Assembly: GCA_964479045.1 (NCBI GenBank)
Contig: CAYZJI010000012.1
Coordinates: forward strand, 9,321-73,320
Reading direction: 5' to 3'
Origin: an uncultured Enterobacteriaceae bacterium
Lineage (GTDB): Bacteria > Pseudomonadota > Gammaproteobacteria > Eutrophobiales > Eutrophobiaceae
Length of the DNA stretch: 64,000 nucleotides
Shown one piece after another: positions 1 to 64,000 of the stretch. A program made the position numbers and the translations under genes. The notes beneath the pieces are model-generated. The model was not told the origin of the DNA, did no database searches, and saw nothing but the letters and a program-made list of their open reading frames with translations. The stretch's first letter is position 1; the number at the start of each line of letters is the position of its first letter.

Positions 1-357
1 ATGATAAGGCGAAAACGTTTTGGTCAGAGACAGATAGGCATCCAGTGCTGATGGCTGTGAACCGTTGAATGGATTCAGCATGGACAAGTAGAACGGCCCG
101 GAAAAAATTTCCGAGAATTCATTGGCAACCTGGTCCCAGAAATTACGCAAAGCTGCGCGCGCCCCATTGCGGCCGCCACTGCAGTAACCGGAGGCAAACA
201 CGGCCGCATTGATGGCGCCGGAACTGGCACCGCTGATGCCTTCAAACAACAGGCGTTCATCTTCCAGCAGGCGATCGAGCACCCCCCAGGTAAAGGCACC
301 ATGGGAACCACCGCCCTGCAATGCCAGATTGATCGTCTTGGTAGTGTGATTGTTCAT
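1..357 (-). CDS. Patatin-like phospholipase family protein, N-terminal part (truncated by window edge)
   Basis: Not in the ORF track. Manual translation from ATG 357: MNNHTTKTINLALQGGGSHGAFTWGVLDRLLEDERLLFEGISGASSGAINA, with the Gly-rich GGGxxG loop and GxSxG nucleophile motif. Confidence 0.9.
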   Translation of the reverse strand, partial: MNNHTTKTINLALQGGGSHGAFTWGVLDRLLEDERLLFEGISGASSGAINAAVFASGYCSGGRNGARAALRNFWDQVANEFSEIFSGPFYLSMLNPFNGSQPSALDAYLSLTKTFSPYH

Positions 358-571
358 GATGAATACTTATACGACTAATGCTGCGCCGCGTCAATTGCTT
401 GAAATACAATATGATAGGAATATCACAGGTGCTTTTTTGTGCACTGATATCGGGCAGACTGCATTTCCCTGAATTTATATTTCAGCCATAGTGCTTCCGC
501 TACAGCCAGGTCTGGTGCGTCAGGTTCTGGTTTATAATCAACGCACTTTTGTACTGGCTTGGCGTAAAAAA

Positions 572-1408
572 ATGGATGGCATAAACAAAGAAATCGAGAG
601 CATCAATAAAGTGCTGGATACCGCCAATACATTTGCGGTGAATTACGGTTTCCAGATCGTGGGCGCCATCATCATCCTGGTGCTGGGCTGGTATCTGGCA
701 CGCTGGTTCAGCCGCCTGACTACTCGATTGTGTGAACATGCCAGACTTGATGTCACGCTGACCAAATTTTTTTCAGGGCTGGCCAAGACCATTGTCCTGA
801 TTTTTGTTGTTATCATCGCGCTGGGTAAACTCGGAATCACCATAACGCCATTGATTGCAGCACTCAGTGCGGTGGTTTTTGGCGGGACTCTGGCATTGCA
901 GGGATTGCTGTCGAATTTTGGTGCCGGCCTGAACATAATACTGAGCCGGCCGTTTGTGGTGGGCGATACCATACGCATACAGGGAATTACTGGAGTGGTA
1001 GAGGACATCAAACTGGGATATACCCTGCTTAGTAACGAAGACGGCGAATTGATCACAATTCCGAATAATAAAATCGTGGGCGAGATAATTTTCAATTCAT
1101 ATTCGAATATTGTTGTCGAAGCTGTAATACGCATCAGCTACAACGAAGATCCGCAAAAAGCCGTCAGGCTTGTCCGCAGTATTCTGGAACAACATCCTGA
1201 AGTTGCACAGCGGCCAGCACCCTTGATCGGAATCCAGAAATTCAGCGAGACAGCTTATGAAATTGGTCTGCGCTACTGGGTGCCAACCCGGCGATTTTTT
1301 GAGATCCAGTACACTGTGAACGGCATGATTAACCAGCAGTTTGCAGGTGAGGGGATACGTTTTGCCCGGCCGCAGATGGATGTACATATCAGCAATAACA
1401 GCGCATAA
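572..1408 (+). CDS. mscS: Small-conductance mechanosensitive channel (MscS family)
   Basis: Three TM helices, then LSNFGAGLNIILSRPFVVGDTIRI and IPN motifs; ATG 572 preferred over track start 491. Confidence 0.9.
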   Translation: MDGINKEIESINKVLDTANTFAVNYGFQIVGAIIILVLGWYLARWFSRLTTRLCEHARLDVTLTKFFSGLAKTIVLIFVVIIALGKLGITITPLIAALSAVVFGGTLALQGLLSNFGAGLNIILSRPFVVGDTIRIQGITGVVEDIKLGYTLLSNEDGELITIPNNKIVGEIIFNSYSNIVVEAVIRISYNEDPQKAVRLVRSILEQHPEVAQRPAPLIGIQKFSETAYEIGLRYWVPTRRFFEIQYTVNGMINQQFAGEGIRFARPQMDVHISNNSA

Positions 1409-1449
1409 TATATTGATATTTGACACATATATTGTTTTGAGGAAATGAG

Positions 1450-1683
1450 ATGGCTTTTACAGACGATGAAGATAAAACAGTAGCAAAGACACTCTGGTCA
1501 GAATCTCTCATTGATGCATTGTTGGTCGGCCTGAAAAAGAAAGCAGCGGATCCGAAAATCAAGGAACTCATCAAGGATATAATCGCGAGAGGTTACAAGC
1601 AGGATTATATTATTCAGAAAGTGACCAAGGAAATGGGCACCCAGGCAGCAATGCGGGTAAAACAATTGATGTCGGGAAAATAG
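1450..1683 (+). CDS. Hypothetical 77-aa protein
   Basis: Clean ORF with upstream GAGG/GAGA; no recognised motif. Confidence 0.6.
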   Translation: MAFTDDEDKTVAKTLWSESLIDALLVGLKKKAADPKIKELIKDIIARGYKQDYIIQKVTKEMGTQAAMRVKQLMSGK

Positions 1684-1801
1684 TTCTCCAAAAAGTATTG
1701 CGTGTATTAATAATAATGTAATTAATCGGATTGCGCGCCAGCAAAATCATCCGGTCGATATTTGTGACGCTGAATCAGGGTTCTCTTTGTTTTTCTACTG
1801 T

Positions 1802-2305
1802 ATGCGCCTCTTGAAAAATTATCCTCTGTTTTTGTTTCTGATGTTTGTTGCAATGCCTGTTGTTGCCAAAGGCAAGCATGCAGTAGGCTGGATTGAGTAT
1901 GTAAAAGTTTTTCCGGGTGAACTTGAATTCAAGGCCAAACTCGATACCGGGGCATATAACTCTTCAATTCATGCAGAAAATATTGTTGAATTTGATCGTG
2001 ATGGAGAGCTATGGGTCAGGTTCGATATTATCAACCGTAAAAATATCAGTGCCACGCTGGAGCTGCCGGTCGTCAAGGAAGTCACCATCAAGCGTCATTT
2101 CGGCAAGAAGCAAAAACGCTATGCGGTCATGCTGGGAATCTGTGTGAATAAAACCTACAAGAAAACCCAGGTCAGTCTTGTGGACCGTGAAGGGTTTCTC
2201 TATGCGTTGCTCATCGGCCGCAGTTATTTGAAGAAGGATTTTATGATAGACCCCGCTGAACAGTTTACCTCCAAGCCACAATGCCAGGTGGCCACAGATG
2301 AATAA
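1802..2305 (+). CDS. Secreted RimK-associated retropepsin-like peptidase ('ATP-dependent Zn protease' family)
   Basis: Signal peptide, GWIEY, AKLDTGAYNSS (DTG motif) and LLIGRSYL; stop overlaps next start. Confidence 0.85.
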   Translation: MRLLKNYPLFLFLMFVAMPVVAKGKHAVGWIEYVKVFPGELEFKAKLDTGAYNSSIHAENIVEFDRDGELWVRFDIINRKNISATLELPVVKEVTIKRHFGKKQKRYAVMLGICVNKTYKKTQVSLVDREGFLYALLIGRSYLKKDFMIDPAEQFTSKPQCQVATDE

Positions 2306-3824
2306 CCGTCATCTGTATATTCTTGCGGGTCTGCTGTTTGCGACAGGTCTTGGCCTGTTTCTCTACAAGGCCATTTATCTCGGGTTCCCTTTGCTGCCGG
2401 GGCAGAAAACGGATGTGTGGGAAGTCGAGATCAAAATGAATTTCAATGCCAGCGAGCGGCCGGTCAAGGCGTTGTTATATATCCCCCGTAACTCCGCGGA
2501 TTTTTCGATTGTAAACGAGAACTTTATTTCCAAGGGATACGGCATTTCCATCAGCACTCTGGATGGTAACCGTCAGGTAGCATGGTCCATCCGCTCGGCC
2601 CGCGGCCAACAGACGCTTTACTATCGTGCCATGATCGAAAAGATGGTGGTAATTGATCGCCCTGCGACCAGCTCCAGAAATATCGAGGTGGTTCCTGCAG
2701 ACTATGAAGGTGCTGACCTCGAAGCGGCCAATGCCATCCTGCAGGAAGCCCGGCAGAAATCGGCTGATCGCATCACCCTGGTGCTGCAGCTCATGGACAT
2801 CATCGAAAATTATACGACAAACGATAATGCCGGACTTCTGCTCAAGGAGCATCCAACCCAGCAGAAGAAAATTGAAACCATGATCAAGATACTTTCACTG
2901 GACGGTATTCCAGCCCGGCTGGTGCATGGACTGCGAATGGTAGAGCAATACGGCAAGTCTGATCCCATTACCTGGCTCGAAGTCTATGTCGAAGATAAAT
3001 GGCTGCCCATCGACCCGGTGACCCGCCAGACCGGCCAACTCAGCGATTATCTGGTGTTGTGGAAAGGCACCGACCGGATGGTGAACCTGACGGGTGGTGA
3101 TAATCTTGACGTGGATATCAATATCCAGAAGTCCGGCCTGGAAAGTATCACTGCAGCAAGCACACGCGAACGGACTATCAGTCCGGATTTTTCCCGCTAC
3201 TCATTATTGAATCTGCCGCTCGATACCCAGCGCGTGTATAACATCCTGCTGACAGTACCGGTGGGCGTGTTTCTGCTGGTGTTGTTGCGTAATATTATCG
3301 GCATCAAGACCTTCGGCACGTTCATGCCGATCCTGATCGCGCTTGCTTTTCGCGAAACACAACTGGTGTCCGGGTTGATTCTCTTCTGTATCCTGATCGC
3401 CGCCGGTCTGGCGATAAGGTTTTATCTGGAAAAACTCAAACTGCTGCTGGTGCCACGCCTTGCTTCTGTGCTGATCATCGTCATCATGCTCATGTTGTTC
3501 ATGAGTATTGTCAGCCACAACATGGGGATCGAAAGTGGTTTGTCCGTGGCCCTGTTCCCGATGGTGATTATCACCATGACCATCGAGCGCATGTCGATTG
3601 TCTGGGAAGAACGCGGGGCCAACGAAGCCATCAAGCAAGGCATCGGCAGTCTGATAGTTGCTGCCGCAGCTTTTATGATCATGAGCCTGGATGTGGTGGA
3701 ACATCTGACCACTGTATTTCCGGAACTGTTGTTCATCCTGTTGTCCATCACTATCCTGCTGGGACGTTACTCCGGGTATCGTCTGCTTGAGCTGCACCGG
3801 TTCAAGGCCCTGGTGAGCAAGTAG
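2298..3824 (+). CDS. Inactive transglutaminase-like protein with C-terminal 7TM domain
   Basis: GIPARLVHG..TWLEVY..WLPIDP transglutaminase-like core with no catalytic Cys/His visible; multi-TM C-terminus (GIKTFGTFMP, LFPMVI..TIER). Confidence 0.85.
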   Translation: MNNRHLYILAGLLFATGLGLFLYKAIYLGFPLLPGQKTDVWEVEIKMNFNASERPVKALLYIPRNSADFSIVNENFISKGYGISISTLDGNRQVAWSIRSARGQQTLYYRAMIEKMVVIDRPATSSRNIEVVPADYEGADLEAANAILQEARQKSADRITLVLQLMDIIENYTTNDNAGLLLKEHPTQQKKIETMIKILSLDGIPARLVHGLRMVEQYGKSDPITWLEVYVEDKWLPIDPVTRQTGQLSDYLVLWKGTDRMVNLTGGDNLDVDINIQKSGLESITAASTRERTISPDFSRYSLLNLPLDTQRVYNILLTVPVGVFLLVLLRNIIGIKTFGTFMPILIALAFRETQLVSGLILFCILIAAGLAIRFYLEKLKLLLVPRLASVLIIVIMLMLFMSIVSHNMGIESGLSVALFPMVIITMTIERMSIVWEERGANEAIKQGIGSLIVAAAAFMIMSLDVVEHLTTVFPELLFILLSITILLGRYSGYRLLELHRFKALVSK

Positions 3825-3826
3825 TC

Positions 3827-4774
3827 ATGCTGTCTCTGGCCGGAAAACTCCATGCTGCCGGTGTTATGGGTATCAACCAGCGTAACTGTGATTACACGCT
3901 GGTCTACAATCCACGCAAGTTTTATCCACTTGTGGATGACAAGCTGCGAACCAAGCAACTGGCGCTGGATGCGGGAATTGCCGTACCGGAGTTATACGGT
4001 GTGATCGAAATCGAGCACCAGATCCGTGAACTGCCTGAGTTTCTCAGGAAATATTCTGATTTTGCGTTGAAGCCTGCGCAGGGTACCGGGGGTGAAGGTA
4101 TCGAAATTATCGTTGGCAAGGTCAAGCATCTCTACAAAAAAGCCAATGGCCAGTTTGTGACTGAAGAGCAGCTCCAGCATCATGTGTCGAATATTCTGAA
4201 TGGCCTGTTCAGCTTGGGCGGTCATGAAGACAAGGCCATTATCGAATACCGCGTCAAGTTTGATCCGGTGTTTGATGCGATCAGCTATCAGGGTGTGCCG
4301 GACATCCGCATCATCGTCTTCATGGGTTTCCCGGTTATGGCGATGATCCGTCTGCCCACCCACATGTCCGGTGGCAAGGCCAACCTGCATCAGGGAGCGA
4401 TTGGTGTTGGTATTGATATTGCCTCTGGCCGGACACTGAATGCTGTCTGGAAGAATGATGTCATCATCGAGCATCCGGACACGCACAATCCTGTTACAGG
4501 TTTCGAAATTCCGAGATGGGATGATTTGTTGTTGATTGCGGCAAAATGTTATGAGCTCACCGGGCTTGGCTATCTGGGGGTGGACATCGTGCTCGATCGG
4601 ATAAAAGGTCCGTTGATTCTGGAGATGAATGCCCGGCCCGGACTCAATATCCAGATTGCCAACCATCGCGGCCTGCTGCACCGGCTGGAATTTATTCGTG
4701 CCAATGCCCGCCGTCTGGGCTGTGTTGAGGACCGTGTGGCCTTTTCCAAAAAAATGCTCACCCGTGTACCGTAA
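3827..4774 (+). CDS. Alpha-L-glutamate ligase-like ATP-grasp protein
   Basis: VDDKLRTK, FALKPAQGTGGEGI, GVPDIRII, KANLHQG, YLGVDIVLD and ILEMNARPG ATP-grasp motifs. Confidence 0.9.
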   Translation: MLSLAGKLHAAGVMGINQRNCDYTLVYNPRKFYPLVDDKLRTKQLALDAGIAVPELYGVIEIEHQIRELPEFLRKYSDFALKPAQGTGGEGIEIIVGKVKHLYKKANGQFVTEEQLQHHVSNILNGLFSLGGHEDKAIIEYRVKFDPVFDAISYQGVPDIRIIVFMGFPVMAMIRLPTHMSGGKANLHQGAIGVGIDIASGRTLNAVWKNDVIIEHPDTHNPVTGFEIPRWDDLLLIAAKCYELTGLGYLGVDIVLDRIKGPLILEMNARPGLNIQIANHRGLLHRLEFIRANARRLGCVEDRVAFSKKMLTRVP

Positions 4775-4936
4775 TAACACCCGGACAGGCATAAATAGTT
4801 TGATAGAGTTAACAGTATCCCGTCCACTGTACTGGCAATATCTTCATCCCTGCGTATAGTGTTTTTCAGTGTCCAGCAGAAGTTGTCTGCCGGATTATTG
4901 ATCTATTTCAGTTCTCGAACTTAAATCATTATAGAT

Positions 4937-6700
4937 ATGGCACCGATCGCTCATCGCAATGCTCTGCAGGCAGGCCATACCTTGCACTGGTATCGCATCG
5001 AGCGTGTGCTGGGGCAGGGGGCATTCGGTATTACCTATCTGGCACACGATATCAACCTGGATCGTCAGGTGGCGATCAAGGAATACATGCCCTCACAGCT
5101 TTCCATGCGCGAGAACAGCCAGTCGGTACAACCCTTGTCGGAAGAACATCGTGAGGGTTTCAAGGCTGGTTTACTGCGTTTTGTCAGTGAAGCGCGGACA
5201 CTGACCCGTTTTGAACATGCCAACCTGATCCGTGTATTTAATGTATTTGAAGCAAACAACACCGCTTATATGGTTATGAATTACGAAGTGGGCCAAAGCC
5301 TGAAGGACCTGATAAAACGAAAACAGAGGTTCACTGAAGAACAGATTATCAGCATTATTCAGCCACTGCTCAGTGGCTTGCAAAATATCCATGACAAAGG
5401 GTTTGTACATCGTGACATCAAACCGGGTAATGTGTTCATCCGTTCCAGCGGCAGTCCTGTTCTGATTGATTTCGGATCCGCCCGCCAGACCCTGCAGGAC
5501 AATCCGCAAACCCTGACCAATTTTGTTTCACCGGGTTATGCCCCGATAGAACAGTACGTCAGCAAGAGTGACAAGCAGGGACCCTGGACCGATATTTATG
5601 GTCTCTCTGCGACACTGTATCGGGTGATGGCAGGCGTGGTGCCGCATAATGCTATCGAACGCAGCGAATCCATCATGGGAGACAAGGTGGATCCGCTCAT
5701 GCCGCTTTCAGTACTTGTTTCCGGGCAGTACAGTGAAAAACTGCTCGAAGCCATTGACCATGGCCTTGCCTTCTGGGCGCATGATCGACCACAAACCGTT
5801 GCATTGTGGAGGGAAGACTTCGGTTTTCCCCCTGAGAATACCGGGCCCTATATCCCTAACCAGGAACAGACGGTAATCACCGATCCACTGCAACATATTT
5901 CATTGCATATCACCAGTGAAACATCCACTGACATAACGGAGTCTGTCGCCCCCACGACAGCACCGGTGAAACTGCAGACACTGGAAAGTGAGATGGCCAC
6001 TGCTCCCGTGATAGATACAACAACCGGTAATATTCAGGAGACCACAGCAGTCACCACGGAGATTTCAGACAGAAAGCTCAACACACAACTGAAAGTCACT
6101 GCTGCAGCAGTCATAGTGCTCGCCGGATTTCTGTATTTTTTGTTGTTTTACAGGGCCGAGACTGAAACACCGGCATTGATGAGTACCGGTCCTGTTCCTG
6201 CTCAACACACAGAAGCTGGATCGGAACCTGTACTGACACAGCAACCTGCGAACGAGATAGAGAAGCTGCTGACAGCCGCGCAGGCAGCCATGACTGATCT
6301 GAAACTGACCACGCCTGCAGGAGATAATGCGTATGAGCGCTACCAGCAGGTACTGACGATTGATCCGGAAAATACCGAGGCAAGGCAGGGTATAGAGTCC
6401 ATATCGGATCGATATGTTGACCTTGCCTATCGCGCCATGGACACAGGTGACCATGACCGCGCGAGCCATTATGTAAACAAGGCCCGGGAGATTTGGCCGG
6501 AATCACCACGGATTCGGTCCGCCAGCGACAGACTGGACAGTATGGCTGCCCAGACATCCACCACCGCCAGCGAAACCTCGGCAGAGGATGTGTTTGAGGA
6601 CATCAAAAAATGGTTTAAAGAGTCTGCAGAAAAAGCCAGTGAAAGTGAAAAGAACAGGAAATCCAACCCTCTGGATGAACAGATTAAACGATCCATGTAA
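4937..6700 (+). CDS. Membrane Hanks-type Ser/Thr protein kinase with extracytoplasmic TPR-like helical domain
   Basis: GQGAFG, VAIKE, HRDIKPGN, DFG, APIE and DIYG motifs; one TM near residue 390; C-terminal LTTPAGDNAYERYQQVLTIDPEN. Confidence 0.92.
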   Translation: MAPIAHRNALQAGHTLHWYRIERVLGQGAFGITYLAHDINLDRQVAIKEYMPSQLSMRENSQSVQPLSEEHREGFKAGLLRFVSEARTLTRFEHANLIRVFNVFEANNTAYMVMNYEVGQSLKDLIKRKQRFTEEQIISIIQPLLSGLQNIHDKGFVHRDIKPGNVFIRSSGSPVLIDFGSARQTLQDNPQTLTNFVSPGYAPIEQYVSKSDKQGPWTDIYGLSATLYRVMAGVVPHNAIERSESIMGDKVDPLMPLSVLVSGQYSEKLLEAIDHGLAFWAHDRPQTVALWREDFGFPPENTGPYIPNQEQTVITDPLQHISLHITSETSTDITESVAPTTAPVKLQTLESEMATAPVIDTTTGNIQETTAVTTEISDRKLNTQLKVTAAAVIVLAGFLYFLLFYRAETETPALMSTGPVPAQHTEAGSEPVLTQQPANEIEKLLTAAQAAMTDLKLTTPAGDNAYERYQQVLTIDPENTEARQGIESISDRYVDLAYRAMDTGDHDRASHYVNKAREIWPESPRIRSASDRLDSMAAQTSTTASETSAEDVFEDIKKWFKESAEKASESEKNRKSNPLDEQIKRSM

Positions 6701-6826
6701 GAGACCCAAAAAACGGGTTTTTAGCCGTTGACAGATTGTCATCAAATTTTAATATTCTGCAACTGTTCTGTCGTATTCCCTCAGTAAACTCCCCTCAAAA
6801 CCTGCAACCGGCAAATGGAGGCAATT

Positions 6827-8257
6827 ATGAGGAACTGGATGAATTACCTGGCCTGTCATTACGAGTCCATGCGTGAAAAGTATCCCGATGACAGGCTGCT
6901 TATACTGTTTGATATTGATGGCACCATCCTCGACATGCGTCATACGATGCATTACCTGCTGAAATCCTATGATCAGAATTTTGGTACACAATATTTCAAA
7001 CACCTGCAGGTGCCGCTCATAACCTTTCCGGAAGAAGAGTTGACTTCAGGCCTTCGGCCTTTCTGTATCCCCGAGGGTGAAATGGAAAAAATCCTGTGCT
7101 GGTATGGTGAAAACCGCTGGTCAATGTGGTCCCTGTTCGAAGCGAACCGGCCATTTCCGGGAGTGATGGAAGTCATCCGCTGGTTCCAGTTACAGAACAA
7201 TACCTGTGTCGGGCTCAATACCGCACGTTCCGAAGTGCTGCGCGAAGAGACCATGTTGTCATTAAACAGTCTGGGACGTGAATTCCGCGTGACGTTTGAT
7301 GATCAGCTGATGAAAATGCACCGACCCGGATTACACAAGAACCATGCCGACAGCAAAGTAGGCGCCATACGGGAATTTCAGGCGACAGGTTACCGGGTAA
7401 TTGCGATGGTCGATAACGAGCCGGAAAATCTTGAACATATCGCTGCAAGTGGTCTGGCGGATGAAATCCTGCTTTTGCATGCCAGCACCCTGTTCAAAAG
7501 CCGGGTGGACCACAGGCAAATCAGGGCCGTGGGCGGCAATGTGTACGATCTTACCGAGCTGATTCCGCGCCGTGCCTTGCCACAACACATCCAGTTTGTC
7601 TGGAACAATGTCAATAATGACTCCAGCCTGACACATTTCATGAAATCGAATGTCAGGTGGGCGGATGTGACCGGAGTTGCCAACGATACTTCATATACGG
7701 ACGAGTTCAGTGAGGCAGTCTCTAATCCCCGGGAATTTGTCCGTTATATTTCGCTGTTCAGGACGAACGGCAAGGGCATACGCATCAATTTTGAATCCAT
7801 ACACGAGCAAGCTGATACTATTATTGATCTGCTGGCTCGGCATGACGTTGTCAGCAACCAGCTCTGGTTGTGTGGAAAGATTGATACGCTGCGCCGTGAA
7901 ACCTATGGTCTGATGTCGGACATATTCCCCGAAGCGATAATTGAATGTCCCGTGGATTTTCTGGCCCCTATTCTGCTGACTACACCTGAGCAGGCAGAAC
8001 GGATACTGGATACCTATACCGGTTGGGGCATCAATCGTTTTTCCCTGAGCTGGAAAACAGCACAGGTCAAGCGTGTGCTGGGGATACTGGATCGCCTGGG
8101 ATTTGACATCACTATCCGTGATATCAATAATTTGGAGGACTTTCTGCAGGCGGTATTGCTGTTGCCCACAGCAATAGTGACCAGCTTCAATTTCCCCAGG
8201 TGGGAACAAAATCAGGCGCACAGAGACAATGAAATGCAGGTATTGAAACAGGCCTGA
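6827..8257 (+). CDS. HAD-like N-terminal domain fused to a probable FAM151/DUF2181-like (GDPD-type barrel) domain
   Basis: LFDIDGT (HAD motif I), LNTAR and MVDNEPEN; C-terminal IQFVWNNVNN..FMKSNVRWADV resembles the FAM151 N-terminal motif. RBS GGAGG before ATG 6827. Confidence 0.6.
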   Translation: MRNWMNYLACHYESMREKYPDDRLLILFDIDGTILDMRHTMHYLLKSYDQNFGTQYFKHLQVPLITFPEEELTSGLRPFCIPEGEMEKILCWYGENRWSMWSLFEANRPFPGVMEVIRWFQLQNNTCVGLNTARSEVLREETMLSLNSLGREFRVTFDDQLMKMHRPGLHKNHADSKVGAIREFQATGYRVIAMVDNEPENLEHIAASGLADEILLLHASTLFKSRVDHRQIRAVGGNVYDLTELIPRRALPQHIQFVWNNVNNDSSLTHFMKSNVRWADVTGVANDTSYTDEFSEAVSNPREFVRYISLFRTNGKGIRINFESIHEQADTIIDLLARHDVVSNQLWLCGKIDTLRRETYGLMSDIFPEAIIECPVDFLAPILLTTPEQAERILDTYTGWGINRFSLSWKTAQVKRVLGILDRLGFDITIRDINNLEDFLQAVLLLPTAIVTSFNFPRWEQNQAHRDNEMQVLKQA

Positions 8258-8305
8258 ACAATCACCCAATCCTTTTACTTCCCGTTAACCTGGAGTGTCG
8301 TTCTG

Positions 8306-8343
8306 ATGCCGGAGCCCGAGAGGATCCGGGCATTATTTTTGTT
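8306..8343 (+). terminator. Possible intrinsic terminator
   Basis: Imperfect stem ATGCCGGA...TCCGGGCAT followed by TATTTTTGTT. Confidence 0.4.
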
Positions 8344-8424
8344 CTGCCGATTCGCGGTATCATAGGCGGTATGTCATCTATATTCAGATTAATAATGTTC
8401 ATTTCAGGTAACAGGTGAAACACT

Positions 8425-8790
8425 ATGAATGATCAACCAGGAGAAAAAACAAGACGTATGGTCATGGGGGATACGTTCGTGGACAAGGCATTAAACAGCA
8501 CAGATGAATTTACCCGGCCATTGCAGGACTATATTAATGATCATTGCTGGGGCGCCGTGTGGACGCGTGCAGGACTCGATCTTAAAACTCGCAGTCTGAT
8601 TACAATTGCCATGCTGACAGCATTAAGAGCACCACAGGAACTTAAAGGCCATGTGCGCGGCGCTATTAATAATGGATGTACAAAAGAAGAGATTCGCGAA
8701 ACGCTGTTACACACGGCAGCTTATTGTGGAGTGCCTGCAACACAGGAGGCGTTTCGTGCCGCAATTGAAATTATAAATAGTGCCAGATAA
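8425..8790 (+). CDS. Carboxymuconolactone decarboxylase (CMD/AhpD-like) family protein
   Basis: WGAVWTRAGLDLKTRSLITIAML, ELKGHVRGAINNG and AAYCGVPA motifs. Confidence 0.9.
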   Translation: MNDQPGEKTRRMVMGDTFVDKALNSTDEFTRPLQDYINDHCWGAVWTRAGLDLKTRSLITIAMLTALRAPQELKGHVRGAINNGCTKEEIRETLLHTAAYCGVPATQEAFRAAIEIINSAR

Positions 8791-8889
8791 ATGATACTAA
8801 AAGGGCCAGTATTCGGTCGTTGGTCTCTAAGTGAAGTGTAACTGGCTGATAATATTATGGGCAGGCCCGAACCATCGGTTTCATCATTA

Positions 8890-9226
8890 TGCACAGAAGT
8901 CCAGTCCTGATTGGACACTTGGTGGTTTGATGGTGGTGACATTCAGATGAAGTCTGGTTAATCATATTTTCCCGCCAGCTTTGTTTGCCGTCCATCAACA
9001 TTTCCATGGATGTTCGTCCACAGTACATTTTGCCTGGTGCGACCGTTCATGGTTGTAGTACTGTAACCATTCGTCCAGATTGATTTGTAACGCTTCAATG
9101 CTGGCATAGACTTTCTTGCTTGCGGAATGTGACCTGATAAAACTCCTGCAGGACGGTCTCGTGGAACCGCCCGTAGATCCCGTTGGTCTGTGGCGAACGG
9201 ACGCGGGTTTTGGTGTATTCAAGGTG
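8890..9226 (-). mobile_element. IS481-family transposase remnant (3' fragment, two frameshifts)
   Basis: Minus-strand reading across frameshifts: HLEYTKTRVRSPQTNGIYGRFHETVLQEFYQVTFRK/KVYASIEALQINLDEWLQYYNHERSHQ/KMYCGRTSME. Possible degenerate terminal IR TGCACAGAAGTCCAGTCCTGATTGGACA at 8890-8917. Confidence 0.8.
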
Positions 9227-9241
9227 GTTCATGGGCCTTCA

Positions 9242-10015
9242 TTACATCAGTTCAACGGGAACCAACGGTAAAGATTCGAATCCCGGTCTGGCAAACAGAT
9301 AACCCTGGTATAGATCTATACCCGCATCAGACAGCCAGTGATATTCTTCCCGCTTTTTAATCCCTTCTGCCAAGATTCCTATCCCCAGTTCAGTACAGGT
9401 TGTGATGATGCCGCGTACGATAGATTGTCTGGCGGGTCTCTCATGTATGTTCATCACCAGCAAGCGATCAAGCTTGATGTAATCAGGCTGGAACTCGGCC
9501 AGCAGATTCAGCCCGGAATAGCCTGCGCCAAAATCATCAATTGAAGTGGTGAATCCGAGTTTCTGATAGGTTTTGATAATATTTGCCAGGTGAGCATGAT
9601 CCTTTATTTTTTCTATTTCCGTAATCTCGAAAGTAATACGCTCAATGGGAAACTTGTATTCGTCAGCTGCCCGTAAAGTTGTCCGTATACAAAGCTCGGG
9701 TTTGTAGATGGCGTTCGGAGTAAAATTAATGTTCAGGTTGCACTTCAGGTCCAGACGGGAAGCCAGATGAATGGCCTTGACCCGGCAATACTGGTCAAAT
9801 CTGTAAAGGTTTTCTTCATTGACGTGGTTGAAGATACTGGCGGCTGGTTCATTATTAAGTCCACGCACCAGCGCCTCATAAGAAATTATTGTTTTGTTTT
9901 TCCTGCTGATAATCGGCTGAAATGCAAAGCTGAAATCAAACCCAAGATTTTCCGCATTGATGCATTGCCGGCAGGTAATATCTTCAAATTCTTTGATTGT
10001 CCACTTTTTGTCCAT
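9242..10015 (-). CDS. Stand-alone EAL-domain c-di-GMP phosphodiesterase
   Basis: FAFQPI, YEALVR, NINF, FEITE, DDFGAGYS, IKLD, AEG and QGY motifs; short N-terminal CRQC extension. Confidence 0.92.
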   Translation of the reverse strand: MDKKWTIKEFEDITCRQCINAENLGFDFSFAFQPIISRKNKTIISYEALVRGLNNEPAASIFNHVNEENLYRFDQYCRVKAIHLASRLDLKCNLNINFTPNAIYKPELCIRTTLRAADEYKFPIERITFEITEIEKIKDHAHLANIIKTYQKLGFTTSIDDFGAGYSGLNLLAEFQPDYIKLDRLLVMNIHERPARQSIVRGIITTCTELGIGILAEGIKKREEYHWLSDAGIDLYQGYLFARPGFESLPLVPVELM

Positions 10016-10136
10016 ATTGGAATTGCAGGTTAATACTAGGATAATACATGTATGATGATATTAACAAATTATTACATACAACACTGAAGATGGCGAACCG
10101 GGTGTTAACAAGGCATGAAAACAGAGGATTCCGCAG

Positions 10137-10556
10137 ATGAAGCAACTCGTATATATAAGCAAGGCCAGTATTCCGTTTACACCGGAAAGCATAAAAGAAC
10201 TGACAGAATCATCCAATAAAAATAACAGAAGGATCGGGGTTACAGGCTGCATGGTATATGCCTCCGGCTTTTTTCTGCAATTGCTTGAAGGGGACAGCGA
10301 AGATGTTGATAACCTTTACCGGAAAATACAAAAGGACAGCAGGCACAAAAACACTAAAATACTGATCGAGAATGAAGTGGAAGAAAACAAACGCCTTTAT
10401 GACAGATGGTTCATGTCATCTTTTAATCTGGACGCATCTGTTGATTTTCCTGAAGACCTGAAAAAAAGCATTATTGGCATTATCAATGGTAATAATACCA
10501 CGTCAATTCCCGTGCACAGGATTTTTATGGAATTCCGGAAATATCTTGCCAGTTAA
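10137..10556 (+). CDS. Stand-alone BLUF blue-light sensor
   Basis: LVYIS (Tyr), N..IGVTG, FLQLLEG (Gln), RH and WFM (Trp/Met) conserved BLUF residues. Confidence 0.9.
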   Translation: MKQLVYISKASIPFTPESIKELTESSNKNNRRIGVTGCMVYASGFFLQLLEGDSEDVDNLYRKIQKDSRHKNTKILIENEVEENKRLYDRWFMSSFNLDASVDFPEDLKKSIIGIINGNNTTSIPVHRIFMEFRKYLAS

Positions 10557-10569
10557 ACAGGAAACTATC

Positions 10570-10791
10570 TCAAAAATTTTTTATCAGGATCAGTCTGGTG
10601 GCAAGCCGCACAAAACCGGAAAAGTTATGTGCATAATACTCCCATAACACCAAAGGCCGTCGTTGCGCCCCCGTATTCAGAATCCACAACACGCCTCTCA
10701 GCACAGCGGCAGTGCCGGTTTGCGGCCCGGCCGATTTTTCAGGAATATTTTCTCCGGAAAGCGATTCGGACCCGTTTCCTTTGGTCATCAT
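10570..10791 (-). pseudogene. IS5-family transposase N-terminal remnant
   Basis: IPEKSAGPQTGTAAVLRGVLWILNTGAQRRPL resembles the IS5 N-terminal motif (VLNGILWILRTGAQWR); similarity then decays. Confidence 0.6.
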
Positions 10792-10879
10792 GCAGCCGTG
10801 AAATGCTGCAAATTATACGTGTGTTCAGAAATTTATATGGTTTTGCGACAGATTCAAGAGGCGAGAGTCTGTAATGAAT

Positions 10880-10956
10880 TGGTGGCTATGGGTAGACTCG
10901 AACTACCGACCTCAGCATTATGAGTGCCGCGCTCTAACCGGCTGAGCTACATAGCC
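10880..10956 (-). tRNA. tRNA-Met (elongator, CAT)
   Basis: GGCTATGTAGCTCAGCCGGTTAGAGCGCGGCACTCATAATGCTGAGGTCGGTAGTTCGAGTCTACCCATAGCCACCA; 77-nt cloverleaf, paired G1-C72, encoded CCA, acceptor stem like elongator tRNA-Met. Confidence 0.93.
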
Positions 10957-11036
10957 ATGATGGCCAAAAAATGGGAAGCGGGATTGTCGTGACTGAGGGC
11001 CGGTTTGTCAAGGTTCCGGCAGTATTGAAGAACGTT

Positions 11037-11672
11037 TCAGCGGGTGCCAAACACCACAATAGTTTTGCCAGCCACGGAAATGAGGTGATCTTCTTCCAGG
11101 CTCTTTAACACGCGCCCGACCATCTCCCGGGAACAGCCGACGATTCGGCCCAGTTCCTGGCGGGTGATTTTAATCTGCATACCGTCCGGATGGGTCATGG
11201 CATCCGGTTCCTTGCAAAGATCCAGCAGGGTACGGGCAACCCGGCCCTGTACGTCAGTAAAGGCCAGATCACGGACCTTGGAGCTGGTCTTGCGCAGCCG
11301 GATGGCAAGCTGTGAAGCAATTGAAAAGAGCAGATCCGGAAATATCGATTGCAGGGATTTGAGCCGTTCATAGCTGATCTTGGCTATTTCACACTTGGAC
11401 TTGGCGCGGACATACGCTGTGCGCTTGTGGCTGTCATCGAATAGCCCGATTTCACCAAAGAAATCACCGGGATTTAGATAGGCCAGAACGATTTCCCGGC
11501 CCCTCGGATCTTCAACCTGGACCGTTACCGAGCCACTGATGATGTAATACAGCTCGGCGCTCGGGTCGCCTTCCTTGATGATCACGCTTTTGGCGGGATA
11601 CTGTTTCTGGTGGCAATGTTCAAGAAACCTCGAAATCAGCGTGTTTTGATCGCGTGCCATTATCGTCGCCAT
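11037..11672 (-). CDS. crp: cAMP receptor protein CRP/Vfr
   Basis: GDFFGEIGLF, RTAYVRAK, THPDGMQIKITRQELGRIVGCSREMVGRVLK; start 11672 chosen by RBS and length. Confidence 0.96.
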   Translation of the reverse strand: MATIMARDQNTLISRFLEHCHQKQYPAKSVIIKEGDPSAELYYIISGSVTVQVEDPRGREIVLAYLNPGDFFGEIGLFDDSHKRTAYVRAKSKCEIAKISYERLKSLQSIFPDLLFSIASQLAIRLRKTSSKVRDLAFTDVQGRVARTLLDLCKEPDAMTHPDGMQIKITRQELGRIVGCSREMVGRVLKSLEEDHLISVAGKTIVVFGTR

Positions 11673-11778
11673 AAATCTTTTCCCCTGAATGGTAAGCCGG
11701 AGCAGTCCCCATGCCACTCCATCCTCCTCAATACTTATGTTACTCTCTTTCCCGATAGTCAACCAGTTGGAGATATTG

Positions 11779-12195
11779 ATGGAAACACAGTTACGCTGGG
11801 CCGGTGGCGCGGCATTTATCGGTTTGTCGTCAGGAGGTCACGCTGTTGTAATGGATGGCCCGCCGGAAGGCGGTGGCCGCAACCTGGGTCCAAGGCCGAT
11901 GGAAATGTTATTGCTGAGTATGGCCGCGTGCAGCGCATATGATGTGGTTTCCATCCTGCAGAAATCCAGAGAAGAGATCAGTGGATGTGATGTGAAAATT
12001 ACAGCCGAGCGTGCAGACGATCATCCCAAGGTATTTACCCGTATCCATTTGCATTTCACGGTCACAGGCAAGGCGGTGAAGGAAAAAAATGTGGAACGGG
12101 CCATCCAGTTGTCCGCCGAGAAATACTGCTCCGCCTCGATCATGCTGGGCAAGACGGCAAATATCACCCACGATTTCGAGATTGTTCAGGCCTGA
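11779..12195 (+). CDS. yhfA: OsmC-family protein (YhfA-like)
   Basis: GPRPMEMLLLSMAACSAYDV and SAEKYCSAS; divergent from crp as in enterobacteria and pseudomonads. Confidence 0.88.
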   Translation: METQLRWAGGAAFIGLSSGGHAVVMDGPPEGGGRNLGPRPMEMLLLSMAACSAYDVVSILQKSREEISGCDVKITAERADDHPKVFTRIHLHFTVTGKAVKEKNVERAIQLSAEKYCSASIMLGKTANITHDFEIVQA

Positions 12196-12839
12196 GAGTT
12201 GTTTTTGATCAGCATACCGGCCGGCCCGGTAACGATTTTGTGTATCAGGACCGGCATCCGGTTGGTATCGGTTTTGCGATAGATACGTTTCAGGTGTGTT
12301 TTTACAGTGAGCGGGCTCACATGCAGGCTTTCTGCCGCAGTATTAAGGTCAGGATACTCAATCAGTTTGGCTACCAGTTTGGCTTCAGATTTCGTCAATC
12401 CATAAAGACTGATCAGGATGTCTGTGATGGAAGTGCCCGTGCTGGCAGGGGTCTTGCCGGTTGCGGCCGGTGAGCGGGCAAGAGCAAGCTCGATAGTGGT
12501 TTTCAGATCAGTATCGCGCAGGGGCTTGTTGACGTAACCGGCGGGCGAGACAGCCTTGGCACGTTCCAGCGTGTCGGGCTCGGCGTGGGAAGTGACGAAC
12601 ACCACCGGAATGCCGAAGTGTTTCTGGATGATTTCTGCGGCGCTGATGCCATCCAGTCCCTTGCCCAGAATAATATCCATCAGGACCAGATCCGGCCGTT
12701 CTTGCTCAGTGAGGCTGAGTGCCAGATCTCCATCCATGGCAATACCGGCTGTGGCATAACCAAAGTTCTCGATATAGAGCTGCATGACTTTTGCAGTCGT
12801 CAGATCATCATCCACTATCAGGATTTTTTTTGTGCTCAT
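12186..12839 (-). CDS. Response regulator (receiver + LuxR-type HTH)
   Basis: ILIVDDD, LVLMDI, FVTS and YVNKP receiver motifs; C-terminal GLTKSEAK..LHVSPLTVKTHLKRIYRK. Confidence 0.88.
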   Translation of the reverse strand: MSTKKILIVDDDLTTAKVMQLYIENFGYATAGIAMDGDLALSLTEQERPDLVLMDIILGKGLDGISAAEIIQKHFGIPVVFVTSHAEPDTLERAKAVSPAGYVNKPLRDTDLKTTIELALARSPAATGKTPASTGTSITDILISLYGLTKSEAKLVAKLIEYPDLNTAAESLHVSPLTVKTHLKRIYRKTDTNRMPVLIHKIVTGPAGMLIKNNSQA

Positions 12840-12849
12840 ATCATGCAGT

Positions 12850-13122
12850 TCAGATCTTTCGGGGATTGTCAGCGCGCCTGATATAAAACTCGAACAGATT
12901 ACCGGACCCGGAGTATTTCACCAGTTCATGATCGGTCCGGGCACAATAGGCTTCGAAGTCAACCACAGAATGCGGATCCGTAGCCTGTACATATAATATT
13001 TGTCCGGGCTGCATCCGATTGAGGACGACCTTGGTCTTGAGTATCGGCAACGGACAGTTCAATCCCCGGGCATCCAGAGATTCATCTGCCTTGATTGTAC
13101 TGTCAGCCTGAGCCGTGTTCAC
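12850..13122 (-). CDS. tusA: TusA/SirA-family sulfur carrier
   Basis: LDARGLNCPLP and ATDPHS motifs. Confidence 0.85.
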   Translation of the reverse strand: MNTAQADSTIKADESLDARGLNCPLPILKTKVVLNRMQPGQILYVQATDPHSVVDFEAYCARTDHELVKYSGSGNLFEFYIRRADNPRKI

Positions 13123-13239
13123 ATGCGCCGCCTGTTAAGGGAAACAAGATTCTATTATATCCCCGGCACAGAATATCCCGCCAATCGACGATATTAAACC
13201 CAAGAAATCATTCCCTCGCCACCACTGTGCAAGTATGGT

Positions 13240-15216
13240 TTAGTATTCAAGACTGATACCCAGCATCACAGCACGGCCCGGCAGTGGCGCACGATCCTTG
13301 ATAAAGGAAGTGTGCCGTCGTGCGTCCTCATCGAGCAGGTTACTGGCACGTAAAAACAGTTCCCCGGAACCCGGCAGCTCACTGAAGCGGTATACAGCGC
13401 CGGTATTGAGGAGCACATAACCACCGGTTCCGGATTCAAGGCGGGCGAGATCGTCCTGTCCGAAAACATGGATGATATCCAGATCAAATTGCCAGTGACC
13501 CGGATCATAAATCAAACCGCCGCCGAGCCGTGCCGGGGAAATTCGCGGCAGATCATCACCGCCATCTCTTTCAGCGCGTACATAATCTCCAAACAACCGG
13601 AAATCGAGATTGCTGTTAAATGCATAGAGTGCCTCTGCTTCCGTGCCATAGAACAGGCTGTCTTCCTGCTGTATACCGGTCAGCAAGAGTTCGCCCGGAG
13701 CGGTCCCGGTCTCATCCACTTCATCCGCAATGCCATCAGCATTCCGATCAAGTTCATTGAGGAAAATATAATCCTGTATGTAATTCAGGAACAGGTTCAG
13801 TTTCCACGTCAGATGCCCGTTTTTCTTGTTGAAGCTGAGATCAATATTGTTTGCCGTTTCGGGTTCCAGCGCCGGATTGCCCATCTCGAATGTGCCAGTG
13901 GCGAGGTGTGGTCCGTTGGCAAAGAGTTCTTCTTCAGACGGTATGCGTTCCGATCGCGACAGTGATAACGCAAGAGAATAGCCCGGAATAAAATGCCAGT
14001 GCGTCCCGCCGGCCACGCTCCATGCGTTGTGATTGACTTCCGGTTGTCCCGAAGTACGGGTCGGCTCATACTGTTTGTATTCGTAGCGTCCGCCCAGTTC
14101 GAAATGCCAGTCACCATGATCGGATTCCTCTAGTATAAACAGGGCAAAGCCTTTGCTTTTAACTGGCTGAATGAACGCTTCGTCACCTGCAGCGGCGAAA
14201 CTGCGCAGATTGAATTGTGTGCCAAGTGAACCGGACCAGTTTGCAAGGGGAGAGTGTTGAAGTTCCATACGTCCCTCCCACTCGGCATTATCAAACGTTG
14301 TTCCCGGCGGCTCACCCGGGCCTTCAAATTCGATATGCTGATAATTATTGTGCGCGGCGCGGATACGTAAATGCTGAAATCCGGGAAGGGGACTATCCAG
14401 CATGGCCGCAAAATCAATTCGATCCTGTTCGCTTTCAATGAAAGGCAATTCATCCGGTTCCGCCGGATCGAGCGGGATTTCATGCATGGTTTCCAGACGG
14501 CCATAGGAAAATCCGAAAAAACCGCGATCAAAATGATAAGCGGCACCGAGATTCACATCTTCACTGTCATAGGCGCTATTGCGGATTTTGCCGTCAGCTG
14601 CATGGTAATCATGCGCGTTGCGGATCGTGGCATCAAAATGCAGGGCCATATCTTCAAGCCCGCCATCGGCGCGCAGAGACACCAGTTTCTCCTGATTAAC
14701 CGTGTTGTAGCGGCTGTCCAGTTTTGCTTTGAAATTTTCCGGAACATATTCCGGGATGCGTCCGGTGACGAGATTCACCAGACCGCCGGAAGCCCCGCTG
14801 CCGTAAAGCAGGGTTGAAGGGCCACGAAAGATTTCAATCTGATCTGCGCCAAAGGATTCAAGGGCCACCGGATGATCGACACTGATGGTGGACATATCCA
14901 GCGTCCCGATTCCACCCTGCAGCACCTGCACCCGCGAACCTCCCAGACCGCGAATGATCGGGCGGCTGGCAAACGGTCCGAAACCAGTGCCGGTCACCCC
15001 GGGTTGCAGGCTGAGTGTTTCTCCGATGCTGGCAGTTTTGGCTTTCTCCAGTGCTTCATCACGCAACAGACTGATGGGCTGTGCCACATGTTCAAGGCTG
15101 TCGAGTCCCGGTGGCCGTGCGGTGACCGTCATCTGCTCCAGTGTTTCCGCCTCTGCAGCACAGGTTGCGGTGTAAATAATGTTCAGCGCCAGAGTGCTGA
15201 TGAAAAAAAATTTCAT
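13240..15216 (-). CDS. znuD: TonB-dependent receptor, ZnuD-like zinc uptake
   Basis: Plug motifs (SRPIIRGLGGSRV, IEIFRGPSTLLYGSGA), SEEELFANGPHLAT, RHTSFIKD, aromatic C-terminus; divergent from zur-znuACB across a Zur box. Confidence 0.82.
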   Translation of the reverse strand: MKFFFISTLALNIIYTATCAAEAETLEQMTVTARPPGLDSLEHVAQPISLLRDEALEKAKTASIGETLSLQPGVTGTGFGPFASRPIIRGLGGSRVQVLQGGIGTLDMSTISVDHPVALESFGADQIEIFRGPSTLLYGSGASGGLVNLVTGRIPEYVPENFKAKLDSRYNTVNQEKLVSLRADGGLEDMALHFDATIRNAHDYHAADGKIRNSAYDSEDVNLGAAYHFDRGFFGFSYGRLETMHEIPLDPAEPDELPFIESEQDRIDFAAMLDSPLPGFQHLRIRAAHNNYQHIEFEGPGEPPGTTFDNAEWEGRMELQHSPLANWSGSLGTQFNLRSFAAAGDEAFIQPVKSKGFALFILEESDHGDWHFELGGRYEYKQYEPTRTSGQPEVNHNAWSVAGGTHWHFIPGYSLALSLSRSERIPSEEELFANGPHLATGTFEMGNPALEPETANNIDLSFNKKNGHLTWKLNLFLNYIQDYIFLNELDRNADGIADEVDETGTAPGELLLTGIQQEDSLFYGTEAEALYAFNSNLDFRLFGDYVRAERDGGDDLPRISPARLGGGLIYDPGHWQFDLDIIHVFGQDDLARLESGTGGYVLLNTGAVYRFSELPGSGELFLRASNLLDEDARRHTSFIKDRAPLPGRAVMLGISLEY

Positions 15217-15285
15217 AATGATCTCTCCGAATCGAGCCGGCCGTGCGAGAGACCGCACAATGCCGGCTTAAAAAAACAACCGATA

Positions 15286-15573
15286 TCAGTTAAGGAGAGT
15301 CAGGGGTGGGGCACGTATACCGTAGTGAACAGCAGGAACAGCCGGATAAACAAACCGTGTGATCGGAACATCGAACAGGAGCTCAGGAAGCGAAACTGCA
15401 TTTGCGGAAATATTTACTGCAGTTCCATGATGATGGTTCTGCAGTGTACAGACGTCACACCCGCCATCCTGTCCGGCCAGCACATGTTCTGTTGCATGCG
15501 CGAGGCCCAGCCACTGGCTCAAAACCAGCAACAGGGCCAGCGAGGTGGCCAAATGTGGGTATCGCAGACGCAT
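15286..15573 (-). CDS. DUF2946/CruR-like leader protein with CxxC-HHH and C-terminal RAPP
   Basis: N-terminal hydrophobic helix, CDVC..HHH, ends YGIRAPPLTLLN; directly upstream of the TonB receptor. Confidence 0.75.
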   Translation of the reverse strand: MRLRYPHLATSLALLLVLSQWLGLAHATEHVLAGQDGGCDVCTLQNHHHGTAVNISANAVSLPELLFDVPITRFVYPAVPAVHYGIRAPPLTLLN

Positions 15574-15578
15574 ATAAG

Positions 15579-15593
15579 TGTTATATTATAACA
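15579..15593. promoter_or_regulatory. Zur box
   Basis: Perfect 7-1-7 palindrome TGTTATA-T-TATAACA matching the gammaproteobacterial Zur consensus, between the divergent zinc genes. Confidence 0.92.
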
Positions 15594-15625
15594 TTACGTT
15601 CAGTTCAAGCGTTTAAGAGAATCTT

Positions 15626-16123
15626 ATGGCACACAATCGAGTATTAATTCCCTTTCAAAAAAGGGGGCATGCCCACAAGCATTGCCGTGATTCAGCTTTG
15701 TCAGCTGCAGAACAGACCTGTGATGCGCGTGGTGTGCGTCTCACCAAACTGCGTCGCCGGGTACTGGAATTGATCTGGAGCAGTCATGAACCGGTCAAGG
15801 CGTATGACCTGCTGAACAAACTGCGTGATGAACATGCCGGTTCAGCACCGCCGACGGTTTACCGGGCGCTGGATTTTTTGCAGGCCGAGGGAATGGTGCA
15901 CAAAATCGAGTCACTGAATGCCTATGTCGGTTGCGGTGATCCACACGAAAGCCACAACAGCCAGTTTCTGATTTGTGACAGTTGTGGGGCAGTTGCGGAA
16001 ATGGACAATGCAGAAGTGACCCAGTTACTCGCCGACAAGGCGCGCCAGTTGGGGTTTCGTATTGATTACCAGATGATTGAAATCAAGGGACTCTGTTCCA
16101 ACTGTTCGGGCACGGACCGCTGA
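15626..16123 (+). CDS. zur: Zinc uptake regulator (Fur family)
   Basis: RLTKLRRRVLEL, PPTVYRALDFL, HKIESLNAYVGC and two CxxC motifs; heads znuACB. Confidence 0.92.
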   Translation: MAHNRVLIPFQKRGHAHKHCRDSALSAAEQTCDARGVRLTKLRRRVLELIWSSHEPVKAYDLLNKLRDEHAGSAPPTVYRALDFLQAEGMVHKIESLNAYVGCGDPHESHNSQFLICDSCGAVAEMDNAEVTQLLADKARQLGFRIDYQMIEIKGLCSNCSGTDR

Positions 16124-16135
16124 AGGGACTCTTCC

Positions 16136-17011
16136 ATGCGTCGTGCTCTGTTTACTATGGTGATTGTCAGTGTGTTGTGTCTGGCCGTTGTTCCGGCTCA
16201 CGCAACCGGTGCACTTGATGTATTTGTCAGTATCTTGCCGCAGAAATATCTGCTTGAAAGGATCGGCGGTGAACAGGTACGGGTGCAGGTCATGGTGAAG
16301 CCCGGACTGAATCCCGAAACCTACGAGCCGACGCCCAGACAGATGGCAGCCTTGAGCCGCGCTGATCTGTATTTCCGTATCGCTGTGCCGTTTGAGGAGA
16401 TCTGGATTGGCAAAATCCATGATCAGAATCCAATGCTGAAAATAATTGAATGCTGTGCTGAATTAACGATCACCGATCCGCCCCCGTATGATCCCGTGAC
16501 AGGCACGGAAAGTAATATCGGAGTGGATGCCCATGTGTGGACCAGTCCGCACAATGCCAGAGTGCTGGCGCGGATTGTCCTGGAAGCCCTGACGGAAGCT
16601 GATCCGGAGCATGCGGAAAATTATCAGGTTAATTTTCACAGGTTGATAATGGATCTGGATGAACTTGATCATTTCATACAGGAGACACTTTCAGAGGTTG
16701 ATAACCGTTATTTGCTGGTGGCGCACCCGTCCTGGGGACACTTCGCAGCACAGTATGGATTGACCCAGATCGCGATAGAACGGCATGGGACCGAGGCGCG
16801 TGCCCGGCAGCTTGCGCACTTGATTGAATTTGCAAAATCAGAGCGTATTCAGTACATCTACTTGCAAAAACAGTTTGATTCTCCTGCTGCCAGAATGCTG
16901 GCCGATGCCATCGAGGCGAAACTGATAGAGCTGGATCCGCTGGCGGAAAATTATATTGAAAATCTCCGGCAGGTCGCACTCAGCATCGCGAACGCGGAAA
17001 ACCAGCCATGA
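16136..17011 (+). CDS. znuA: Zinc ABC transporter substrate-binding protein
   Basis: PETYEP, DAHVWTSP, HPSWGHFA and LDPLA cluster A-I motifs; signal peptide. Confidence 0.88.
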   Translation: MRRALFTMVIVSVLCLAVVPAHATGALDVFVSILPQKYLLERIGGEQVRVQVMVKPGLNPETYEPTPRQMAALSRADLYFRIAVPFEEIWIGKIHDQNPMLKIIECCAELTITDPPPYDPVTGTESNIGVDAHVWTSPHNARVLARIVLEALTEADPEHAENYQVNFHRLIMDLDELDHFIQETLSEVDNRYLLVAHPSWGHFAAQYGLTQIAIERHGTEARARQLAHLIEFAKSERIQYIYLQKQFDSPAARMLADAIEAKLIELDPLAENYIENLRQVALSIANAENQP

Positions 17012-17742
17012 CGGCGGCAATTGAAATCAACCAAGTCAATTTTGCCTACGATCGTGAACCGGTGCTGAGTGATATTTACCTCACGGTCACGGCGGAAGAG
17101 TTTCTCGGTGTCATTGGTCCGAATGCAGGCGGAAAAAGCACCTTGATCAAATTGATACTGGGTCTGTTAACGCCGGCGGCCGGCAGCATACGGGTGCTGG
17201 GTAAAACACCGGCGCAGGCCCGCGCGCAGATAGGTTATGTGCCACAGCATCCCACATTTTCACGCCGCGATTTTCCCATCGATGTACGCGACACTGTGTT
17301 GATGGGCCGGTTGGGGAAAGTCTCGCGCCTTGCCGGATATTCGAAGGAAGATCGGATAATCGCGGATAATGCCTTGCGCGCCGTGGAAATCCATGACATC
17401 GCCAGACGGCCGATCGGTGAATTGTCCGGCGGACAGTTACAGCGTGTGCTGATTGCGCGTGCGCTGGCCTGTCAGCCGGAAATCCTGATTCTGGATGAGC
17501 CTACCGCCAATATTGATATGCGTGCTGAGGAAGATATTTTCGGTTTGCTGAAACACTACAACGACCACATGACCATTATAGTGGTGTCGCATGATATTGG
17601 TTTCATCTCCGGTTATGTCGATCGGGTCGCGTGTCTGAACCGCAGTCTGGTCTGCCATGCCACGGATGCGATCAGCGGTAAAACCATTGAGGAGTTGTAT
17701 GGAGCGCCGGTCAGGATGATCCACCACCATCATAGTCATTGA
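17008..17742 (+). CDS. znuC: Zinc ABC transporter ATPase
   Basis: GPNAGGKS, LSGGQLQR, LDEPT; His-rich tail. Confidence 0.9.
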   Translation: MTAAIEINQVNFAYDREPVLSDIYLTVTAEEFLGVIGPNAGGKSTLIKLILGLLTPAAGSIRVLGKTPAQARAQIGYVPQHPTFSRRDFPIDVRDTVLMGRLGKVSRLAGYSKEDRIIADNALRAVEIHDIARRPIGELSGGQLQRVLIARALACQPEILILDEPTANIDMRAEEDIFGLLKHYNDHMTIIVVSHDIGFISGYVDRVACLNRSLVCHATDAISGKTIEELYGAPVRMIHHHHSH

Positions 17743-18581
17743 ATCCCATGTTCGAATTTTTTACGGAAATTTTCAGCTATCGCTTTATGCAGCATGCATT
17801 GCTGGCCTGTTTGCTGGCGAGTATCGGCTGCGGGATCATGGGCACGTATGTGGTGGTCAAACGGATCGGTTTCATGGCGGGCGGTATTGCCCACTCGGTA
17901 CTCGCCGGAATGGGTATCGCTTATTTCCTGGGTTCATCACCATTATTCGGCGCCATGTTTGCGGCACTGGTTTCCGGCATCATGATCGGCTGGATCAATC
18001 TGCATTGGCGGGAACATGAGGATATCCTGATTGCTGCGTTCTGGTCAGTGGGCATGGCCATAGGTGTGATCTTTATTTCCCGCAGCGAGGGCTATAACAT
18101 CGATTTGATGAGTTATCTGTTTGGAAACATTCTGCTGGTATCACAGCAGGATTTATGGCTGATGTTATTACTGGATATAGTGATCGCATTGCTGGTAGCC
18201 ATGTTTTACCGGCAGTTTCTGGCGGCAGCGTTTGATGAGGAGTTTGCGCGCCTGCGTGGCGTGAATGTCGAGTTTTACTACATGCTGCTGTTGTGCATGG
18301 TGGCATTGACCGTGGTGCTGCTGATCCAGGTTGTGGGGCTGATTCTGGTGCTGGCCCTGCTGATATTGCCGGCTGCCAGTGCCGCGCAGTTTGTCAGTTC
18401 CATCGGCCGTATGATGTTGCTGGCAGTCGTTTTCTGTGCGCTGATCACAACGACCGGACTGATCCTGTCGTATGAGCCGGATCTGCCATCCGGATCCACC
18501 ATCATCCTGCTTGCCGGAATTTTTTATCTGTTCTCTATTCTCGGGCGCAGAGTCCTGAAGCGGATCTATAACGGCCGCTGA
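17739..18581 (+). CDS. znuB: Zinc ABC transporter permease
   Basis: GGIAHSVLAG, SYLFGNIL and FDEEFA motifs. Confidence 0.9.
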   Translation: MNPMFEFFTEIFSYRFMQHALLACLLASIGCGIMGTYVVVKRIGFMAGGIAHSVLAGMGIAYFLGSSPLFGAMFAALVSGIMIGWINLHWREHEDILIAAFWSVGMAIGVIFISRSEGYNIDLMSYLFGNILLVSQQDLWLMLLLDIVIALLVAMFYRQFLAAAFDEEFARLRGVNVEFYYMLLLCMVALTVVLLIQVVGLILVLALLILPAASAAQFVSSIGRMMLLAVVFCALITTTGLILSYEPDLPSGSTIILLAGIFYLFSILGRRVLKRIYNGR

Positions 18582-18585
18582 AAAG

Positions 18586-19644
18586 CTATTTTGCTGAGCG
18601 GCGTTTGGCGGAAGCCTGCGCCAGCCGATCAATCAACGGCACGGTATCTTCCCAGCCAATGCACGCATCGGTAATGCTTTGCCCGTAGACCAGCGGTTTG
18701 CCTTCAACCACATCCTGGCGTCCGGCCACCAAGTGGCTTTCGATCATGATGCCGAAAATACGCTTTTCACCGCCGGCGATTTGATCAGCAATAACCTTGC
18801 CGACTTCCATCTGGTTTTGCGGTACCTTGCGGCTGTTGGCATGACTGAAATCCACCATGATCCGTGGTGGCAGTTTGGCGGCTTCCAGTTCTTTGGCCGC
18901 CTGATCAATGCTCGCCGGATCATAGTTCGGTGATTTACCCCCACGCAGGATGATGTGACAATCCGGATTACCTTTTGTTGAAAAAATCGCCGAGTTGCCT
19001 TCCTTGCGCAGTGACAGGAAATGATGCGGACGCATGGCCGCGCCGATGGCATCCACCGCGACCTTGATGGTGCCGTCCGTGCCGTTCTTGAAACCGACGG
19101 GGCATGAGAGACCGGACGCGAGTTCACGATGTACCTGGCTTTCTGTTGTGCGTGCACCGATTGCGCCCCAGCTGATCAGATCAGCTACATACTGTGGCGT
19201 GATTAAATCCAGATATTCAGTTCCGGCAGGCACGCCCATGTCATTCAGATCACGCAACAGGGATCGCGCAATACGCAATCCCTTGTTGATCTGAAAGCTG
19301 TTGTCCAGATCCGGATCATTAATCAGACCCTTCCAGCCAACTGTGGTACGGGGCTTTTCAAAATACACACGCATTACAATCAGCAAATCCTTGCGGTATT
19401 TATCAATCAATGGTTTCAGGCGTGATGCATATTCCTTTGCCGCCTTGATGTCATGAATAGAGCATGGCCCGGTAATCACGAGCAGACGATCGTCCTTGCC
19501 TTCCAGGATCTCGTGTATGGCCTGACGGGTTTCGTACGTGGTTTTAGCAGCCGCTTCTGTCAGCGGAATTTCTTCGCAGATTTCTACAGGCGGCGTGACA
19601 GACTTGATGGATTCAATCCGAAGATCATCGGTTTTGTATTGCAT
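18586..19644 (-). CDS. 3-deoxy-7-phosphoheptulonate (DAHP) synthase, class I (AroF/G/H type)
   Basis: GPCSIHD, RVYFEKPRTTVGWKG and IGARTTESQVHRELASG; paralog identity unresolved. Confidence 0.95.
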   Translation of the reverse strand: MQYKTDDLRIESIKSVTPPVEICEEIPLTEAAAKTTYETRQAIHEILEGKDDRLLVITGPCSIHDIKAAKEYASRLKPLIDKYRKDLLIVMRVYFEKPRTTVGWKGLINDPDLDNSFQINKGLRIARSLLRDLNDMGVPAGTEYLDLITPQYVADLISWGAIGARTTESQVHRELASGLSCPVGFKNGTDGTIKVAVDAIGAAMRPHHFLSLRKEGNSAIFSTKGNPDCHIILRGGKSPNYDPASIDQAAKELEAAKLPPRIMVDFSHANSRKVPQNQMEVGKVIADQIAGGEKRIFGIMIESHLVAGRQDVVEGKPLVYGQSITDACIGWEDTVPLIDRLAQASAKRRSAK

Positions 19645-19698
19645 AAATTCCAGCGTTCTTTAATTAAATGAAATAATGAATGATACAACTGCCGGGTA

Positions 19699-20040
19699 TC
19701 AGCCCGGCGGCCAGGTAAAATGCCGGCCCGCAAGGATGTGCACATGTAAATGAAAAACAGTTTGTCCGGCTTCTTCACCATTATTGATGACCAGACGAAA
19801 TGCATCACCATAACCTTCGGCTTTGGCAATATGGCTGGCTGTGAGCAGTAAATGGCCCAGAAGATCCTTGTCGGATTCTGTTGCGTCAGCTGCTTTTGAA
19901 ATTGTCTTTTTCGGAATCACCAGTATATGCAGGGGTGCCTGCGGGTTGATGTCCTTGAATGCCAGACACTGATCGTCTTCATAGACGATATTCGCCGGAA
20001 TCTGCCGGGCGATGATCTTGCTGAAGATAGTGCCTGTCAT
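19699..20040 (-). CDS. HIT-family nucleotide hydrolase (HinT-like)
   Basis: QTVFHLHVHILAGR histidine triad. Confidence 0.93.
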   Translation of the reverse strand: MTGTIFSKIIARQIPANIVYEDDQCLAFKDINPQAPLHILVIPKKTISKAADATESDKDLLGHLLLTASHIAKAEGYGDAFRLVINNGEEAGQTVFHLHVHILAGRHFTWPPG

Positions 20041-20098
20041 GGTAATAAATAGGTTTAACGGGTCAGGCCGGATTATACATTAATAAGGAATGTTCTGA

Positions 20099-20287
20099 TC
20101 ATGACGGGCCTTGCAGACGGGCGTGCTCGGCCCTGATTTGAGCGACCTTGTCTTCCCATCGTTGTAATGCTTCTTCGTAGTACACATACACACAACGCTC
20201 GCAACCACGCCCGCAGCATTCGCCAGGCAACGGTTCTTGCGGCCGGGGCGGCAGTTCAGGTCCGGCAGTGTGTTCAGGTGCAGTCAT
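20099..20287 (-). CDS. Oxidoreductase-like N-terminal domain protein
   Basis: PPRPQEPLPGECCGRGCERCVYVYY motif. Confidence 0.8.
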   Translation of the reverse strand: MTAPEHTAGPELPPRPQEPLPGECCGRGCERCVYVYYEEALQRWEDKVAQIRAEHARLQGPS

Positions 20288-20390
20288 TGATTATTGTGGG
20301 TTCGCAAAAGAAGCCGCTTTTTATCACAAAACGGGATTTCTATCGAGTACCGGGCATACAGGATATTGATCCAGCTGAGGTTTCATAACC

Positions 20391-20421
20391 TTGACTCCGT
20401 ACCTCACTAGAGGTCTATACT
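20391..20421 (+). promoter_or_regulatory. MerR-family-type promoter (19-bp spacer) for leader ORF-cusCBA
   Basis: TTGACT-CCGTACCTCACTAGAGGTC-TATACT; long spacer with partial dyad. Confidence 0.75.
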
Positions 20422-20455
20422 TTACCTGTAGAGAGTGTAGAGACATTCAAAACAC

Positions 20456-20881
20456 ATGGGCATATTCAGAAAATTCATCTCCAGACAGACCTGGCTGCTG
20501 ATCATTCTGGCCGGCATTCTGCAGGTCCAGGCCGCGCAGGCGGTCGCCTGTGACTTGATGATGACCATGCCGGAAACGGCTGGAGAGAACTGCAACAAAC
20601 ATCTTGCCCAGGCACAGCAGGAAAATACCTCAGATAAAACCTGCTGTGATATGGATCATGATTACATGGCGGATTCCGGTGATTGCAATGACAGCAATCT
20701 TGCTGTCAATTCATATCTCTCAGGGAAACTCAATCCGGAAGTTGTGTATTCATTAATATCGTATGTATTGCATGATCAATTCATTGTTACTCAATCCGGC
20801 TTAATTTCTGCATCACCGGCCCGTCATTCAGTATACCCGGGCAACCACACTTACCTCACGACACAGCGCCTGCGGATCTAG
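20456..20881 (+). CDS. Cys/Met/His-rich leader protein upstream of cusCBA (CopL-like position)
   Basis: N-terminal hydrophobic segment, CDLMMTM, CCDMDHD, ends YPGNHTYLTTQRLRI. Confidence 0.65.
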   Translation: MGIFRKFISRQTWLLIILAGILQVQAAQAVACDLMMTMPETAGENCNKHLAQAQQENTSDKTCCDMDHDYMADSGDCNDSNLAVNSYLSGKLNPEVVYSLISYVLHDQFIVTQSGLISASPARHSVYPGNHTYLTTQRLRI

Positions 20882-20882
20882 A

Positions 20883-20942
20883 CGCCTGCTCCATCCGCTT
20901 CCGTATGTTACGGAAGCCATGCAGCGACGTTTTTATTTTTTT
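20883..20942 (+). terminator. Hairpin plus U-tract between leader ORF and cusC (possible attenuator)
   Basis: Core GCTTCCGTA-TGT-TACGGAAGC (20897-20917), extendable to about 20883-20926, then TTTTATTTTTTT. Confidence 0.5.
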
Positions 20943-20960
20943 ACCCGTCAGGAGTTGTTT

Positions 20961-22235
20961 ATGAACACCTTGTTTACTGGCTCTCACGCCAGAGCACATC
21001 CATTATGGCCGGCCGGCCACAGCATGATTTTGTTGGCGGCCATTACTCACGCTCAGGCTGCACCGCTGGGTTTTGCTGAAGCGTTAACGCTGGCTGAACA
21101 GAATGCGCCATCGCTGTCTGCACAACAGGCCGGCATAGAAGCCGCTGAATATTCAGCAGTGCCTGCGGGCGAATTGCCGGACCCAAAACTTTTTGCCGGG
21201 ATAGAAAATTATCCGGTGTCTGGTCCGGCCAGCGGCAGCCTGACTGAAGATTTCATGACCATGCAGAAAATCGGTTTGATGCAGGAGATTCCAAACGGCG
21301 ACAAACGGCGCGCCCGTGTCGATGCAGCAGCAGCGGAAATAGATCGCAGCCGGATCATGCAACAAGTGGAACGCCTGAGGGTGCGCCGGGAAACAGCATT
21401 GGCCTGGATAGAACGTTACATTGTCGATCGCAAACTTGGATTGTTCAGTGAACTTGAACATGAAAATAAATTACTTGCGGAAGCGGTGACTGCACAGCAG
21501 GTCGCCGGCGCGGGTTCGATTACAGATACCCTGCTGGCACGTGAAGAGGAAGCCATGCTGGCCGATGCGCGTGATGAACTGGTGCGGGACCAGTCTGCGG
21601 CAACGGCACGGTTGCGGCGCTGGACCGGTGTGGTCGTGGATGAACCCCTGGCCGGTGAGCCGCCGGCCTGGCCCATCTCCCGCGACATCCTTGAACACCG
21701 GTTGCATCAACATCCGGAACTGCTCGCCTATGTTCCCATGGCACAGAAAATTGATGCAGAAGTGCGGGAAGCGGTCGCCATGAAAAAACCGGACTGGGCG
21801 GTGGAGCTTGCCTATCAGCATCGTGATGATGAATTCGGTGATATGGTGTCCATGCAATTCACTGTTGACCTGCCGATATTTCCCGGCCGGCGGCAGGACC
21901 CGCAAATCGCAGCGCGGCGTGCCGAGCGGCTCAGGCTCGATGCTGAACGCGAAAATACCTGGCGTGAGCATCTGGAAATGCTTGAGTCAGAAATCGCTGA
22001 ATACGAACAACTGGATCGGGCCGTGCAACGGCAAAAAGACTTGTTGTTGCCACTGGCCCAGGAAAAAGTGGACTTGATTATGGCAGCCTATCAAGGTAAC
22101 CGGTCAGATCTGATGAGTGTGATTGAAGCACGGCGTAAATTGATAGAGGCCCGGTTGAAACTGATTGAGCTCGAAGGTTCGCGTACCGGAACGGCCGCCC
22201 GTCTGCATTATGCCTACGGGGAGGATCTGCCATGA
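20961..22235 (+). CDS. cusC: Outer-membrane factor of Cu/Ag efflux system (TolC family)
   Basis: LPDPKL, QKIGLMQEIP, MVSMQFTVDLP; RBS AGGAG before ATG 20961; operon context. Confidence 0.82.
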   Translation: MNTLFTGSHARAHPLWPAGHSMILLAAITHAQAAPLGFAEALTLAEQNAPSLSAQQAGIEAAEYSAVPAGELPDPKLFAGIENYPVSGPASGSLTEDFMTMQKIGLMQEIPNGDKRRARVDAAAAEIDRSRIMQQVERLRVRRETALAWIERYIVDRKLGLFSELEHENKLLAEAVTAQQVAGAGSITDTLLAREEEAMLADARDELVRDQSAATARLRRWTGVVVDEPLAGEPPAWPISRDILEHRLHQHPELLAYVPMAQKIDAEVREAVAMKKPDWAVELAYQHRDDEFGDMVSMQFTVDLPIFPGRRQDPQIAARRAERLRLDAERENTWREHLEMLESEIAEYEQLDRAVQRQKDLLLPLAQEKVDLIMAAYQGNRSDLMSVIEARRKLIEARLKLIELEGSRTGTAARLHYAYGEDLP

Positions 22236-23494
22236 GCACTAAAAATATTCAATCGAGCATGCTAATCATGCTGGCGCTGCTGGCCGGTGCAGCTATCGGT
22301 TATTTTTATGCTGATTATTTTCCTGAGGATGACAAAATAAAAGCGGAAAAACCCGGGGCCATGTCCGTCACTGAAAGGGAAAGAAAAGTGCTGTACTGGT
22401 ATGACCCGATGTTTCCGCAACAGCAATTTGATCAACCCGGTAAATCACCGTTCATGGATATGGAACTGGTGCCGAAATATGCAGATGAAGAGAACAGTAC
22501 GGCATCAGTCAGTATCGATCCGGGCCAGGCACAGAATATCGCCGTGCGTTATGCAACGGTGACACGCGGTTCATATGCGACAACCATTGATGCTATTGGA
22601 ACCTTTGCTTATAACGAACGGGATGTTGCTATCGTCCAGAGCCGGGCCGTTGGTTTTGTGGAGCAGGTTTATCCGCTTGCTCCGGGTGATGTAATTGAAA
22701 GCGGCGCGCCTCTGGCCGATATTCTGGTGCCGGAATGGACAGCTGCACAGATCGAATTTCTGGCGTTGCTGAAGACCGGGGAAACAACACTGATCGAAGC
22801 AACCCGCGAACGTCTGAAACTGCTAGGCATGTCGTCCTGGCTGATCAAACAGATTGAAGAGACCGGCAAAACCCGTCCGATCATTTCAGTGACGGCGCCG
22901 ATTGCCGGTGTGATTCGGGAGCTGGAGATTCGTACGGGCATGGCCGTCACCACTGGTCAGACATTTGCACGCATTAATGGAATTGAATCTGTGTGGCTGG
23001 ATGTGGCAGTACCAATGACGCAGGGTGCAACGATCAAAACCGGGGATAGTGCAGAAGCCAGAGTAGTCGCTTATCCCGGACAGGTTTTCTCCGGCAAGGT
23101 GATCGCAATATTACCTGAGCTCAACGTAGATACCCGTACGCTGAGAGTGCGGCTTGAGTTTGAAAATGAAGACAGTCGCTTCCGGCCCGGCATGTATGCG
23201 GAAGTGACGCTGCGCAATGCCGAAGAGCAGATGGCATTGCAGGTGGTCAGCGAGGCGGTGATACGCACCGGCCGTCATGCTCTGGTCATGCGTGTCGATG
23301 GTGACGGGCGTTACCAGCCGGTGGAAGTTGAAACGGGCCCCGAAGTTGAAGGAATGACCGTGATCCTGAGCGGACTGGAAGAAGGTCAGCAGGTTGTGGC
23401 CTCAGGACAATTCCTGTTTGATTCTGAAGCCAACCTCAGAGGAATCGTGCCGACCGTTCCGGAAAAAACGCATGTGCATGGAGGTGGCGAATGA
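22232..23494 (+). CDS. cusB: CusB-type membrane fusion protein
   Basis: [29 protein letters not shown] heavy-metal-binding motif; MFP core. Confidence 0.9.
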
Positions 23495-26400
23495 TCAAAC
23501 GCCTGATACGTTGGTCTATTGCAAACCGTTTTCTGGTGTTGCTCATCACCATTTTCATGACGGCGTGGGGCATCTGGTCAGTGAAGGCCACACCGATCGA
23601 TGCGCTGCCTGATCTCTCTGATGTACAGGTGATTATACGCACCACCTGGCCGGGGCAGGCCCCGCAGATCATCGAGAACCAGGTGACCTATCCACTCGCA
23701 ACGACGATGCTATCGGTGCCGGGCGCAAAGACGGTGCGTGGTTATTCCTATTTCGGTGATTCGTTTGTTTATGTTCTGTTTGAAGATGGCACGGATGTGT
23801 ACTGGGCCCGATCGCGGGTGCTGGAATACCTGAATCAGGTGCAAAGCCAGTTGCCCACTACTGCACGTTCATCATTAGGGCCTGATGCCACTGGCGTTGG
23901 CTGGATCTATCAATACGCTTTGATAGATCGCAGTGGTCAGCATGACTTGGCACAACTGCGAGCACTGCAGGACTGGTTCCTCCGCTTCGAACTGAAAAGT
24001 CTGCCGGATGTGGCCGAAGTGGCGACCATCGGCGGTATGGTCAAGCAATACCAAATCGTTCTGGATCCGATACGGCTGGCGGCGCAGGGCATCACACACC
24101 GTGAAGTGATCGAGGCCGTACGTGCTGCCAATAATGAAACCGGTGGCGCGGTTATGGAACTCGCCGAAGCAGAATTTATGGTGCGCGCTTCCGGTTATCT
24201 GAAAACCCTGGATGATTTTCGCAATATTCCACTGAAGGTGTCCATCTCAGGTGTCCCGGTGCGGCTCAGTGATGTGGCCCATGTGCAAATCGGGCCGGAG
24301 ATGCGGCGCGGTATTGCCGAACTCGATGGCGAAGGTGAATCGGTGGGGGGTGTAGTAGTGTTACGTAGTGGCAAGAATGCGCGCACAACTATCGAAGCCG
24401 TACGCAAGCGGCTGGAGGAATTGAAATCCAGTCTGCCGACGGGTGTCGAGATCATTCCGGTCTATGATCGTTCACAATTGATCGATCGGGCCGTAGATAA
24501 TCTCAAACAGAAACTCATTGAAGAGTTTATGGTGGTAGCGCTGGTCTGTGCAGTGTTTCTCTGGCACCTGCGATCTTCGCTGGTGGCGATTGTGTCTTTG
24601 CCGCTGGGTATCCTGCTGGCATTCATTATCATCAAGCAACAGGGCATCAATGCCAACATCATGTCACTGGGTGGTATTGCCATTGCCATTGGCGCGATGG
24701 TGGATGCCGCTGTGGTGATGATCGAAAACGCCCATAAAAAAATTGAACATTGGCAACAACTGAATCCGGAAAAAAAACTGGCGGGTGAAGAGCGATGGGA
24801 GGTGATTACCCGTTCGGCGCTGGAAGTCGGGCCGGCGCTGTTTTTTTCTTTATTAATAATTACGTTGTCATTCGTCCCGGTATTTACGCTGGAGGCGCAG
24901 GAGGGACGGTTGTTCGGACCACTGGCCTTTACCAAGACCTATGCCATGGCCGCAGCTGCAGGAATTTCAGTGACGCTGATTCCGGTGCTCATGGGCTATG
25001 CCATCCGTGGCCGGATTCCGGCCGAGACACAAAATCCGCTTAACCGCTTACTGATCCTGATTTACCGGCCCTTGCTGAATCTCGCTTTACGCTTTCCCAA
25101 GACGATCCTGCTGTTTGCGGTGCTGGTTTTTGCGACAGCCTGGTGGCCGCTGTCACATCTCGGTGGTGAGTTCATGCCACCCCTGGATGAGGGAGATCTG
25201 CTGTATATGCCTTCTGCTTTGCCTGGATTGTCTGCCGCCAAGGCCGGTGAATTACTGCAACAGACGGACCGCATGATCCACACCGTGCCTGAAGTGCAAA
25301 GAGTATTCGGCAAGGCGGGTCGGGCGGAAACTGCGACCGATCCGGCGCCGCTGGAAATGTTTGAAACCACCATACAATTCAAACCGAAATCGGAATGGCG
25401 GCCGGGTATGACTACAGAGAAACTGATTGAAGAACTGGATCAGGCTGTGCGTGTTCCCGGACTTGCGAATATCTGGATTCCTCCCATCCGTAATCGTATC
25501 GATATGCTGGCTACTGGAATCAAGAGCCCCATCGGCGTCAAGATTTCCGGCACACAGCTCAGGGATATTGATGAAGTGGCTATGCAGGTCGAACAGGTTG
25601 CAAAAACCATCCCGGGGGTATCGTCGGCACTGGCAGAACGCCTGACCGGGGGTCGTTATATCGACATCAACATCGACCGTATTGCAGCCGGGCGTTATGG
25701 TCTCAACATAGAAGATGTGCAGAGCGTGGTGGCCAGTGCCATAGGGGGCGAGAACATTGCTGAGACAGTAGAAGGGCTGGCACGCTTTCCCATTAATGTA
25801 CGCTACCCACGTGACTGGCGTGACTCTATCGAAGATCTCATCAATCTCCCGATTTATACCTCAATGGGTCAGCAGATCACGTTGGGGACGGTGGCGGAGA
25901 TCAGGATTACAGACGGCCCGCCCATGTTGAAAAGCGAAAATGCCAGACCTTCCGGCTGGGTATATGTGGATGTGCGCGGCCGCGATCTTGCTTCAGTGGT
26001 TAATGATTTACGTACGGCCATCTCACAGAATGTGAAATTGAAATCCGGCATGAGCGTGAGTTATTCAGGTCAATATGAATTTCTTGAGCGCGCGAATGCA
26101 CGGCTGAAGATGGTAGTGCCTGCCACATTGTTGATCATTTTTATCCTGCTTTATGTCACATTCCGGCGGTTTGATGAAGCTTTTCTGATTATGGCCACAT
26201 TGCCATTTGCACTGACTGGCGGGATCTGGTTCATTTATCTGCTGGATTTCAATCTCTCCATTGCCACCGGTGTCGGATTTATTGCACTGGCGGGGGTGGC
26301 CGCGGAATTCGGCGTGGTGATGCTGATGTATCTCAAACATGCCTGGCAGCAACGCTGCTCTGAAGGCAGGACTATGGACAGTGATTTACTTGAGGCCATA

Positions 26401-26613
26401 CGTGAGGGCGCCGTTTTGCGGGTGCGACCGAAAGCAATGACCGTCGCGGTGATCGTTGCAGGTCTCTTGCCCATCTTCTGGGGCAGTGGTACCGGCAGTG
26501 AAGTCATGACGCGGATTGCTGCCCCTATGGTTGGTGGCATGATTACCGCGCCACTGCTGTCATTGTTTGTGGTTCCGGCGGTGTACTACATGTTACGCAG
26601 ACGAATCAAGTAA
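23491..26613 (+). CDS. cusA: CusA/SilA heavy-metal RND pump (Cu+/Ag+)
   Basis: [23 protein letters not shown]; Met triad contexts LYMP, LEMFET and IDMLATG present. Confidence 0.95.
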
Positions 26614-29600
26614 ACGGATGTTTGTCTTTGTAGACAATACGATATAACGCGGGCAGGACAAACAGTGTGAGCAAGGTGGATGAAATAATGCCGCCGATCA
26701 CAACCGTTGCCAGCGGGCGTTGCACTTCGCTGCCGACACCGGTATTGAAGGCCATCGGCAAAAATCCCAGCGAAGCCACCAACGCGATCATCAGAATAGG
26801 CCGTAGACGCAACAGTGCGCCTTTTATAAGGGCTGCCTCAATACCAATTTCTTCATTGTCAAGAATATCGCGGAAAGCCGACACCATCACCACGCCTGTA
26901 AGTACCGCAACGCCGGATAGAGTAATGAAGCCAATGCCAGCAGAGATCGATAAAGGAATATCCCGCAGCCAGAGCGCCGCGATGCCGCCAGTCAGCGCCA
27001 GTGGAACTCCACTGAATACGAGCAAGGCATCTTTCGCTGATCCGAACGTCATCAGTAATAACCCGAAGATCATCAATAACGTTAACGGCACCAGCAATTC
27101 CAGACGTGCGGCAGCAGATTCCAGTTGTTCAAAAGTGCCGCCATAATCAAGCCAGTATCCCGGCGGAAGTTTGACGTTTTGCGCGATGGCTTGCTGCACT
27201 TCCGCGACAAAGCTGCCCAGATCACGATTCCGCACATTCGCAGATACCACTACACGCCGTTTGCCATTTTCGCGGTTAACCTGATTGAGACCCGGCGCAA
27301 CCGTCAGGTTTGAGACATCTGAGAGAAGTATATAACCGCCATCCGGCAAAGGAACAGGCAAGCGCTCAATGTTTCCGATGTCTGTGCGCATCTGTTCCGG
27401 CAGGCGCACGACGAGGCTGAAACGTTGATCGCCTTCAAATATTTGCCCTGTTTCCCTGCCGCCCAATGCTATTTCAATGACCTCCTGTACATCTGCAACA
27501 TTAAGCCCGTAACGGGAAAGTGTATTACGATCCGGAGTAATGCTGAGCATGGGCAGGCCACTGACCTGTTCAACCTTGACTCCGGATGCCCCTGCTACGG
27601 GTTGCATTACTGCCGCAACACGATTGCCGATTTTCAGGAGCGTGTCGAGATCATCACCAAAAATCTTGACGGCAAAATCGGAACGCACACCTGAGATTAA
27701 TTCGTTGAAGCGCAACTGGATGGGTTGTGAAATTTCAAAGTTATTGCCCGGTACATTACGCACGGCGGTTTCGATTTCATCCAGTAATTGTGCCTTGGTT
27801 TTTGAGGGATCAGGCCATTCCGCATGCGGTTTAATCATTACATAACCATCCGAGACATTCGGCGGCATGGGATCTGTTGCTACCTCGGCAGTACCCGTGC
27901 GCGCGAATGCGGTGTGGACTTCCGGCAATTTCAGCAGTGCCCGCTCAATTGCTGCCTGCATTTCCAGTGATTGATCCATGCCGGTGCCGGGAATCCGGAT
28001 GGCCTGAACGGCAACATCGCCTTCATCCAGTTTGGGAACAAACTCGCTGCCCATATGCGATGCCAGCCAGAGTGAGCCGATAACCAGCAGAGTGGCTGCA
28101 CTTACGGTAAGCCAGCGCATCTTCAAGGCAAATTTCAGCATTGGGGTGTAAATCCATTTTGAAAATTCGATCAACCGGTTTTCTTTTTCACTTATCTTGC
28201 CGCGCAAGGTCAGCGCGACAGCAGCAGGAATAAAGGTCAGCGAGAAGATCAGTGCGCCGATTAACGCTACGACCACAGTGAAAGCCATCGGCCAGAACAT
28301 TTTTCCTTCCACCCCGGTGAGGGCAAAGATAGGAAGATTGACCAGCACTACCACAATCACACTGACTAGGCTGGGTTTGAATACTTCACGGGTGGCAATA
28401 TAAACCGTATGGAAACGTTCTTCGGCCGTCAGTACACGGCCTAGATGATGTTGTTTCTGCGCCAGCCGCAGGATGCAGTTTTCCACGATAATTACCGCGC
28501 CGTCCACGATCAAACCAAAATCCAGTGCTCCCAGACTCATGAGATTGGCGCTTACACGGTTTTCCACCATGCCGGTGATCAGGAACAGCATGGATAACGG
28601 GATCACTGCCGCTGTGACCAGTGCGGCGCGCAGGTTGCCCAGCAGAGCAAGCAATACCGCCACAACCAGCACAGCGCCTTCCAGAAGATTTTTCTGCACT
28701 GTGGCAATGGTTTTATCGACCAGTACGGTCCGGTCATACACTGCTTCGGCTTTCACGCCCGGCGGCAAGGTAGTGGAAACTTCTTTGAGTTTCTCAGCCA
28801 CCCGCTGGGACACCGTGCGGCTGTTTTCACCCACCAGCATCACGGCAGTACCTAGCACAGTCTCTTCACCATCGCGTGTGGCTGCGCCAGTGCGTAATTC
28901 TTTACCGATAGCAACTTCAGCTACATCGTGTACGCGAAGGGGTACACCATCCCGATTCGCAACAATCACAGACTCAATATCGGGAATACCGGCTAACTGA
29001 CCAGGAGCGCGAATCAGGTATTGCTCACCGCTTTTTTCAATATAACCGGCCCCGACATTGGCATTATTACGCTCCAACGCATCAATAACGTCATTAAAGG
29101 ACAAACCCAGAGCGATCAGTTTTGCTGGGTCGGGTGTTACATGATATTGCTTGGCATATCCGCCAATGCTGTTAACCTCGGTGACGCCCGGCACCTGCCG
29201 CAACTGCGGCCGGATGATCCAGTCCTGCACGGTGCGCAGGGCCGTGGCGTCATAAGCGCGGCCATCCGGTTGTTTGGCACCGGGTTCGGCAGTCACTGTG
29301 TAAAGAAATATTTCACCCAGTCCAGTGGCGATCGGCCCCATGCTGGGTTCGATACCGGGTGGCAACAGGCTTTTCACTTCCTGTATCCGTTCATTCACCA
29401 ACTGCCGTGTGAAATAAACATCTGTGCCATCCTCAAATACCACCGTGACTTGTGACAGACCGTATCGTGAGAGTGAACGGGTGTATTCCAGATTTGGCAG
29501 ACCGGCCATGGCTGTTTCAACGGCATAGGTGATCCGTTGTTCAGTTTCCAGTGGCGAATAACCCGGTGCTTCAGTATTGATTTGCACCTGTACATTGGTA

Positions 29601-29725
29601 ATGTCTGGCACTGCATCAATCGGAAGCCGCTGATAATTGTATACTCCAAGTCCTGCAACCAGAGTGGTCAGAAACAGGATTACCCAGCAGCGTTCAATGG
29701 AGAAACGGATAATGGCATCAATCAT
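26606..29725 (-). CDS. czcA: CzcA heavy-metal RND pump (divalent cations)
   Basis: [25 protein letters not shown] and [15 protein letters not shown] motifs. Confidence 0.95.
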
Positions 29726-30368
29726 GATGAGTACCCTCAGACTTATTACAAGAATTTGTGGGGCTCAAGAGGTGACTTTGTGCTTCTGCCGCTTCCCTGA
29801 GAATTTCGAGGCAACTGCGCATAATCAATATTGCGATTGCAATACCGATTAACAAATCCGGCCACCGGCTGTTCATCAACATGACCAGAGCGCCTGAAAT
29901 AAATACACCAATATTCGCCAGCACATCGTTTTGAGAGCAGATATAAGCTGCTCGCAAATGAATCTTGTCTTTCCGGAAGCGGGCAAGGAGTTTAAGGCAG
30001 GTTATATTTGCGGCCAGTGCTAGGATACTCATCAGCAACATAATCTGGCTTTCTGGCTCGTTACCATAGATAAAACGGCGCAGTACATCAATAATGACAC
30101 TTGCAGCCAGTAATAAGAGCGACCATCCAAACAATGTGGTTGCACGGCTTTTCCAGTAATCCGGGCGCCCGATAGCATAGAGAGCGACACCGTATAAAGC
30201 AGCATCTGAAGCCATATCTAATGAATCGGCCAACAGACCACTGGAGTTTGCCCACAAACCGGCTGTGCCCTCAATCACAAACATCGTCGCATTGATAACG
30301 AGTACAATCCACAGTGTGCGGCGTTCCTCTGCGGTATGTAATTCAAATTCGCATTCACAGTTTGACAT
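29718..30368 (-). CDS. Cation diffusion facilitator lacking the cytoplasmic C-terminal domain
   Basis: LLADSLDMASD and SQNDVLANIGV; six TMs; only 216 aa. Confidence 0.85.
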   Translation of the reverse strand: MSNCECEFELHTAEERRTLWIVLVINATMFVIEGTAGLWANSSGLLADSLDMASDAALYGVALYAIGRPDYWKSRATTLFGWSLLLLAASVIIDVLRRFIYGNEPESQIMLLMSILALAANITCLKLLARFRKDKIHLRAAYICSQNDVLANIGVFISGALVMLMNSRWPDLLIGIAIAILIMRSCLEILREAAEAQSHLLSPTNSCNKSEGTHHD

Positions 30369-30377
30369 GTTGTCTCC

Positions 30378-31652
30378 TCAGTGCTCGTGTTCTGCTTCGT
30401 TCTTGCCAAGCTCTGCTTTCAGCAGAAAACTGTTTTGAGTAACGTACATGTCGCCGGGATTGATTCCCTCAAGCACTTCCACCCATGTGCGATCCTGCCG
30501 TCCTGCTTTGAGCGGACGGGCTTCAAATTCATCTTCATCAACACGAATGAAAACAACCGGCTCATTGTTAATGGTTTGTATGGCGGAAGGTTTTATCGCT
30601 ACCGGAACTTCAAATTTTTGTTCGGTGATTTCTGCTTCCACAAACTGACCGGGACGCCAGCGCTGGGACGTGTTATCCATCTGGATGTGAACAATAGCCT
30701 GCCGTGTATCTTCGCCTACCAGTGAACCAATGTAGGTCAGTGTGCCTTCATCTATCAGAGAACTGTTGACGCTGCGTACTGTTGCGCTCTGCCCGGTACT
30801 GAGTGTATCTATGATCTTTGGACTAACCGATACTGCGGCAATAACTGTGGCGAGGTCAGCAATGGTGAATACATTTTCATCTTCCGTTAAGGCTTCGCCG
30901 ATGACAGCATGTTTTTCAATCACCACGCCATCCATGGGAGCCCGTACTTCATAACGGTTAAGAGGCAGTTTTGGATCAGTGCCGATCCTGTTTATCGTTG
31001 AGATATCAAAACTGAGTGCCTGCAGAGCTTGTTCGGCTGCCCGCACTGCAATTTCCGCCTGGCTGCGCTCATTGCGCGCAGCCAAGTAATCCTGTTCAGC
31101 GGAAATTTTTTGTTCCCATAATTCAGCTTCACGAGCGTAAGTGGTATCAGCAAGATTAAGCTGTTGCCGTGCCACCAGATAATCACTCTTGAGTTCAGCG
31201 AGTTCGCGGCTTTCCAGCACGATCAATACATCACCCTTTTTGACATTGTCGCCAAGTTCGGTATTCACTTCAGTCACCACGCCTTTCAAACGTGGTACGA
31301 CATGGGCCTGTCGATCAGGATGAATTCGAACCTCGCCTGACAAAACAGATACAACGCTGATTTGTGCGGGAGTTACTACTTCGATTTGAATGCCCGATGA
31401 TTTTTGGACAGCAACGGGTATTACAATACGTCCTTCTTCTGATCCTGATGATGCCTTATCATGTTCATGAGCAGGGGTTGTTTCTGCCTCACCTTCAGTG
31501 TGTCCGGTGTTGTTTCTGTGATCATCAGCATCGTTGTTAGCCTGTACGGTTTCGATAAAGACAGGTGTCATGCTGTGGTCCGGCCATAGATACAAAATAC
31601 CGGCGAACACTAACGGAAATAAAATAATTATCGATATTAGCCTGCGTATCAT
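30378..31652 (-). CDS. czcB: CzcB-type membrane fusion protein
   Basis: His-rich N-terminal periplasmic region, RAPMDGVVIEKH and WRPGQFV. Confidence 0.9.
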   Translation of the reverse strand: MIRRLISIIILFPLVFAGILYLWPDHSMTPVFIETVQANNDADDHRNNTGHTEGEAETTPAHEHDKASSGSEEGRIVIPVAVQKSSGIQIEVVTPAQISVVSVLSGEVRIHPDRQAHVVPRLKGVVTEVNTELGDNVKKGDVLIVLESRELAELKSDYLVARQQLNLADTTYAREAELWEQKISAEQDYLAARNERSQAEIAVRAAEQALQALSFDISTINRIGTDPKLPLNRYEVRAPMDGVVIEKHAVIGEALTEDENVFTIADLATVIAAVSVSPKIIDTLSTGQSATVRSVNSSLIDEGTLTYIGSLVGEDTRQAIVHIQMDNTSQRWRPGQFVEAEITEQKFEVPVAIKPSAIQTINNEPVVFIRVDEDEFEARPLKAGRQDRTWVEVLEGINPGDMYVTQNSFLLKAELGKNEAEHEH

Positions 31653-32986
31653 GGTGTATTTCCTCCAACAGGACTGGCGAGTTCGCCCACCGTAGCAACA
31701 TCGGCATCTAACAAACGTCCGGCATCAGCTGCGGCAGCATGGTAGTTTTCGAGGGCGTTGATGTACTGAATGCGGGCATCAAAGAGGGTGCGTTGTGCAT
31801 CCAGTACATCCAGATAACTGAATTTACCGGCACGGTAGCCGGCGGTCATTGCTGTAAAAGCGTATTGTGCTGCAGGTAGAACCTCGTCACGAATGATATT
31901 GACTTCACTATAGGCTGCCTGTAGTTGCTGGTAGAGATCATGCAGCGCCGTGGTCAAGCGCAGACGTGTGGCGGTCTGATCAGCTGTTGCCGCCAATGCT
32001 TGATAACGTGCGGAAGCTATTTCGCCCTGATTGCGATTAAAGATGGGTAGCGGGACTGAAACGGTGGCAATCAATGCCGCATCATCGTCTTCCGCAAAAT
32101 GCCGGATACCCGCACCAATAGTGATGTCAGGTATTTTGTCTGCTTCAGCCAACTTCTGTTGGGCCTGTCTGAACTGGATTTCGGTATTCCAGCGCATCAG
32201 ATCCGGGTTGTTTTCCAATGTGGCCATAATGAGATCGAAATCCGGCAGAGGCGGGATATTTTCAATATCCGCTATAATTTCGCTGAATCCCGGTGTGCTT
32301 TCACCCCATTGGGCGGAAAGCCGTTTACGGGCGGCTGCTAGCTCAGCCTTGGCATGTGCAACTTCGATACGTGTGCTGGTGGCGGTGACCTGGGCACGGG
32401 ATTCTTCGATAGGTGATACTTTGCCGGCCTTGATCCGTTCTTTTACGTTATGTACGACTTCTTCGGCAAGCTTCACCAGTTCATCGGCGAGCGCAAGATG
32501 TTGTTGAGCGGCGGCCACTGCAACAAATTCCTTGCGGGTTGATGTTATGATGTCGAGACGTTTGGCTTCACGCTCCCAAACTGTTCGATCCCGATCCAGA
32601 CCGGCGGCGGTGATGCGCCGTGCACGTTTGCCACCAAGCTCGATCAACTGACTTATCTGCAAAGACGTTTCAGCAGACTCAAATCCGGAGCGGTTGCCAC
32701 CACCGGCAAAATTTTCAATTTCAAGACCCAATTCAGGATTCGGGATCAAGCCCGCCTGCAGCGTCCTTCCCTCGGCTGCAAGAATGTTACATTCCGCAGC
32801 AACGATATCCGGATGGTTCTTCAATGCTGATTCTATTGCCAGCATGAGCGTGATTGAGCCGGATGGGTAGTCAGCAGGCCAATCCCTACTGTCCGTACAA
32901 TTGTAATTGTCAGCATATGAAATGCTGGTTGTTATCAATAAAACAAGCATCAGTATGATGCGCGTTATTACAGGACATATACTCAT
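31649..32986 (-). CDS. czcC: CzcC-type outer-membrane factor
   Basis: QLIELGGKRARR, SVPLPIFNRNQG and LDVLDAQRTL; RBS GAGGAG before ATG 32986. Confidence 0.9.
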   Translation of the reverse strand: MSICPVITRIILMLVLLITTSISYADNYNCTDSRDWPADYPSGSITLMLAIESALKNHPDIVAAECNILAAEGRTLQAGLIPNPELGLEIENFAGGGNRSGFESAETSLQISQLIELGGKRARRITAAGLDRDRTVWEREAKRLDIITSTRKEFVAVAAAQQHLALADELVKLAEEVVHNVKERIKAGKVSPIEESRAQVTATSTRIEVAHAKAELAAARKRLSAQWGESTPGFSEIIADIENIPPLPDFDLIMATLENNPDLMRWNTEIQFRQAQQKLAEADKIPDITIGAGIRHFAEDDDAALIATVSVPLPIFNRNQGEIASARYQALAATADQTATRLRLTTALHDLYQQLQAAYSEVNIIRDEVLPAAQYAFTAMTAGYRAGKFSYLDVLDAQRTLFDARIQYINALENYHAAAADAGRLLDADVATVGELASPVGGNTP

Positions 32987-33163
32987 GTCCGAACTCCTCA
33001 AATTGGTTATGAAACCAGATACCCGGTTTCGCCATATAACTTGCGATGATGTGCAGCAAGCACATCAATACCAGGCTATACGGAAAAGATTCGTAGTGAT
33101 TTGCTTTGCATGATGCGAATAGGCATCACGCAGCAAAATCAGTTCTATGATTGATTGATGGGT

Positions 33164-33541
33164 TTAGGGGGAAGCGCGGGAAGGCGGCCGTAAAGTAAAA
33201 ATAACCGGCCGCAGAAAAAGGATAATAACTTCATGCCGGATAACCCGGAGAGCAAGGAGGGCTAACAATAATGAAACAAACAATACCAATGGCAGGAGAT
33301 CTGGTGTTAATTTGACCTTGGCAATCAGGCTGTGAAACTGCAAATCAATTTCACCCGACTGATCATGTGGCTGATCATGCGCATGCCCACCAAGGACATG
33401 CACTTGAGGAGCGCCTGTCGCCAGAAAATCATGGTTATGCATATGTAAATGTCCAAACTGCACGGTCAACATCAACAGTGATACCAGCACAAGCACATGC
33501 GTGCTGTAGGTGAAGCGGCGTAATAATTTCAACGGATTCAT
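33164..33541 (-). CDS. His-rich CzcI-like leader protein upstream of czcC
   Basis: TM helix, HLHMHNH..HAHDQPHD, second hydrophobic segment, ends LRPPSRASP. Confidence 0.65.
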   Translation of the reverse strand: MNPLKLLRRFTYSTHVLVLVSLLMLTVQFGHLHMHNHDFLATGAPQVHVLGGHAHDQPHDQSGEIDLQFHSLIAKVKLTPDLLPLVLFVSLLLALLALRVIRHEVIILFLRPVIFTLRPPSRASP

Positions 33542-33706
33542 CAGATAAATGTTGGTATCACCGTAAATCTAAGCCTAGACATGTTACTCCACATCTTCGT
33601 TATTTCAAATATTCTCGTGGCATCTTCGCTAGCAGTATTTTGTTAGAAACAACATCCGATTGAAAGCATCGCAAAAGCTGGAAGAGAAGCCACATTTATG
33701 CAAGGC

Positions 33707-33738
33707 TTGACTCTATAGTAGAGTACAGGGTCTATACT
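33707..33738 (+). promoter_or_regulatory. MerR-family-type promoter/operator (20-bp spacer)
   Basis: TTGACT-CTATAGTAGAGTACAGGGTC-TATACT; dyad ACTCTATAGTA/GAGTACAGGGT (7 of 11 match), similar to ZntR/CadR/PbrR operators. Confidence 0.8.
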
Positions 33739-33766
33739 TTAGACAGAACCATTGGTGGAGCTGGAT

Positions 33767-34168
33767 ATGAACAGTATGACCATCGGGCAGGTCGCCCGCA
33801 AAACCGGGCTCGGCATTGAGACCATCCGCTTTTATGAACGCAAGGGCCTGGTGCAGGAGCCGCAGCGTAAAGACAGCGGTTATCGTCAGTATCAGCAGCA
33901 AGATGTGGATCGCCTGCTGTTTATTCAGCAGGCGAAGACGCTTGGATTTACGCTGTCGGAAATCCATGAGTTACTGTCGTTGAAAGTGAGCCCGCACACA
34001 TCCAGCCGGGAAATCAAGAAAATTGCCCAGAGCAAACTGGCAGACATCGAAGCAAGGATCAAACTGCTGAAGCGCATGCAGCGCACGCTGAAAAAACTGG
34101 TGGAGCAATGTCCGGGCCATGGTCCTGCGGATCATTGTCCGATTCTGGAGGCACTGGGGAAAAAATGA
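33767..34168 (+). CDS. MerR-family heavy-metal-responsive regulator (CueR-like)
   Basis: MTIGQVARKTGLGIETIRFYERKGL HTH; C-terminal CPGHGPADHCPIL; Ser at the helix-5 position (HTSSREIK). Confidence 0.9.
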   Translation: MNSMTIGQVARKTGLGIETIRFYERKGLVQEPQRKDSGYRQYQQQDVDRLLFIQQAKTLGFTLSEIHELLSLKVSPHTSSREIKKIAQSKLADIEARIKLLKRMQRTLKKLVEQCPGHGPADHCPILEALGKK

Positions 34169-34294
34169 CCGGTCAGTCAAAGGCTTGAGAGTCAGGTTGC
34201 CAATATTTGGTTGATACTTGATTTGAATCAAATACAGGGATTATGAAAGGAGATAATTTAAATCATGAACTCGCGCTGAATGCGGGAGGTTTAT

Positions 34295-34663
34295 ATGGCT
34301 GCATTTCTTGGCGATATCGCATTTTTGCTTGGAGTTGTTGTCGCTGTTTCAGGGCTGTTTACTCTGCATAAGGCTTACGCTGATCCACGGCCCGTGTTGT
34401 TAAAAGTTGCAGGAATTGCCCTGCTGGTGACCGGCATTGGTACTGCGCTTTGTACAAGTTATTTTTATCTGAAATATCATTTTGCCGGAGATCTTGAACA
34501 TCCTTATCCGGCTATGATGCATGGTAAGGACGAAAACATGATGATGAAAAAAATGATGGAACAGCGCAATGAAAGTAAACAACCCCCCATGGTCTTGCCT
34601 GATCGGGAAGACTCTGTATTAACTCCGAAAACGCCCGATGCCGGTCATGATACTCATCATTGA
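34295..34663 (+). CDS. Two-TM membrane protein with Met/His-rich tail
   Basis: RBS GGAGG; two hydrophobic helices; MMHGKDENMMMKKMM...HDTHH. Confidence 0.7.
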   Translation: MAAFLGDIAFLLGVVVAVSGLFTLHKAYADPRPVLLKVAGIALLVTGIGTALCTSYFYLKYHFAGDLEHPYPAMMHGKDENMMMKKMMEQRNESKQPPMVLPDREDSVLTPKTPDAGHDTHH

Positions 34664-34804
34664 GTGAATCCAATTATGTATTTGTCGGAGACATCGCATT
34701 TTTATTCGCTAGTTGCAGGCAATCGATGCCCTATGAATGGTGATCGAAAAAAGACAACAGATCATTAGCTGACCGGGAACTCATCAACCCGAAGGAGATT
34801 TATC

Positions 34805-35059
34805 ATGACCAATTTCTGGAAATTACATGCATTTACGCTGGCTACAACGTTTGGTGTGGCATATGCCCTGTGCGCCATTTTTGATACGTTGTTTCCCCCT
34901 TATGGACTCCTTACAGGCCTTGCGTCGGTCAGTCCATGGCCGGTCTATGGAAGTCTCCTGGGATTTCTGTCTGGATTTTCAATGTTTATCGTTGCCGGTT
35001 TTGTGCTCGGCGCAGTTTACGGAATCGCATGGGGATTCTGGGGCAAGAAATTGTCATGA
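34805..35059 (+). CDS. Small two-TM hypothetical protein (DUF5676-like, tentative)
   Basis: RBS AAGGAG; two hydrophobic helices; family guess is weak. Confidence 0.6.
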   Translation: MTNFWKLHAFTLATTFGVAYALCAIFDTLFPPYGLLTGLASVSPWPVYGSLLGFLSGFSMFIVAGFVLGAVYGIAWGFWGKKLS

Positions 35060-35201
35060 GCATAAACATAAACAAATTCATCCAGTAGTCACTCTTTAAT
35101 ATGGAAAATATTGTTTGGCGTTTATCTGTACATGCTTGTTGTATGCAATGTAAATAGTTTTTATATATTGATGTTTATCTGAATCCGAGAGGCAAAATAA
35201 T

Positions 35202-37532
35202 ATGGAAATAGATCCGGTTTGTGGAATGCAGGTGGACGAAAAACAGTCTGCCGGCAAAGCTGAATATAACAATCAGACTTATTATTTTTGCTCTGCCGAT
35301 TGCAAGATTAAATTTCAGATGGAACCTGCAAGATTTGTTAAGGATCCATCAAAACAAACAGCTGTGCCTCCTGTGCATAAAGGGGCGATGCATGAACCAC
35401 CTGTGCACGCCCGCGGCGCGAAGGATCTTGCCAAGGATCCCATCTGCGGCATGATGGTTAACAAAGCTACATCGTTGCGTACTGAACGGGGTGGAAGAAC
35501 GTATTACTTCTGCAGCACAGGATGCCAGCGCACCTTCGAGTCGCCTGAGCAGGAACTCAAATCAATGAAAACGCGCGTTGCTATTGCGCTGACTGGCGTA
35601 TTGGCACTGGCCGTTATGCGTGCAGGTGCATTTATTGCCTTAGCGACCGGCGCAACGATTGTCACGTGGGTGCCTATTCCTCAGTTACCTTGGTTCACCT
35701 GGGGGATGTGGCTTTTTATCCTCGTTACGCCGGTGCAGTTTATCGGTGGCTGGGGTTTTTATGTCGGCGCATGGAATGCTGTTCGTACGCGCAGTATTAA
35801 TATGGATTTTCTGATCGCGCTCGGAACTTCTGTTGCCTACTTTTACAGCGTTGCAGTGCTGTTTTTCCCCGAGGGTCTTCCAGTCAAGGTTGAAGAGCGG
35901 GATGTGTATTTCGAAGTTTCTGCGGTAATTATTGCGTTCGTTCTGCTTGGTAAATACATGGAAGAGATAATCAAGACACGTTCCTCGGCAGCAGTCAGAA
36001 AGTTGCTCGATCTCAAGCCGGCTACGGCCAGTGTGGTGCGAAATGGTGTCGAAATGGAAGTGCCGGCGGAGAGTGTGATGGTAGATGAAATTTGTATCGT
36101 ACGGCCTGGCCAGAAATTGCCTACTGACGGTGTTGTGCTTGAAGGTACTTCTTCGGTGGACGAATCCATGTTGACGGGTGAATCAATGCCAGTTGGAAAA
36201 TCACCTGAATCACAGGTTATTGGCGGCACCATCAACCGCAGTGGTATGTTGCGTATACGGGCAACGCGCGTAGGCGCAGATACTGCTCTGGCACAAATCA
36301 TTCGCATGGTCGAGGAAGCGCAAAGTTCAACTGCGCAAATTCAGCGTATAGCAGATCAGGTCACGGGCTATTTTGTGCCGGCGGTAGTTGCCGTTGCATT
36401 ACTTGCTTTTTTCGGATGGTGGCTTGCAGGAAACTTCCCGCAAGGGTTGCTTGCATTTATTGCAGTCCTGATTATCGCTTGTCCCTGCGCACTTGGTGTG
36501 GCGACTCCGGCAGCCCTTATGGTCGGTGTAGGCAAAGGAGCTGAAGCAGGAATTCTGATTCGTGGTGCAGAGATACTCGAGCGTGCGCAAAAACTTACAA
36601 CAGTGGTATTCGACAAAACCGGCACGCTTACACGTGGAGAACCTAATATTACGGATGTGATCCCTTTCGCAGGAACGGATGAAAATACCGTGTTGCGTGT
36701 TGCAGCTAGCGTAGAAGTCGGATCAGAGCATCCATTGGGTGAAGCGATTGTACGTGGTGCCAGGCACAGGGGCCTGAATCTTGGCAAGGTGGAGAAATTC
36801 GAAGCTGTTGCAGGGCATGGCATCAAGGGCAAACTGGATGGTGTATCTGTCCTGCTTGGAAATCGAAGACACCTGAAAAAGGAAGGTGTCGATCCCGCAT
36901 CTGCTGAAGAAACCATGGTACGTCTCGAATCAGAAGGCAAAACAGCCATGCTGGTAGCATCAAACAATTCTCTCATCGGCATTATCGCAGTTGCCGATAC
37001 GCTTAAGCCCGAAGCAAAGGAGGCAATAGCGGCACTCAGGTCTGAAGAAATTGAAGTTGTGATGTTGACCGGAGATAACCGGCTTACCGCAAACGCAATT
37101 GGCCAAGAACTTGGAATCACACGTGTGATCGCAGAGGTCTTGCCTTCTGATAAAGTTGCTGTGATTCAGGATTTACAGAAGGGCGGCAATGCTGTTGCCA
37201 TGGTGGGCGATGGGGTTAACGATGCGCCTGCGCTGGCTACAGCACAGATTGGTATCGCCATTGGTTCGGGTTCAGATGTGGCAAAAGAGACTGGCGGTAT
37301 CATTCTGGTACGTAATGATGTACGTGACGTCGTTACGGCAATCCGGCTTTCGCGCGCTACGATGCGAAAGATCAAGCAGAACCTGTTCTGGGCATTCATC
37401 TACAATATTATCGGGATTCCTATAGCTGCTTTAGGTTTTCTCAATCCGATAATCGCCGCAGCAGCGATGGCGCTCAGCTCGCTATCAGTAATAGTAAATT
37501 CGGCATTGTTAAAGGGGATGAAACTCGCGTAA
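35202..37532 (+). CDS. copA: Cu(I)-translocating P1B-type ATPase with two N-terminal YHS domains
   Basis: DPVCGM and DPICGM YHS repeats; TGES, CPC, DKTGT, HP, GDGVND and YN..MALSS motifs. Confidence 0.92.
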   Translation: MEIDPVCGMQVDEKQSAGKAEYNNQTYYFCSADCKIKFQMEPARFVKDPSKQTAVPPVHKGAMHEPPVHARGAKDLAKDPICGMMVNKATSLRTERGGRTYYFCSTGCQRTFESPEQELKSMKTRVAIALTGVLALAVMRAGAFIALATGATIVTWVPIPQLPWFTWGMWLFILVTPVQFIGGWGFYVGAWNAVRTRSINMDFLIALGTSVAYFYSVAVLFFPEGLPVKVEERDVYFEVSAVIIAFVLLGKYMEEIIKTRSSAAVRKLLDLKPATASVVRNGVEMEVPAESVMVDEICIVRPGQKLPTDGVVLEGTSSVDESMLTGESMPVGKSPESQVIGGTINRSGMLRIRATRVGADTALAQIIRMVEEAQSSTAQIQRIADQVTGYFVPAVVAVALLAFFGWWLAGNFPQGLLAFIAVLIIACPCALGVATPAALMVGVGKGAEAGILIRGAEILERAQKLTTVVFDKTGTLTRGEPNITDVIPFAGTDENTVLRVAASVEVGSEHPLGEAIVRGARHRGLNLGKVEKFEAVAGHGIKGKLDGVSVLLGNRRHLKKEGVDPASAEETMVRLESEGKTAMLVASNNSLIGIIAVADTLKPEAKEAIAALRSEEIEVVMLTGDNRLTANAIGQELGITRVIAEVLPSDKVAVIQDLQKGGNAVAMVGDGVNDAPALATAQIGIAIGSGSDVAKETGGIILVRNDVRDVVTAIRLSRATMRKIKQNLFWAFIYNIIGIPIAALGFLNPIIAAAAMALSSLSVIVNSALLKGMKLA

Positions 37533-37570
37533 TCATAAATCCATTGTCAATCTGAAGAGGCAAACTGATT

Positions 37571-37873
37571 ATGTCACATCAACATATGGGTAACAGATAT
37601 TCGGGCTTTCGTAATCTTATTCCCTGGATTTTTCTAGGGATCATTCTTTTCTTTCTATTAGTGGAACACCGGGCACATTTATATGGAGTACTGCCATATC
37701 TTTTGTTATTAGCCTGTCCGCTGATGCATCTGTTTCATGGGCATGGCGGCCATGGCGGGCATGGTCAGCATCATGAGAATGATGATGGAAATATGAAACG
37801 CAAACACAGTGGCGGTTGCTGTGGCGGCGGCAGCGATGAGGAAAATTCCAGAACAGGGGAGGAGAAGCCATGA
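37571..37873 (+). CDS. DUF2933-like protein
   Basis: EHRAHLYGVLPYLLLLACPLMHLFHGHGGHG motif. Confidence 0.85.
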   Translation: MSHQHMGNRYSGFRNLIPWIFLGIILFFLLVEHRAHLYGVLPYLLLLACPLMHLFHGHGGHGGHGQHHENDDGNMKRKHSGGCCGGGSDEENSRTGEEKP

Positions 37874-38526
37874 CACATGAACCAGCATATGGGTTATGGA
37901 GTCTGGTAATTATTAACTCGCTGGTTTTTATTATCTTCGCGTTCAGTTTTGCCAAGCCAAAGACCAATATGGACTGGCGATCTCTCGGAGTTTTTTCCGC
38001 TTTTATTGTTGCCTTGTTTACCGAGATGTATGGATTTCCTTTATCGATCTATTTACTTTCCGGATGGCTTGCCAAAAATTATCCGGATGTTGATTTTTTC
38101 TCCCACGAAAGCGGCCATCTGTGGCATACCTTGCTGCGTATGGAAGGCGATGCCCATTATGATTTCCTGCATATTCTGAGCAATGTTTTGATTTTAGGCG
38201 GTTTCTGGCTGCTTGCCAGTGCCTGGAATGTGCTGTACAACGCGCAACAGACAGCCACACTGGCGACAACAGGCGCATACCGTTATGTGCGTCATCCGCA
38301 ATATCTTGCCTTTATCATAATAATGCTCGGTTTTCTTTTGCAGTGGCCGACGTTGCCTACGTTAATCATGTTTCCCATACTGGTTTATTTTTATATGCGG
38401 CTGGCGAAGCAGGAAGAGGATGCAGCACTTGCCCAGTTTGGAGATGTATATCAGGAATATATGCGGCGAACTCCCGCGTTTATTCCGGCTATAAATGAAT
38501 TGCTTCTGAAAAGGAATCAGATGTAA
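37870..38526 (+). CDS. Isoprenylcysteine carboxylmethyltransferase-family membrane protein
   Basis: LFTEMYGFPL, LATTGAYRYVRHPQY and EE..A..FG..Y..Y motifs. Confidence 0.88.
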   Translation: MTHEPAYGLWSLVIINSLVFIIFAFSFAKPKTNMDWRSLGVFSAFIVALFTEMYGFPLSIYLLSGWLAKNYPDVDFFSHESGHLWHTLLRMEGDAHYDFLHILSNVLILGGFWLLASAWNVLYNAQQTATLATTGAYRYVRHPQYLAFIIIMLGFLLQWPTLPTLIMFPILVYFYMRLAKQEEDAALAQFGDVYQEYMRRTPAFIPAINELLLKRNQM

Positions 38527-38533
38527 TAATTAA

Positions 38534-39229
38534 ATGATTTCAGATGAATATATCTGGATTGGCTGGTCATTGGCATTTCTCGTGCCGTGGTTGTTTCTGT
38601 ATTTTCTGTACCCGGTTCACAGAAAAGCAATGTTGTGGTCCAGTCTGTTTACCATGCTATTTGGCATTTCAGAACCATTGTTTGTTCCGGAATACTGGTC
38701 GCCACCCAGTTTGTTTGATTTGGCACTGAGAACAGGTTTTGATATTGAAAGTTTTATTTTTTGTTATGGTATCGGCGGAGTAGGCGCAGTATTGTATAAC
38801 GTTATAACAGGTTCAGTAATTGAACCAGTGCCTGTATCATATCGCCACTCTGGATTGCACAAATATCATAAGCTTGCACTCGCAGCGCCATTTATAATTT
38901 TTCTGCCATTCTATTTTTTGCCCTGGAATCCAATTTATCCGGCATTTGTTGCAATGATTACCGGAGCAATTGCAACAATATTATGCCGCCCTGATCTAAA
39001 AACCAAAACGTGGATTGGTGGCTTGCTGTTTCTTGGATACTACTGGATATATATTCTGGGTCTTGATTTTCTGTCTCCAGGGTATATAGAGCGTGTCTGG
39101 AATCTGGATGCATTATCCGGTGTGATGATATTTAATATACCTTTGGAGGAGCTGGTATTTGCATTTGCTTTTGGAATGTATTGGGCTGGAGTATATGAAC
39201 ATTTCAATTGGTTCAGAGATTCAAAATAA
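38534..39229 (+). CDS. Membrane protein with lycopene-cyclase-like domain repeats
   Basis: PEYWSPP, DIESFIF and IPLEELVFAF; multi-TM. Confidence 0.7.
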   Translation: MISDEYIWIGWSLAFLVPWLFLYFLYPVHRKAMLWSSLFTMLFGISEPLFVPEYWSPPSLFDLALRTGFDIESFIFCYGIGGVGAVLYNVITGSVIEPVPVSYRHSGLHKYHKLALAAPFIIFLPFYFLPWNPIYPAFVAMITGAIATILCRPDLKTKTWIGGLLFLGYYWIYILGLDFLSPGYIERVWNLDALSGVMIFNIPLEELVFAFAFGMYWAGVYEHFNWFRDSK

Positions 39230-39258
39230 CAATAATATATTGCTGAAATAAATATAAA

Positions 39259-40620
39259 ATGAAACTGACATTTCTGGGTGCCGCGGAAACGGTGACTGGT
39301 TCACGTTTCCTGCTGGAAACGGCAAACAACAAACATCTGCTCATAGACTGCGGATTGTTTCAGGGGCTGAAAAAACTGAGGGATCTCAACTGGAAGGCAT
39401 TCCCGGTCAAGCCCGCCAGTATTGACGCCGTCGTTCTGACGCATGCGCATATTGATCATAGTGGTTACATACCACTGCTGTTTAAAAATGGATTCCGGGG
39501 CAAGGTGTATTGCACCCCGGCCACGCTGGATCTGTGCAGAATATTGCTGCCGGATTCCGGGCATCTGCATGAAGAAGAAGCAAAATATGCCAACCGGCAT
39601 GGTTTCAGCAAACATCATCCCGCATTGCCGTTGTATACGCGTGAAGATGCGGAGCGCTGCCTCAGCAGTTTTGAAACCATTCCGTACAAAATACAATTTA
39701 ATCCGGTGCCAGGTGTTAATGTGCAATTTATCTCATCAGGCCACATTCTGGGTGCAGCCTGTATACAACTTACAGCAGGTAATAAAACTGTCGTATTTTC
39801 CGGAGACGTGGGCCGGCCCGTCGATCCGGTGATGCACCCTCCAGAAATGATTGAACGGGCAGACTATCTGGTGGTTGAATCTACTTATGGTGATCGATTG
39901 CATCCAAAGCAGAGTCCAAAACATCTGTTGGAGCGTGCCATCAGTAATACCTTAAAAAAAGGCGGTACCGTGCTGATCCCGAGTTTTGCTGTTGGCCGGG
40001 CCCAAACCGTGTTGCATCTGATTACGGAATTGACCGCCGAAGGCAAGATTCCGAGAGTACCGGTCTATCTCGACAGTCCGATGGCAATCGATGCCACAGA
40101 AATTTTCTACCGTTATCATCAGGAACACCGGTTGTCTATGAGCGCCTGTAAAGCGATGGCCAAACGGGTCACCTGTACCCATACAGTAGAGGAATCCAAG
40201 GCCATCAGTATGCGCAATGGTCCAAAAATTATTATTTCTGCCAGCGGTATGTTGACCGGTGGCCGCATATTGCATCATCTGAAACTGTATCTGCAACATC
40301 GTAATAACTGTGTGATATTTGCCGGTTATCAGGCGGCTGGTACGCGCGGTGCAGCCATGCTGGCGGGTGCAGATACGATCAAGATTCATGGCCAGTACAT
40401 TCCGGTACGCGCCCGGACAGTATTTATCGATGGTTTGTCCGGGCATGCCGATTACAATGAGATGATTGCCTGGCTATCGGGCATTAAAATACCTCCGAAG
40501 CAAACCTTTATTGTGCACGGTGAGCCCCAGAGCCAGGATGCTTTCCGGCGGACAGTGCATGATCGACTGGGATGGGAGGTTATAATTCCGGGGTATGGAG
40601 ATACCTTTGAACTGAACTGA
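39259..40620 (+). CDS. Metallo-beta-lactamase / beta-CASP ribonuclease-like hydrolase
   Basis: GAAETVTGS, THAHIDHSG, SGHILG, FSGDVG, ESTYG and SGHAD motifs. Confidence 0.92.
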   Translation: MKLTFLGAAETVTGSRFLLETANNKHLLIDCGLFQGLKKLRDLNWKAFPVKPASIDAVVLTHAHIDHSGYIPLLFKNGFRGKVYCTPATLDLCRILLPDSGHLHEEEAKYANRHGFSKHHPALPLYTREDAERCLSSFETIPYKIQFNPVPGVNVQFISSGHILGAACIQLTAGNKTVVFSGDVGRPVDPVMHPPEMIERADYLVVESTYGDRLHPKQSPKHLLERAISNTLKKGGTVLIPSFAVGRAQTVLHLITELTAEGKIPRVPVYLDSPMAIDATEIFYRYHQEHRLSMSACKAMAKRVTCTHTVEESKAISMRNGPKIIISASGMLTGGRILHHLKLYLQHRNNCVIFAGYQAAGTRGAAMLAGADTIKIHGQYIPVRARTVFIDGLSGHADYNEMIAWLSGIKIPPKQTFIVHGEPQSQDAFRRTVHDRLGWEVIIPGYGDTFELN

Positions 40621-40722
40621 ATCGTTCAGAAAATCATGGTGTTGCTGGAATCCAGTGGTTATGAGGAATTAAACGGTCTGTGACCAGTCAAAGTCTTCAC
40701 GCTTGCATGAGAAATAACGCCC

Positions 40723-41352
40723 ATGACTGTCTATAAAATTTTCTATTTTCCGCTACTCCTGACAATAATCACGTTAATAACAGGCTGCGCTGCCAATCTA
40801 ACTCCCATTGAAGTTTCAGATCAGTTCTGGTCAGCAGTTAAAAGCAAGGACAACCGCAGCATCAAAAAATATATCGTTGCCGGAACCGGAAACCCTGATG
40901 ATTCTCTCGCCGATCTTCTGGACATTAAAAATTATACATTAGGGCGCACAGTCATGGATCAGAATCAGGCCTGGGTGGATACCACTGTCGAAATATCGGG
41001 GACCGACTCATTCGATGTTCCAATCAAGACAGTGTTATTACAGGAAAATAACCAGTGGAAAGTGGATTATGCGGCAACAGTCGCGCCAATATCCGGCAGC
41101 AGCGACATTGCCCGGGTACTGGGCAGTTTGAATGATCTCGGTATACAGTTTGCAGATAAATTAAATCATTCCCTGGGTGAGATGCAAAAGGCGCTGCCGG
41201 AAGTACAACGGGAAATTGAGAAGATTGAAGAAACCATGAAACAGAAGTTGCCTGAATTACAGCAGCGCATGGATGAACTGATGCAGCAACTTGAGGAAGC
41301 ATTAGGTAATCAACATCCGTCCCGACCCGTCCCTCGTTCCAGAGAAATCTGA
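40723..41352 (+). CDS. Hypothetical lipoprotein with coiled-coil C-terminus
   Basis: Lipobox LITGC; heptad-rich C-terminal half. Confidence 0.7.
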   Translation: MTVYKIFYFPLLLTIITLITGCAANLTPIEVSDQFWSAVKSKDNRSIKKYIVAGTGNPDDSLADLLDIKNYTLGRTVMDQNQAWVDTTVEISGTDSFDVPIKTVLLQENNQWKVDYAATVAPISGSSDIARVLGSLNDLGIQFADKLNHSLGEMQKALPEVQREIEKIEETMKQKLPELQQRMDELMQQLEEALGNQHPSRPVPRSREI

Positions 41353-41415
41353 TGGATTTTTCGGACCATCCTTATCCGGATTGACTTTAAGCCGGACTAG
41401 GCATTAAATGGAACC

Positions 41416-41991
41416 ATGGTTTATCCGGGGAGGGATAGCTCCATGCGCACACTTTTCATCCTGCTGTTTCTGTCAGCGATTTCATTTAATGTTCATGCAG
41501 TTGAACCTGTCGATGAACAGCAACTCATGCTCTATTATGAAATACCAATTGGTGCAGGCGATAAAAAACATGACAAGCACCAGTTTGGCTTGCGTCTGGA
41601 TAACACCAATCACGAGCCGGGCGCGGATGTGCATATCAATGAACTTTACAGAAAAAACGGTGCTCTTGATTTTCGCATGGGCTATGACGGTGTTGAATCA
41701 ATCAAGGTGCATGGAGTTGATTACACATCCTACCTGATTGCGAAAGCGGCAGCCGGAGAAGGAGAGGAAGCAGTTGAAGAGCCTGCTGTCGAAGAAGTTC
41801 CTGCGGAAGCGGCCCCTGCAGATACAGCGGCACCGGAAGCAGAGGCCGCACCGGCTGAAGCTGAAGCAGCAGATACTGCCCCTGCGGAGACAGCGCAGAC
41901 ACCTGCAGAAGATTCATTAAAAGATGTGCCCGTCGGGGTTTACCTGGGAGTTATCCTCGGTGTTTTGATATTTGCCGGAGCCGGTGGTTAG
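41416..41991 (+). CDS. Exported protein with Ala/Glu/Pro-rich linker and C-terminal TM anchor
   Basis: Signal peptide (NVHA/VE), low-complexity APADTA/AEAAP repeats, terminal hydrophobic helix. Start may be ATG 41443. Confidence 0.7.
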   Translation: MVYPGRDSSMRTLFILLFLSAISFNVHAVEPVDEQQLMLYYEIPIGAGDKKHDKHQFGLRLDNTNHEPGADVHINELYRKNGALDFRMGYDGVESIKVHGVDYTSYLIAKAAAGEGEEAVEEPAVEEVPAEAAPADTAAPEAEAAPAEAEAADTAPAETAQTPAEDSLKDVPVGVYLGVILGVLIFAGAGG

Positions 41992-42028
41992 GATTGAGCC
42001 TGTTCTGTTCAGGACCGGCCCACTGTTT

Positions 42029-42058
42029 TGCCTGACGTAATACTGCAGTTGTCAGGCA
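42029..42058. terminator. Inverted repeat between convergent genes
   Basis: TGCCTGAC-N14-GTCAGGCA. Confidence 0.35.
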
Positions 42059-42069
42059 CTTGCGGTCGG

Positions 42070-42330
42070 TCAGATTCCCATATTGCTCAACGTCACCATG
42101 ATGTCATTCATGATGGCGGTGGCGCGGGGATGTTCCGCCTCAAAGTGTTGAATCGATTCCCTGAGATTGTCGATTAACCCCTCGTTTTCATCTTCCGGAT
42201 TGTCAAGTTTGATTTCCAGTTCACTGATAAGCTGGTTCAGACGTGACCTTGATTCTGAATCATCAGAGGCCAGATGATTTATTTCATCACGCAGGCGTTC
42301 AAGAGAGTCTTGTAGTTTCTTTCTGTACAT
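42070..42330 (-). CDS. DUF4404-like small protein
   Basis: Ends FEAEHPRATAIMNDIMVTLSNMGI; start 42330, because the track start lies inside the tRNA. Confidence 0.85.
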   Translation of the reverse strand: MYRKKLQDSLERLRDEINHLASDDSESRSRLNQLISELEIKLDNPEDENEGLIDNLRESIQHFEAEHPRATAIMNDIMVTLSNMGI

Positions 42331-42355
42331 ACTGATTAAAGTTTTAGCACATATT

Positions 42356-42666
42356 TGGTGGGCCCGGTAGGACTTGAACCTACGACCCATGGATTCTCTT
42401 GTCCCAGCATTACTGATGGGGGAGGACTATCTCATCACCCTCAACCGGATTGTTAGGGCGCGGGACGCTCGTGCCTGTTATCAAGAACACTGAAGTTCTC
42501 AGGTAGTCTCTGCACCTTCCGGAAGTGTACTTCCGGCTTGGCTCAGGATTGCCATCAGTTATACTGATATGGTTTCCCTGAATTCATCCCGTTCATTTCA
42601 TATCTTTCGATATGAACGCACCTTCTTTGATGAGTCCACTGCTCTAACCAACTGAGCTACAGGCCC
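42356..42666 (-). tRNA. ileX: tRNA-Ile2 (CAT, lysidine type) interrupted by a group I intron; exon 1 = 42666-42630, exon 2 = 42395-42356
   Basis: Spliced GGGCCTGTAGCTCAGTTGGTTAGAGCAGTGGACTCAT|AATCCATGGGTCGTAGGTTCAAGTCCTACCGGGCCCACCA folds as a 77-nt cloverleaf; position after rpoD matches ileX synteny. Confidence 0.9.
42396..42629 (-). ncRNA. Group I self-splicing intron, 234 nt, no ORF (IC3-like)
   Basis: Inserted after the CAT anticodon; 5' exon ends in U, intron ends in G; P (AAUUCAGGGAA), Q (AAUCCUGAGCC), R (GUGCAGAGACUA) and S (GAUAGUCC) elements; P7 GACUA/UAGUC; P3 GGGAUG/CGUCCC. Confidence 0.93.
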
Positions 42667-42727
42667 AAATATTTTTTAAATTTTATCAGGTTTTAACACC
42701 ATGGTTACTAAATATTATTATATAATC

Positions 42728-42751
42728 AGATTATGAAAAATTTCATAATCT
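42728..42751. repeat. Perfect 10-4-10 inverted repeat upstream of the HNH gene
   Basis: AGATTATGAA-AAAT-TTCATAATCT, immediately after TATAAT (42721-42726) and before AAAGGA. Confidence 0.8.
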
Positions 42752-42766
42752 ATAAAGGAATATTGG

Positions 42767-43138
42767 ATGAAAAAATGTGTAAATTGCCAAAAAGGTCTCC
42801 GGGGAAGACAAACCAAATTTTGTTGTCGCAAATGCAAAAACATATACAACAATCTTAATTACCAATCGTATCTTGCACAGCAAAAACGCGGTAAGGATAG
42901 AAAGCTGGAGTTGATAAAACTCAAAGGCGGCAAGTGTGCACGATGTGGATACGATAAGAATTTTTCTGCATTGGAGTTTCATCATCCAGCGCCGAATGAA
43001 AAGGAATTTCAACTGGATTTGAGGTCGCTTTCCAATCGGAAATGGGACGTAATAATAAATGAAGCAAAGGAGTGCTTGTTACTTTGTTCAAATTGTCATG
43101 CTGAACTACATCATCCGGAATGCAGGTTAAGAGCATAA
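42767..43138 (+). CDS. Free-standing HNH endonuclease with N-terminal zinc-finger-like module
   Basis: CVNC..KFCCRKC N-terminus; CARCGY...ALEFHH...KECLLLCSNCHAELHH core; about 40% GC by hand count. Confidence 0.85.
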   Translation: MKKCVNCQKGLRGRQTKFCCRKCKNIYNNLNYQSYLAQQKRGKDRKLELIKLKGGKCARCGYDKNFSALEFHHPAPNEKEFQLDLRSLSNRKWDVIINEAKECLLLCSNCHAELHHPECRLRA

Positions 43139-43152
43139 CCTGCGTTTCTGAC

Positions 43153-43187
43153 AAACCTTCCTGGACTTAATCCAGGAAGGTTTTCAG
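43153..43187 (+). terminator. 13-bp perfect hairpin with the rpoD stop codon in the loop; likely terminator between HNH gene and rpoD
   Basis: AAACCTTCCTGGA-CTTAA-TCCAGGAAGGTTT followed by TCAGTT on the + strand. Confidence 0.65.
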
Positions 43188-45038
43188 TTGCTCGGAACGC
43201 GAGGGGTGACGCAGTTTGCGTAACGCTTTGGCTTCAATCTGACGAATACGCTCACGGGTCACATCAAACTGTTTGCCGACTTCTTCCAGAGTGTGATCGG
43301 TATTCATGTCGATACCGAAACGCATACGCAGCACTTTGGCTTCACGTGGAGTAAGGCCTTCCAGTGCTTCACGGGTGGTGCGACGCAGACCTTCAATCCC
43401 GGCCGAATCACTGGGCGCGAGTATGTTCAGGTCTTCAATGAAATCACCCAGATGTGAATCTTCATCATCACCAATCGGGGTTTCCATTGAGATCGGTTCT
43501 TTGGCGATCTTCAAGACCTTGCGGATCTTCTCCTCCGGCATTTCCATTTTTTCTGCCAGTTCTTCCGGTGTCGGTTCGCGGCCCTTTTCCTGCAGGATCT
43601 GGCGTGAGATACGATTGAGTTTGTTGATGGTCTCGATCATATGCACTGGTATACGTATGGTGCGGGCCTGATCGGCGATGGAACGCGTAATGGCCTGACG
43701 TATCCACCAGGTTGCGTAGGTTGAGAATTTATAACCGCGCCGGTATTCGAACTTGTCTACGGCTTTCATCAGGCCGATGTTTCCCTCCTGGATCAGATCA
43801 AGGAACAACAGACCGCGGTTGGTATATTTTTTGGCAATGGAGATCACCAGACGCAGATTGGCTTCCACCATTTCCTTCTTGGCGCGACGTGCTTTGGCTT
43901 CGCCGATGGAAATCCGGCGGTTGATTTCCTTGATGTCACTGATACTCAGGTCATCAACAAATTTTGCCGCCAGTGCTTCCTGGATGCGAATGATATCTTC
44001 CTGCAGTTCCTTGATGTTTTTTGCATAAGGTTTGCTGCGGGATTTGGCCAGAGTCTTGGTCCATTGCGTATTGATTTCATTCCCTGGGAACAGGGTTATG
44101 AATTCCTTGCGCGGCATTTTGCCCAGCTTGACACAAAGATTCATGATGTCGCGCTCGGCGCCACGAATCACCTCTATCAAGTGCCGCACGTTATTGGTCA
44201 GAATGTCAATAAACTTGGGGGCCAGCCGCAAACTCAGAAAAGTCTGGCAGAGTTCATTCTGCAGTTCCCGGGATTTTTTATGTGCGCGGCCATTGCGCTT
44301 GATGGCCCGTACCAGCTTGGTGTTGATTTTTTCAATGGCTTCGATGTGCGCACGAACTTCCTCCGGATCGAGCATGGCTTCCGGTTCTTCTTCACTCTCG
44401 CCGGATTCGTTTTCTTCGTCATCATCATTATCATTACCAGCACTTGTGGCCAGACGTGGCTCACCATCAGCATCTACCGGCATATGGCCGCTGTCCGGAT
44501 ATTCCTCGGTGTCATTGAAACCCAGAATGATGTCACTGAGCTTGATTTCTTCTCTGGCAATCGAATGATAGTTTTGCAGCAGGGTATCGATGGTGCCCGG
44601 ATAACAGGCGAGCGCTTCCAGTACCTGGTTGATGCCTTCCTCAATGCGCTTGGCAATCTTGATTTCGCCTTCACGGGTGAGCAGATCAACCGTGCCCATC
44701 TCGCGCATATACATGCGTACCGGATCAGTAGTGCGGCCAAATTCGCTTTCGACACTGGCCAGTGCTGCTGCCGCTTCAGCCGCTGCTTCTTCATCCGGAC
44801 CTTCAGTGCTGTCGGTCATGATGATTTCAAGATCGGGCGGGGATTCATACACAGTGATCCCCATGTCATTAATCATGTTAATGATGTCTTCGATCTGCTC
44901 TGGATCGACAATATCGTCCGGCAGATGGTCATTGACCTCGTGATAGGTCAGGAAGCCCTGCTCCTTACCTTTGGCGATCAGTACCTTCAGTTGCGACTGG
45001 TCGTCTTCTTGCTCAATCTGCTCAATATTATTTTCCAT
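43167..45038 (-). CDS. rpoD: RNA polymerase primary sigma factor
   Basis: Regions 1.1-4: [57 protein letters not shown]. Confidence 0.99.
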
Positions 45039-45186
45039 AGAGATTTACGAGTTGGCTCAGGAATTGCAATGTGTTAATGTAGTGTAAGTAGTTGATTAAT
45101 TTGGTAAAAAGTTACTGGCATAAACGTTCAAGTTTAGCACAGGAATTGCTGCACCGCCAGTTAGATTGCTTATAAAGCAGGAATGT

Positions 45187-46935
45187 TCAGGTGTCGGACA
45201 GTTTGCGAAGGTCGCTTGGGGTACTGAGGTTGTTAAGCAGCGAATCACGTTGTTTCTTCCGGTGGTCTCTTTCAATCTTTGAAATATAGTCCATAAATTG
45301 CTGTTTGATGGCCTTTTCTTCAAGGCCCGCTTCATCCGACAGCAACGGGTCTTCCATGGCGGCCAGTTCCCGCAGGCGCTGTTCAAAACGGGTTTCCCGC
45401 CAGTGTTCCAGTATGCCGGCGCAGGTCACTCCGGGATGTTGCTGGATGTAGTCCAGCAGTTCCCTGAGAAAATCCACGCCTTTTTCTACTATTCCGGCCA
45501 GCCGTTCAACAATCTGCTCGTCACGGCCCAGGTCCGGATGGTGCAGCAACAGACGTATGGCCTTGCTGACATGCGGAATGTGGATAGTATTACCCGGAGC
45601 TTTTTGCGGGTTGCGGGTTACTGCGGCGGCTCTTGTGGCGATTGGTGTGCCCGTGATTAAACCTTTCAATGATTCAAGCGGTATCCGGCTCAGAGCTGCG
45701 AGGTCACTCATTATCAATTCACGCAGCGCGCCCGCCGGGAGTCTGGACAAATAGGGCAGGGCCTTTTCCGCCAGTCTAGCCTGACCTTCACGGCTGTTCA
45801 TGTCTGTATTTTCTTTAAGATGATTTAACAGATAATCAGACAAGGGCATGTGGTTCACCGTATCATTGAATTGCTCCGGGCCATGCTTGCGTATGAATGT
45901 GTCCGGATCTTCACTCTCCGGCATGAACATGAAATACACCTGGCGGCCTTCGCGTAACAACGGTAAAGAAATTTCCAGTGCGCGCCATGCAGCTTTCTGG
46001 CCGGCGGTATCGCCGTCAAAACAGAACACGAGCTGCGGGCAGATTTTGAATAATCGATCCAGATGATCCGGCGTCACCGCCGTGCCCAGTGTGGCAACGG
46101 CATTGGCTACGCCATGCTGCGCCAGTGCCAGGACATCCATGTATCCTTCGACCACAAACACACGTTCCAGATCGCGCAACTTGCGTTTGGCCTGATACAG
46201 GCCATAGAGCTCGCGGCCTTTATGAAAAATCGGTGTTTCCGGCGAGTTCAGATATTTCGGTGTCCCATCACCCAGGACACGGCCGCCAATGCCGATGGCG
46301 CGGCCGCGCTGATCGCGGATGGGATAGATGATGCGATCACGGAAACGGTCGTAATAACCACCATTTTCTTTTTTGATGATCATGCCGATTTTGTCGAGCC
46401 GCAACAGTGCGGCATTGGACTGGCCCATGCTGGTGATCAATCCATCCCAGCCGGAGGGTGCAAAACCCAGTTCGAATTCCGCCGCAAGTTGCCCCGACAG
46501 TCCGCGGTTTTTCAGATACTCGACAGCCCGCGGCGCTTCCGGATGTTCGCGCAGTTGCCGGGCATAATGTTTGATGACCATCTCCATCAACTCATAGAGC
46601 TCAGTCAATCCGCTTTCTTTGGGACTGACACCCCCTTCGCGCGGCACCTCCAGACCCACGCGGCTCGCGAGATCTTCAATAGCGTCGACAAAATCCTTGC
46701 CGGTGTAATCCATTAAAAAGGAAATGGCCGTGCCGTTCGCACCACAGCCGAAGCAATGGTAGAACTGTTTTTCCTGGCTGACGGTGAACGACGGTGTTTT
46801 TTCCTCATGGAACGGACAGCGGGCCTGATGATTACGGCCGGCCTTGCGCAACGGCACATAGCTGTCGATGACATCGACAATGTCGATGCGGGTCAGGAGA
46901 TCATCAATAAATTGCTGGGGAATGCGGCCGGCCAT
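45187..46935 (-). CDS. dnaG: DNA primase
   Basis: CPFHEEKTPSF zinc finger, KYLNSPET and EGYMDV TOPRIM. Confidence 0.98.
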   Translation of the reverse strand: MAGRIPQQFIDDLLTRIDIVDVIDSYVPLRKAGRNHQARCPFHEEKTPSFTVSQEKQFYHCFGCGANGTAISFLMDYTGKDFVDAIEDLASRVGLEVPREGGVSPKESGLTELYELMEMVIKHYARQLREHPEAPRAVEYLKNRGLSGQLAAEFELGFAPSGWDGLITSMGQSNAALLRLDKIGMIIKKENGGYYDRFRDRIIYPIRDQRGRAIGIGGRVLGDGTPKYLNSPETPIFHKGRELYGLYQAKRKLRDLERVFVVEGYMDVLALAQHGVANAVATLGTAVTPDHLDRLFKICPQLVFCFDGDTAGQKAAWRALEISLPLLREGRQVYFMFMPESEDPDTFIRKHGPEQFNDTVNHMPLSDYLLNHLKENTDMNSREGQARLAEKALPYLSRLPAGALRELIMSDLAALSRIPLESLKGLITGTPIATRAAAVTRNPQKAPGNTIHIPHVSKAIRLLLHHPDLGRDEQIVERLAGIVEKGVDFLRELLDYIQQHPGVTCAGILEHWRETRFEQRLRELAAMEDPLLSDEAGLEEKAIKQQFMDYISKIERDHRKKQRDSLLNNLSTPSDLRKLSDT

Positions 46936-46969
46936 GGTGCCGACAGTATAACTTTGTGAAGGATGAATT

Positions 46970-47018
46970 GTGATTGGTGATTGATGATTAGTGACTGGTG
47001 ATTAGTGATTGGTGATTA
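46970..47018. repeat. Seven tandem heptamers GTGATT(G/A)
   Basis: gtgattg gtgattg atgatta gtgactg gtgatta gtgattg gtgatta; a degenerate inverted array lies at 47061-47089. Confidence 0.85.
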
Positions 47019-47085
47019 GTTTATCAATATCAAAGGGTTAGTCAGTAGCGAGAATAACTGCTAATCACTATTCACCAGACACCAA

Positions 47086-47532
47086 TCACTTCAGTGATTC
47101 TTTTACCAGACCGGAAATCTTGCTCATATCCGCACGGCCCTGCAGTTTGGGTTTGAGGATGGCCATGACCTTACCCATGTCCTGCATGCCCGATGCCCCG
47201 GATTCCTGTATGGCTTGTTGTATGAGTTGTTTGATTTCGTCTTGAGACAACTGTTGAGGCAGATATGACTGCACGGTTTCCAGTTCGCGGGTTTCCTTGG
47301 CAACGAGATCATCACGGCCGGCCTCTTTGAACTGCGTGATGGAATCCCGATGTTGCTTGGCCATTTTATCCAGCACGGCCAGCACCTGCGTATCGTCGAT
47401 ATCAACACCGCCATCCACTTCTTTTTGTTTAATGGCGGCCATGATGAAACGCAGGGTGGACAGACGCTCCTTGTCCTGATTGCGCATGGCCGTTTTTACG
47501 TCATCAGCGATACGTTCTTTGATCGCGGCCAT
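47086..47532 (-). CDS. GatB/YqeY domain protein
   Basis: RLSTLRFIMAAIKQKEVD, YLPQQLS and GMQDMGKVM; between rpsU and dnaG. Confidence 0.93.
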   Translation of the reverse strand: MAAIKERIADDVKTAMRNQDKERLSTLRFIMAAIKQKEVDGGVDIDDTQVLAVLDKMAKQHRDSITQFKEAGRDDLVAKETRELETVQSYLPQQLSQDEIKQLIQQAIQESGASGMQDMGKVMAILKPKLQGRADMSKISGLVKESLK

Positions 47533-47550
47533 GACGATTGAAAAGGTGAA

Positions 47551-47772
47551 TTAATAACGGCGGGCGGCGCGGCGGCTGCTGACCGTCTTGAACGATTTCT
47601 TCTGGTGGCGTTTGACGGCAGCAGCGGCTTTACGCTTTCTTACCTGGGTCGGTTTCTCGTAGAATTCACGCTTGTGAACTTCGGCGAGGATCCCGGCCTT
47701 TTCGCAGGCCCGCTTGAAGCGGCGCAATGCGATATCAAACGGCTCGTTCTCTCTGACTTTAACGGATGGCAT
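47551..47772 (-). CDS. rpsU: 30S ribosomal protein S21
   Basis: [27 protein letters not shown]; start 47772. Confidence 0.97.
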
Positions 47773-47890
47773 ATCTCTCGAATTCCTTACAATACGGCCA
47801 CCGGGGTGGCGAAAAAGCGGTAATTCTAGTGTCTGTTGTGATAAATGCAATGTTTTCCTTACTGTAACTGGCTGGATTAGATAATAAATC

Positions 47891-48904
47891 ATGCGTGTAC
47901 TGGGTATAGAAACGTCCTGTGACGAGACCGGAATTGCCGTCTATGACAGCGAACAGGGTCTACTGGCGCACGCCCTGCACAGTCAGGTGGATATGCATGC
48001 GGTCTATGGTGGTGTGGTGCCGGAACTGGCCTCCCGCGACCATGTGCGGCGTATTATCCCGTTGATCCGCAAGGTATTGGAGCAGGCCGGACTAAAATCT
48101 GAAGATATTGATGGCGTGGCTTACACGGCTGGACCCGGCCTGATCGGCGCCTTGCTGGTGGGGGTGGCCGTGGGTCGGAGTCTGGCCTATGGGTGGGGGG
48201 TGCCGGCGGTGGCCGTACACCACATGGAAGCCCATCTGCTCGCACCCATGCTGGAACCTGATATCCCGGAGTTTCCGTTCCTAGCACTGCTGGTTTCCGG
48301 CGGGCATACCCAACTGGTACAGGTCAACCGTCCGGGAGATTATCAGTTGCTGGGCGAGTCGCTGGATGATGCGGCTGGCGAGGCTTTTGATAAAACGGCC
48401 AAATTGTTGGGGCTGGGGTATCCCGGCGGACCGGCGCTCTCGGCTCTGGCGGCGAAAGGCAAGCCCGGCCGTTATGATTTCCCCCGGCCGATGACTGACC
48501 GGCCTGGACTCGATTTCAGTTTCAGCGGGCTCAAGACCCATGCCGTGAACACCATACGCAATGAGGGTGATGATCCAGAGACACAGGCGGATATCGCGCG
48601 CGCTTTTGTCGAAGCGGTGGTCGACACCCTTTTTATTAAATGCCGGCGAGCTATAGAGGAAACAGGCATAAACAGGTTGGTAGCTGCAGGCGGAGTAAGC
48701 GCTAACATTCAACTGCGGGAAAAGCTGAAAAACCTGGCTCGTCAGAAGAGCGGCAAAGTCTATTTCCCCCGACCGGAATTCTGCACTGACAACGGCGCCA
48801 TGATTGCCTACGCGGGCTATCTCAGGCTGCAACGGGGAGAAACTGAACCGCTCTCATTTGTGGCCTATCCACGCTGGCCGATGATGGAAGCTGCAGCCGC
48901 CTAG
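47891..48904 (+). CDS. tsaD: tRNA N6-threonylcarbamoyltransferase
   Basis: [22 protein letters not shown] and DNGAMIA motifs. Confidence 0.98.
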
Positions 48905-49497
48905 GCTTTATCCGTTCCGATCTTGTCTTCCTTGCCGGCGAGCAGATTCCGTATATTGCTGCGGTGACGCCAGAACAGCAGAAACACCATGATGGTAATA
49001 GCGCTGATGTAGGGGATAGACGGTTGCAGCCAGGCCGTAATAAACGGAATGGAAGCTGCGGCCAGCAGGGCCGAAAGTGAGGAATAACGAAACAACGCGG
49101 CGGTCGTAAGCCAGGTCAGTACAAAAGCCAATCCCAGTCCCCAATACATTCCAAACAGCACACCAATCAAGGTGGCCACACCCTTGCCACCACGAAAACC
49201 AAAGAACACCGGATATAAATGGCCGCTGAATGCAGCAAGCGCGGTCAATGCAGTTACCCAGTCCGGGGTTTGCATGTAATACGCGATGATTACCGGGACA
49301 AACCCTTTGATGACATCGCCGGCCAGGGTCACGATGGCGGCTTTCTTGCCATGCAGACGCAGAACATTGGTGGCGCCGGGATTGTTCGATCCCTGTGTGC
49401 GTGGATCGGCGAGACCCATCAATTTGCACACGACCACGGCGGACGAAATGGAACCGCAGAGATAACCCAGAACAATCAGACCGGCATTCAGCAACAT
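48901..49497 (-). CDS. plsY: Glycerol-3-phosphate acyltransferase
   Basis: [28 protein letters not shown] and RHRSNIRNL. Confidence 0.96.
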
Positions 49498-49617
49498 GGT
49501 TGTATTGGAATCTGCACGGAAGGTCCCGTCAAGATGAAAATTGTCCGTTGTCAGCCACGGACGGTCAGTGTACAACTACGCCGAGCGGGGAATCCAAATA
49601 CAGGTATAAACAGGACA

Positions 49618-49974
49618 ATGGATATTATTTATCTCAAAGATCTGCGCATTGATACGGTAATCGGCATTTATGATTGGGAGCGCCGCACGCGGCAGACGGT
49701 CATTTTTGATATCGAAATGGCCGCGGACATCCGCAAGGCTGCGGCCAGCGATGCAATCGAAGATACTCTGAACTATAAAGCCGTGGCCAAACGGATCATT
49801 GCTTTTGTTGAAGCCAGTGAATTTCAACTGGTGGAAACCCTGGCGGAACGTGTCGCTGATATTTTGTTGAAAGAGTTCAAAGTACCCTGGGTACGCCTCA
49901 GTCTGAACAAACAGGGCGCTGTGCGGGGCGTGCGTGATGTCGGTGTGATTATCGAACGGGGATACCGCAGCTGA
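49618..49974 (+). CDS. folB: Dihydroneopterin aldolase
   Basis: MDIIYLKDLRIDTVIGIYDWER, LNYKAV and QLVETLAE. Confidence 0.96.
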   Translation: MDIIYLKDLRIDTVIGIYDWERRTRQTVIFDIEMAADIRKAAASDAIEDTLNYKAVAKRIIAFVEASEFQLVETLAERVADILLKEFKVPWVRLSLNKQGAVRGVRDVGVIIERGYRS

Positions 49975-49975
49975 A

Positions 49976-50458
49976 ATGACGCGGGTGTATGTCGGCATCG
50001 GCAGTAATATCGATCGCGAAATGAATATCCGCGGCGGTCTTGCTGCACTGGAACAGCACTTCGGCAATCTGACAGTGTCCGGTGTATATGAAAGTGAGGC
50101 GTACGGGTTTAAAGGGGACAACTTCTATAACCTGGTTGCCGGCTTCGAGACTGAACTGACCCTGGATCAGGTTGCCGAAACGTTGCGCAGGATCGAGTAT
50201 TCTTTTGGCCGCAAGCGTGAGCATGAACGCTTTCTCTCACGCACACTGGATATTGATTTGTTGTTATACGGAGATCTGGCAAGACATGATCAAAATTATG
50301 ATTTGCCGCGGCAGGACATCAGGATTTATGCTTTTGTCCTGTGCCCGCTGGCGGAAATCGCAGGGGATGAGAAGCATCCTGAACTGGCTACCAGTTATGG
50401 CAAGTTGTGGGAACAGTTCGACAAGCAGAAGCAACCATTATGGCGCGCAATACTCTGA
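49976..50458 (+). CDS. folK: 2-amino-4-hydroxy-6-hydroxymethyldihydropteridine pyrophosphokinase
   Basis: YVGIGSN and RTLDIDLLLY. Confidence 0.93.
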   Translation: MTRVYVGIGSNIDREMNIRGGLAALEQHFGNLTVSGVYESEAYGFKGDNFYNLVAGFETELTLDQVAETLRRIEYSFGRKREHERFLSRTLDIDLLLYGDLARHDQNYDLPRQDIRIYAFVLCPLAEIAGDEKHPELATSYGKLWEQFDKQKQPLWRAIL

Positions 50459-50529
50459 ACCAATTCCCGTGTAGGACTCCATCGCTTAACCTGCTAAAGT
50501 AACTTTTATGACCTGTCCGGAGATTGCCA

Positions 50530-50931
50530 ATGTGCTTTAGAAACATAGTGATTGTCATGCTGCTGCTGTTGACCGGTTGTGCCGGTGTTGCTATCAGGAA
50601 CAACACTGACAAGCTTAACAGCACGCTCAAGGAATATGGCGCAGACATGCGCTGGGGCCGCATGAACTACGCCTACAACTATCATGTGAACCGTGAGGGT
50701 ACCCGGCCCGTGGTTGATCTTGAGGCACTGGAACAATTCAACGTGACGGGTTTCCGCCCCGTCGATCCCGTGCTGAATGATGAAGCGACTGAAGCGGTCG
50801 TACCGGTGGAGATTGATTACTATGACAGGGAGTATGGTACCGTACGTAAAATCAAGACTACCCAGAACTGGTATTTTGATCCGGAAGCAAAAAACTGGCT
50901 GACGGAATCCGCATTTCCGGAATTCAAATAA
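50530..50931 (+). CDS. Hypothetical lipoprotein
   Basis: Lipobox LLTGC; no recognised family. Confidence 0.7.
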   Translation: MCFRNIVIVMLLLLTGCAGVAIRNNTDKLNSTLKEYGADMRWGRMNYAYNYHVNREGTRPVVDLEALEQFNVTGFRPVDPVLNDEATEAVVPVEIDYYDREYGTVRKIKTTQNWYFDPEAKNWLTESAFPEFK

Positions 50932-50941
50932 AATCCCTGTT

Positions 50942-51667
50942 TCAGGAGAAGAGCGTTCGCCCCCCATCAATCACCAGAATCTGCCCGGTCATGTAATTTG
51001 CTTCGATCAGGTAACGGGCTGCTTTGGCAATATCATCAGGCTGGCCTGCCCGTTTGAGAACTGTGCTGGCGAGTATGGCATTCCTTTCATCTGCACTCAG
51101 GCGCTCAGGCCAGAGTATAGCGCCTGGTGAAATGGCATTTACCCTGATCTGTGGCCCCAGTTCCTTGGCCAGAGATTGAGTCAGCATAATGAGCCCGGCC
51201 TTGCTGACACTGTATAACATATGTTCACGTAACGGACGTTTTGCGTGGATGTCGGCGAGATTGATGATGCAGCCCTGCTCTCTGGCAAGATGTGGCGCAG
51301 CGGCCCTTGAGAGAAACAGGGGCGCTCGCAAGTTCACATTCATCATCTCGTCCCACTGGGCCGCATCGACTGCCCCGACAGGTGTGGGATAAAAAACTGA
51401 GGCATTATTAATCAGCACATCCATCCGGTTATTGAACTGCATCGCAACATCAACAATTGATTGGCAGTCTGTTTGATTCAAATCTGCCTGCAGCAGATGG
51501 GCGGAACCAGGACGTTCGGCATTGAGTTCAGCTGCAAGCTGCGCGGCATCAGGTCTGGAAGTATTAAAATGGATGATTACATCCATGCCCATGGCATGGA
51601 CTTCTTTCACAATGGCCGCGCCGATCCGTTTTGCGGCGCCGGTAATTAATGCTGTCCTCTTGCTCAT
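50942..51667 (-). CDS. folM: Pteridine reductase (SDR family)
   Basis: TGAAKRIG, NNASVFYPT and YSVSKAG motifs; next to folBK. Confidence 0.88.
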   Translation of the reverse strand: MSKRTALITGAAKRIGAAIVKEVHAMGMDVIIHFNTSRPDAAQLAAELNAERPGSAHLLQADLNQTDCQSIVDVAMQFNNRMDVLINNASVFYPTPVGAVDAAQWDEMMNVNLRAPLFLSRAAAPHLAREQGCIINLADIHAKRPLREHMLYSVSKAGLIMLTQSLAKELGPQIRVNAISPGAILWPERLSADERNAILASTVLKRAGQPDDIAKAARYLIEANYMTGQILVIDGGRTLFS

Positions 51668-51695
51668 ATTTGATTTACAGGTGTATAAAACCCGG

Positions 51696-52889
51696 ATGGT
51701 TCTGTCTGCTGAAAGTACCGGTAATGTCGACTTGCCTGGGCCCGAATCCTTTGCATTGGAACATAGCCGGCGATTATGTCACAGGATAGCTGCAGCAATC
51801 GCAGAAAATGAGGGTGCCATCAGTTTTGTCCGGTACATGCAAATGGCGTTGTATGAACCGGGACTGGGATATTACAGCAGCGGCAGCCGGAAATTCGGGC
51901 CTGTTGGCGATTTTGTCACTGCCCCCGAAATTTCACCGGTATTTGCCCTCTGTCTTGCCCGTCAGTGTGTACCTGTACTTGAATCCTTGAACCGTCCGGT
52001 TATCTTGGAGCCCGGCCCGGGAACCGGCGCCATGGCAGCCACATTATTGCAGGCACTTGAATACATGGATTGCCTGCCGGAGAAATATTTCATGCTGGAA
52101 CTGAGTGCTGATTTGCGGCAACGCCAGCAGGATCAACTGTCAAGAAGGGTTCCCCATCTGTTGCACAGAATAGTTTGGCTGGACCAACTGCCGGGAGAGC
52201 CGTTTGAAGGAATTATTATCGGAAATGAAGTGGTCGATGCTATTCCGGTGCACAGGCTTGTGGTCGAGCATGGCCGCCTGTGTGAGTTATGTGTGGGCTG
52301 GAAGGACGATCAGTTTATATGGAAGGTAAAACCAACGGAGACCGCAATACAGGCACGGATTGATCAGCACCTTGCAGGCATGAATTTGCCAGAAGGATAT
52401 CAGACAGAAATCAATCTTCAGGTCGAAGCCTGGCTGTGTTCAGTGACGGTGCAGTTGCAACGTGGACTGGTGCTTCTGGTGGATTACGGGTATCCACGTA
52501 GTGAGTATTATCATCCACAGCGCAGACAGGGGACACTCTTGTGTCATTACCGGCACCATGTACATGCCGATCCTTTCCTGTATCCCGGGCTGCAGGACAT
52601 TACGGCTTCAGTCGATTTTACCTTGCTTGCGGAAGCGGCAACAGCGGCCGGTTTACAGGTCAGTGGCTACACCACCCAGGCCCATTTTCTGATCAATACC
52701 GGTCTCGACAAGGTCCTTCATGAAAACCGCCTGATGGCCGCCATCGATCCTGCCGAAGCTGGCCGTCAGATCAGGATTCTGACCTTGCCCGGTGAAATGG
52801 GGGAACGATTCAAGGTGATGGCGTTGACGAAAAACCTGGATTCTCCACTGGCGGCATTTCAGGTGTTTGATCAGAGAGGGCGTCTCTAG
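51696..52889 (+). CDS. SAM-dependent methyltransferase, MidA/NDUFAF7 family
   Basis: ALYEPGLGYY, GDFVTAPEIS, NEVVDAIP, DYG and QDITASVDF. Confidence 0.9.
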   Translation: MVLSAESTGNVDLPGPESFALEHSRRLCHRIAAAIAENEGAISFVRYMQMALYEPGLGYYSSGSRKFGPVGDFVTAPEISPVFALCLARQCVPVLESLNRPVILEPGPGTGAMAATLLQALEYMDCLPEKYFMLELSADLRQRQQDQLSRRVPHLLHRIVWLDQLPGEPFEGIIIGNEVVDAIPVHRLVVEHGRLCELCVGWKDDQFIWKVKPTETAIQARIDQHLAGMNLPEGYQTEINLQVEAWLCSVTVQLQRGLVLLVDYGYPRSEYYHPQRRQGTLLCHYRHHVHADPFLYPGLQDITASVDFTLLAEAATAAGLQVSGYTTQAHFLINTGLDKVLHENRLMAAIDPAEAGRQIRILTLPGEMGERFKVMALTKNLDSPLAAFQVFDQRGRL

Positions 52890-52896
52890 CCACACT

Positions 52897-53619
52897 ATGC
52901 ACAATATCATCCGGTTTCTGGCCAGTATGCAGATTGCTGTTTTGCTTGTTACCGTTGGCGGGTGTGCTCAACAAACTCCACGCAGTAACACGCCGAAACA
53001 GACCGGATTCAACATCAAGTCGCTGGCCAAGTCAGATATTGATGATGTGCTCGATATTCATGTCCGTGAGATGCGCGCTCACCTGCGCGAACTGATGATC
53101 AAGCTCTATAAACGCAATCCCCGTGAACTGAAAAAATCCAGGTATCAGGACATCAAGAAAAACGTCAATCGGGTTTTCCATCAGGTCCACAACTGGAAAT
53201 TTGATGAACTGGATAACAAACGCAGCATCCAGGCCATTCATCTTGCCTTTGATGAACATTATGAGGGCGATCGTGTGTTTGCGTTTATCGTCGGGCTGGC
53301 ATCGATGGTGATGTCAGCCTATGAATATAAATCCGAGTTTTACATGCTGGATACCATCGATCCGCAAAAACTGTACAATAGTGCCCGCAACATTGAAATT
53401 GCAGTATGGAAGCTGGAGCATGATCTGGATTCCCGGGGAGAATTGTTTTTGTACAGTAATTCACTTCCGGGAGAGCCGTTGAACCTCAGTTATGAACGTT
53501 TGTTTGGAAAGATGATCGCAACCCAGGACACTATTGCCATGATCATCGCTGATCGAACCAACCGCGGAATCAAGAAAGTAATACAGCAAATGGCCACGGC
53601 CGTATTTTTGCCGATATAA
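52897..53619 (+). CDS. Conserved hypothetical lipoprotein
   Basis: Lipobox VGGC; ELMIKLYKRNPREL; clean ORF. Confidence 0.7.
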   Translation: MHNIIRFLASMQIAVLLVTVGGCAQQTPRSNTPKQTGFNIKSLAKSDIDDVLDIHVREMRAHLRELMIKLYKRNPRELKKSRYQDIKKNVNRVFHQVHNWKFDELDNKRSIQAIHLAFDEHYEGDRVFAFIVGLASMVMSAYEYKSEFYMLDTIDPQKLYNSARNIEIAVWKLEHDLDSRGELFLYSNSLPGEPLNLSYERLFGKMIATQDTIAMIIADRTNRGIKKVIQQMATAVFLPI

Positions 53620-53632
53620 AAAAGAAAGAACT

Positions 53633-54430
53633 TTGGACTATTTACATCTTCTTATACTGGGCCTGCTCCAGGGACTGACTGAATTCCTTCCCATATCCAG
53701 TTCCGGACATTTGATTCTGTTGCCGCAACTGGCAGGCTGGAACGATCAAGGCATCGCCTACGATATCTTTGCCCACCTGGGCAGTCTCACGGCCGTGATC
53801 ATCTATTTCTACAGTGATTTGTCCCGACTGGTTCCTGCCTGGGTCCGATCCTTGCACGGCGGGCGCATGACACAGGATGCGCGTATTGGCTGGTACCTGA
53901 TACTGGCCACCATCCCGATCGCCGTCGCCGGCCTGCTTTTCTACAATATTATTTCCACACAATTCCGTAACCCGTTGATCATTGCCGGCGCCACTGTATT
54001 TTTTGGTTTATTGCTTCTCTTTGCTGATCTGAAAGGCAAACGTAACCGGGATCACACCAGCGTGACGTTGCGAGATGCGTTGTGGATCGGTCTGGCCCAG
54101 GCATTTGCCCTGATTCCGGGAACTTCACGTTCCGGTGTAACGATGACAGCCGGATTGCTGTTAGGGCTTAAACGGCAGGAAGCCGCGCGGTTTTCTTTTT
54201 TGCTGGCATTGCCGACGATTTTTCTCGCCGGGGCTCATCAGGTGTTGAAATTCATCCAGAACGGTTCCGAAGCAGACATGATCGGGCTTGCGATCATTTT
54301 TACTGCCTCGGCCGTGAGTTCATGGGCGGCAATAAAGTTTTTCATTGCCCTGATAGAACGGACTGGCATGCTGCCCTATGTGATTTACCGGCTACTGCTC
54401 GGAACATTTCTGGTCATTACCTTTACCTGA
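53633..54430 (+). CDS. uppP: Undecaprenyl-diphosphate phosphatase
   Basis: QGLTEFLPISSSGH and PGTSRSG motifs. Confidence 0.96.
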   Translation: MDYLHLLILGLLQGLTEFLPISSSGHLILLPQLAGWNDQGIAYDIFAHLGSLTAVIIYFYSDLSRLVPAWVRSLHGGRMTQDARIGWYLILATIPIAVAGLLFYNIISTQFRNPLIIAGATVFFGLLLLFADLKGKRNRDHTSVTLRDALWIGLAQAFALIPGTSRSGVTMTAGLLLGLKRQEAARFSFLLALPTIFLAGAHQVLKFIQNGSEADMIGLAIIFTASAVSSWAAIKFFIALIERTGMLPYVIYRLLLGTFLVITFT

Positions 54431-54441
54431 AGTCCTGGTCT

Positions 54442-55146
54442 TCAGCAATGCAGTTGCCGGGCCAGATCGCACATGTCCACGGCCTGCAATGTGTTGTCTG
54501 GATGAGCAATATTATCCTTTCTGAAGTCCCGGCCAAATTCGTCAGGCCGCTCGATAAAAGCAGTGGCAAGACCGCAGGCGCGTGCGCCATCCAGATCATC
54601 CTGATGTGCAGCTACCATCATGACTTCTGCGGGCGTAACCGAGAACATTTCCGCTGCCCCCAGATAGATGGCCGGATCGGGTTTGTAGGTTTTGAACATT
54701 TCTGCGGAGAGGATACAGTCCCAGGGCAAACCGGCATGCCTGGCCAGATGAGTGAGCAGGGCAGTATTTCCATTCGATAATGCGCACACGATATATTTTG
54801 ATTTCAGGCGCGTCATTCCGCTGATACTGTCCGGCCATGGTTGCAGGCGCTGCCAGACATGATTCAAATCCTGTTTTTGTTTTTCGGTCAGGTGGGTGAT
54901 TCCGTATTGTGCAAGCAGGCGGTCAAGAATTTCGCGATGGATCCGGTCAATGGTTTTCCAGCCTGTAATCCCGCGTACTACCTGTTGCATGGCGGGTTGA
55001 TAACCGGAACGCCAGTCTCGTGCGAATTGGGCCGCATCAATATCACAGTTTACGCGATGGATCTCCCTCACGACTGAGCTGTGCCAATCGACAACGGTAC
55101 CGAATACATCAAAGGCCAGTATCTTGATTGTCTGCAACGCTTCCAT
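54442..55146 (-). CDS. Haloacid dehalogenase type II-like HAD hydrolase
   Basis: FDVFGTVVDW, LSNGN, YKPDP and VAAH.DDL. Confidence 0.9.
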   Translation of the reverse strand: MEALQTIKILAFDVFGTVVDWHSSVVREIHRVNCDIDAAQFARDWRSGYQPAMQQVVRGITGWKTIDRIHREILDRLLAQYGITHLTEKQKQDLNHVWQRLQPWPDSISGMTRLKSKYIVCALSNGNTALLTHLARHAGLPWDCILSAEMFKTYKPDPAIYLGAAEMFSVTPAEVMMVAAHQDDLDGARACGLATAFIERPDEFGRDFRKDNIAHPDNTLQAVDMCDLARQLHC

Positions 55147-55179
55147 GGTATCAGGACGCTCCTTTTGATCAGGCCAGAT

Positions 55180-55452
55180 CTAGACCTTGATAAGGGTCCA
55201 GAGTCCGATGGCGATAAAACCCGCGCCGGCAATCATATTCAGATATTTCGCGCTGATATAATTTGATATGAATCCGCCGGCCAGTACACCGATACCTGCG
55301 GCAATCACCAGTGCCAGTGAAGCGCCGGCAAATATCACCAGTTTGTTCACATCCTTGTCAGAAGCAAACAGAAGCGTGGCCAACTGGGTTTTGTCACCTA
55401 TCTCGGCAATAAAAACAGTTGTGAATACAGTCAGAAAAATCTTGAGATCCAT
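55180..55452 (-). CDS. Half-size TMEM165/GDT1 (UPF0016) protein
   Basis: Single AEIGDKTQLAT motif and three TMs in about 90 aa. Confidence 0.85.
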   Translation of the reverse strand: MDLKIFLTVFTTVFIAEIGDKTQLATLLFASDKDVNKLVIFAGASLALVIAAGIGVLAGGFISNYISAKYLNMIAGAGFIAIGLWTLIKV

Positions 55453-55517
55453 ATAACCTCGCATGCAAGTGGCTCGAGGACAGATTATAACCCTTGGGGA
55501 GGCGGCTACATTATGGA

Positions 55518-58500
55518 TTATTTCAGCCTGTAATGTGTTTTGAGAAAGTCCGATATGACAGCGGATGACTCCGGTGCGCAGATGAGATAGCCCTGTATTT
55601 CATTACTGCCGTGGTTTTGCAGGAAATCAAATTGTTCCGCTTTTTCCACACCTTCTGCGACCACCCTGAACTTCAGCTGATTAGCCAGTGCCAGGATGGC
55701 CCGTACGATGGCGGCATCATTCGAATCCTGCGGAATATCCTGAACAAATGACTTGTCAATTTTTACCCGGTGCAGTGGCAGCAGTTTGAGATAGGCCAGA
55801 CTGGAATAGCCGGTACCGAAATCATCCACAGCCAGATTGATACCCATGCGATGCAATTCCTGCAACACCTGGATGGAGAGATTGACATCATCCATCACGG
55901 CAGACTCCGTAATCTCCAGCTCCAGATATTCAGGTTTTAGCCGGGTTTCATTCAGGATTTTATTGACCACACCGGAAAAGTTTTTTTGCCGCAATTGACG
56001 TGCAGAGATGTTTACCGCCATGCGGAGCGCTCTATATCCTGTTTTTTGCCATTCCAGACATTGTTCGCAGGCGCGGCGTAAAACCCAGACCCCGATAGGT
56101 TCGATCAACCCTGTCTCCTCGGCTATGGAAATGAAACGGTCCGGGTGTATCAGTCCATATCGTGGGTGCTGCCAGCGCAGTAGCGCTTCGACAGCAACTA
56201 TACTGTTGCTCTGTAAATCCAGTTGCGGCTGGTAATGGAGAACAAATTCGTCACGATCAAGAGCATGGCGCAGATCATTTTCAATCAGCAACCGTTCATG
56301 CATACGGGCATCAATTGCACTGTCAAAAAACTGATAGCAGTTGCGTCCATGATCCTTTGCCTGATAGAGAGCAGCATCTGCATGTTTGAGCAGCGCATCT
56401 GCATCATCGCCATCTTTCGGGAACAGACTGATCCCGATACTGGTGGTGATATGCAGTTCATGTCCCAGGACATTGAATGGGCCTGTTATGGCATGGATCG
56501 CGCGTGATGCCGTTTGTGCGGCATCACGGCCAGTGCCTATACGCGGCAAGAGGATGACAAACTCGTCACCTCCCAGTCTTGCTACAGTGTCCTCTTCACG
56601 CAGTAATGCCTGGAAACGTGATGCCACCTGACGCAACAATTCATCGCCAACCGCATGGCCCAGGGTATCGTTGATTTCCTTGAAGCGATCCAGATCAATG
56701 AACAGCACAGCCAGTGCCTTGCTGGTACGTCGGCAGGAGTGCAGGGCCTGCTCCAGCCGATCCAGAAACAGCGCACGGTTCGGAAGAACGGTGAGTGTAT
56801 CGTGAAAGGCAAGGTAACGGATGCGGGCCTCATTATTCTGGCGTTCCGTGATGTCGCGTACAAAAGCACTGAAATGCCATGCATTACCGATACGCAGGGG
56901 GCTGATAGTCAATTCAATCGGGATCACATCACCATTACGGTGCAGGGCTTTTACCTCAATACGTTTATTCAACAATGGCCCTTCACCCGTTGCGAGAAAA
57001 TGGGCCATGCCTTTGAGATGTGCAGCCCGATATTCCTGCGGAACGATCAACTCGGCGAGTGGCTGTCCCATGGCTTCATCATGTGACCAGCCGAGTATAT
57101 GTTCGGCCTGGATGTTCCATTCAGTGATCGTCCCTGCAGCATCTATTCCGATGACACCATCCAGTGCATTATCCACAATCATCCGGGTTCGTGCTTCACT
57201 TTCACGCAATGCAGCTTCGGTTTTTTTGCGCTCACTGACATTCACTATCGTACCAAGTACGGCCGGCTTGCCGTCATATTCTGTCAATGTTCCCCTGAAT
57301 TCTGCCGGTAATTTTCCAGCGGTTCCCTTTTTCATCAGGAACAGTTCGTATACAGCCGCTGGTTTTTCTCCCGCAATGCGTTGCGTGAAACGTTCGAGGA
57401 CCATTTCCTGTGATTCAGGAGCAACCACCTCACTGAGGTGTTTATTGACCAGTTCTCCCTGCGCATAACCCAGCATATTATGCATAGCCCGGTTGGCAAA
57501 CTTGCATACATAATCCTGAACAATAATAATCCCCGCCTCCAGCTGTTCCACCAGCAGCCGGTATTTGCGTGTAGTTTTGTTCATGGCCTGTTCCGCCCGG
57601 CGGCGTTCATCTGCTTCCATTGCAACACTCACATTGGCAGCGAGATGTCTGGCGAAATCCTCTTCCAGATCATTCCAGTACCGGTATCTGCCGGTCTGCT
57701 CATGGCATAACACACCGACAACCTGTCCATGGCTCCAGATCGGGACATCCATCATGGAGTAAATATTCATGGGCTCCAGCCAGTTGGATTTCATCTCACA
57801 GGTACGGGGGTCTTTGCGCGCATCATCCGCGAGTATGACTTCCTGCCGGTTAATGGCAATGAGATAAGGGGAGGTGCTGTCCAGTGTCAATATCATGCCG
57901 CGTTGGTGCTCACGTATCGATGCAACAAACTGATCCAGACACTCAATCGTATTCCCGTACATGGTCCAGATACTGGAACGTTCAATATTGAGTGCCTGAC
58001 AGCCTGCTTCTGTGATGGCCTTGAAATGTTCCTCGATCGTGTTGAATTTCTGTTGTGACAGGTTGAGCAGTATTTCCTTGTAACGGAGAGCCTGCTGGGA
58101 CTTTTCCAGTTGTTTATGTTCGACGCGTTTGCGCAGGTTGCTGTCTATGGCGGAGGCAATCCCCGCTATTGTCAGTACTGAAAAACCACCGGCCGTGGTT
58201 AATATGGCCAAGGTATGCTGACTGAGTCCGCTGACCGCAGCAAGACAAACACTTTCCGGGGCAAAGGAGGCTGCCGCCATGCCGGTGTAATGCATGCCGG
58301 CAATGGCACACCCCATGATGATCGCACTGCCCAGCTTTTTCCAGAAGGTGTGCGTTATGTTGTTGTCACGCACACGCATGGCGAGTTCCAGCGCTGCCCA
58401 GGACGTGACGATTGCGATCGCCACAGACAATGAAAACAGCAGCGGGTCATATTGAACAGGTGGTGACATCCGCATTGCTGCCATGCCGGTATAGTGCATG

Positions 58501-58856
58501 GAAGATATTCCGATCCCCATCAGTACTGCTGCTCCGTAAATCACATTCGGTGACGTATTGAAACTGCGCAGAAAATACAGGGCAATGCCAGAAGCGATGA
58601 TCGCTGGAAGTATCGAGAGTAGTGTAAGGCCGGTATCGAAGCCAATCGGTATCGGAAGGTGATAGGCCAGCATCCCGATGAAATGCATAGACCAGATTCC
58701 AAGTCCCATGGAGGTCGCGCCGCCCAGTAGCCAGTAACGGGCGGCAAAGGGTTCTGCTTGTGCGATTTTTGCGCCCAGAGACAGAGTTGTCCAGGACGCA
58801 AATATGGCCATAAGTATGGAGAGGCTGACCAGAAAAAAATTATAGCTGGCAGCCAT
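55518..58856 (-). CDS. MHYT-GAF-PAS-PAS-GGDEF-EAL c-di-GMP enzyme
   Basis: MHFIGM, MHYTGM (x2); GAF (SMMDVPI..GVLCHEQ); two PAS; intact GGDEF; EAL and DDFGTGYSS. Confidence 0.93.
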   Translation of the reverse strand: MAASYNFFLVSLSILMAIFASWTTLSLGAKIAQAEPFAARYWLLGGATSMGLGIWSMHFIGMLAYHLPIPIGFDTGLTLLSILPAIIASGIALYFLRSFNTSPNVIYGAAVLMGIGISSMHYTGMAAMRMSPPVQYDPLLFSLSVAIAIVTSWAALELAMRVRDNNITHTFWKKLGSAIIMGCAIAGMHYTGMAAASFAPESVCLAAVSGLSQHTLAILTTAGGFSVLTIAGIASAIDSNLRKRVEHKQLEKSQQALRYKEILLNLSQQKFNTIEEHFKAITEAGCQALNIERSSIWTMYGNTIECLDQFVASIREHQRGMILTLDSTSPYLIAINRQEVILADDARKDPRTCEMKSNWLEPMNIYSMMDVPIWSHGQVVGVLCHEQTGRYRYWNDLEEDFARHLAANVSVAMEADERRRAEQAMNKTTRKYRLLVEQLEAGIIIVQDYVCKFANRAMHNMLGYAQGELVNKHLSEVVAPESQEMVLERFTQRIAGEKPAAVYELFLMKKGTAGKLPAEFRGTLTEYDGKPAVLGTIVNVSERKKTEAALRESEARTRMIVDNALDGVIGIDAAGTITEWNIQAEHILGWSHDEAMGQPLAELIVPQEYRAAHLKGMAHFLATGEGPLLNKRIEVKALHRNGDVIPIELTISPLRIGNAWHFSAFVRDITERQNNEARIRYLAFHDTLTVLPNRALFLDRLEQALHSCRRTSKALAVLFIDLDRFKEINDTLGHAVGDELLRQVASRFQALLREEDTVARLGGDEFVILLPRIGTGRDAAQTASRAIHAITGPFNVLGHELHITTSIGISLFPKDGDDADALLKHADAALYQAKDHGRNCYQFFDSAIDARMHERLLIENDLRHALDRDEFVLHYQPQLDLQSNSIVAVEALLRWQHPRYGLIHPDRFISIAEETGLIEPIGVWVLRRACEQCLEWQKTGYRALRMAVNISARQLRQKNFSGVVNKILNETRLKPEYLELEITESAVMDDVNLSIQVLQELHRMGINLAVDDFGTGYSSLAYLKLLPLHRVKIDKSFVQDIPQDSNDAAIVRAILALANQLKFRVVAEGVEKAEQFDFLQNHGSNEIQGYLICAPESSAVISDFLKTHYRLK

Positions 58857-59092
58857 AGTCAGGCAGTGTCGGTTTTGTCTGGATCTGCTGCATGTTGAAC
58901 CGCGTCACCCATGCGGGCCATACTCAAAAAAAACATCTCAGTGTGAGCCTCTGGTTACAATTATTATTATAGTTATTCAGGCTGCTGTTGTCGTTTAATG
59001 GTAACAGATGTTGGTCTGCCGGATATGCCTATATTCTGGATGTAACACGGATCAAAAACAGTGCATGGTGCACCCGGTATGGCATTGCAGGA

Positions 59093-60307
59093 TTACCGGT
59101 TTTCCACGACGTCCCTGATGGCCTGCAGTTTTTGCAGGTGCACAGCTTCAGCCATTTTTTTTCCTTCATAGCCCTGTGCCACGAGAAGCTGGATATCAAT
59201 TTTCTGTGTCGCTGCCAGGGCACTGCGGAAATACCCGGCCTGGGGATAGTCCCGATCCTCAAATCCGCTGCGACCGCGCGCATCCGCTTCGCAAGCCAGC
59301 AGAAATTGTTCAAACCGTTCCGGTCGTCGGAACGCATCCAGCTCTTCAAGTTTTTTCAAAAGGGTTTCGGGACGCAGTTCCTGTACACGGTGACAATCCA
59401 GATGATAGCGTGCCGTAATGATCGCAAGTTCCCGATAGGCAGTGGGAATGCGATAGCGTTGGCAGAGCGATTCCACAAGTTTTACTCCGCGTGCTTCATG
59501 GCCATGATGTTTGGGCCATTCATTTCGGGGTGTGGTGCCTTTACCCAGATCGTGCAACAGTGCTGCAAACCGGATCTGTGGATCATTACTGAGGCGCGCC
59601 GCCTGGTTCAGAACCATCAGGGTATGCAGACCGGTATCGATCTCTGGATGATGTTCTGCTGGCTGGGGTACACCAAACAGGCGTTCAAGTTCCGGAAAAA
59701 TAACGCCGAGGGCATCACACGCGCGCAAAGCCAGTATGAAACGGCCCGGATATTTTTCACCGAGGGCCCGTTCAGTTTCAGCCCAGACCCGTTCAGGAAC
59801 CAGAGTATCAAGTTCGCCGGAGGCGGTAATTCCCCGCATGAGTTTAAGGGTTTCATCGGCAATCCTGAAACCAAAACGTGACGCAAAGCGGGCCACGCGG
59901 ATCACACGCAACGGATCTTCAGAGAACGCAGTAGAGACATGACGCAGGATGCCCTGTTCCAGATCATGTATGCCGTTAAAGGGATCGACAATATGGCCGT
60001 GTTCGTCTTCTGCAATGGCGTTGATGGTCAGATCACGCCGCCGCAGATCCTCTTCCAGCGTAATCTCTGGTGATGTATAAAATGTAAAGCCTTTGTAGCC
60101 TTTGCCGGACTTTCGTTCCGTGCGCGCGAGCGCATACTCCTCATGCGTTTCCGGATGCAAAAAGACCGGGAAATCCCTGCCGACGGGTTTGTAGCCCAAT
60201 GCGATCATTTGTTCCGGTGCGGCGCCGATAACAACCCAGTCACGGTCGATAACCGGACGTTTCATTAATTTATCGCGGACCGCGCCGCCCACCAGATAGA
60301 ATTTCAT
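59093..60307 (-). CDS. cca: Multifunctional CCA-adding enzyme (with HD domain)
   Basis: GGAVRD..DRDWVV, RRDLTINA, EDPLRV, HHPEID and LLHDLGKG. Confidence 0.97.
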   Translation of the reverse strand: MKFYLVGGAVRDKLMKRPVIDRDWVVIGAAPEQMIALGYKPVGRDFPVFLHPETHEEYALARTERKSGKGYKGFTFYTSPEITLEEDLRRRDLTINAIAEDEHGHIVDPFNGIHDLEQGILRHVSTAFSEDPLRVIRVARFASRFGFRIADETLKLMRGITASGELDTLVPERVWAETERALGEKYPGRFILALRACDALGVIFPELERLFGVPQPAEHHPEIDTGLHTLMVLNQAARLSNDPQIRFAALLHDLGKGTTPRNEWPKHHGHEARGVKLVESLCQRYRIPTAYRELAIITARYHLDCHRVQELRPETLLKKLEELDAFRRPERFEQFLLACEADARGRSGFEDRDYPQAGYFRSALAATQKIDIQLLVAQGYEGKKMAEAVHLQKLQAIRDVVENR

Positions 60308-60358
60308 GCGTCAGTAAGTTGTTTCATGCCCTGTATCACCATCTCCGGGCATGCAAGG

Positions 60359-61330
60359 TCAGGCAGAATGATGTCGATGAGTATAGCTGCGAAACTGGTA
60401 ATAACGGGCCCGTTGAGATCGGTGCGCGAGGTATTGTGGTACCACCGCTTCAATTGCAGCCGGTATGATGCCGAGATCTGAAAGGCCGTTATGTTCTGAA
60501 ATACTATCGCGTTTTGCAGAGAGATAATTATCGGTTGAAAAAGGTTTGCCCGGAACAAAATCAAACACTGCGGCCTGGATTCTGGAGAGAATATCATTCA
60601 ACGGAATAATGATGCGTTTGGTGCCGGCGCATGCCGCTGTATATTCCACCAGTTGTTGCAGGGTGTAGCTTTTCGGGCCACAGAGGTCGTAACGGCGCCC
60701 ATAGCTTTCGGGATCATGCAGACATTTTGTGAAAGCCTCAGCGACATCACCTACATGCACCGGAGCAAAACGTGATTTTGCGCAGGCCAGCGGGAAAAAC
60801 AGCGGGGTCAATTTCAGTAATTTCGCGAAGCGATTGAAGAAACTGTCCTCCCGGCCAAAGATCACGGAAGGCCGGAAACTGGTCACTTTCAGATCAGGTA
60901 CGGCATGCACAAGGTTTTCAGCTTCACCCTTGGTTTTCAGGTAATGACTGAGGCCATTGACTGCATCCGCATTCAGTGCGCTCATATGCAGCAGGCGGGT
61001 AATGTGATTCTCCCGGCAGGCCTCAATCACCTTCCGGGTGAGTTCGACATGGGCATGACGAAAACCGGCACCCTTTCTGCCGCGTTCATTCAGGATACCA
61101 ACAAGATTAATCACTGCATCACATCCGGCAAACTGTCGCTTCAGTTGCTGTACATCGTGCACATCGGCTTCCACCAGGTCCAGTCCAGGCAGCAGGATCA
61201 GGTTGTCCTTGTGCTGCTCACGATTGTGGGTCAACACACGCAAACGCAAACCATCCTGTGCCAGCCGGTTGGCCAGTGTCCGGCCCACAAAACCGGTGCC
61301 GCCGAGTATGCAGATTCTTCTGATTAACAT
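60359..61330 (-). CDS. NDUFA9-like NAD(P)-binding epimerase/dehydratase
   Basis: GGTGFVG, VINLVGIL, YLKTKGEAE and RPSVIFG. Confidence 0.88.
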   Translation of the reverse strand: MLIRRICILGGTGFVGRTLANRLAQDGLRLRVLTHNREQHKDNLILLPGLDLVEADVHDVQQLKRQFAGCDAVINLVGILNERGRKGAGFRHAHVELTRKVIEACRENHITRLLHMSALNADAVNGLSHYLKTKGEAENLVHAVPDLKVTSFRPSVIFGREDSFFNRFAKLLKLTPLFFPLACAKSRFAPVHVGDVAEAFTKCLHDPESYGRRYDLCGPKSYTLQQLVEYTAACAGTKRIIIPLNDILSRIQAAVFDFVPGKPFSTDNYLSAKRDSISEHNGLSDLGIIPAAIEAVVPQYLAHRSQRARYYQFRSYTHRHHSA

Positions 61331-61333
61331 GAG

Positions 61334-63310
61334 TTAATTGTAGGAAACGGTCTGCCCGCCGCAACTCAGTCCTGCAATCGTGGCATCCGCAGGTGCAGTT
61401 ACAGTAGCCATGCGTTGTTGCAGCGGCATGACCTCACGCCGCAGTCGCCAGTCATAGATGCTTGCGAAAAACATCACACGCCGGACGTAGGTGCGGGTTT
61501 CATCAAAGGGAATCTTTTCGACCCATACATCCGGTTCCGCACAGCCATTGCGTGGCAGCCACGACTTCACACGTCCCGGACCGGCGTTGTAGGCCGCGGT
61601 GGCGAGAATCATGTTGCCATCGAAACTGTCCAGCATCATCTTGAGATAAGCGCTGCCGATAGGGACATTTTTTTCGGCTTCCAGCAGGTGCGCCACCTGG
61701 AAATTTTTCAAGCCCATGCGTTTTGCAGTTTCCTTGCCGGTCTGTGGCATGACCTGCATAAGTCCCAGCGCACCGGCCGGTGATTTGGCGTCTTCAATGA
61801 AAGCGCTTTCAGAGCGTACCAGAGCATAGACCCAGCCCGGATCGAGGTTCTTGCGGCTGGCATTGTCACTGATGAGATTTTCATAGGGCAGCGGGAAACG
61901 CACTTCCAGATCATCATAGGAATGCGCAGAACCGAGGCTGACGATTGCCACGTCGTGCCAGTTCCAGTCTGCAGCCAGACGCGCAGCAATTTCCTTCTGG
62001 AAGCTGGTCATTTGCATCAGGGCATGGTTCCATTCTTTTCGTGCCTGTTGCCGTTCACCGATGACACGCAGTTCATTGGCACGCTGGATGCCGGGCATGC
62101 TGCGGATTTTGGCTTTTTCATCCGGCAAATCGGGCAGCGGTTTGTGTTCCATGCTGTAACCAATACCCAGCTGATCCGCAGCGAGAAAACCGTAATAGTC
62201 ACGTTTATTGGCGATAGAGGTATAAATGCGAGCAGCTTTATCAGGGTCCCCAGTCTGTTCCAGTGCGCGCGCGTGCCAGTAGAACCAGCGATACTTCAGG
62301 TCTTCATGCGCTGGCACCCCCTCAGTCCATTTTCTTAACTTTTCCCAGTCAAGATTGTCCAGCGCAGTGATCAGGCGCCAGTGAAACAGTTCATCATTAA
62401 TATGAAAGGGTTCAACGCGGTCCAATAATTCTTCGGCACGCGGATGCCCGGTTTTGGCGGCTTTAATGGCGAGCAGGCGATCGATTTCGCCGCGTTCCCC
62501 CGGTGTAAACTGATAATTTGTTTGCAGGCCGTCCCAGCGTTCAATCGCTTTGTTGAGATTCTGGGTGGCCAGACGCTGCACGCCATGTCTGAGAATCTGG
62601 CGGGCAATTTCGGTATCTTCAAAATGAGGATCCCGCGTCGAGCTGTCCGGGTTGTTATGCACAGCGATCCATTTATCAGCCCATTCACGATAATAACCAT
62701 CCAGCTGCTTGCTTAAGTGCGAGGCAAGTCCAGTATTGTTTTTGCCCATCGCGAGCTCCAGCCGTTGCCAGATCAGTTCATTGGTCATCAGTTCACTCTG
62801 GGCAAGAATCTTGAACGGCGCATCGCAGTCAGGCGGCAGAGAAGAGCCTGAGAGCCAGACGGAACGGATGTCTTCGAGCAGCAGCGTACGATTGCCGGTA
62901 TTGATGCGCGCAATCAGCTGATTGCATTGCAGGACAGTATCATCCTGTGGTACGTAATTATCAAAATATGCTTCCCACTGATTGGTACGGGCCAAATGTT
63001 TCAACCAACCGGTACGTAATTCATTGGCCAGTGGAAAATCATTGTAGTCTTTGAGAAATTCTATAACTTCTGCATTATCTGCCGTCTTGATTCGAGGCTG
63101 CAGGTAGTTGTAGATCAGATAGGGATATAAAGGATAGCCCCGTACCTCTTCGCTTAAAACGGTAAACGCTTTCAGATCCCCCTTGCGCAGGGCTTTTTTT
63201 GCATCCTGATATTGTTCGCGTTGCAGTTCCAGTGAATCGGCATAAACAGCACCCGAAAACTGAAAAAGAAAAAAGGCTGATAAAAACGCCGGTCGGAAGC
63301 AGCGTTTCAC
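61334..63310 (-). CDS. slt: Soluble lytic murein transglycosylase Slt70-like
   Basis: YPLYPYL N-terminus; RSESAF, GLMQVMP, AYNAGPG and ETRTYV catalytic motifs. Confidence 0.95.
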   Translation of the reverse strand: MKRCFRPAFLSAFFLFQFSGAVYADSLELQREQYQDAKKALRKGDLKAFTVLSEEVRGYPLYPYLIYNYLQPRIKTADNAEVIEFLKDYNDFPLANELRTGWLKHLARTNQWEAYFDNYVPQDDTVLQCNQLIARINTGNRTLLLEDIRSVWLSGSSLPPDCDAPFKILAQSELMTNELIWQRLELAMGKNNTGLASHLSKQLDGYYREWADKWIAVHNNPDSSTRDPHFEDTEIARQILRHGVQRLATQNLNKAIERWDGLQTNYQFTPGERGEIDRLLAIKAAKTGHPRAEELLDRVEPFHINDELFHWRLITALDNLDWEKLRKWTEGVPAHEDLKYRWFYWHARALEQTGDPDKAARIYTSIANKRDYYGFLAADQLGIGYSMEHKPLPDLPDEKAKIRSMPGIQRANELRVIGERQQARKEWNHALMQMTSFQKEIAARLAADWNWHDVAIVSLGSAHSYDDLEVRFPLPYENLISDNASRKNLDPGWVYALVRSESAFIEDAKSPAGALGLMQVMPQTGKETAKRMGLKNFQVAHLLEAEKNVPIGSAYLKMMLDSFDGNMILATAAYNAGPGRVKSWLPRNGCAEPDVWVEKIPFDETRTYVRRVMFFASIYDWRLRREVMPLQQRMATVTAPADATIAGLSCGGQTVSYN

Positions 63311-63465
63311 GCAGACTGCAGATACTGACGAAATGAAACGGTAGATAGCCGTTACGGCCGGGCCGCCTCCTGTGGAAATGTTTATTGTATGATGACCCTG
63401 ATAACTGTCCGGGTCATAAAGTGGTTATACTCATCAAAACATCACTTTAGCAAAATGTCCCGGTC

Positions 63466-64000
63466 ATGATAAGTATATCTGCTCCTGTCCTGCTTACCTA
63501 TCTCTTGCTGGGAGCGATAGCTGGCGTGATAGGCGGATTATTGGGTCTGGGCGGGGGAATAGTGATAGTGCCCGCCCTCCTGTTTCTGTTTATCTATCAG
63601 GGAGTGACCGCCGATATACTCATGCAGACAGCTGTTGCCACTTCACTGGCTACCATCGTCATCACTTCGGTTTCAGCCACCTGGGCCCATCACCGCCATC
63701 GTGCGGTGTTATGGCCGGTGGTGATGGCGATGGGGCCCGGGATTATTCTGGGCGCTGTGCTTGGCGCACTCAGTGCACACCTGTTACAGAGCAATACCCT
63801 GCGGGTCATTTTCGGTATTTTTGAGATATTGGTGGCCATCCAGATCGGCAGCGGCCTCAAACCGGCTGGACAGCGGGTTTTACCCGGCAGGGCAGGAATG
63901 GGCATGAGTGGTCTTGCGATAGGTACGGTTTCAAGCCTGCTCGGAATCGGCGGCGGTACACTGACTGTGCCATTCCTGTTGTGGTGTAACGTGCATCTGC
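63466..64000 (+). CDS. TauE/SafE sulfite-exporter family protein (truncated by window edge)
   Basis: Not in the ORF track. Manual translation MISISAPVLLTYLLLGAIAGVIGGLLGLGGGIVIVP..AVATSLATI..GIGGGTLTVP. Confidence 0.88.
   Translation, partial: MISISAPVLLTYLLLGAIAGVIGGLLGLGGGIVIVPALLFLFIYQGVTADILMQTAVATSLATIVITSVSATWAHHRHRAVLWPVVMAMGPGIILGAVLGALSAHLLQSNTLRVIFGIFEILVAIQIGSGLKPAGQRVLPGRAGMGMSGLAIGTVSSLLGIGGGTLTVPFLLWCNVHL

Follow-up and report, generated by a model that had tools for sequence, protein, structure and literature searches.

A CruR-like leader peptide gene preceding a ZnuD-type receptor suggests a translational metal switch within a predicted Zur regulon

Results

Just past the predicted P-site proline codon of a short leader open reading frame (ORF) lies an RNA segment that pairs with the Shine-Dalgarno (SD) sequence of the receptor gene behind it, and this helix, the new observation of the present analysis, recurs with compensatory changes. 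Taken together, the architecture of the leader and the mRNA helix suggest that metal controls zinc uptake a second time, at the level of translation. For the 64,000 nucleotides analysed here (the window), we therefore propose a Zur-repressed unit in which the leader is followed by a ZnuD-type TonB-dependent receptor and a second, post-transcriptional switch would reside inside the leader, a proposal whose chances we judge to be evenly balanced.

A conserved leader ORF with the architecture of CruR

The leader ORF (15286..15573, minus strand), a candidate CruR-like arrest peptide delineated from the ORF listing, its translation and its homologues, encodes 95 residues (MRLRYPHLATSLALLLVLSQWLGLAHATEHVLAGQDGGCDVCTLQNHHHGTAVNISANAVSLPELLFDVPITRFVYPAVPAVHYGIRAPPLTLLN) and ends with a TGA stop codon at 15286-15288 (minus strand). 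Its N-terminus features R2 and R4, a 17-residue hydrophobic stretch and the sequence A25-H26-A27, and the putative hydrophobic export helix read from the sequence and from an AlphaFold2 model comprises codons 9-25 (ATSLALLLVLSQWLGLA; 15499..15549, minus strand). AlphaFold2 predicts a single helix over residues 6-33 (mean pLDDT 82.6) within a confident helix-turn-helix spanning residues 6-48, the model having just two helices. Conservation highlights an HxxxH motif, H26-A-T-E-H30 (codons 26-30; 15484..15498, minus strand), and a CxxC motif, C39-D-V-C42 (codons 39-42; 15448..15459, minus strand), the latter lying at the N-terminus of the modelled helix 40-48. The predicted arrest site, RAPP, occupies codons 87-90 (15304..15315, minus strand), is distinguished by the invariance of R87, P89 and P90, and is followed by a tail of five residues. 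With the CruR toeprint as a model (PMC12992588), Pro89 (15307-15309) is predicted to occupy the P site, and Pro90 the A site. Translating the window in all six frames gives two occurrences of R[AG]PP, of which the one in the leader is the only one inside a sizeable ORF. Exactly 69 nt separate the leader from the ATG of the receptor gene at 15216. All the elements that the preliminary description had located, namely the ORF, the export helix, CDVC, HHH, RAPP, the 69-nt gap and the Zur box discussed below, were recovered where it had placed them; HHH47-49, although present in the window, was discarded as a functional motif, since the leader's relatives do not conserve it.

Judged by its conservation, the leader ORF is a real gene, because 19 close relatives (35-48 % identity) retain LSQWLxLAHATEH, CxxCTLQ and IRAPP, with H26 and H30 invariant, while the 45-residue linker drifts. 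The wider family of proteins of about 95 residues comprises 350 clusters (E<=1e-3). Across 143 members, whose mean column identity is only 15 %, R87, P89 and P90 never vary, and Q20, H26, H30, C39 and C42 reach at least 90 % conservation; the pattern HxxxH-(4-14)-CxxC is found in 149 of 165 family sequences. The linker of about 45 residues is nearly unconserved but fixed in length, with a CxxC-to-RAPP spacing of 44 (102 sequences), 45 (34), 43 (9) or 46 residues (2), the window showing the modal value of 44, and the tail after RAPP ranges from 1 to 8 residues. Invariant motifs joined by a drifting linker are the pattern expected of a regulatory peptide. Locus L015 encodes RASP in place of RAPP, which counts against the proposal. 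The family has never been annotated and is often not even called as a gene.

A metagenome scan with the degenerate pattern QWLxLAHAxEH mainly returned the same clade, adding loci L021 and L030, and a scan of genome contigs matched only two gammaproteobacterial metagenome-assembled genomes. A tblastn search with a family member against plasmids gave no meaningful match, and an Rfam search of the leader region matched no family. None of the sampled loci comes from a named pathogen.

The preliminary description had likened the leader to CruR. This likeness holds for the putative export helix, the CxxC motif, the 44-residue spacer, RAPP and the first position in the operon; the match to Pfam DUF2946 (PF11162), which covers leader residues 25-90 and profile positions 50-117, scores 17.8 bits (E=0.006) and falls short of the gathering score of 23.7. 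Among the 143 family members, 37 reach E<=0.01 against this profile.

The leader opens a ZnuD-type receptor operon next to zur

The gene downstream of the leader (13240..15216, minus strand) encodes a TonB-dependent receptor of 658 residues with Pfam plug and TonB_dep_Rec_b-barrel domains, assigned from these domains and from PDB and NCBIfam matches. Among PDB structures it matches ZnuD (4rdr) at 9.4e-71, the next match standing at 1e-10, the copper receptor OprC at 2.5e-6 and CrtA/BfrG (9rvq) at 5.4e-4, which bears out the earlier claim of a zinc-type, not a copper-type, receptor; the match to TIGR01778 is 1e-15. As the NCBIfam ZnuD model NF038289 gives 421.8 bits (E=6e-126), below its 950-bit cut-off, the receptor is by sequence ZnuD-type yet not an equivalog of neisserial ZnuD. 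All sampled loci have a ZnuD-type receptor behind the leader, never CrtA or OprC, and none of the copper genes looked for (PCuAC, Sco, CopC, YcnI, PepSY_TM, OprC, CrtA) was found in any sampled locus. Homologous receptors begin at the same methionine, with GGAGAG 6 nt upstream of the receptor ATG in the window, and the gene after the receptor is TusA-like.

Divergent from the leader lies zur, a Fur-family zinc uptake regulator (15626..16123, plus strand; Pfam FUR) that matches the NCBIfam Zur model NF008646 with E=1.3e-39 and 135.7 bits against a cut-off of 167. It is followed by znuA-znuC-znuB (16136..18581, plus strand; Pfam ZnuA E=4e-58 and the ORF listing), and the zur-znuACB synteny is the same in homologous loci. 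Between zur and the leader we found the palindrome TGTTATAATATAACA (15579..15593), a perfect 15-mer Zur box (TGTTATAWTATAACA) that is the sole match in the 64 kb even when up to two mismatches are allowed (0.05 expected). The box is conserved in the clade: in 13 of 18 loci a mismatch-free copy precedes the leader ORF; it is also perfect in L022, L023 and L027 and has one mismatch in L015. No Zur box was found within 150 nt of the leader in the relatives L010, L012, L016, L021, L030 and L031 (the last by eye). The perfect box and the adjoining zur-znuACB genes are in line with the predicted Zur control of the leader-receptor unit, and leader and receptor thus probably belong to the Zur regulon. 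The distance of 5 nt between box and leader ATG, emphasised in the preliminary description, is correct for the window but is not a shared trait, the relatives having 19-28 nt; in L014 the box lies 9 nt from the annotated upstream ATG. A sigma-70 promoter scan found no promoter, and for this reason the hand-read promoter TTGAAC-17-TATAAC, which would make the leader mRNA leaderless, is a mere guess.

A covarying helix sequesters the receptor Shine-Dalgarno sequence

In the minimum free energy fold of the window RNA (z=-3.35), nucleotides +8..+16 from the P-site codon pair with the receptor SD. The 5' strand of this closing helix, the anti-SD (UGACUCUCC; 15294..15302, minus strand), lies inside codons 91-94, and the 3' strand (GGAGAGAUCA; 15219..15228, minus strand) contains the receptor SD, the duplex energy being -12.8 kcal/mol. 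Within the closing helix, folding predicts an internal G+C-rich hairpin, GCCGGC..GUGCG-loop-CGCAC..GCCGGC (15236..15267, minus strand; -22.5 kcal/mol), and homologues have a hairpin at the same place. Separate predictions for 15 unique loci give the anti-SD:SD helix in 14, its 5' strand each time falling within +8..+20 counted from the P-site codon. The stop codon lies at +10, +16 or +22 depending on the locus, so that the anti-SD strand is part of the coding sequence in some of them but not in all. The paired strands likewise vary, for instance UCCCCA/UGGGGA, CUCUCC/GGAGAG, AACUCC-UGUA/UUAC-UGGAGUU, UCCCCGUU/AACGGGGA and CAACUCCUCUA/UAGAGGAGU, and in L018 the anti-SD is degraded (duplex -5.7 kcal/mol).

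RNAalifold returns the anti-SD:SD pairing as the only consensus helix. In an unfitted MAFFT alignment, both helices together have 80.6 % of cells paired compared with 35-53 % when the partner is slid, and a covariation score of 0.332 compared with at most 0.187, a value that none of 500 shuffles equalled. Helix 1 has 87 % of cells paired with four of six pairs changed on both sides in this alignment, and 90 % with five of six after model-based realignment. A per-locus shuffle control of the helix is weak, 3-17 % of shuffles matching it, partly because CCN CCN proline codons are anti-SD-like and can themselves pair with an SD; we therefore rely on positional constancy and covariation.

In toeprinting, the footprint of an arrested ribosome reaches about +15/+16. 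The SD-sequestering helix thus has its 5' strand inside the footprint of the predicted arrested ribosome. This conserved, covarying pairing of the RNA just past RAPP with the receptor SD provides in silico support for the translation-level output postulated in the preliminary description. Its recurrence with compensatory changes in 14 of 15 unique loci, on coding and non-coding strands alike, indicates a SecM/CutF-type output in which the stall opens the SD, and not only the Rho mechanism of CruR. Any ribosome that reaches the stop codon would open the helix transiently, so some coupling is to be anticipated even without arrest. We also considered an attenuator model in which an A-run pairs alternatively with a U-rich hairpin loop, as in L001 and L005; it was dropped, since L007, L008 and the window have no A-run.

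Discussion

The gene, its conservation pattern, the Zur box, the ZnuD-type receptor and the covarying helix at its constant distance from RAPP were observed directly; in the mechanism proposed here, the arrest, by analogy with CruR, and also the identity of the metal, the sensing compartment and the sign of the response are inferred. Once Zur leaves its box, the leader would be transcribed and translated, and its N-terminal helix would bring the nascent chain to the Sec translocon. Arrest would follow at R87-A-P-P90, when Pro89 occupies the P site and Pro90-tRNA the A site; the ribosome would then cover nucleotides +8..+16 (UGACUCUCC), which would otherwise pair with the receptor SD region (GGAGAGAUCA). 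During arrest the SD would be free and the receptor made; on release and termination the helix would re-close and receptor translation would be switched off, and the bared C-rich, G-poor 3' third of the leader RNA could add CruR-like Rho-dependent polarity. The trigger for release would be capture of a metal by the nascent chain via H26, H30, C39 and C42, the last lying 44 residues from the arrest site. Metal-triggered release would suit an uptake gene and agrees with the CruR precedent, and Zn(II) would be the most likely metal because of the regulon. In its most specific form, which we put forward tentatively and consider rather unlikely, the Sec-engaged His2Cys2 site (H26, H30, C39, C42) would bind extracytoplasmic Zn(II) co-translationally, folding or pulling force would free the RAPP-arrested ribosome, and the anti-SD helix would then shut the znuD ribosome-binding site. 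A zinc-sensing leader of this kind would be the natural counterpart of engineered zinc-finger/SecM force-sensor experiments.

Two alternatives, both improbable to a similar extent, concern the output and the metal. The mechanism of CruR proper, in which stalled and queued ribosomes mask a Rut site and metal-induced release leads to Rho termination before the receptor, would make the SD helix secondary; we regard this as unlikely. The 3' third of the leader is indeed C-rich and G-poor (C/G per 60 nt of 21/12 and 19/10 in the window, 22/8 in L001 and 24/8 in L007), a skew resembling the Rut site that was mapped in cruR as a 'C>G bubble' (PMC9426467; PMC12360218), but the C richness may just mirror a linker rich in Thr, Pro, Ser and Ala. 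Similarly, in most homologues the hairpin is followed by a U-rich tract (4-6 U in 8) that could be a pause or termination point for RNA polymerase, whereas the window lacks such a tract (2 U in 8) and a terminator scan of its leader-receptor gap predicted none. The gap is 64-78 nt long and strongly structured in the 14 closest loci, compared with 162 nt in B. pertussis, and a pure Rho model assigns no role to a covarying anti-SD:SD helix that keeps its distance from RAPP. Alternatively, the same switch may sense copper or another thiophilic metal, with Zur providing the zinc input and the leader shutting a broad-specificity ZnuD-type pore under toxic metal, to which we assign a low probability. 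In favour of copper are CxxC, a classic ligand of Cu(I), and the copper link of each relative characterised to date (CruR, CutF, CopL and the DUF2946-oprC operons of Pseudomonas and Acinetobacter) and of all published family members. The preliminary description had named zinc as the metal sensed, a point that is not supported: H26, H30, C39 and C42 are equally conserved in relatives that have ZnuD-type receptors and no Zur box, and the His2Cys2 motif consequently fails to single out zinc. Against copper stand the lack of the copper genes in the sampled loci, the ZnuD-type receptor in all of them, and the added near-invariant HxxxH, which completes a His2Cys2 set typical of Zn(II) sites.

Two further readings appear far less probable. 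With the sign of CutF, Sec pulling would release the arrest and keep the receptor off by default, and metal in the SecY vestibule would prolong the stall and turn the receptor on whenever extracytoplasmic metal can be imported. CutF, an exported DUF2946-type peptide with an SD-shielding stem, acts in this way (PMC9973294), the N-terminus of the leader appears Sec-type, and Sec/YidC-monitoring RAPP peptides are freed by translocation force. We nonetheless find this reading very unlikely: induction of an uptake receptor by the metal already present would be unusual for a Zur-repressed gene, the RAPP of CruR arrests strongly by itself while the proline motif of CutF does not, and the sign is opposite in CruR, the closest relative that precedes a receptor. 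Equally hard to credit is a leader that acts as a small metal-binding protein, exported or anchored in the membrane, for example in partnership with the receptor or as its chaperone, with RAPP and helix reflecting ordinary translational coupling. The conservation of LSQWLxLAHATEH, with the polar Q20 and W21 inside the hydrophobic helix, is unusual for a signal peptide, and the confidently modelled helix-turn-helix would fit such a protein; the nearly unconserved linker of fixed length, the absence of any annotation of the family, the frequent failure of gene callers to register it, the undetectable, rapidly degraded CruR and CutF, and the counter-selection of RAPP and RGPP in proteomes outside arrest peptides (PMC12992588) speak against it. 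Of the first interpretation as a whole, the CruR architecture, the ZnuD-type receptor, the Zur box and the translational output find support in silico; the stall, zinc as the sensed metal and a periplasmic site of sensing are hypothetical, and HHH is not a conserved feature.

Metal-sensing arrest peptides (CruR, CutF) have so far been linked to copper only, and according to Roy et al. no riboswitch is known for Cu or Zn (PMC9426467). If the proposal is correct, a CruR-like family acting on ZnuD-type receptors, with one clade inside the Zur regulon, would extend nascent-peptide sensing to zinc uptake and add a fast translational layer to zinc homeostasis, possibly reading another compartment than Zur; it would also join the sensor module of CruR to a SecM/CutF-type output, SD unmasking. 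Should the zinc-sensor reading hold, the leader would be the first post-transcriptional sensor of zinc uptake, placing periplasmic zinc atop the cytoplasmic reading of Zur, and would define a whole ZnuD-coupled family of about 350 sequence clusters. As ZnuD-type receptors are zinc-piracy systems of pathogens and vaccine antigens, an unrecognised control element would be of practical interest. The hypothesis is directly testable because the element is compact, comprising about 360 nt with two motifs and a single helix, and the telling mutations are obvious.

Comparison with known systems

DUF2946-type ORFs with a relation to zinc have been described at the head of czc operons, namely CC2720 of Caulobacter and CzcI of Cupriavidus (PMC4176598, PMC9973294). 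The CC2720 operon has a Zur site, like the window, but CC2720 and CzcI head efflux instead of uptake operons, Zur activates instead of repressing, CzcI has no C-terminal proline motif, and an arrest mechanism was never proposed for either. The leader also fits a bioinformatic class of small proteins of Gram-negatives that combine a signal sequence with a C-terminal RAPP or RGPP and are encoded upstream of TonB receptors (PMC12992588). The survey, which reports RAPP and RGPP to be counter-selected in proteomes except in arrest peptides, files this class under metal/copper homeostasis, with zinc, Zur, ZnuD and an SD helix absent there (PMC12992588).

SecM, MifM, VemP, ApdA and ApdP carry an export signal and, at the C-terminus, an arrest motif, which is RAPP in ApdA and ApdP; the leader has putative counterparts of both, and in all five the arrested ribosome melts an SD-sequestering helix, as proposed for the window (PMC7897499, PMC10951233, PMC10987492). 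These peptides contain neither CxxC nor HxxxH, precede genes for Sec or YidC machinery and, on release, report translocation, not metal. Monitoring substrates are defined by a Sec/YidC component encoded downstream, and the gene at this position in the window encodes a TonB-dependent receptor. CutF of Rhodobacter capsulatus is a DUF2946-type exported metal sensor whose stalling at its C-terminus opens an SD-shielding stem (PMC9973294). The leader resembles it in its predicted Sec-export signal and in a predicted stem-loop over the SD of the gene that follows. CutF, however, has CxxxC and a weak proline-rich motif where the window has CxxC and RAPP, governs a detoxifying multicopper oxidase, and senses copper without a link to Zur; metal prolongs its stalling, a sign opposite to that proposed for the window.

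[quoted passage not shown] 2022, PMC9426467). In the PURE system CruR arrests at RAPP while the two proline codons occupy the P and A sites (PMC12992588); it works through Rho and reportedly senses Cu in the cytoplasm without needing its signal peptide (PMC9426467). Like CruR, the leader opens an operon with a TonB receptor, possesses a predicted N-terminal export signal, CxxC and, after a spacer held at about 45 residues, RAPP near the stop codon, has a C-rich 3' region, and would be expected to follow the same logic, in which metal releases the arrest and the uptake gene is turned off. It differs in its length (95 compared with 145 residues), in its sub-threshold Pfam score and, compared by description, in an extra near-invariant HxxxH, the hallmarks of DUF2946 given by Roy et al. 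being only CxxC, RAPP and a semi-conserved Cys (PMC9426467). CruR/DUF2946 genes head copper-homeostasis operons; in the window a TonB receptor does follow, but it is ZnuD-type and not CrtA (9rvq, E=5.4e-4), and no PepSY_TM gene comes after it. Finally, the promoter of the window has a Zur box, whereas the CruR papers name neither zinc nor Zur, and its 69-nt gap with an SD-sequestering helix takes the place of the 162 nt with Rho-dependent termination found in the CruR operon.

A CruR-like leader peptide family at the margin of DUF2946

On the minus strand of the window, a 95-codon ORF (15286-15573; product MRLRYPHLATSLALLLVLSQWLGLAHATEHVLAGQDGGCDVCTLQNHHHGTAVNISANAVSLPELLFDVPITRFVYPAVPAVHYGIRAPPLTLLN) lies 69 nt ahead of a receptor gene that begins with an ATG at 15216 and has GGAGAG in front of it. 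The encoded peptide has two arginines near its N-terminus, then a hydrophobic stretch of 17 residues and A-H-A, and continues with C39DVC42 (15448-15459, minus strand), HHH at residues 47-49 as read from the sequence, and R87APP90 (15304-15315, minus strand), the stop codon following five codons further on. The six-frame translation of the window contains only two occurrences of R[AG]PP, that of the leader being the sole one in a sizeable ORF. As the ORF, its motifs, the 69-nt gap and the Zur box (see below) were all confirmed, the preliminary description of a 95-aa ORF carrying CDVC, HHH and RAPP proved accurate, including its positions and distances.

A word-indexed search identified seven relatives; together with those from a profile search there are 19. 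These close relatives share 35-48 % identity with the query and preserve LSQWLxLAHATEH, CxxCTLQ and IRAPP almost unchanged, whereas the stretch separating CxxC from RAPP drifts. When 1.84 billion representatives were searched exhaustively with an HMM, 350 clusters were obtained at E<=1e-3, nearly all of 90-100 aa. CxxC is present in 159 of 165 family sequences, R[AG]PP in 153 and an HxxxH placed 4-14 residues ahead of CxxC in 149, with a CxxC-to-RAPP spacing of 44 (n=102), 45 (n=34), 43 (n=9) or 46 (n=2) residues. R87, P89 and P90 are invariant and Q20, H26, H30, C39 and C42 are conserved to at least 90 % in a 143-sequence family alignment with a mean column identity of only 15 %. AlphaFold2 run on the family alignment yielded a confident model (mean pLDDT 82.6) with a helix at residues 6-33, a turn, and a helix at 40-48 carrying CxxC at its N-terminus, the remainder being unstructured. 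Two close relatives deviate: P0012 (locus L015, 3199-3210) has RASP in place of RAPP and P0014 is without the CxxC segment; both could be assembly errors or decayed copies.

At the level of sequence, the family matches exactly the architecture that Roy et al. (PMC9426467) gave for CruR, in which an export signal (a putative one in the window leader) and CxxC are followed, after a spacer of 45 residues that varies by no more than 1-2, by RAPP 3 residues from the C-terminus. The CruR-like architecture proposed earlier is thus borne out in silico by the N-terminal hydrophobic stretch, CxxC, the spacing and RAPP. The sole Pfam match of the family is DUF2946, weak in every case, with 37 of the 143 members reaching E<=0.01. 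The window leader scores 17.8 bits, below the gathering score of 23.7, and by Pfam's own threshold lies outside DUF2946; its locus also falls outside the copper-operon setting used as a criterion for the CruR/DUF2946 class. In public records, family proteins are labelled 'hypothetical' or left uncalled as genes. Together, the weak matches and this database status define the family as an unannotated, sub-threshold satellite of DUF2946.

The leader precedes a ZnuD-type receptor and lies in a predicted zinc regulon

The downstream gene encodes a TonB-dependent receptor of 658 aa with plug and barrel domains. Among NCBIfam models it matches ZnuD NF038289 best (E=6e-126), with 422 bits where the equivalog cut-off is 950, and its closest solved structure is neisserial ZnuD (4rdr, E=9.4e-71), the next match standing at 1e-10. 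The proposal of a zinc-type rather than copper-type receptor is upheld by the far weaker matches to OprC (E=2.5e-6) and to the structure of CrtA/BfrG (9rvq, E=5.4e-4, plug domain only), the CruR-controlled receptor for whose crystal structure the PDB codes are given in PMC12914433. CrtA orthologues further differ in length (707-911 aa) and usually have a PepSY_TM gene after them, whereas a TusA-like gene follows the window receptor. This TusA-family gene (12850-13122, minus strand; Pfam E=5.7e-21) also follows the receptor in every Zur-box-clade locus with sufficient downstream sequence, and is succeeded by a response-regulator gene and an OsmC gene.

A Zur box (TGTTATAATATAACA, 15579-15593) lies 5 nt upstream of the leader ATG and its core has no other match in the 64 kb, not even when two mismatches are tolerated (0.05 expected). 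Beyond it, zur (15626-16123), znuA, znuC and znuB run in the opposite direction to the leader. All close-relative loci with enough flank have zur-znuACB divergent from leader, receptor and tusA, and in close-relative loci a Zur box with at most one mismatch lies 19-28 nt before the leader start; in one of the homologous loci, L014, the box is 9 nt from the annotated upstream ATG. The predicted zinc-regulon context thereby holds in silico. ZnuC (17008-17742, plus strand) has a His-rich C-terminal tail (…MIHHHHSH) and Zur a His-rich N-terminal extension (…KRGHAHKH…; 15626-15700, plus strand) before the region matched by the Zur model.

More distant family members (loci L010/L011, L012, L016, L021, L030 and L031) likewise lie upstream of ZnuD-type receptors, which share 39-51 % identity with the window receptor where full-length, and do not adjoin zur-znuACB. 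The gammaproteobacterial Zur-box core is absent within 150 nt (>=5 mismatches) in L010, L012, L016, L021 and L030, and no Zur box is visible upstream of the L031 leader. From these layouts and scans, the leader family travels with ZnuD-type, not copper, receptors, and an explicit connection to Zur is demonstrated solely in the window's own clade; in the distant loci the leader may be the sole metal input.

The region ahead of the leader ORF (15574-15610, minus strand) is without a recognisable Shine-Dalgarno (SD) sequence, which is mostly lacking in the 19-28-nt gap of the relatives too. A hand-read promoter, TTGAAC-17 nt-TATAAC, would have transcription begin on or right beside the A of the leader ATG and, if it holds, would make the mRNA leaderless or near-leaderless; a promoter scan did not call it.

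A covarying helix pairs the RNA after RAPP with the receptor SD

In the minimum free energy fold of the transcript segment that starts at codon 82 and ends within the receptor gene (-41.9 kcal/mol, z=-3.35), UGACUCUCC (15294-15302, codons 91-94) pairs with GGAGAGAUCA (15219-15228), which contains the receptor SD, enclosing a strong internal hairpin (15236-15267). When each junction was folded separately and bases were numbered from the start of the first Pro codon (+1), the SD zone was paired with +8 to +20 in 14 of 15 unique loci. The stop codon falls at +10 (RAPPL-stop), +16 or +22, so that the 5' strand lies beyond the reading frame in some loci and within it in others, where it specifies residues as different as LTLLN, QYPHS, RHPRF and QPPSI; the RAPP-to-helix distance is unchanged. 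The distance thus holds while the stop moves and the residues change, which suggests that it is the RNA, in its position relative to the predicted arrest site, that is constrained, and neither the peptide nor the stop.

The paired strands vary in compensatory fashion (5'/3'): UCCCCA(C)/(G)UGGGGA, AUAUCCCCA/UGGGGAUAU, UCCCCGUU/AACGGGGA, AACUCC-UGUA/UUAC-UGGAGUU, CAACUCCUCUA/UAGAGGAGU and CUCUCC/GGAGAG. RNAalifold returned this closing helix as the sole consensus helix. In a plain MAFFT alignment of 18 junctions, 87 % of cells in helix 1, which belongs to the closing helix, are paired and 4 of 6 pairs are changed on both sides, rising to 90 % and 5 of 6 after model-based realignment. Across both helices, 80.6 % of cells in the MAFFT alignment are paired versus 35-53 % with the 3' partners slid, and the covariation score is 0.332 versus <=0.187, a value matched by 0 of 500 shuffles. 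A per-locus shuffle test was weak (3-17 % of shuffles equal the helix), partly since the CCN CCN codons for Pro are also able to pair with the SD. The anti-SD is degraded in L018, and L015, the locus with RASP, still has the strongest anti-SD helix (-20.4 kcal/mol). The conserved, covarying helix, absent from the preliminary description, lends in silico support to the translation-level control suggested beforehand.

A covariance model detected no second copy of the element in the window, and Rfam holds no family for the leader-receptor junction region. Elsewhere, Rfam gave a full-length group I intron hit (RF00028; 42403-42639, minus strand; E=7.6e-19, 80.4 bits where the gathering score is 50) between rpoD (43167-45038, minus) and a 106-aa ORF (42070-42390, minus), adjoined by a Cys/His-rich ORF resembling an HNH endonuclease (42767-43138, plus); ARAGORN called no tRNA at the intron site.

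Proposed mechanism and metal specificity

As toeprinting has established, a ribosome arrested with Pro codons in its P and A sites covers the mRNA to about +15/+16, a range that coincides precisely with the 5' strand of the helix. Because a ribosome arrested at RAPP would cover this strand, the leader anatomy predicts, by analogy, a SecM/MifM/ApdP-type output. In the PURE system, E. coli ribosomes arrest on the RAPP of CruR with their P and A sites occupied by its two Pro codons (PMC12992588), and SD unmasking has been demonstrated within the DUF2946 superfamily for CutF (PMC9973294). The candidate leader very probably works like CruR and CutF. Arrest at RAPP would free the SD and allow receptor translation; capture of metal by the nascent chain would release the arrest, upon which the helix would close again and silence the receptor. 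The sign of the metal effect is suggested by the uptake function of the receptor gene and the analogy with CruR; a CutF-like sign is the alternative, and sensing may be periplasmic, as proposed beforehand, or cytoplasmic. We give this composite mechanism an even chance of being correct.

A CruR-type Rho or pausing layer may coexist with the SD helix. The 3' third of the leader RNA (15286-15400, minus strand) is C-rich and G-poor (C/G 21/12 and 19/10 per 60 nt), as it is in homologous leaders (22-24/8 per 60 nt), a skew that recalls the 'C>G bubble' located at the Rut site of cruR, although it may equally stem from the Thr/Pro/Ser/Ala-rich linker. Most homologues also have a U-rich tract (4-6 U in 8 nt) running from the internal hairpin into the SD (L001, 6329-6343; intergenic regions of L005, L007, L008, L010, L013, L017 and L018), resembling a weak intrinsic terminator or pause site, but the window (15229-15235) has no U tract, though its hairpin is much stronger at -22.5 kcal/mol.

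For the metal-release step of the SD-unmasking mechanism, H26, H30, C39 and C42 form a plausible candidate His2Cys2 site, whose likeliest ligand, given the regulon, is Zn(II). This assignment is tempered by three points: relatives lacking a Zur box have the same ligand set, CxxC is a classic Cu(I) motif, and the published relatives are all copper-linked. The DUF2946 hallmarks of Roy et al. (PMC9426467) comprise only CxxC, RAPP and a semi-conserved Cys; as HxxxH is not among them, it may mark the ZnuD-coupled branch.

Comparison with known systems

RAPP/RGPP uORFs with a signal sequence upstream of TonB receptors were described in 2025 as a bioinformatic class under metal/copper homeostasis, in a survey in which zinc goes unmentioned (PMC12992588), and our full-text literature search found no paper linking ZnuD to CruR or to an upstream ORF. 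In Caulobacter, the first gene of the czrCBA efflux operon, which Zur activates, is a DUF2946 ORF (PMC4176598). Relative to these systems, what is new here is a CruR-type sensor module with HxxxH added, its coupling to a ZnuD-type receptor, embedded in the Zur regulon in the window's clade, and its predicted SD-unmasking output.

What the first reader, a model, noticed from the sequence alone, without database searches (positions are those of the whole stretch)
15286..33541. Three metal-transport operons, each headed by a different metal-binding leader ORF
Seen: znuD (CxxC-HHH, RAPP), cusCBA (Cys/Met-rich, ends QRLRI) and czcCBA (His-rich, ends RPPSRASP) share one layout: N-terminal membrane helix, metal ligands, Arg-containing C-terminal motif, then structured RNA before the first transport gene. 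No CusRS or CzcRS genes are in the window. Inference: a general nascent-chain metal-sensing layer, with ligand chemistry matched to Zn uptake, Cu(I) export and divalent export, partly replacing two-component control.
Basis: inference. Interest (0 to 1): 0.65.

Follow-up and report, generated by a model that had tools for sequence, protein, structure and literature searches.

The report
Small leader genes before metal-transport operons
Three metal-transport operons in this stretch each begin with a small exported metal-binding protein whose conserved last few residues and the RNA fold behind them look built to switch the transporter on or off while the protein is still being made; this control principle is already known for copper, but two of the three leader families appear undescribed.

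Summary
Three real ORFs (95, 141 and 125 aa) head a ZnuD-like receptor gene, a cus-type RND operon and a czc-type RND operon. Each has an N-terminal hydrophobic helix, metal ligands, a distinctive C-terminus and a stable RNA fold before the transporter gene. No CusRS/CzcRS genes are in the window.

Leader 1 fits the CruR/DUF2946 pattern (CxxC, RAPP, 44-residue spacing), a proven copper-sensing arrest-peptide family. A 2023 survey of CutF-like proteins already found RND outer-membrane genes to be their commonest neighbour.

New here are two families absent from Pfam and NCBIfam:
- Leader 2 ends in invariant TYLxTQRLRI-stop. It occurs in 29 genomes, and 20 of 24 with enough DNA show cus-type genes downstream. 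A co-varying helix ties the leader's stop region to the next gene's ribosome-binding site.
- Leader 3 ends in PPxRASP-stop. It precedes czcCBA in all eight contexts that have downstream DNA, with two co-varying hairpins between.

"Replacing two-component control" is not supported. A Zur box precedes leader 1, and a MerR-type promoter with a CueR-like regulator serves leader 2. No ribosome arrest was tested. A trans-acting accessory-protein role remains a serious rival.

The parts
15579..15593 (.). Zur box, a perfect palindrome TGTTATATTATAACA, lying between zur and L1, 5 nt upstream of the L1 start codon
   Evidence: exact match; 0.08 expected at up to 2 mismatches. It resembles the Zur boxes listed for Caulobacter in PMC4176598.
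15286..15573 (-). Leader 1 (L1), 95 aa, CruR/DUF2946-like: export helix, CxxC, HHH, and RAPP five residues before the stop
   Evidence: (DUF2946 is the only Pfam hit, E 0.006, below the gathering score). The CxxC-to-RAPP spacing is 44 residues, against 45 +/- 2 in the family.
15304..15315 (-). RAPP codons of L1, the candidate arrest point
   Evidence: Read from the sequence. Arrest at RAPP has been shown for CruR (PMC12992588).
15223..15299 (-). L1-to-receptor RNA element. CUCUCC (15299..15294, inside the last L1 codons) pairs with the receptor's ribosome-binding site GGAGAG (15228..15223), enclosing a 14-bp hairpin (15268..15235).
   Evidence: z = -3.0; 0 of 200 shuffles fold as well
13240..15216 (-). 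ZnuD-like TonB-dependent receptor. The likely start is ATG 15216, 6 nt after GGAGAG.
15626..18581 (+). zur followed by a znuABC-like zinc ABC transporter, divergent from L1
20391..20421 (+). MerR-type promoter in front of L2: TTGACT, 19-nt spacer containing a dyad, TATACT
   Evidence: 2 matches in the window against 0.01 expected. The sequence resembles the operator in front of the merR-like gene.
20456..20881 (+). Leader 2 (L2), 141 aa: signal peptide, conserved Cys/Met/His positions (C32, M35, C46, H49, C63-C64, C77), and an invariant tail G..TYLxTQRLRI followed by stop
20849..20878 (+). Codons of the L2 tail TYLTTQRLRI, the candidate pausing or arrest sequence
   Evidence: Synonymous codons vary freely across the 29 distinct DNA tails (30 loci including the window).
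20863..20958 (+). L2-to-cusC RNA element. The last L2 codons (20863..20875) pair with the ribosome-binding region of the OEP gene (20945..20958, CAGGAG), enclosing a 9-bp hairpin (20897..20917).
   Evidence: z = -4.7. Family-wide arm-permutation test: (0 of 20000).
20961..26613 (+). cus-type operon: OEP (likely start ATG 20961), CusB-like adaptor (22232..23494), and an HME-RND pump (23491..26613) with the [15 protein letters not shown] motif
26606..32986 (-). czc-type operon: OEP (31649..32986), CzcB-like adaptor (30378..31652), a short CDF gene (29718..30368), and an HME-RND pump (26606..29725) with the [15 protein letters not shown] motif
32987..33163 (-). L3-to-czcC intergenic RNA (177 nt): hairpin A 33131..33108, hairpin B 33067..33047, and further window-specific hairpins
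   Evidence: z = -4.2. Hairpins A and B co-vary in homologous loci.
33164..33541 (-). Leader 3 (L3), 125 aa: two hydrophobic helices, a His-rich loop (HLHMHNH, HVLGG, HDQSGEIDLQF), and the tail FxLRPPSRASP followed by stop
33167..33199 (-). Codons of the L3 tail FTLRPPSRASP, a candidate pausing sequence that ends in Pro-stop
   Evidence: Wobble positions vary.
33707..33738 (+). MerR-type promoter/operator (20-nt spacer) driving the merR-like gene and the ATPase gene
   Evidence: It is conserved in L004 and L005.
33752..34168 (+). MerR-family regulator, most similar to CueR. Likely start ATG 33767. It carries a C-X8-C motif near the C-terminus.
35202..37532 (+). Copper-type P1B ATPase
   Evidence: TIGR01511, 604 bits against a cut-off of 397

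Best explanation
Each operon starts with a small protein gene that acts mainly in cis, as a translated sensor. The proposed steps are as follows.

1. The N-terminal helix sends the growing chain to the membrane. The metal ligands then lie outside the ribosome while the conserved C-terminal tail is still inside it.
2. Metal binding changes how long the ribosome dwells on the last codons.
3. A ribosome sitting there covers the RNA that otherwise pairs with the ribosome-binding site of the first transport gene (L1, L2). For L3 it may instead prevent the downstream hairpins from forming. This controls translation, and possibly Rho-dependent or intrinsic termination, of the transporter genes.

For the uptake receptor (L1, CruR-like), arrest at RAPP would mean ON, and metal would relieve it. 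For the exporters (L2, L3), metal would prolong the pause, as in CutF.

This layer sits on top of ordinary transcriptional control: Zur for L1 and a CueR-like MerR regulator for L2. It does not replace that control.

Shown here: the ORFs, their families, the peptide-level conservation of the tails, the synteny, the RNA structures and their covariation, and the regulator sites.

Inferred: the arrest itself, the metal response, its direction, and the cis action.
For: L1:
- It has CxxC, RAPP, 44-residue spacing, an export helix and a receptor gene downstream.
- The anti-SD sequence lies 5-10 nt past the RAPP codons, inside the footprint of a ribosome stalled there.

L2:
- Five homologues found independently of the tail (32-41% identity) keep G..TYL.T.RLRI-stop unchanged.
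- The degenerate DNA pattern for the tail found 29 genome loci, against about 0.2 expected (my estimate). All are 100-163 aa ORFs, some truncated, with a signal peptide and Cys clusters.
- 20 of 24 loci with at least 900 nt downstream carry OEP and/or CusB- and CusA-like genes, starting 29-483 nt after the stop and mostly within 50-170 nt.
- Tail codons vary synonymously.
- Spacing from ligand motif to C-terminus is constrained: 71-79 aa from the last CC motif, 43-45 aa from SDVDPP.
- The downstream ribosome-binding site pairs with a segment lying -14 to +22 nt around the leader stop. Cognate arms give -16.3 kcal/mol against -12.6 +/- 0.6 for permuted arms, 0 of 20000 permutations.
- An RNA contig spans leader end, spacer and OEP start in two metatranscriptomes. 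In one sample the leader contig has depth 157 against 5-6 downstream (a weak measure).

L3:
- In 14 homologues (28-67% identity), F.L.PP..A.P is invariant at the C-terminus, with no insertions or deletions between the second helix and the tail.
- All 8 homologous loci with downstream DNA show OEP 135-145 nt downstream, followed by CzcB and CzcA wherever the DNA reaches that far.
- Two intergenic hairpins have 12 of 26 pairs with compensatory changes; 0 of 500 shuffles reach this, and slid controls are much lower. Hairpin B includes part of the ribosome-binding site.

Precedents: CruR, CutF and the CutF-like survey. In C. metallidurans, cusD is transcribed without cusCBA in unchallenged cells.
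Against: - No arrest, metal binding or cis requirement was measured.
- RASP and RLRI are not among the sequences shown to arrest. In RAPP the third Pro tolerates only Gly, and the Arg is irreplaceable. In distant L3 relatives the Arg is His, Gly or Leu.
- For L3, pairing between the stop region and the ribosome-binding site shows no cognate-specific signal (p = 0.78). Hairpin B lies about 100 nt from the stop.
- The L2 helix would also be expected under plain translational coupling, without any arrest.
- Eighteen of the 24 sequences in alignment A8 were found through the tail pattern, so their tail identity is circular.
- CzcI, the positional analogue of L3, is described as a trans-acting periplasmic 'quencher'.
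- Structure predictions were of low confidence and cannot exclude a folded domain.
- L1 scores below Pfam's DUF2946 threshold.
Confidence: 0.5

Rival explanations
1. L2 and L3 are working accessory proteins of the pumps that act in trans. L2 would be a periplasmic Cu(I)/Ag(I) chaperone or metal buffer in the manner of CusF. L3 would be a small inner-membrane or periplasmic modulator in the manner of CzcI. Their conserved tails would dock onto a pump subunit or set protein turnover. The RNA helix would only couple translation of the OEP gene to that of the upstream gene, to balance amounts.
For: - Conserved ligand positions and a conserved signal peptide or membrane helices suit a stable envelope protein.
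- CzcI of C. metallidurans is reported as a periplasmic quencher of Czc activity.
- An SD-masking helix next to an upstream stop codon is also the classic layout of translational coupling.
- The non-Pro tail of L2 matches no known arrest motif.
Against: - The most conserved segment is the last 10 residues, which end exactly at the stop codon, while the presumed functional domain diverges to 20-40% identity.
- Spacing from the ligand motifs to the C-terminus is constrained, as it is in CruR.
- The predicted structures are largely disordered outside the helices.
- CutF and CruR, which have the same layout, act in cis and are degraded after export.
- The tail pattern occurred only in this one family among 185,579 genomes, so it is not a general sorting or docking tag.
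Confidence: 0.3
2. Metal control of these operons is entirely transcriptional: Zur, the CueR-like MerR regulator, and regulators encoded outside the window (for czc perhaps a CzcRS pair elsewhere). The leaders and RNA structures would affect only basal mRNA stability, processing or polarity, with no metal input of their own.
For: - Zur box at 15579..15593.
- MerR-type promoters at 20391..20421 and 33707..33738, with a CueR-like gene in the window.
- MerR-family genes lie near 11 of 29 L2 loci and 2 L3 loci. Two-component genes lie near 3 loci.
Against: - This does not explain the invariant, peptide-level conserved tails or the conserved metal ligands in the leaders.
- L1 belongs to a family where a post-transcriptional metal input has been demonstrated.
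- No regulator site was recognised for the czc operon in the window.
Confidence: 0.15
3. The three ORFs are chance open frames or annotation noise in long 5' untranslated regions, and the motifs are coincidental.
For: No Pfam or NCBIfam family reaches threshold for any of the three.
Against: - Homologues with conserved length, signal sequence, ligands, tails and synteny exist for L2 (34 or more) and L3 (13).
- Synonymous variation shows selection on the protein.
- L1 has the CruR motifs at the family's spacing.
Confidence: 0.02

Closest known systems
CruR (Bp2923, DUF2946) of Bordetella pertussis: a copper-responsive upstream ORF before the TonB-dependent transporter gene bfrG (Roy et al. 2022, PMC9426467; arrest shown in vitro by Fujiwara et al. 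2025, PMC12992588)
   Same: L1 is the first gene before a TonB-dependent receptor gene. It has an N-terminal export helix and a CxxC motif. It has RAPP a few residues before the stop, with 44 residues between the motifs (family: 45 +/- 2). The end of the ORF is C-rich and G-poor.
   Different: - L1 is shorter (95 aa against about 145).
- It adds an HHH run after the CxxC.
- It scores below Pfam's DUF2946 threshold.
- The spacer is 69 nt, not 162, and is predicted to mask the receptor's ribosome-binding site directly.
- The operon carries a Zur box and sits next to zur-znuABC, and the receptor is ZnuD-like. The metal sensed may therefore be zinc rather than copper. This is untested.
CutF of Rhodobacter capsulatus and the 'CutF-like' proteins (Ozturk et al. 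2023, PMC9973294; 2025 preprint 10.1101/2025.02.05.636593)
   Same: A small Sec-exported protein with periplasmic metal ligands and a C-terminal stalling motif. A stem-loop masks the ribosome-binding site of the next gene and is opened by the paused ribosome. The survey found OEP genes of RND efflux systems to be the commonest downstream neighbour. L1 and L3 meet the survey's operational filter (under 150 aa, PP in the last 15 residues, N-terminal signal).
   Different: - L2 has no PP in its last 15 residues, so it fails that filter. Its tail TYLxTQRLRI is not proline-based.
- Neither L2 nor L3 shows detectable sequence similarity to L1 or to Pfam DUF2946.
- L3 has a second membrane helix and a His-only ligand set, placed in front of a czc operon.
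RAPP-like arrest peptides (SecM RAGP; ApdA and ApdP RAPP; ApcA RAPG)
   Same: Small secreted or membrane proteins with the critical motif at the extreme C-terminus, encoded upstream of the regulated gene, with release thought to depend on pulling force. L1 carries RAPP itself.
   Different: L3 has RASP, or HAPP in distant relatives. Ser at the third position and His in place of Arg were not permissive in the published mutagenesis. L2 has no such motif.
CzcI, CusD and SilD of Cupriavidus metallidurans (first genes of czcICBA, cusDCBAF and silDCBA)
   Same: They hold the same position as L3 and L2, as small first genes of HME-RND operons. The zntA<->czcICBA layout resembles ATPase<->L3-czcCBA here. 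cusD is transcribed without cusCBA in unchallenged cells, which fits attenuation after the leader.
   Different: No sequence similarity was detected: tblastn of L2 and L3 against 72,556 plasmid records gave nothing relevant. CzcI is said to lack the C-terminal proline motif and to act as a periplasmic quencher.

Membership tests
CruR / DUF2946 upstream ORFs (tested for L1) | CXXC motif in the mature part | tested here: met
   C39-D-V-C42
CruR / DUF2946 upstream ORFs (tested for L1) | RAPP motif a few residues before the C-terminus | tested here: met
   R87-A-P-P90, five residues before the stop
CruR / DUF2946 upstream ORFs (tested for L1) | Spacing of about 45 (+/- 1-2) residues between CXXC and RAPP | tested here: met
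   44 intervening residues (counted; criterion)
CruR / DUF2946 upstream ORFs (tested for L1) | N-terminal export signal, and first gene of an operon containing a TonB-dependent transporter or another metal gene | tested here: met
   Hydrophobic segment 8-24; receptor gene 69 nt downstream
CruR / DUF2946 upstream ORFs (tested for L1) | Match to the Pfam PF11162 model above its gathering score | tested here: not met
   It is the only Pfam hit, but at 17.8 bits against a cut-off of 23.7 (E 0.006), covering model positions 50-117 of 117. I therefore call L1 CruR-like rather than a certified DUF2946 member.
CruR / DUF2946 upstream ORFs (tested for L1) | Copper-relieved ribosome arrest that controls the downstream gene | not testable with these tools
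   Needs in vitro translation or reporter assays
CutF-like proteins (operational definition of PMC9973294) | Under 150 aa, N-terminal signal, PP within the last 15 residues, and a same-strand downstream gene within 1000 nt | tested here: met
   Met by L1 (PP at 89-90 of 95) and L3 (PP at 119-120 of 125) (criteria)
CutF-like proteins (operational definition of PMC9973294) | The same criteria applied to L2 | tested here: not met
   The last 15 residues of L2, YPGNHTYLTTQRLRI, contain no PP. Most family members have none there either.
RAPP-like arrest peptides | C-terminal core R-(A/G)-P-(P/G) or RAGP, with Arg irreplaceable | tested here: not met
   L3 has RASP, with HAPP in distant relatives. 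L2 has RLRI (criteria). L1 does meet this feature.
MerR-type (CueR-like) regulated promoter (tested for the L2 operon) | -35 and -10 hexamers separated by 19-20 nt, with a dyad operator in the spacer | tested here: met
   TTGACT-N19-TATACT with the dyad ACCTC-N4-GAGGT at 20391..20421. A second copy (N20) lies before the merR-like gene.
MerR-type (CueR-like) regulated promoter (tested for the L2 operon) | A cognate CueR encoded nearby | tested here: inconclusive
   The regulator at 33752..34168 scores 141.2 bits against a cut-off of 147.4 on the CueR model, and nearly as well on the MerR and ZntR models. Binding was not tested.
Zur regulon (tested for the L1 operon) | Palindromic Zur box at the promoter | tested here: met
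   TGTTATATTATAACA at 15579..15593. The zur gene is adjacent.
HME-RND efflux operons | CusA/CzcA-family pump with an adaptor and an OEP | tested here: met
   TIGR00914 scores 1393 and 1557 bits against a cut-off of 701. Adaptors are CusB-like and CzcB-like. OEP domains are present.

The most novel reading that the evidence does not exclude
The invariant tail TYLxTQRLRI-stop of the L2 family would be a new, proline-free class of metal-responsive ribosome pausing or arrest sequence. It would gate translation of cus-type copper/silver efflux operons in Nitrosomonas, Woeseia, Microbulbifer and many uncultured Proteobacteria. The L3 tail PPxRASP-stop would be a second new class, for czc-type pumps, read out through insertion of a membrane helix 25 residues upstream. 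Together with a possibly zinc-tuned CruR, this would mean that nascent-chain metal sensing has evolved several times with different arrest chemistries. It would also provide the only metal-specific control visible in this window for the czc operon.
Probability: 0.35. Interest if true: 0.75.

Novelty: new variant of a known kind. Interest (0 to 1): 0.55.

Why it matters
Control of metal transporters by a nascent chain is a recent discovery. It has been demonstrated for only two proteins, CruR and CutF, both copper-linked and both proline-based.

This window offers three test cases side by side. One is a CruR-like leader under Zur control, in front of a ZnuD-like receptor, which may be a zinc version. 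The other two are leader families not represented in Pfam or NCBIfam.

One of those, the L2 family, is widespread in environmental Proteobacteria, including ammonia oxidisers. It has an invariant tail without prolines. If that tail pauses ribosomes, it adds a new arrest chemistry. It would also explain how many cus operons that lack cusRS are tuned.

If the tail does not pause ribosomes, the family is still an unrecognised and widespread accessory component of copper efflux systems. The sequence features found here make direct experiments easy to design: tail codons, the anti-SD helix and the constrained spacing.

Tried and rejected
- Word-indexed homologue search for L2 found only the query itself. 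The full HMMER scan was needed.
- tblastn of L2 and L3 against the plasmid collection found nothing relevant, so no link to CzcI, CusD or SilD could be shown.
I replaced it with a degenerate DNA pattern for the tail.
- RNAalifold on a MAFFT alignment of the L2 spacers gave no structure because the register was lost. I replaced it with an arm-permutation duplex test. An internal-segment control failed numerically and is not used.
- The same permutation test for L3 (stop region against ribosome-binding site) was negative (p = 0.78). I do not claim an anti-SD mechanism for L3.
- Profile comparisons among the three families showed no homology (probabilities of 19% or less, confined to signal peptides).
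- Structure predictions had low confidence (mean pLDDT 47.8 and 57.5), so no fold search was run.
- MerR-type promoters are not a general feature upstream of L2 homologues (1 of 25 loci).
- Metagenome scans for L1 relatives and for the L3 tail pattern returned only chance hits.
- No RNA runs hold the window itself.
- ARAGORN found no tRNA around the group I intron.
- I considered hairpin A of L3 plus the U-tract behind it as an intrinsic attenuator. The U-run is short or displaced in several loci, so this stays a speculation.

Full report
**1. What is there**

The finding spans 15286..33541 and contains three small ORFs at the head of three metal-transport units.

- L1 (15286..15573, minus strand, 95 aa) precedes a TonB-dependent receptor. 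The receptor's best NCBIfam model is ZnuD (5e-126, 422 bits, below the 950-bit cut-off). The copper-receptor model scores only 1e-15.
- L2 (20456..20881, plus strand, 141 aa) precedes an OEP gene, a CusB-like adaptor (366 bits against a cut-off of 390) and a CusA/CzcA-family pump (1393 bits against 701).
- L3 (33164..33541, minus strand, 125 aa) precedes an OEP gene, a CzcB/NccB-like adaptor, a short CDF gene and a second CusA/CzcA-family pump (1557 bits).

Read directly, the first pump carries [15 protein letters not shown]. The second carries [15 protein letters not shown]. From my own knowledge of Nies' classification of HME-RND pumps, these are the monovalent (Cu/Ag) and divalent (Zn/Co/Cd) signatures.

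Each leader has an N-terminal hydrophobic segment, and L3 has a second one at residues 78-110.

tblastn with OmpR-type regulators and a sensor kinase finds nothing in the 64 kb (best E 0.2). The only receiver protein is an orphan NarL-type one at 12186..12839.

**2.

A perfect palindrome, TGTTATATTATAACA, lies at 15579..15593. It is 5 nt upstream of the L1 start codon, between L1 and the divergent zur-znuABC-like genes. It resembles the published Zur boxes of Caulobacter.

L2 is preceded at 20391..20421 by TTGACT-N19-TATACT with an internal dyad. A second promoter of this kind (N20) lies at 33707..33738, before a MerR-family gene. Two such sites were found against 0.01 expected.

That regulator scores best on the CueR model (141 bits against a cut-off of 147). 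It is followed by a copper-type P1B ATPase (TIGR01511, 604 bits against 397). Its operator is conserved in two related loci.

Two of the three operons therefore have ordinary metal-responsive transcription signals. No site was recognised for the czc operon.

**3. L1 is CruR-like**

The only Pfam hit of L1 is DUF2946. It is sub-threshold (E 0.006) and covers the C-terminal 68 positions of the model.

Roy et al. define the family by four features: a CXXC motif, a RAPP motif near the C-terminus, about 45 +/- 2 residues between them, and an export signal. Family members sit first in operons that often contain TonB-dependent transporters. L1 has all of these, with 44 residues between the motifs.

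For CruR, copper sensed through CXXC relieves arrest at RAPP and allows Rho-dependent termination. The arrest has been shown in vitro.

In the window, the RNA from the end of L1 to the receptor start folds with z = -3.0. CUCUCC (15299..15294), 5-10 nt beyond the RAPP codons, pairs with the receptor's GGAGAG (15228..15223) around a 14-bp hairpin. A ribosome held at RAPP would cover that segment and free the ribosome-binding site. This is an inference.

The HHH run, the Zur box and the ZnuD-like receptor raise the possibility that this copy responds to zinc. Nothing here tests that.

**4. L2 defines a widespread family absent from Pfam and NCBIfam**

The word-indexed search found only the query. 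The exhaustive HMMER scan found five full-length relatives at 32-41% identity. In their alignment the invariant positions are a few Cys, Met and His residues and the last residues, G..TYL.T.RLRI, ending at the stop.

A degenerate DNA pattern for that tail found 29 loci among one genome per species. Assuming even base composition, I estimate 0.2 hits by chance (42.4 bits over 1.2e12 positions). The loci come from Nitrosomonas marina, N. aestuarii, Nitrosomonas sp. Nm51, Woeseia, Microbulbifer sp. HZ11, Methylococcales, a Hyphomicrobiaceae MAG and others.

Every hit closes an ORF, of 100-163 aa where complete. Full-length ORFs have a signal peptide, FAC.MMD, CCC(D/E) and CCE motifs.

Of 24 loci with at least 900 nt downstream, 20 carry OEP and/or CusB-like and CusA-like genes. 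These start 29-483 nt after the stop, mostly within 50-170 nt.

No member hits Pfam or NCBIfam.

The tail codons vary freely at synonymous positions, so the peptide is what is conserved.

Spacing is constrained. The distance from the last CC motif to the C-terminus is 71-79 residues. From SDVDPP it is 43-45.

A caution: 18 of the 24 sequences in alignment A8 were found through the tail. Independent evidence for tail conservation rests on the five HMMER hits. It also rests on the pattern hitting only this one family.

**5. RNA behind L2**

In the window the last L2 codons (20863..20875) pair with CCG.CAGG.AGUUGU (20945..20958). This region holds the ribosome-binding site of the OEP gene, whose likely start is ATG 20961. 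The pairing encloses a 9-bp hairpin, and the fold has z = -4.7.

In 17 non-redundant loci, the best duplex with the downstream ribosome-binding region uses a segment lying -14 to +22 nt around the leader's stop codon.

Cognate pairs are more stable than permuted ones: -16.3 against -12.6 +/- 0.6 kcal/mol, with 0 of 20000 permutations reaching the observed value. The flanks of the helix therefore co-vary.

A terminating or paused ribosome would open this helix. That geometry matches secM-secA and cutF-cutO, but it also matches simple translational coupling.

Two estuary metatranscriptomes contain an RNA contig spanning leader end, spacer and OEP start of a Nitrosomonas marina-like locus. In an activated-sludge sample the leader contig has depth 157, against 5-6 for downstream contigs. 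This fits co-transcription with attenuation, but contig depth is a poor measure.

**6. L3 defines a rare family**

Two searches found 13 relatives at 28-67% identity.

The invariant features are HLHMHNH-like and HD.SGEIDL motifs and the C-terminus F.L.PP..A.P. In most members the tail reads FxLRPPSRASP followed by stop. In the most distant ones it reads FDLLPPAHAPPQ.

Wobble positions vary. There are no insertions or deletions between the second hydrophobic helix and the tail in any member.

All eight homologous loci with downstream DNA show an OEP gene 135-145 nt after the stop. CzcB- and CzcA-type genes follow wherever the DNA reaches that far. Two of the loci share the divergent merR-ATPase layout of the window.

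The spacer has two conserved hairpins. Of 26 pairs, 12 have compensatory changes and 88.8% of cells are paired. None of 500 shuffles reaches this, and slid controls give 22-52% paired. The 3' strand of hairpin B includes the first bases of the ribosome-binding site.

The window copy keeps both hairpins (33131..33108 and 33067..33047). It has extra sequence, including additional predicted hairpins, before its ribosome-binding site.

Pairing between the stop region and the ribosome-binding site shows no cognate signal (p = 0.78). How leader translation would reach hairpin B is therefore open.

The end of the ORF is C-rich and G-poor (21-27 C against 5-13 G in 60 nt). The rut region mapped in cruR has the same composition.

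The second helix would be 26-43 residues from the peptidyl-transferase centre when the tail is decoded. Membrane insertion there could pull on the chain. Both points are inference.

**7. How this compares with what is known**

The principle is published.
- CruR: Roy et al. 2022.
- CutF: Ozturk et al. 2023 and 2025. Copper-enhanced stalling at a C-terminal PPP motif melts a stem-loop over the cutO ribosome-binding site.
- RAPP/RGPP survey: Fujiwara et al. 2025. Such small proteins are found upstream of TonB-dependent receptors and copper genes.

The 2023 survey of CutF-like proteins used a defined filter: under 150 aa, a signal peptide, and PP in the last 15 residues. It found 5,334 proteins in 29 clusters. 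OEP genes of RND systems were the most frequent neighbour. It names CusD, SilD, CopL and CzcI.

L1 and L3 meet that filter. L2 does not.

Neither RASP nor RLRI is a permissive RAPP-like core.

Profile comparison shows no homology among the three families.

In C. metallidurans, cusD is expressed without cusCBA in unchallenged cells. CzcI is described as a periplasmic quencher. The first point fits attenuation. The second supports the trans-acting rival.

**8. Verdict**

The finding is real. The cis-sensor reading is the best-supported one for L1 (about 0.75) and plausible for L2 (about 0.45-0.5) and L3 (about 0.4).

It is a new variant of a known kind rather than a new principle. The claim that it replaces two-component control is not supported.

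The value lies in two undescribed leader families with clear, testable sequence features. One of them is widespread and has a tail without prolines.

Noticed in passing
window 42403..42639 (-): Rfam group I intron (RF00028, 80.4 bits, E 7.6e-19, full-length match), just downstream of rpoD (43167..45038, minus strand) and dnaG. ARAGORN finds no tRNA around it, so the host gene is unknown.
   Followed up: partly
window 12186..12839 (-) and 12850..13122 (-): An orphan NarL/LuxR-type response regulator (receiver domain 6.6e-21; GerE 1e-4, below threshold) and a TusA-like gene lie directly downstream of the ZnuD-like receptor on the same strand. No histidine kinase is in the window.
   Followed up: partly
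window 34280..34663 (+) and 34805..35059 (+): Two small membrane ORFs lie between the CueR-like gene and the copper ATPase. The first (127 aa) has a Met-rich stretch (MMHGKDENMMMKKMMEQ) and ends in HDTHH. Neither has a Pfam match above the gathering score (the second was not scanned). They may be further small metal-related proteins.
   Followed up: no
window 29718..30368 (-): A short CDF gene (216 aa, membrane domain only) sits inside the czc operon between the adaptor and pump genes. It overlaps the pump's start by 8 nt. In the related locus L008 the CDF gene follows the pump instead.
   Followed up: no
window 26606..26613: The two convergent RND pump genes overlap by 8 bp at their 3' ends, leaving no room for terminators between the cus-type and czc-type operons. 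Convergent transcription could make them interfere with each other.
   Followed up: no
window 15574..15625: Only 52 nt separate the L1 and zur start codons. The Zur box ends 5 nt before the L1 ATG, there is no Shine-Dalgarno sequence, and a possible -10 (TATAAC) lies just upstream. The L1 mRNA may therefore be leaderless or nearly so.
   Followed up: no
window 32987..33046 (-): Compared with homologous loci, the window's L3-to-czcC spacer carries extra sequence with an additional hairpin (33030..33011). The OEP protein also has a different N-terminus. At the position where the relatives' start codon aligns there is an out-of-frame ATG.
   Followed up: partly
L037 (Nitrosomonadaceae MAG) 5748..6149; also L019 and L020: Some L2-family genes are not followed by cus genes. 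In L037 a MerR-family gene starts 51 nt downstream. L019 resembles L031 up to the ribosome-binding site and then diverges. These may be rearranged or decayed loci.
   Followed up: no
L012 1511..1816 (run X11): An activated-sludge metatranscriptome contig covering an L2-family leader has assembler depth 157, against 5-6 for contigs over the downstream cus genes. This hints that the leader RNA far outnumbers the operon RNA in situ.
   Followed up: partly

Follow-up and report, generated by a model that had tools for sequence, protein, structure and literature searches.

A tRNA-Ile2 gene split by a group I intron of the Ile2.5Ug class, next to a candidate free-standing HNH homing endonuclease gene, in a gammaproteobacterial chromosome

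The stretch of DNA analysed here, 64,000 nucleotides long and called the window below, contains a tRNA gene interrupted by an intron. This gene lies directly downstream of dnaG and rpoD, on the same strand, and a small open reading frame of opposite orientation, ORF123, is found between rpoD and the tRNA. The features of the locus are listed below.

42356-42666, minus strand: split tRNA-Ile2 gene, for a 77-nt tRNA(CAU) with encoded CCA; intron after nucleotide 36
42630-42666, minus strand: 5′ exon of tRNA-Ile2, 37 nt, tRNA nucleotides 1-36, with the 3′ end ...CUCAU, which holds the anticodon; U36 is the U(-1), at 42630
42396-42629, minus strand: ORF-less group I intron of 234 nt, with its terminal (omega) G at 42396
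42356-42395, minus strand: 3′ exon of tRNA-Ile2, 40 nt, AAUCC...CCA, tRNA nucleotides 37-76 including the encoded CCA
42767-43138, plus strand: ORF123, 123 amino acids, between rpoD and the tRNA, divergent from the latter, with its start 100 nt upstream of the tRNA gene
43167-45038, minus strand: rpoD (Pfam), upstream of the tRNA
45187-46935, minus strand: dnaG (Pfam), upstream of the tRNA

Read on the minus strand, the 5′ exon opens GGGCCUGUAGCUCAGUUGGUUAGAGCAGUGGACUCAU (42666-42630), the insert (42629-42396) ends with ...GGGACAAGAG, and the 3′ exon is AAUCCAUGGGUCGUAGGUUCAAGUCCUACCGGGCCCACCA (42395-42356). A preliminary description of this DNA had claimed that removal of 42629-42396 leaves a perfect 77-nt tRNA with a CAT anticodon. 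The removal itself was borne out base for base, by the sequence and by ARAGORN: exons joined in silico gave a canonical 77-nt cloverleaf, called tRNA(cat) by the program. Since the joined exons form a cloverleaf with anticodon CAU, the insert falls between nucleotides 36 and 37. In the anticodon loop, C-U-C-A-U|A-A, this places the insertion after the fifth nucleotide, with a U at -1 and an omega G, which is the arrangement that defines the Ile2.5Ug class. The word perfect has to be relaxed a little for two normal G.U wobbles in the tRNA, U6.G67 and G27.U43, and for one UxC mismatch in P9 of the intron.

With default settings, ARAGORN missed the split gene, and the only tRNA that it found in the window was a tRNA-Met at 10880. 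With introns allowed, the gene was detected and called Leu(cag), with boundaries off by 2 nt and wrong anticodons; splice sites were therefore re-derived by the U(-1)/omega-G rule. The same error recurs in many gammaproteobacterial genomes, where the intron mode of ARAGORN gives Gln(ctg), Arg(ccg) or Leu(cag). tRNAscan-SE 2.0 is not designed for detecting such introns, and 36 genomes apparently devoid of fMet or Ile2 genes have been accounted for by them (PMC8450103). The earlier warning that pipelines may miss or mislabel this gene was thus well founded, and unless the intron is recognised, the genome would seem to be without its AUA decoder.

The Rfam model Intron_gpI (RF00028) matched 42403-42639 over its full length (1-253 of 253) with 80.4 bits and an E value of 7.6e-19. 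The gathering score of this family being 50 bits, the group I match is far beyond chance, and it was the sole match to a non-tRNA RNA family in the 64-kb window. When folded, the whole precursor was more stable than its shuffled versions (z = -3.5). The preliminary description had the insert fold as P1 with a U-G at the splice site, P2 with a GAAA loop, P3 to P8, and P9 with a GUAA loop, ending in G, and each of these elements was found at the place given for it:

42619-42632, minus strand: P1, exon C-A-U plus intron C paired with G-G-U-G; wobble of U36 (42630) with G (42621) at the 5′ splice site
42594-42618, minus strand: P2 hairpin, GAAA tetraloop at 42605-42608; compensatory changes in 9 of 10 pairs
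42585-42591 with 42461-42467, minus strand: P3, invariant and fully paired in 12 sequences
42514-42581, minus strand: P4-P5-P6 domain; P4 and P6 invariant, P5 and P6a covarying at 5 and 4 pairs
42504-42510 (5′ strand) with 42424-42429 (3′ strand), minus strand: P7, invariant and fully paired in 12 sequences
42474-42503, minus strand: extra hairpin, "P7.1", between the P7 5′ strand and the P3 3′ strand; base invariant, distal stem covarying
42436-42460, minus strand: P8, 3 covarying pairs
42403-42420, minus strand: P9 hairpin, GUAA loop at 42410-42413; 6 of 7 pairs covary in relatives, and the UxC mismatch is located here

Covariation was tested by drawing the standard helices on an alignment of 12 gamma-type introns from different organisms. 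Standard pairs occupied 96.1% of the cells, compared to 35-44% when the 3′ partners were slid by 1-3 columns. Changes on both sides were seen in 29 of 71 pairs, against 6-13 in the slid versions and a mean of 16.6 in shuffles, none of 500 shuffles reaching the observed 29. The covarying stems are peripheral (P2, P5, P6a, distal P7.1, P8 and P9), and the unvarying ones are P1 (all four pairs), P3, P4, P6, P7 and the base of P7.1. Such a location of the changes is what one would expect of a working ribozyme. Together with the Rfam match, covariation supports the assignment of the insert to the group I introns.

The window intron retains every invariant column of this alignment. Among its relatives, the introns of loci L024 and L141 are 83-94% identical to it, L141 being the nearest (94%), and differences between the window and L141 introns are mostly situated in loops or preserve pairing. 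The 3′ tail is ACAAGAG, where ...AGUG is usual in the family; L141 shares both this tail and the GUAA loop. The architecture is compact, without P5abc and with GAAA in L2 and GUAA in L9, yet it includes the extra hairpin between P7 and P3′, unlike the Azoarcus-like type. The intron is of the Ile2.5Ug class, in a gammaproteobacterial subtype, and appears to be IC3-like.

To see how common this arrangement is, a species-level genome collection was scanned with two conserved core strings, which yielded at least 120 intron loci; this is a sample rather than a census, and the window's own genome is absent among the 120 loci listed. A GGGCC...-type tRNA(CAU) split after nucleotide 36 was present in 23 of the 120 loci among the matches listed, and the same arrangement was found in about 60 further metagenomic loci. 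Among the matches listed, these 23 split tRNA-Ile2 loci fall into three sequence types:

Short Azoarcus-like type (betaproteobacteria): introns of 204-223 nt, 45-53% identity to the window (L003, L088, L105, L115)
Intermediate type: introns of 249-269 nt, about 56-57% identity to the window (L030, L038, L042, L097)
Gammaproteobacterial type: introns of 232-316 nt, 68-83% identity to the window (15 loci plus the window)

Hosts of the gammaproteobacterial type include, among the matches listed, Woeseiaceae, Steroidobacteraceae, Lysobacter, Luteimonas, Rhodanobacteraceae and Pseudomonadales bins, and rpoD lies upstream in most of these loci. Ile2.5Ug is one of four classical classes of intron-split bacterial tRNA genes, all with introns of subgroup IC3, in a survey that maps 5,292 split tRNA genes (Williams, bioRxiv 10.1101/2020.01.27.920355). 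The prototype is the Azoarcus intron, an efficient self-splicer in vitro, which is 205 nt long and interrupts the anticodon loop so as to leave a 3′ exon of 40 nt (PMC13168695).

As the preliminary description had stated, the window intron occupies the insertion site of the Azoarcus tRNA-Ile(CAU) intron: the host gene, the insertion after nucleotide 36 and the 40-nt 3′ exon are the same (PMC13168695; bioRxiv 10.1101/2020.01.27.920355). The two also have in common a P1 made of CAU/GUG with a U.G wobble, a GAAA-capped P2, the terminal G, the core strings GAGCCAAGC and GAAGGUG(Y)AGAGACUA, and the lack of both an ORF and a P5abc extension. They differ in length (234 nt for the window, 205 nt for Azoarcus), in the extra conserved hairpin at 42474-42503 and in their hosts, gammaproteobacterial for the window and betaproteobacterial for Azoarcus. 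The sequences of P6a, P8 and P9 also differ, and the window intron as a whole is ∼45-53% identical to the Azoarcus-like introns L105, L115, L003 and L088, the close relatives on which this comparison is based. We conclude that the intron is already known in kind, as a member of a classical and widespread class, represented here by a gammaproteobacterial subtype with an extra hairpin. As a relative of the Azoarcus model ribozyme, this subtype offers natural diversity and abundant covariation.

A CAU anticodon does not by itself discriminate between tRNA-Ile2 and an elongator tRNA-Met or another CAU tRNA that would not be lysidine-modified, and ARAGORN labelled the spliced product Met. Synteny argues for tRNA-Ile2. 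In the annotation of E. coli K-12, rpsU-dnaG-rpoD is followed by one small gene on the opposite strand (mug), and then by ileX, which is a tRNA-Ile(CAU) gene; the window tRNA sits in this ileX position. Another E. coli copy of tRNA-Ile(CAT) adjoins a prophage-like island, and the rpoD-linked one was fixed by K-12 coordinates. The best E. coli matches of the spliced sequence are genes annotated as tRNA-Ile (81.8% over 77 nt), and the window holds a separate elongator-type tRNA-Met, GGCUA..., at 10880-10956, found by both ARAGORN and Rfam. The acceptor stem has the pairs C4-G69 and C5-G68, which we take to be identity elements for TilS. The split class is moreover catalogued as Ile2 (bioRxiv 10.1101/2020.01.27.920355). 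Because of the ileX synteny, the E. coli tRNA-Ile matches and the separate tRNA-Met, the assignment to tRNA-Ile2 made in the preliminary description is supported, and we give a methionine or other identity hardly any weight. The gene is thus probably a chromosomal ileX-type tRNA-Ile2 gene of an uncultured gammaproteobacterium, with anticodon CAU, and its product would read AUA after lysidine modification. AUA codons are in real use, with 6 in rpoD, 6 in dnaG and 15.6% of the isoleucine codons in the 22 longest ORFs, which means that the cell needs an AUA decoder. No tilS-like PP-loop motif was found in the 64-kb window, which has no bearing either way on the presence of TilS in the genome.

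For splicing, we propose the following course. The gene would be transcribed as a precursor of ∼311 nt, in which the intron folds into P1-P9 with a P3/P7 pseudoknot. An exogenous guanosine would then attack after U36, at the U.G wobble of P1, and the freed 5′ exon, kept close to the 3′ exon by the anticodon stem, would attack after the terminal G (42396). TilS and the usual processing enzymes would then bring the released 77-nt tRNA to maturity. What the analysis shows is the anatomy of the sequence, the family to which it belongs, its conservation, its covariation and its synteny, and splicing itself is inferred.

The opposite reading is that the split gene is a pseudogene, with an intron that splices no longer and another tRNA-Ile2, or a tRNA-Ile(UAU), to read AUA. 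It can draw on the fact that 64 kb of the genome are in view, and on the UxC mismatch in P9 and the atypical 3′ tail. Yet the exons are perfectly intact, every invariant core position is retained, the Rfam score is among the highest of the family, and the locus is the conserved ileX position. Dozens of lineages have kept the same arrangement, with compensatory changes, and its occurrence in 23 of the 120 loci listed plus about 60 metagenomic loci is incompatible with a decaying pseudogene. Finally, in published genomes that carry introns of this kind, a further Ile2 gene is absent (PMC8450103). We regard decay as very improbable.

The companion gene ORF123 is the more interesting result of this analysis. 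At normal thresholds, neither Pfam nor NCBIfam matched the protein, and its more than 400 database clusters are almost all named "hypothetical protein". Its alignment has invariant residues C4/C7/C19/C23, C57/C60/C107/C110, H72-H73, N90 and H111, with H115 nearly invariant and with CxxC pairs on either side of these catalytic residues, from which two Cys4 zinc sites are predicted, the N-terminal one a probable zinc ribbon. ORF123 falls in the HNH endonuclease families of PHROGs (best E value 1.6e-22), and 49 of 50 members of its family match Pfam HNH below threshold. Its AlphaFold (AF2) model has a pLDDT of 94, and all the top Foldseek neighbours of this model are HNH nucleases (Cap5, the HNH domain of Cas9, T4 endonuclease VII and Gme HNH), the matches being weak (E ≥ 0.17). 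A sequence search of the PDB returned a marginal match to the HNH region of LtrA only. These results identify ORF123 as an HNH (beta-beta-alpha-Me) nuclease. A profile search collected 28,200 clusters (50% identity) at E ≤ 1e-3, and 267 at E ≤ 1e-30.

In each of 37 loci compared, the ORF has a lower GC content than the rpoD next to it, with 38.7% against about 50% in the window. Purifying selection acts on the ORF: dN is 0.06-0.16 with dS saturated, so that dN/dS could be computed for one pair only, at 0.115. All four isoleucine codons of the window ORF123 are AUA, and its translation therefore depends on the spliced tRNA.

An ORF123 homologue was present in 9 of the 120 intron loci among the matches listed, each time within ∼110 nt of the intron-bearing gene or inside it, in hosts belonging to the Gammaproteobacteria, Bdellovibrionales, Patescibacteria and a Pacearchaeota bin. 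In two loci of the gamma type (L079 and L069), the homologue stands alone and diverges from the tRNA gene, just like the window copy, and a further locus (L025) holds two decayed fragments of the ORF. The homologue is inside a tRNA intron in the other six. The ∼620-nt introns of L019 (Bdellovibrionales) and L120 interrupt a tRNA(CAU), with splicing between nucleotides 33 and 34, and contain the homologue in antisense. In L026, L095 and L112 (Patescibacteria) and L040 (the Pacearchaeota bin) it is in sense and separates the 5′ exon from the ribozyme core; the host tRNA there is Thr(UGU) with one choice of boundary and Asn(GUU) with another. Most gamma-type intron loci of the species-level sample, among the matches listed, are without the ORF, which is therefore not needed for splicing or maintenance of the intron.

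The converse survey started from the ORF and covered 86 loci from metagenome and viral collections, distributed as follows:

58 of 86 loci: divergent split tRNA-Ile2, 72-402 nt upstream of the ORF
2 of 86 loci: intron present, missed by exon detection (L151, L201)
2 of 86 loci: split tRNA-Ile2 co-directional with the ORF (L209, L210)
8 of 86 loci: ORF homologue held in low-GC, phage-like tRNA arrays
3 of 86 loci: other contexts of the homologue (L203, L211, L216)

For the rest of the 86, the sequence was too short to judge the context. Of 71 loci that were informative, about 60 have a split tRNA-Ile2 72-402 nt upstream of the ORF. A chromosomal tRNA-Ile2 gene without an intron adjoined the ORF in none of the 86. 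All five protein-based look-ups that gave sufficient sequence agree, each with the ORF upstream of a split tRNA-Ile2, at a distance of 90-219 nt, and rpoD alongside. The homologues in phage-like arrays, from the viral collection, are 57-62% identical to ORF123 and lie between tRNA genes with no intron nearby.

This genomic association suggests that the ORF-less intron may have a partner in ORF123, which would then be a free-standing homing endonuclease, a reading to which we give about an even chance. ORF123 would cut intron-less alleles of tRNA-Ile2, the intron-bearing allele being immune, and recombinational repair would copy the intron and the nuclease gene together. Such collaborative, or trans, homing, in which a free-standing homing endonuclease works with an ORF-less intron, is known (PMC3984707, PMC2790892). 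Purifying selection, low GC, sporadic presence, one decayed copy and a weak coupling to host RpoD are consistent with homing.

The coupling to RpoD was measured by Mantel tests, with RpoD distances taken on the 240 conserved C-terminal residues. The divergence of the intron follows that of host RpoD (r = 0.65), a sign of mainly vertical descent, and divergence in the ORF123 family is weakly tied to it (r = 0.30). A distance correlation on the whole RpoD HSP gave a rho near 0 and was dismissed as noise from variable regions. When the window was compared to L141, homology covered rpoD, the ORF and the split tRNA, and ended exactly at the tRNA 3′ end. This is just a break of synteny, and no co-conversion tract was detected in that comparison; the two copies look co-inherited rather than recently transferred. 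More generally, no clear recent horizontal transfer was found in the comparisons of ORF, intron and RpoD. An intron that tracks its host, and the look of co-inheritance in the window and L141, speak against an element that is active at present.

The main alternative to a homing endonuclease is a retained helper: ORF123 could assist the intron, for instance as a maturase or chaperone, or could serve the host as a nuclease that happens to be anchored at the locus. The strong purifying selection noted above would suit a helper, as would a position fixed across many lineages with a descent that looks largely vertical, and the four AUA codons out of four that make translation of the ORF dependent on the spliced tRNA. 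This alternative is weakened by the intron loci themselves, most of which are without the ORF, and one of which has a decayed copy, so that the intron is independent of it. In addition, a pure RNA chaperone would have no need of the catalytic HNH residues, yet these are invariant, and homologues occur in phage-like tRNA arrays with no intron nearby. We consider a helper unlikely. ORF123 could also be an unrelated neighbour, adjacent by coincidence or through the shared ancestry of a single gammaproteobacterial clade: the best 80 metagenome homologues, 56-84% identical, could come from one clade with an inherited gene order, and two or three homologues are in other contexts. The intron-based sample, however, is independent of that set, and there all 9 of the 120 loci listed adjoin or lie inside an intron-bearing tRNA gene, in hosts from the four groups named above and with different host tRNAs and insertion sites. 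A chance neighbour seems highly unlikely.

Taking the two genes together, an ileX-type tRNA-Ile2 gene split by an ORF-less, IC3-like ribozyme, next to an ORF123 that is most likely a free-standing homing endonuclease (this latter part by genomic association only), is in our view a very probable explanation of the locus. The mismatch in P9 counts against it, as does the atypical ACAAGAG tail, although L141 has this tail too.

Compared to known systems, the homing reading of ORF123 resembles the collaborative homing of phages (PMC3984707, PMC2790892). Related ORFs are also embedded in introns, as predicted by the model in which composite mobile introns originate in this way. The phage cases, however, are in protein-coding genes and come with cleavage and mobility data, whereas ORF123 is chromosomal, associated with a tRNA gene and known from sequence, and its locus bears signs of long vertical residence. 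I-Ssp6803I (cited in PMC3984707 and PMC3943268) is likewise associated with a group I intron in a bacterial tRNA anticodon loop, that of cyanobacterial tRNA-fMet; it is a PD-(D/E)xK enzyme encoded inside the intron, whereas ORF123 is of the HNH type and outside. T4 SegB resides in a phage tRNA cluster (PMC13096335), as ORF123 homologues do between the tRNA genes of low-GC phage-like arrays, but it is a GIY-YIG enzyme, and the window copy of ORF123 is HNH, chromosomal and paired with an intron.

We tentatively propose, with a confidence just short of even, that ORF123 represents a large unannotated family of HNH homing endonucleases specific for tRNA genes, seen at three stages of a pathway by which an endonuclease meets an intron. 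Its members would be (i) free in phage-like tRNA arrays, (ii) free beside an ORF-less intron in chromosomal tRNA-Ile2 genes of gammaproteobacteria, as in the window, where collaborative homing would thereby operate in a bacterial chromosome, and (iii) in the P1 loop of tRNA introns of Bdellovibrionales, Patescibacteria and the Pacearchaeota bin. No description of such a three-stage family was found in the literature searched. A 2014 review found little evidence of bacterial introns moving horizontally among species (PMC3984707). Pairing with an unannotated HNH nuclease offers a testable explanation for the movement of ORF-less bacterial tRNA introns, and the three-stage family, if true, would help to explain the spread of these supposedly immobile elements.

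The region between the two divergent genes was also scanned for promoters. Five sites were obtained where 2.5 were expected, a weak excess made of consensus matches only, and two of them overlap and diverge:

42693-42746, both strands: promoter-like sites, minus strand 42746-42717 for the tRNA and plus strand 42693-42721 for ORF123, each 10 of 12 in the consensus scan

A terminator-like hairpin, again as a consensus match only, is located antisense within ORF123, on the minus strand at 42809-42795.

The gene between rpoD and the split tRNA-Ile2 gene carries no annotation, and encodes a 123 amino acid HNH nuclease:
42767-43138, + strand, HNH nuclease gene (HNH ORF)
Homologues of this ORF were found almost always adjoining tRNA group I introns, within them, or in phage-like tRNA arrays, and its product is a putative free-standing homing endonuclease. 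All four of its Ile codons are AUA, with no AUU and no AUC, compared to an AUA share of 15.6% among the Ile codons of the window's long ORFs. This means that translation of the nuclease should depend on the neighbouring spliced tRNA. Over 58 members of the HNH family, AUA accounted for 70 of the 209 Ile codons.

The usual layout of the pair is divergent. In two loci, L209 and L210, the HNH ORF has the same direction as the split tRNA-Ile2, which sits directly 5′ of it:
L209, 1053-1386, + strand, split tRNA-Ile2 co-directional with the HNH ORF
L210, 1128-1466, + strand, split tRNA-Ile2 co-directional with the HNH ORF
In a profile search, several representatives of the HNH family (P0121-P0125), 250-360 amino acids long, matched the 122-position profile 2 to 4 times in tandem, which may reflect either a tandem duplication or the fusion of separate gene calls.

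The 5′ part of the window's HNH ORF contains, on its antisense strand, a terminator-like element ∼360 nt past the rpoD stop:
42795-42809, − strand, terminator-like hairpin followed by a T-run
Judged from sequence, its position would imply convergent transcription across the HNH ORF. On the other side of the tRNA, homology with L141, the closest relative of the window locus, stops exactly at the tRNA 3′ end (window ∼42352), and the genes downstream, from DUF4404 (42070-42330) onward, are unrelated to their L141 counterparts. The tRNA gene therefore marks a boundary, left by rearrangement or by integration.

Within the intron, a conserved extra hairpin separates P7 from the 3′ strand of P3:
42474-42503, − strand, extra hairpin
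The gamma and intermediate types of the Ile2.5Ug introns (those inserted after nucleotide 36) carry it, whereas the Azoarcus-like type is devoid of it. Its base is invariant and its internal loop, U-G/A-A-U-N-A, is conserved; it may be a tertiary-contact element.

Another tRNA gene, and possibly a second, was also interrupted. L225, from a viral-contig collection, has a split tRNA-Leu(UAA) within a low-GC, phage-like tRNA array, and two further loci share a tRNA-Val call:
L225, 2123-2415, − strand, tRNA-Leu(UAA) with a group I intron of 211 nt (Rfam, 59.3 bits)
L199 and L221, 1179-1917, − strand, tRNA-Val with a 660-nt insert, HNH ORF inside on the opposite strand (ARAGORN call)
The phage introns known by 2014 were all within protein-coding genes (2014 review, PMC3984707). 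No ribozyme core was detectable in the 660-nt insert of L199 and L221; here the nuclease gene by itself may interrupt the tRNA-Val, or the ARAGORN call may be false.

Among the matches listed in the genome-collection scan, the group I core pattern was also found in three loci from nominally archaeal bins, L011 and L040 (Pacearchaeota) and L061 (Methanosarcinaceae), the first two having tRNA exons on both sides of the core. For similar archaeal cases, mis-binning was suspected (Williams 2020, bioRxiv 10.1101/2020.01.27.920355). Among these same listed matches, Ile2.5Ug genes were systematically misnamed Gln(ctg), Arg(ccg), Ser(cga) or Leu(cag) by intron-enabled ARAGORN (for example L024, L079, L056 and L069), because the intron boundary had slid by 2-3 nt.
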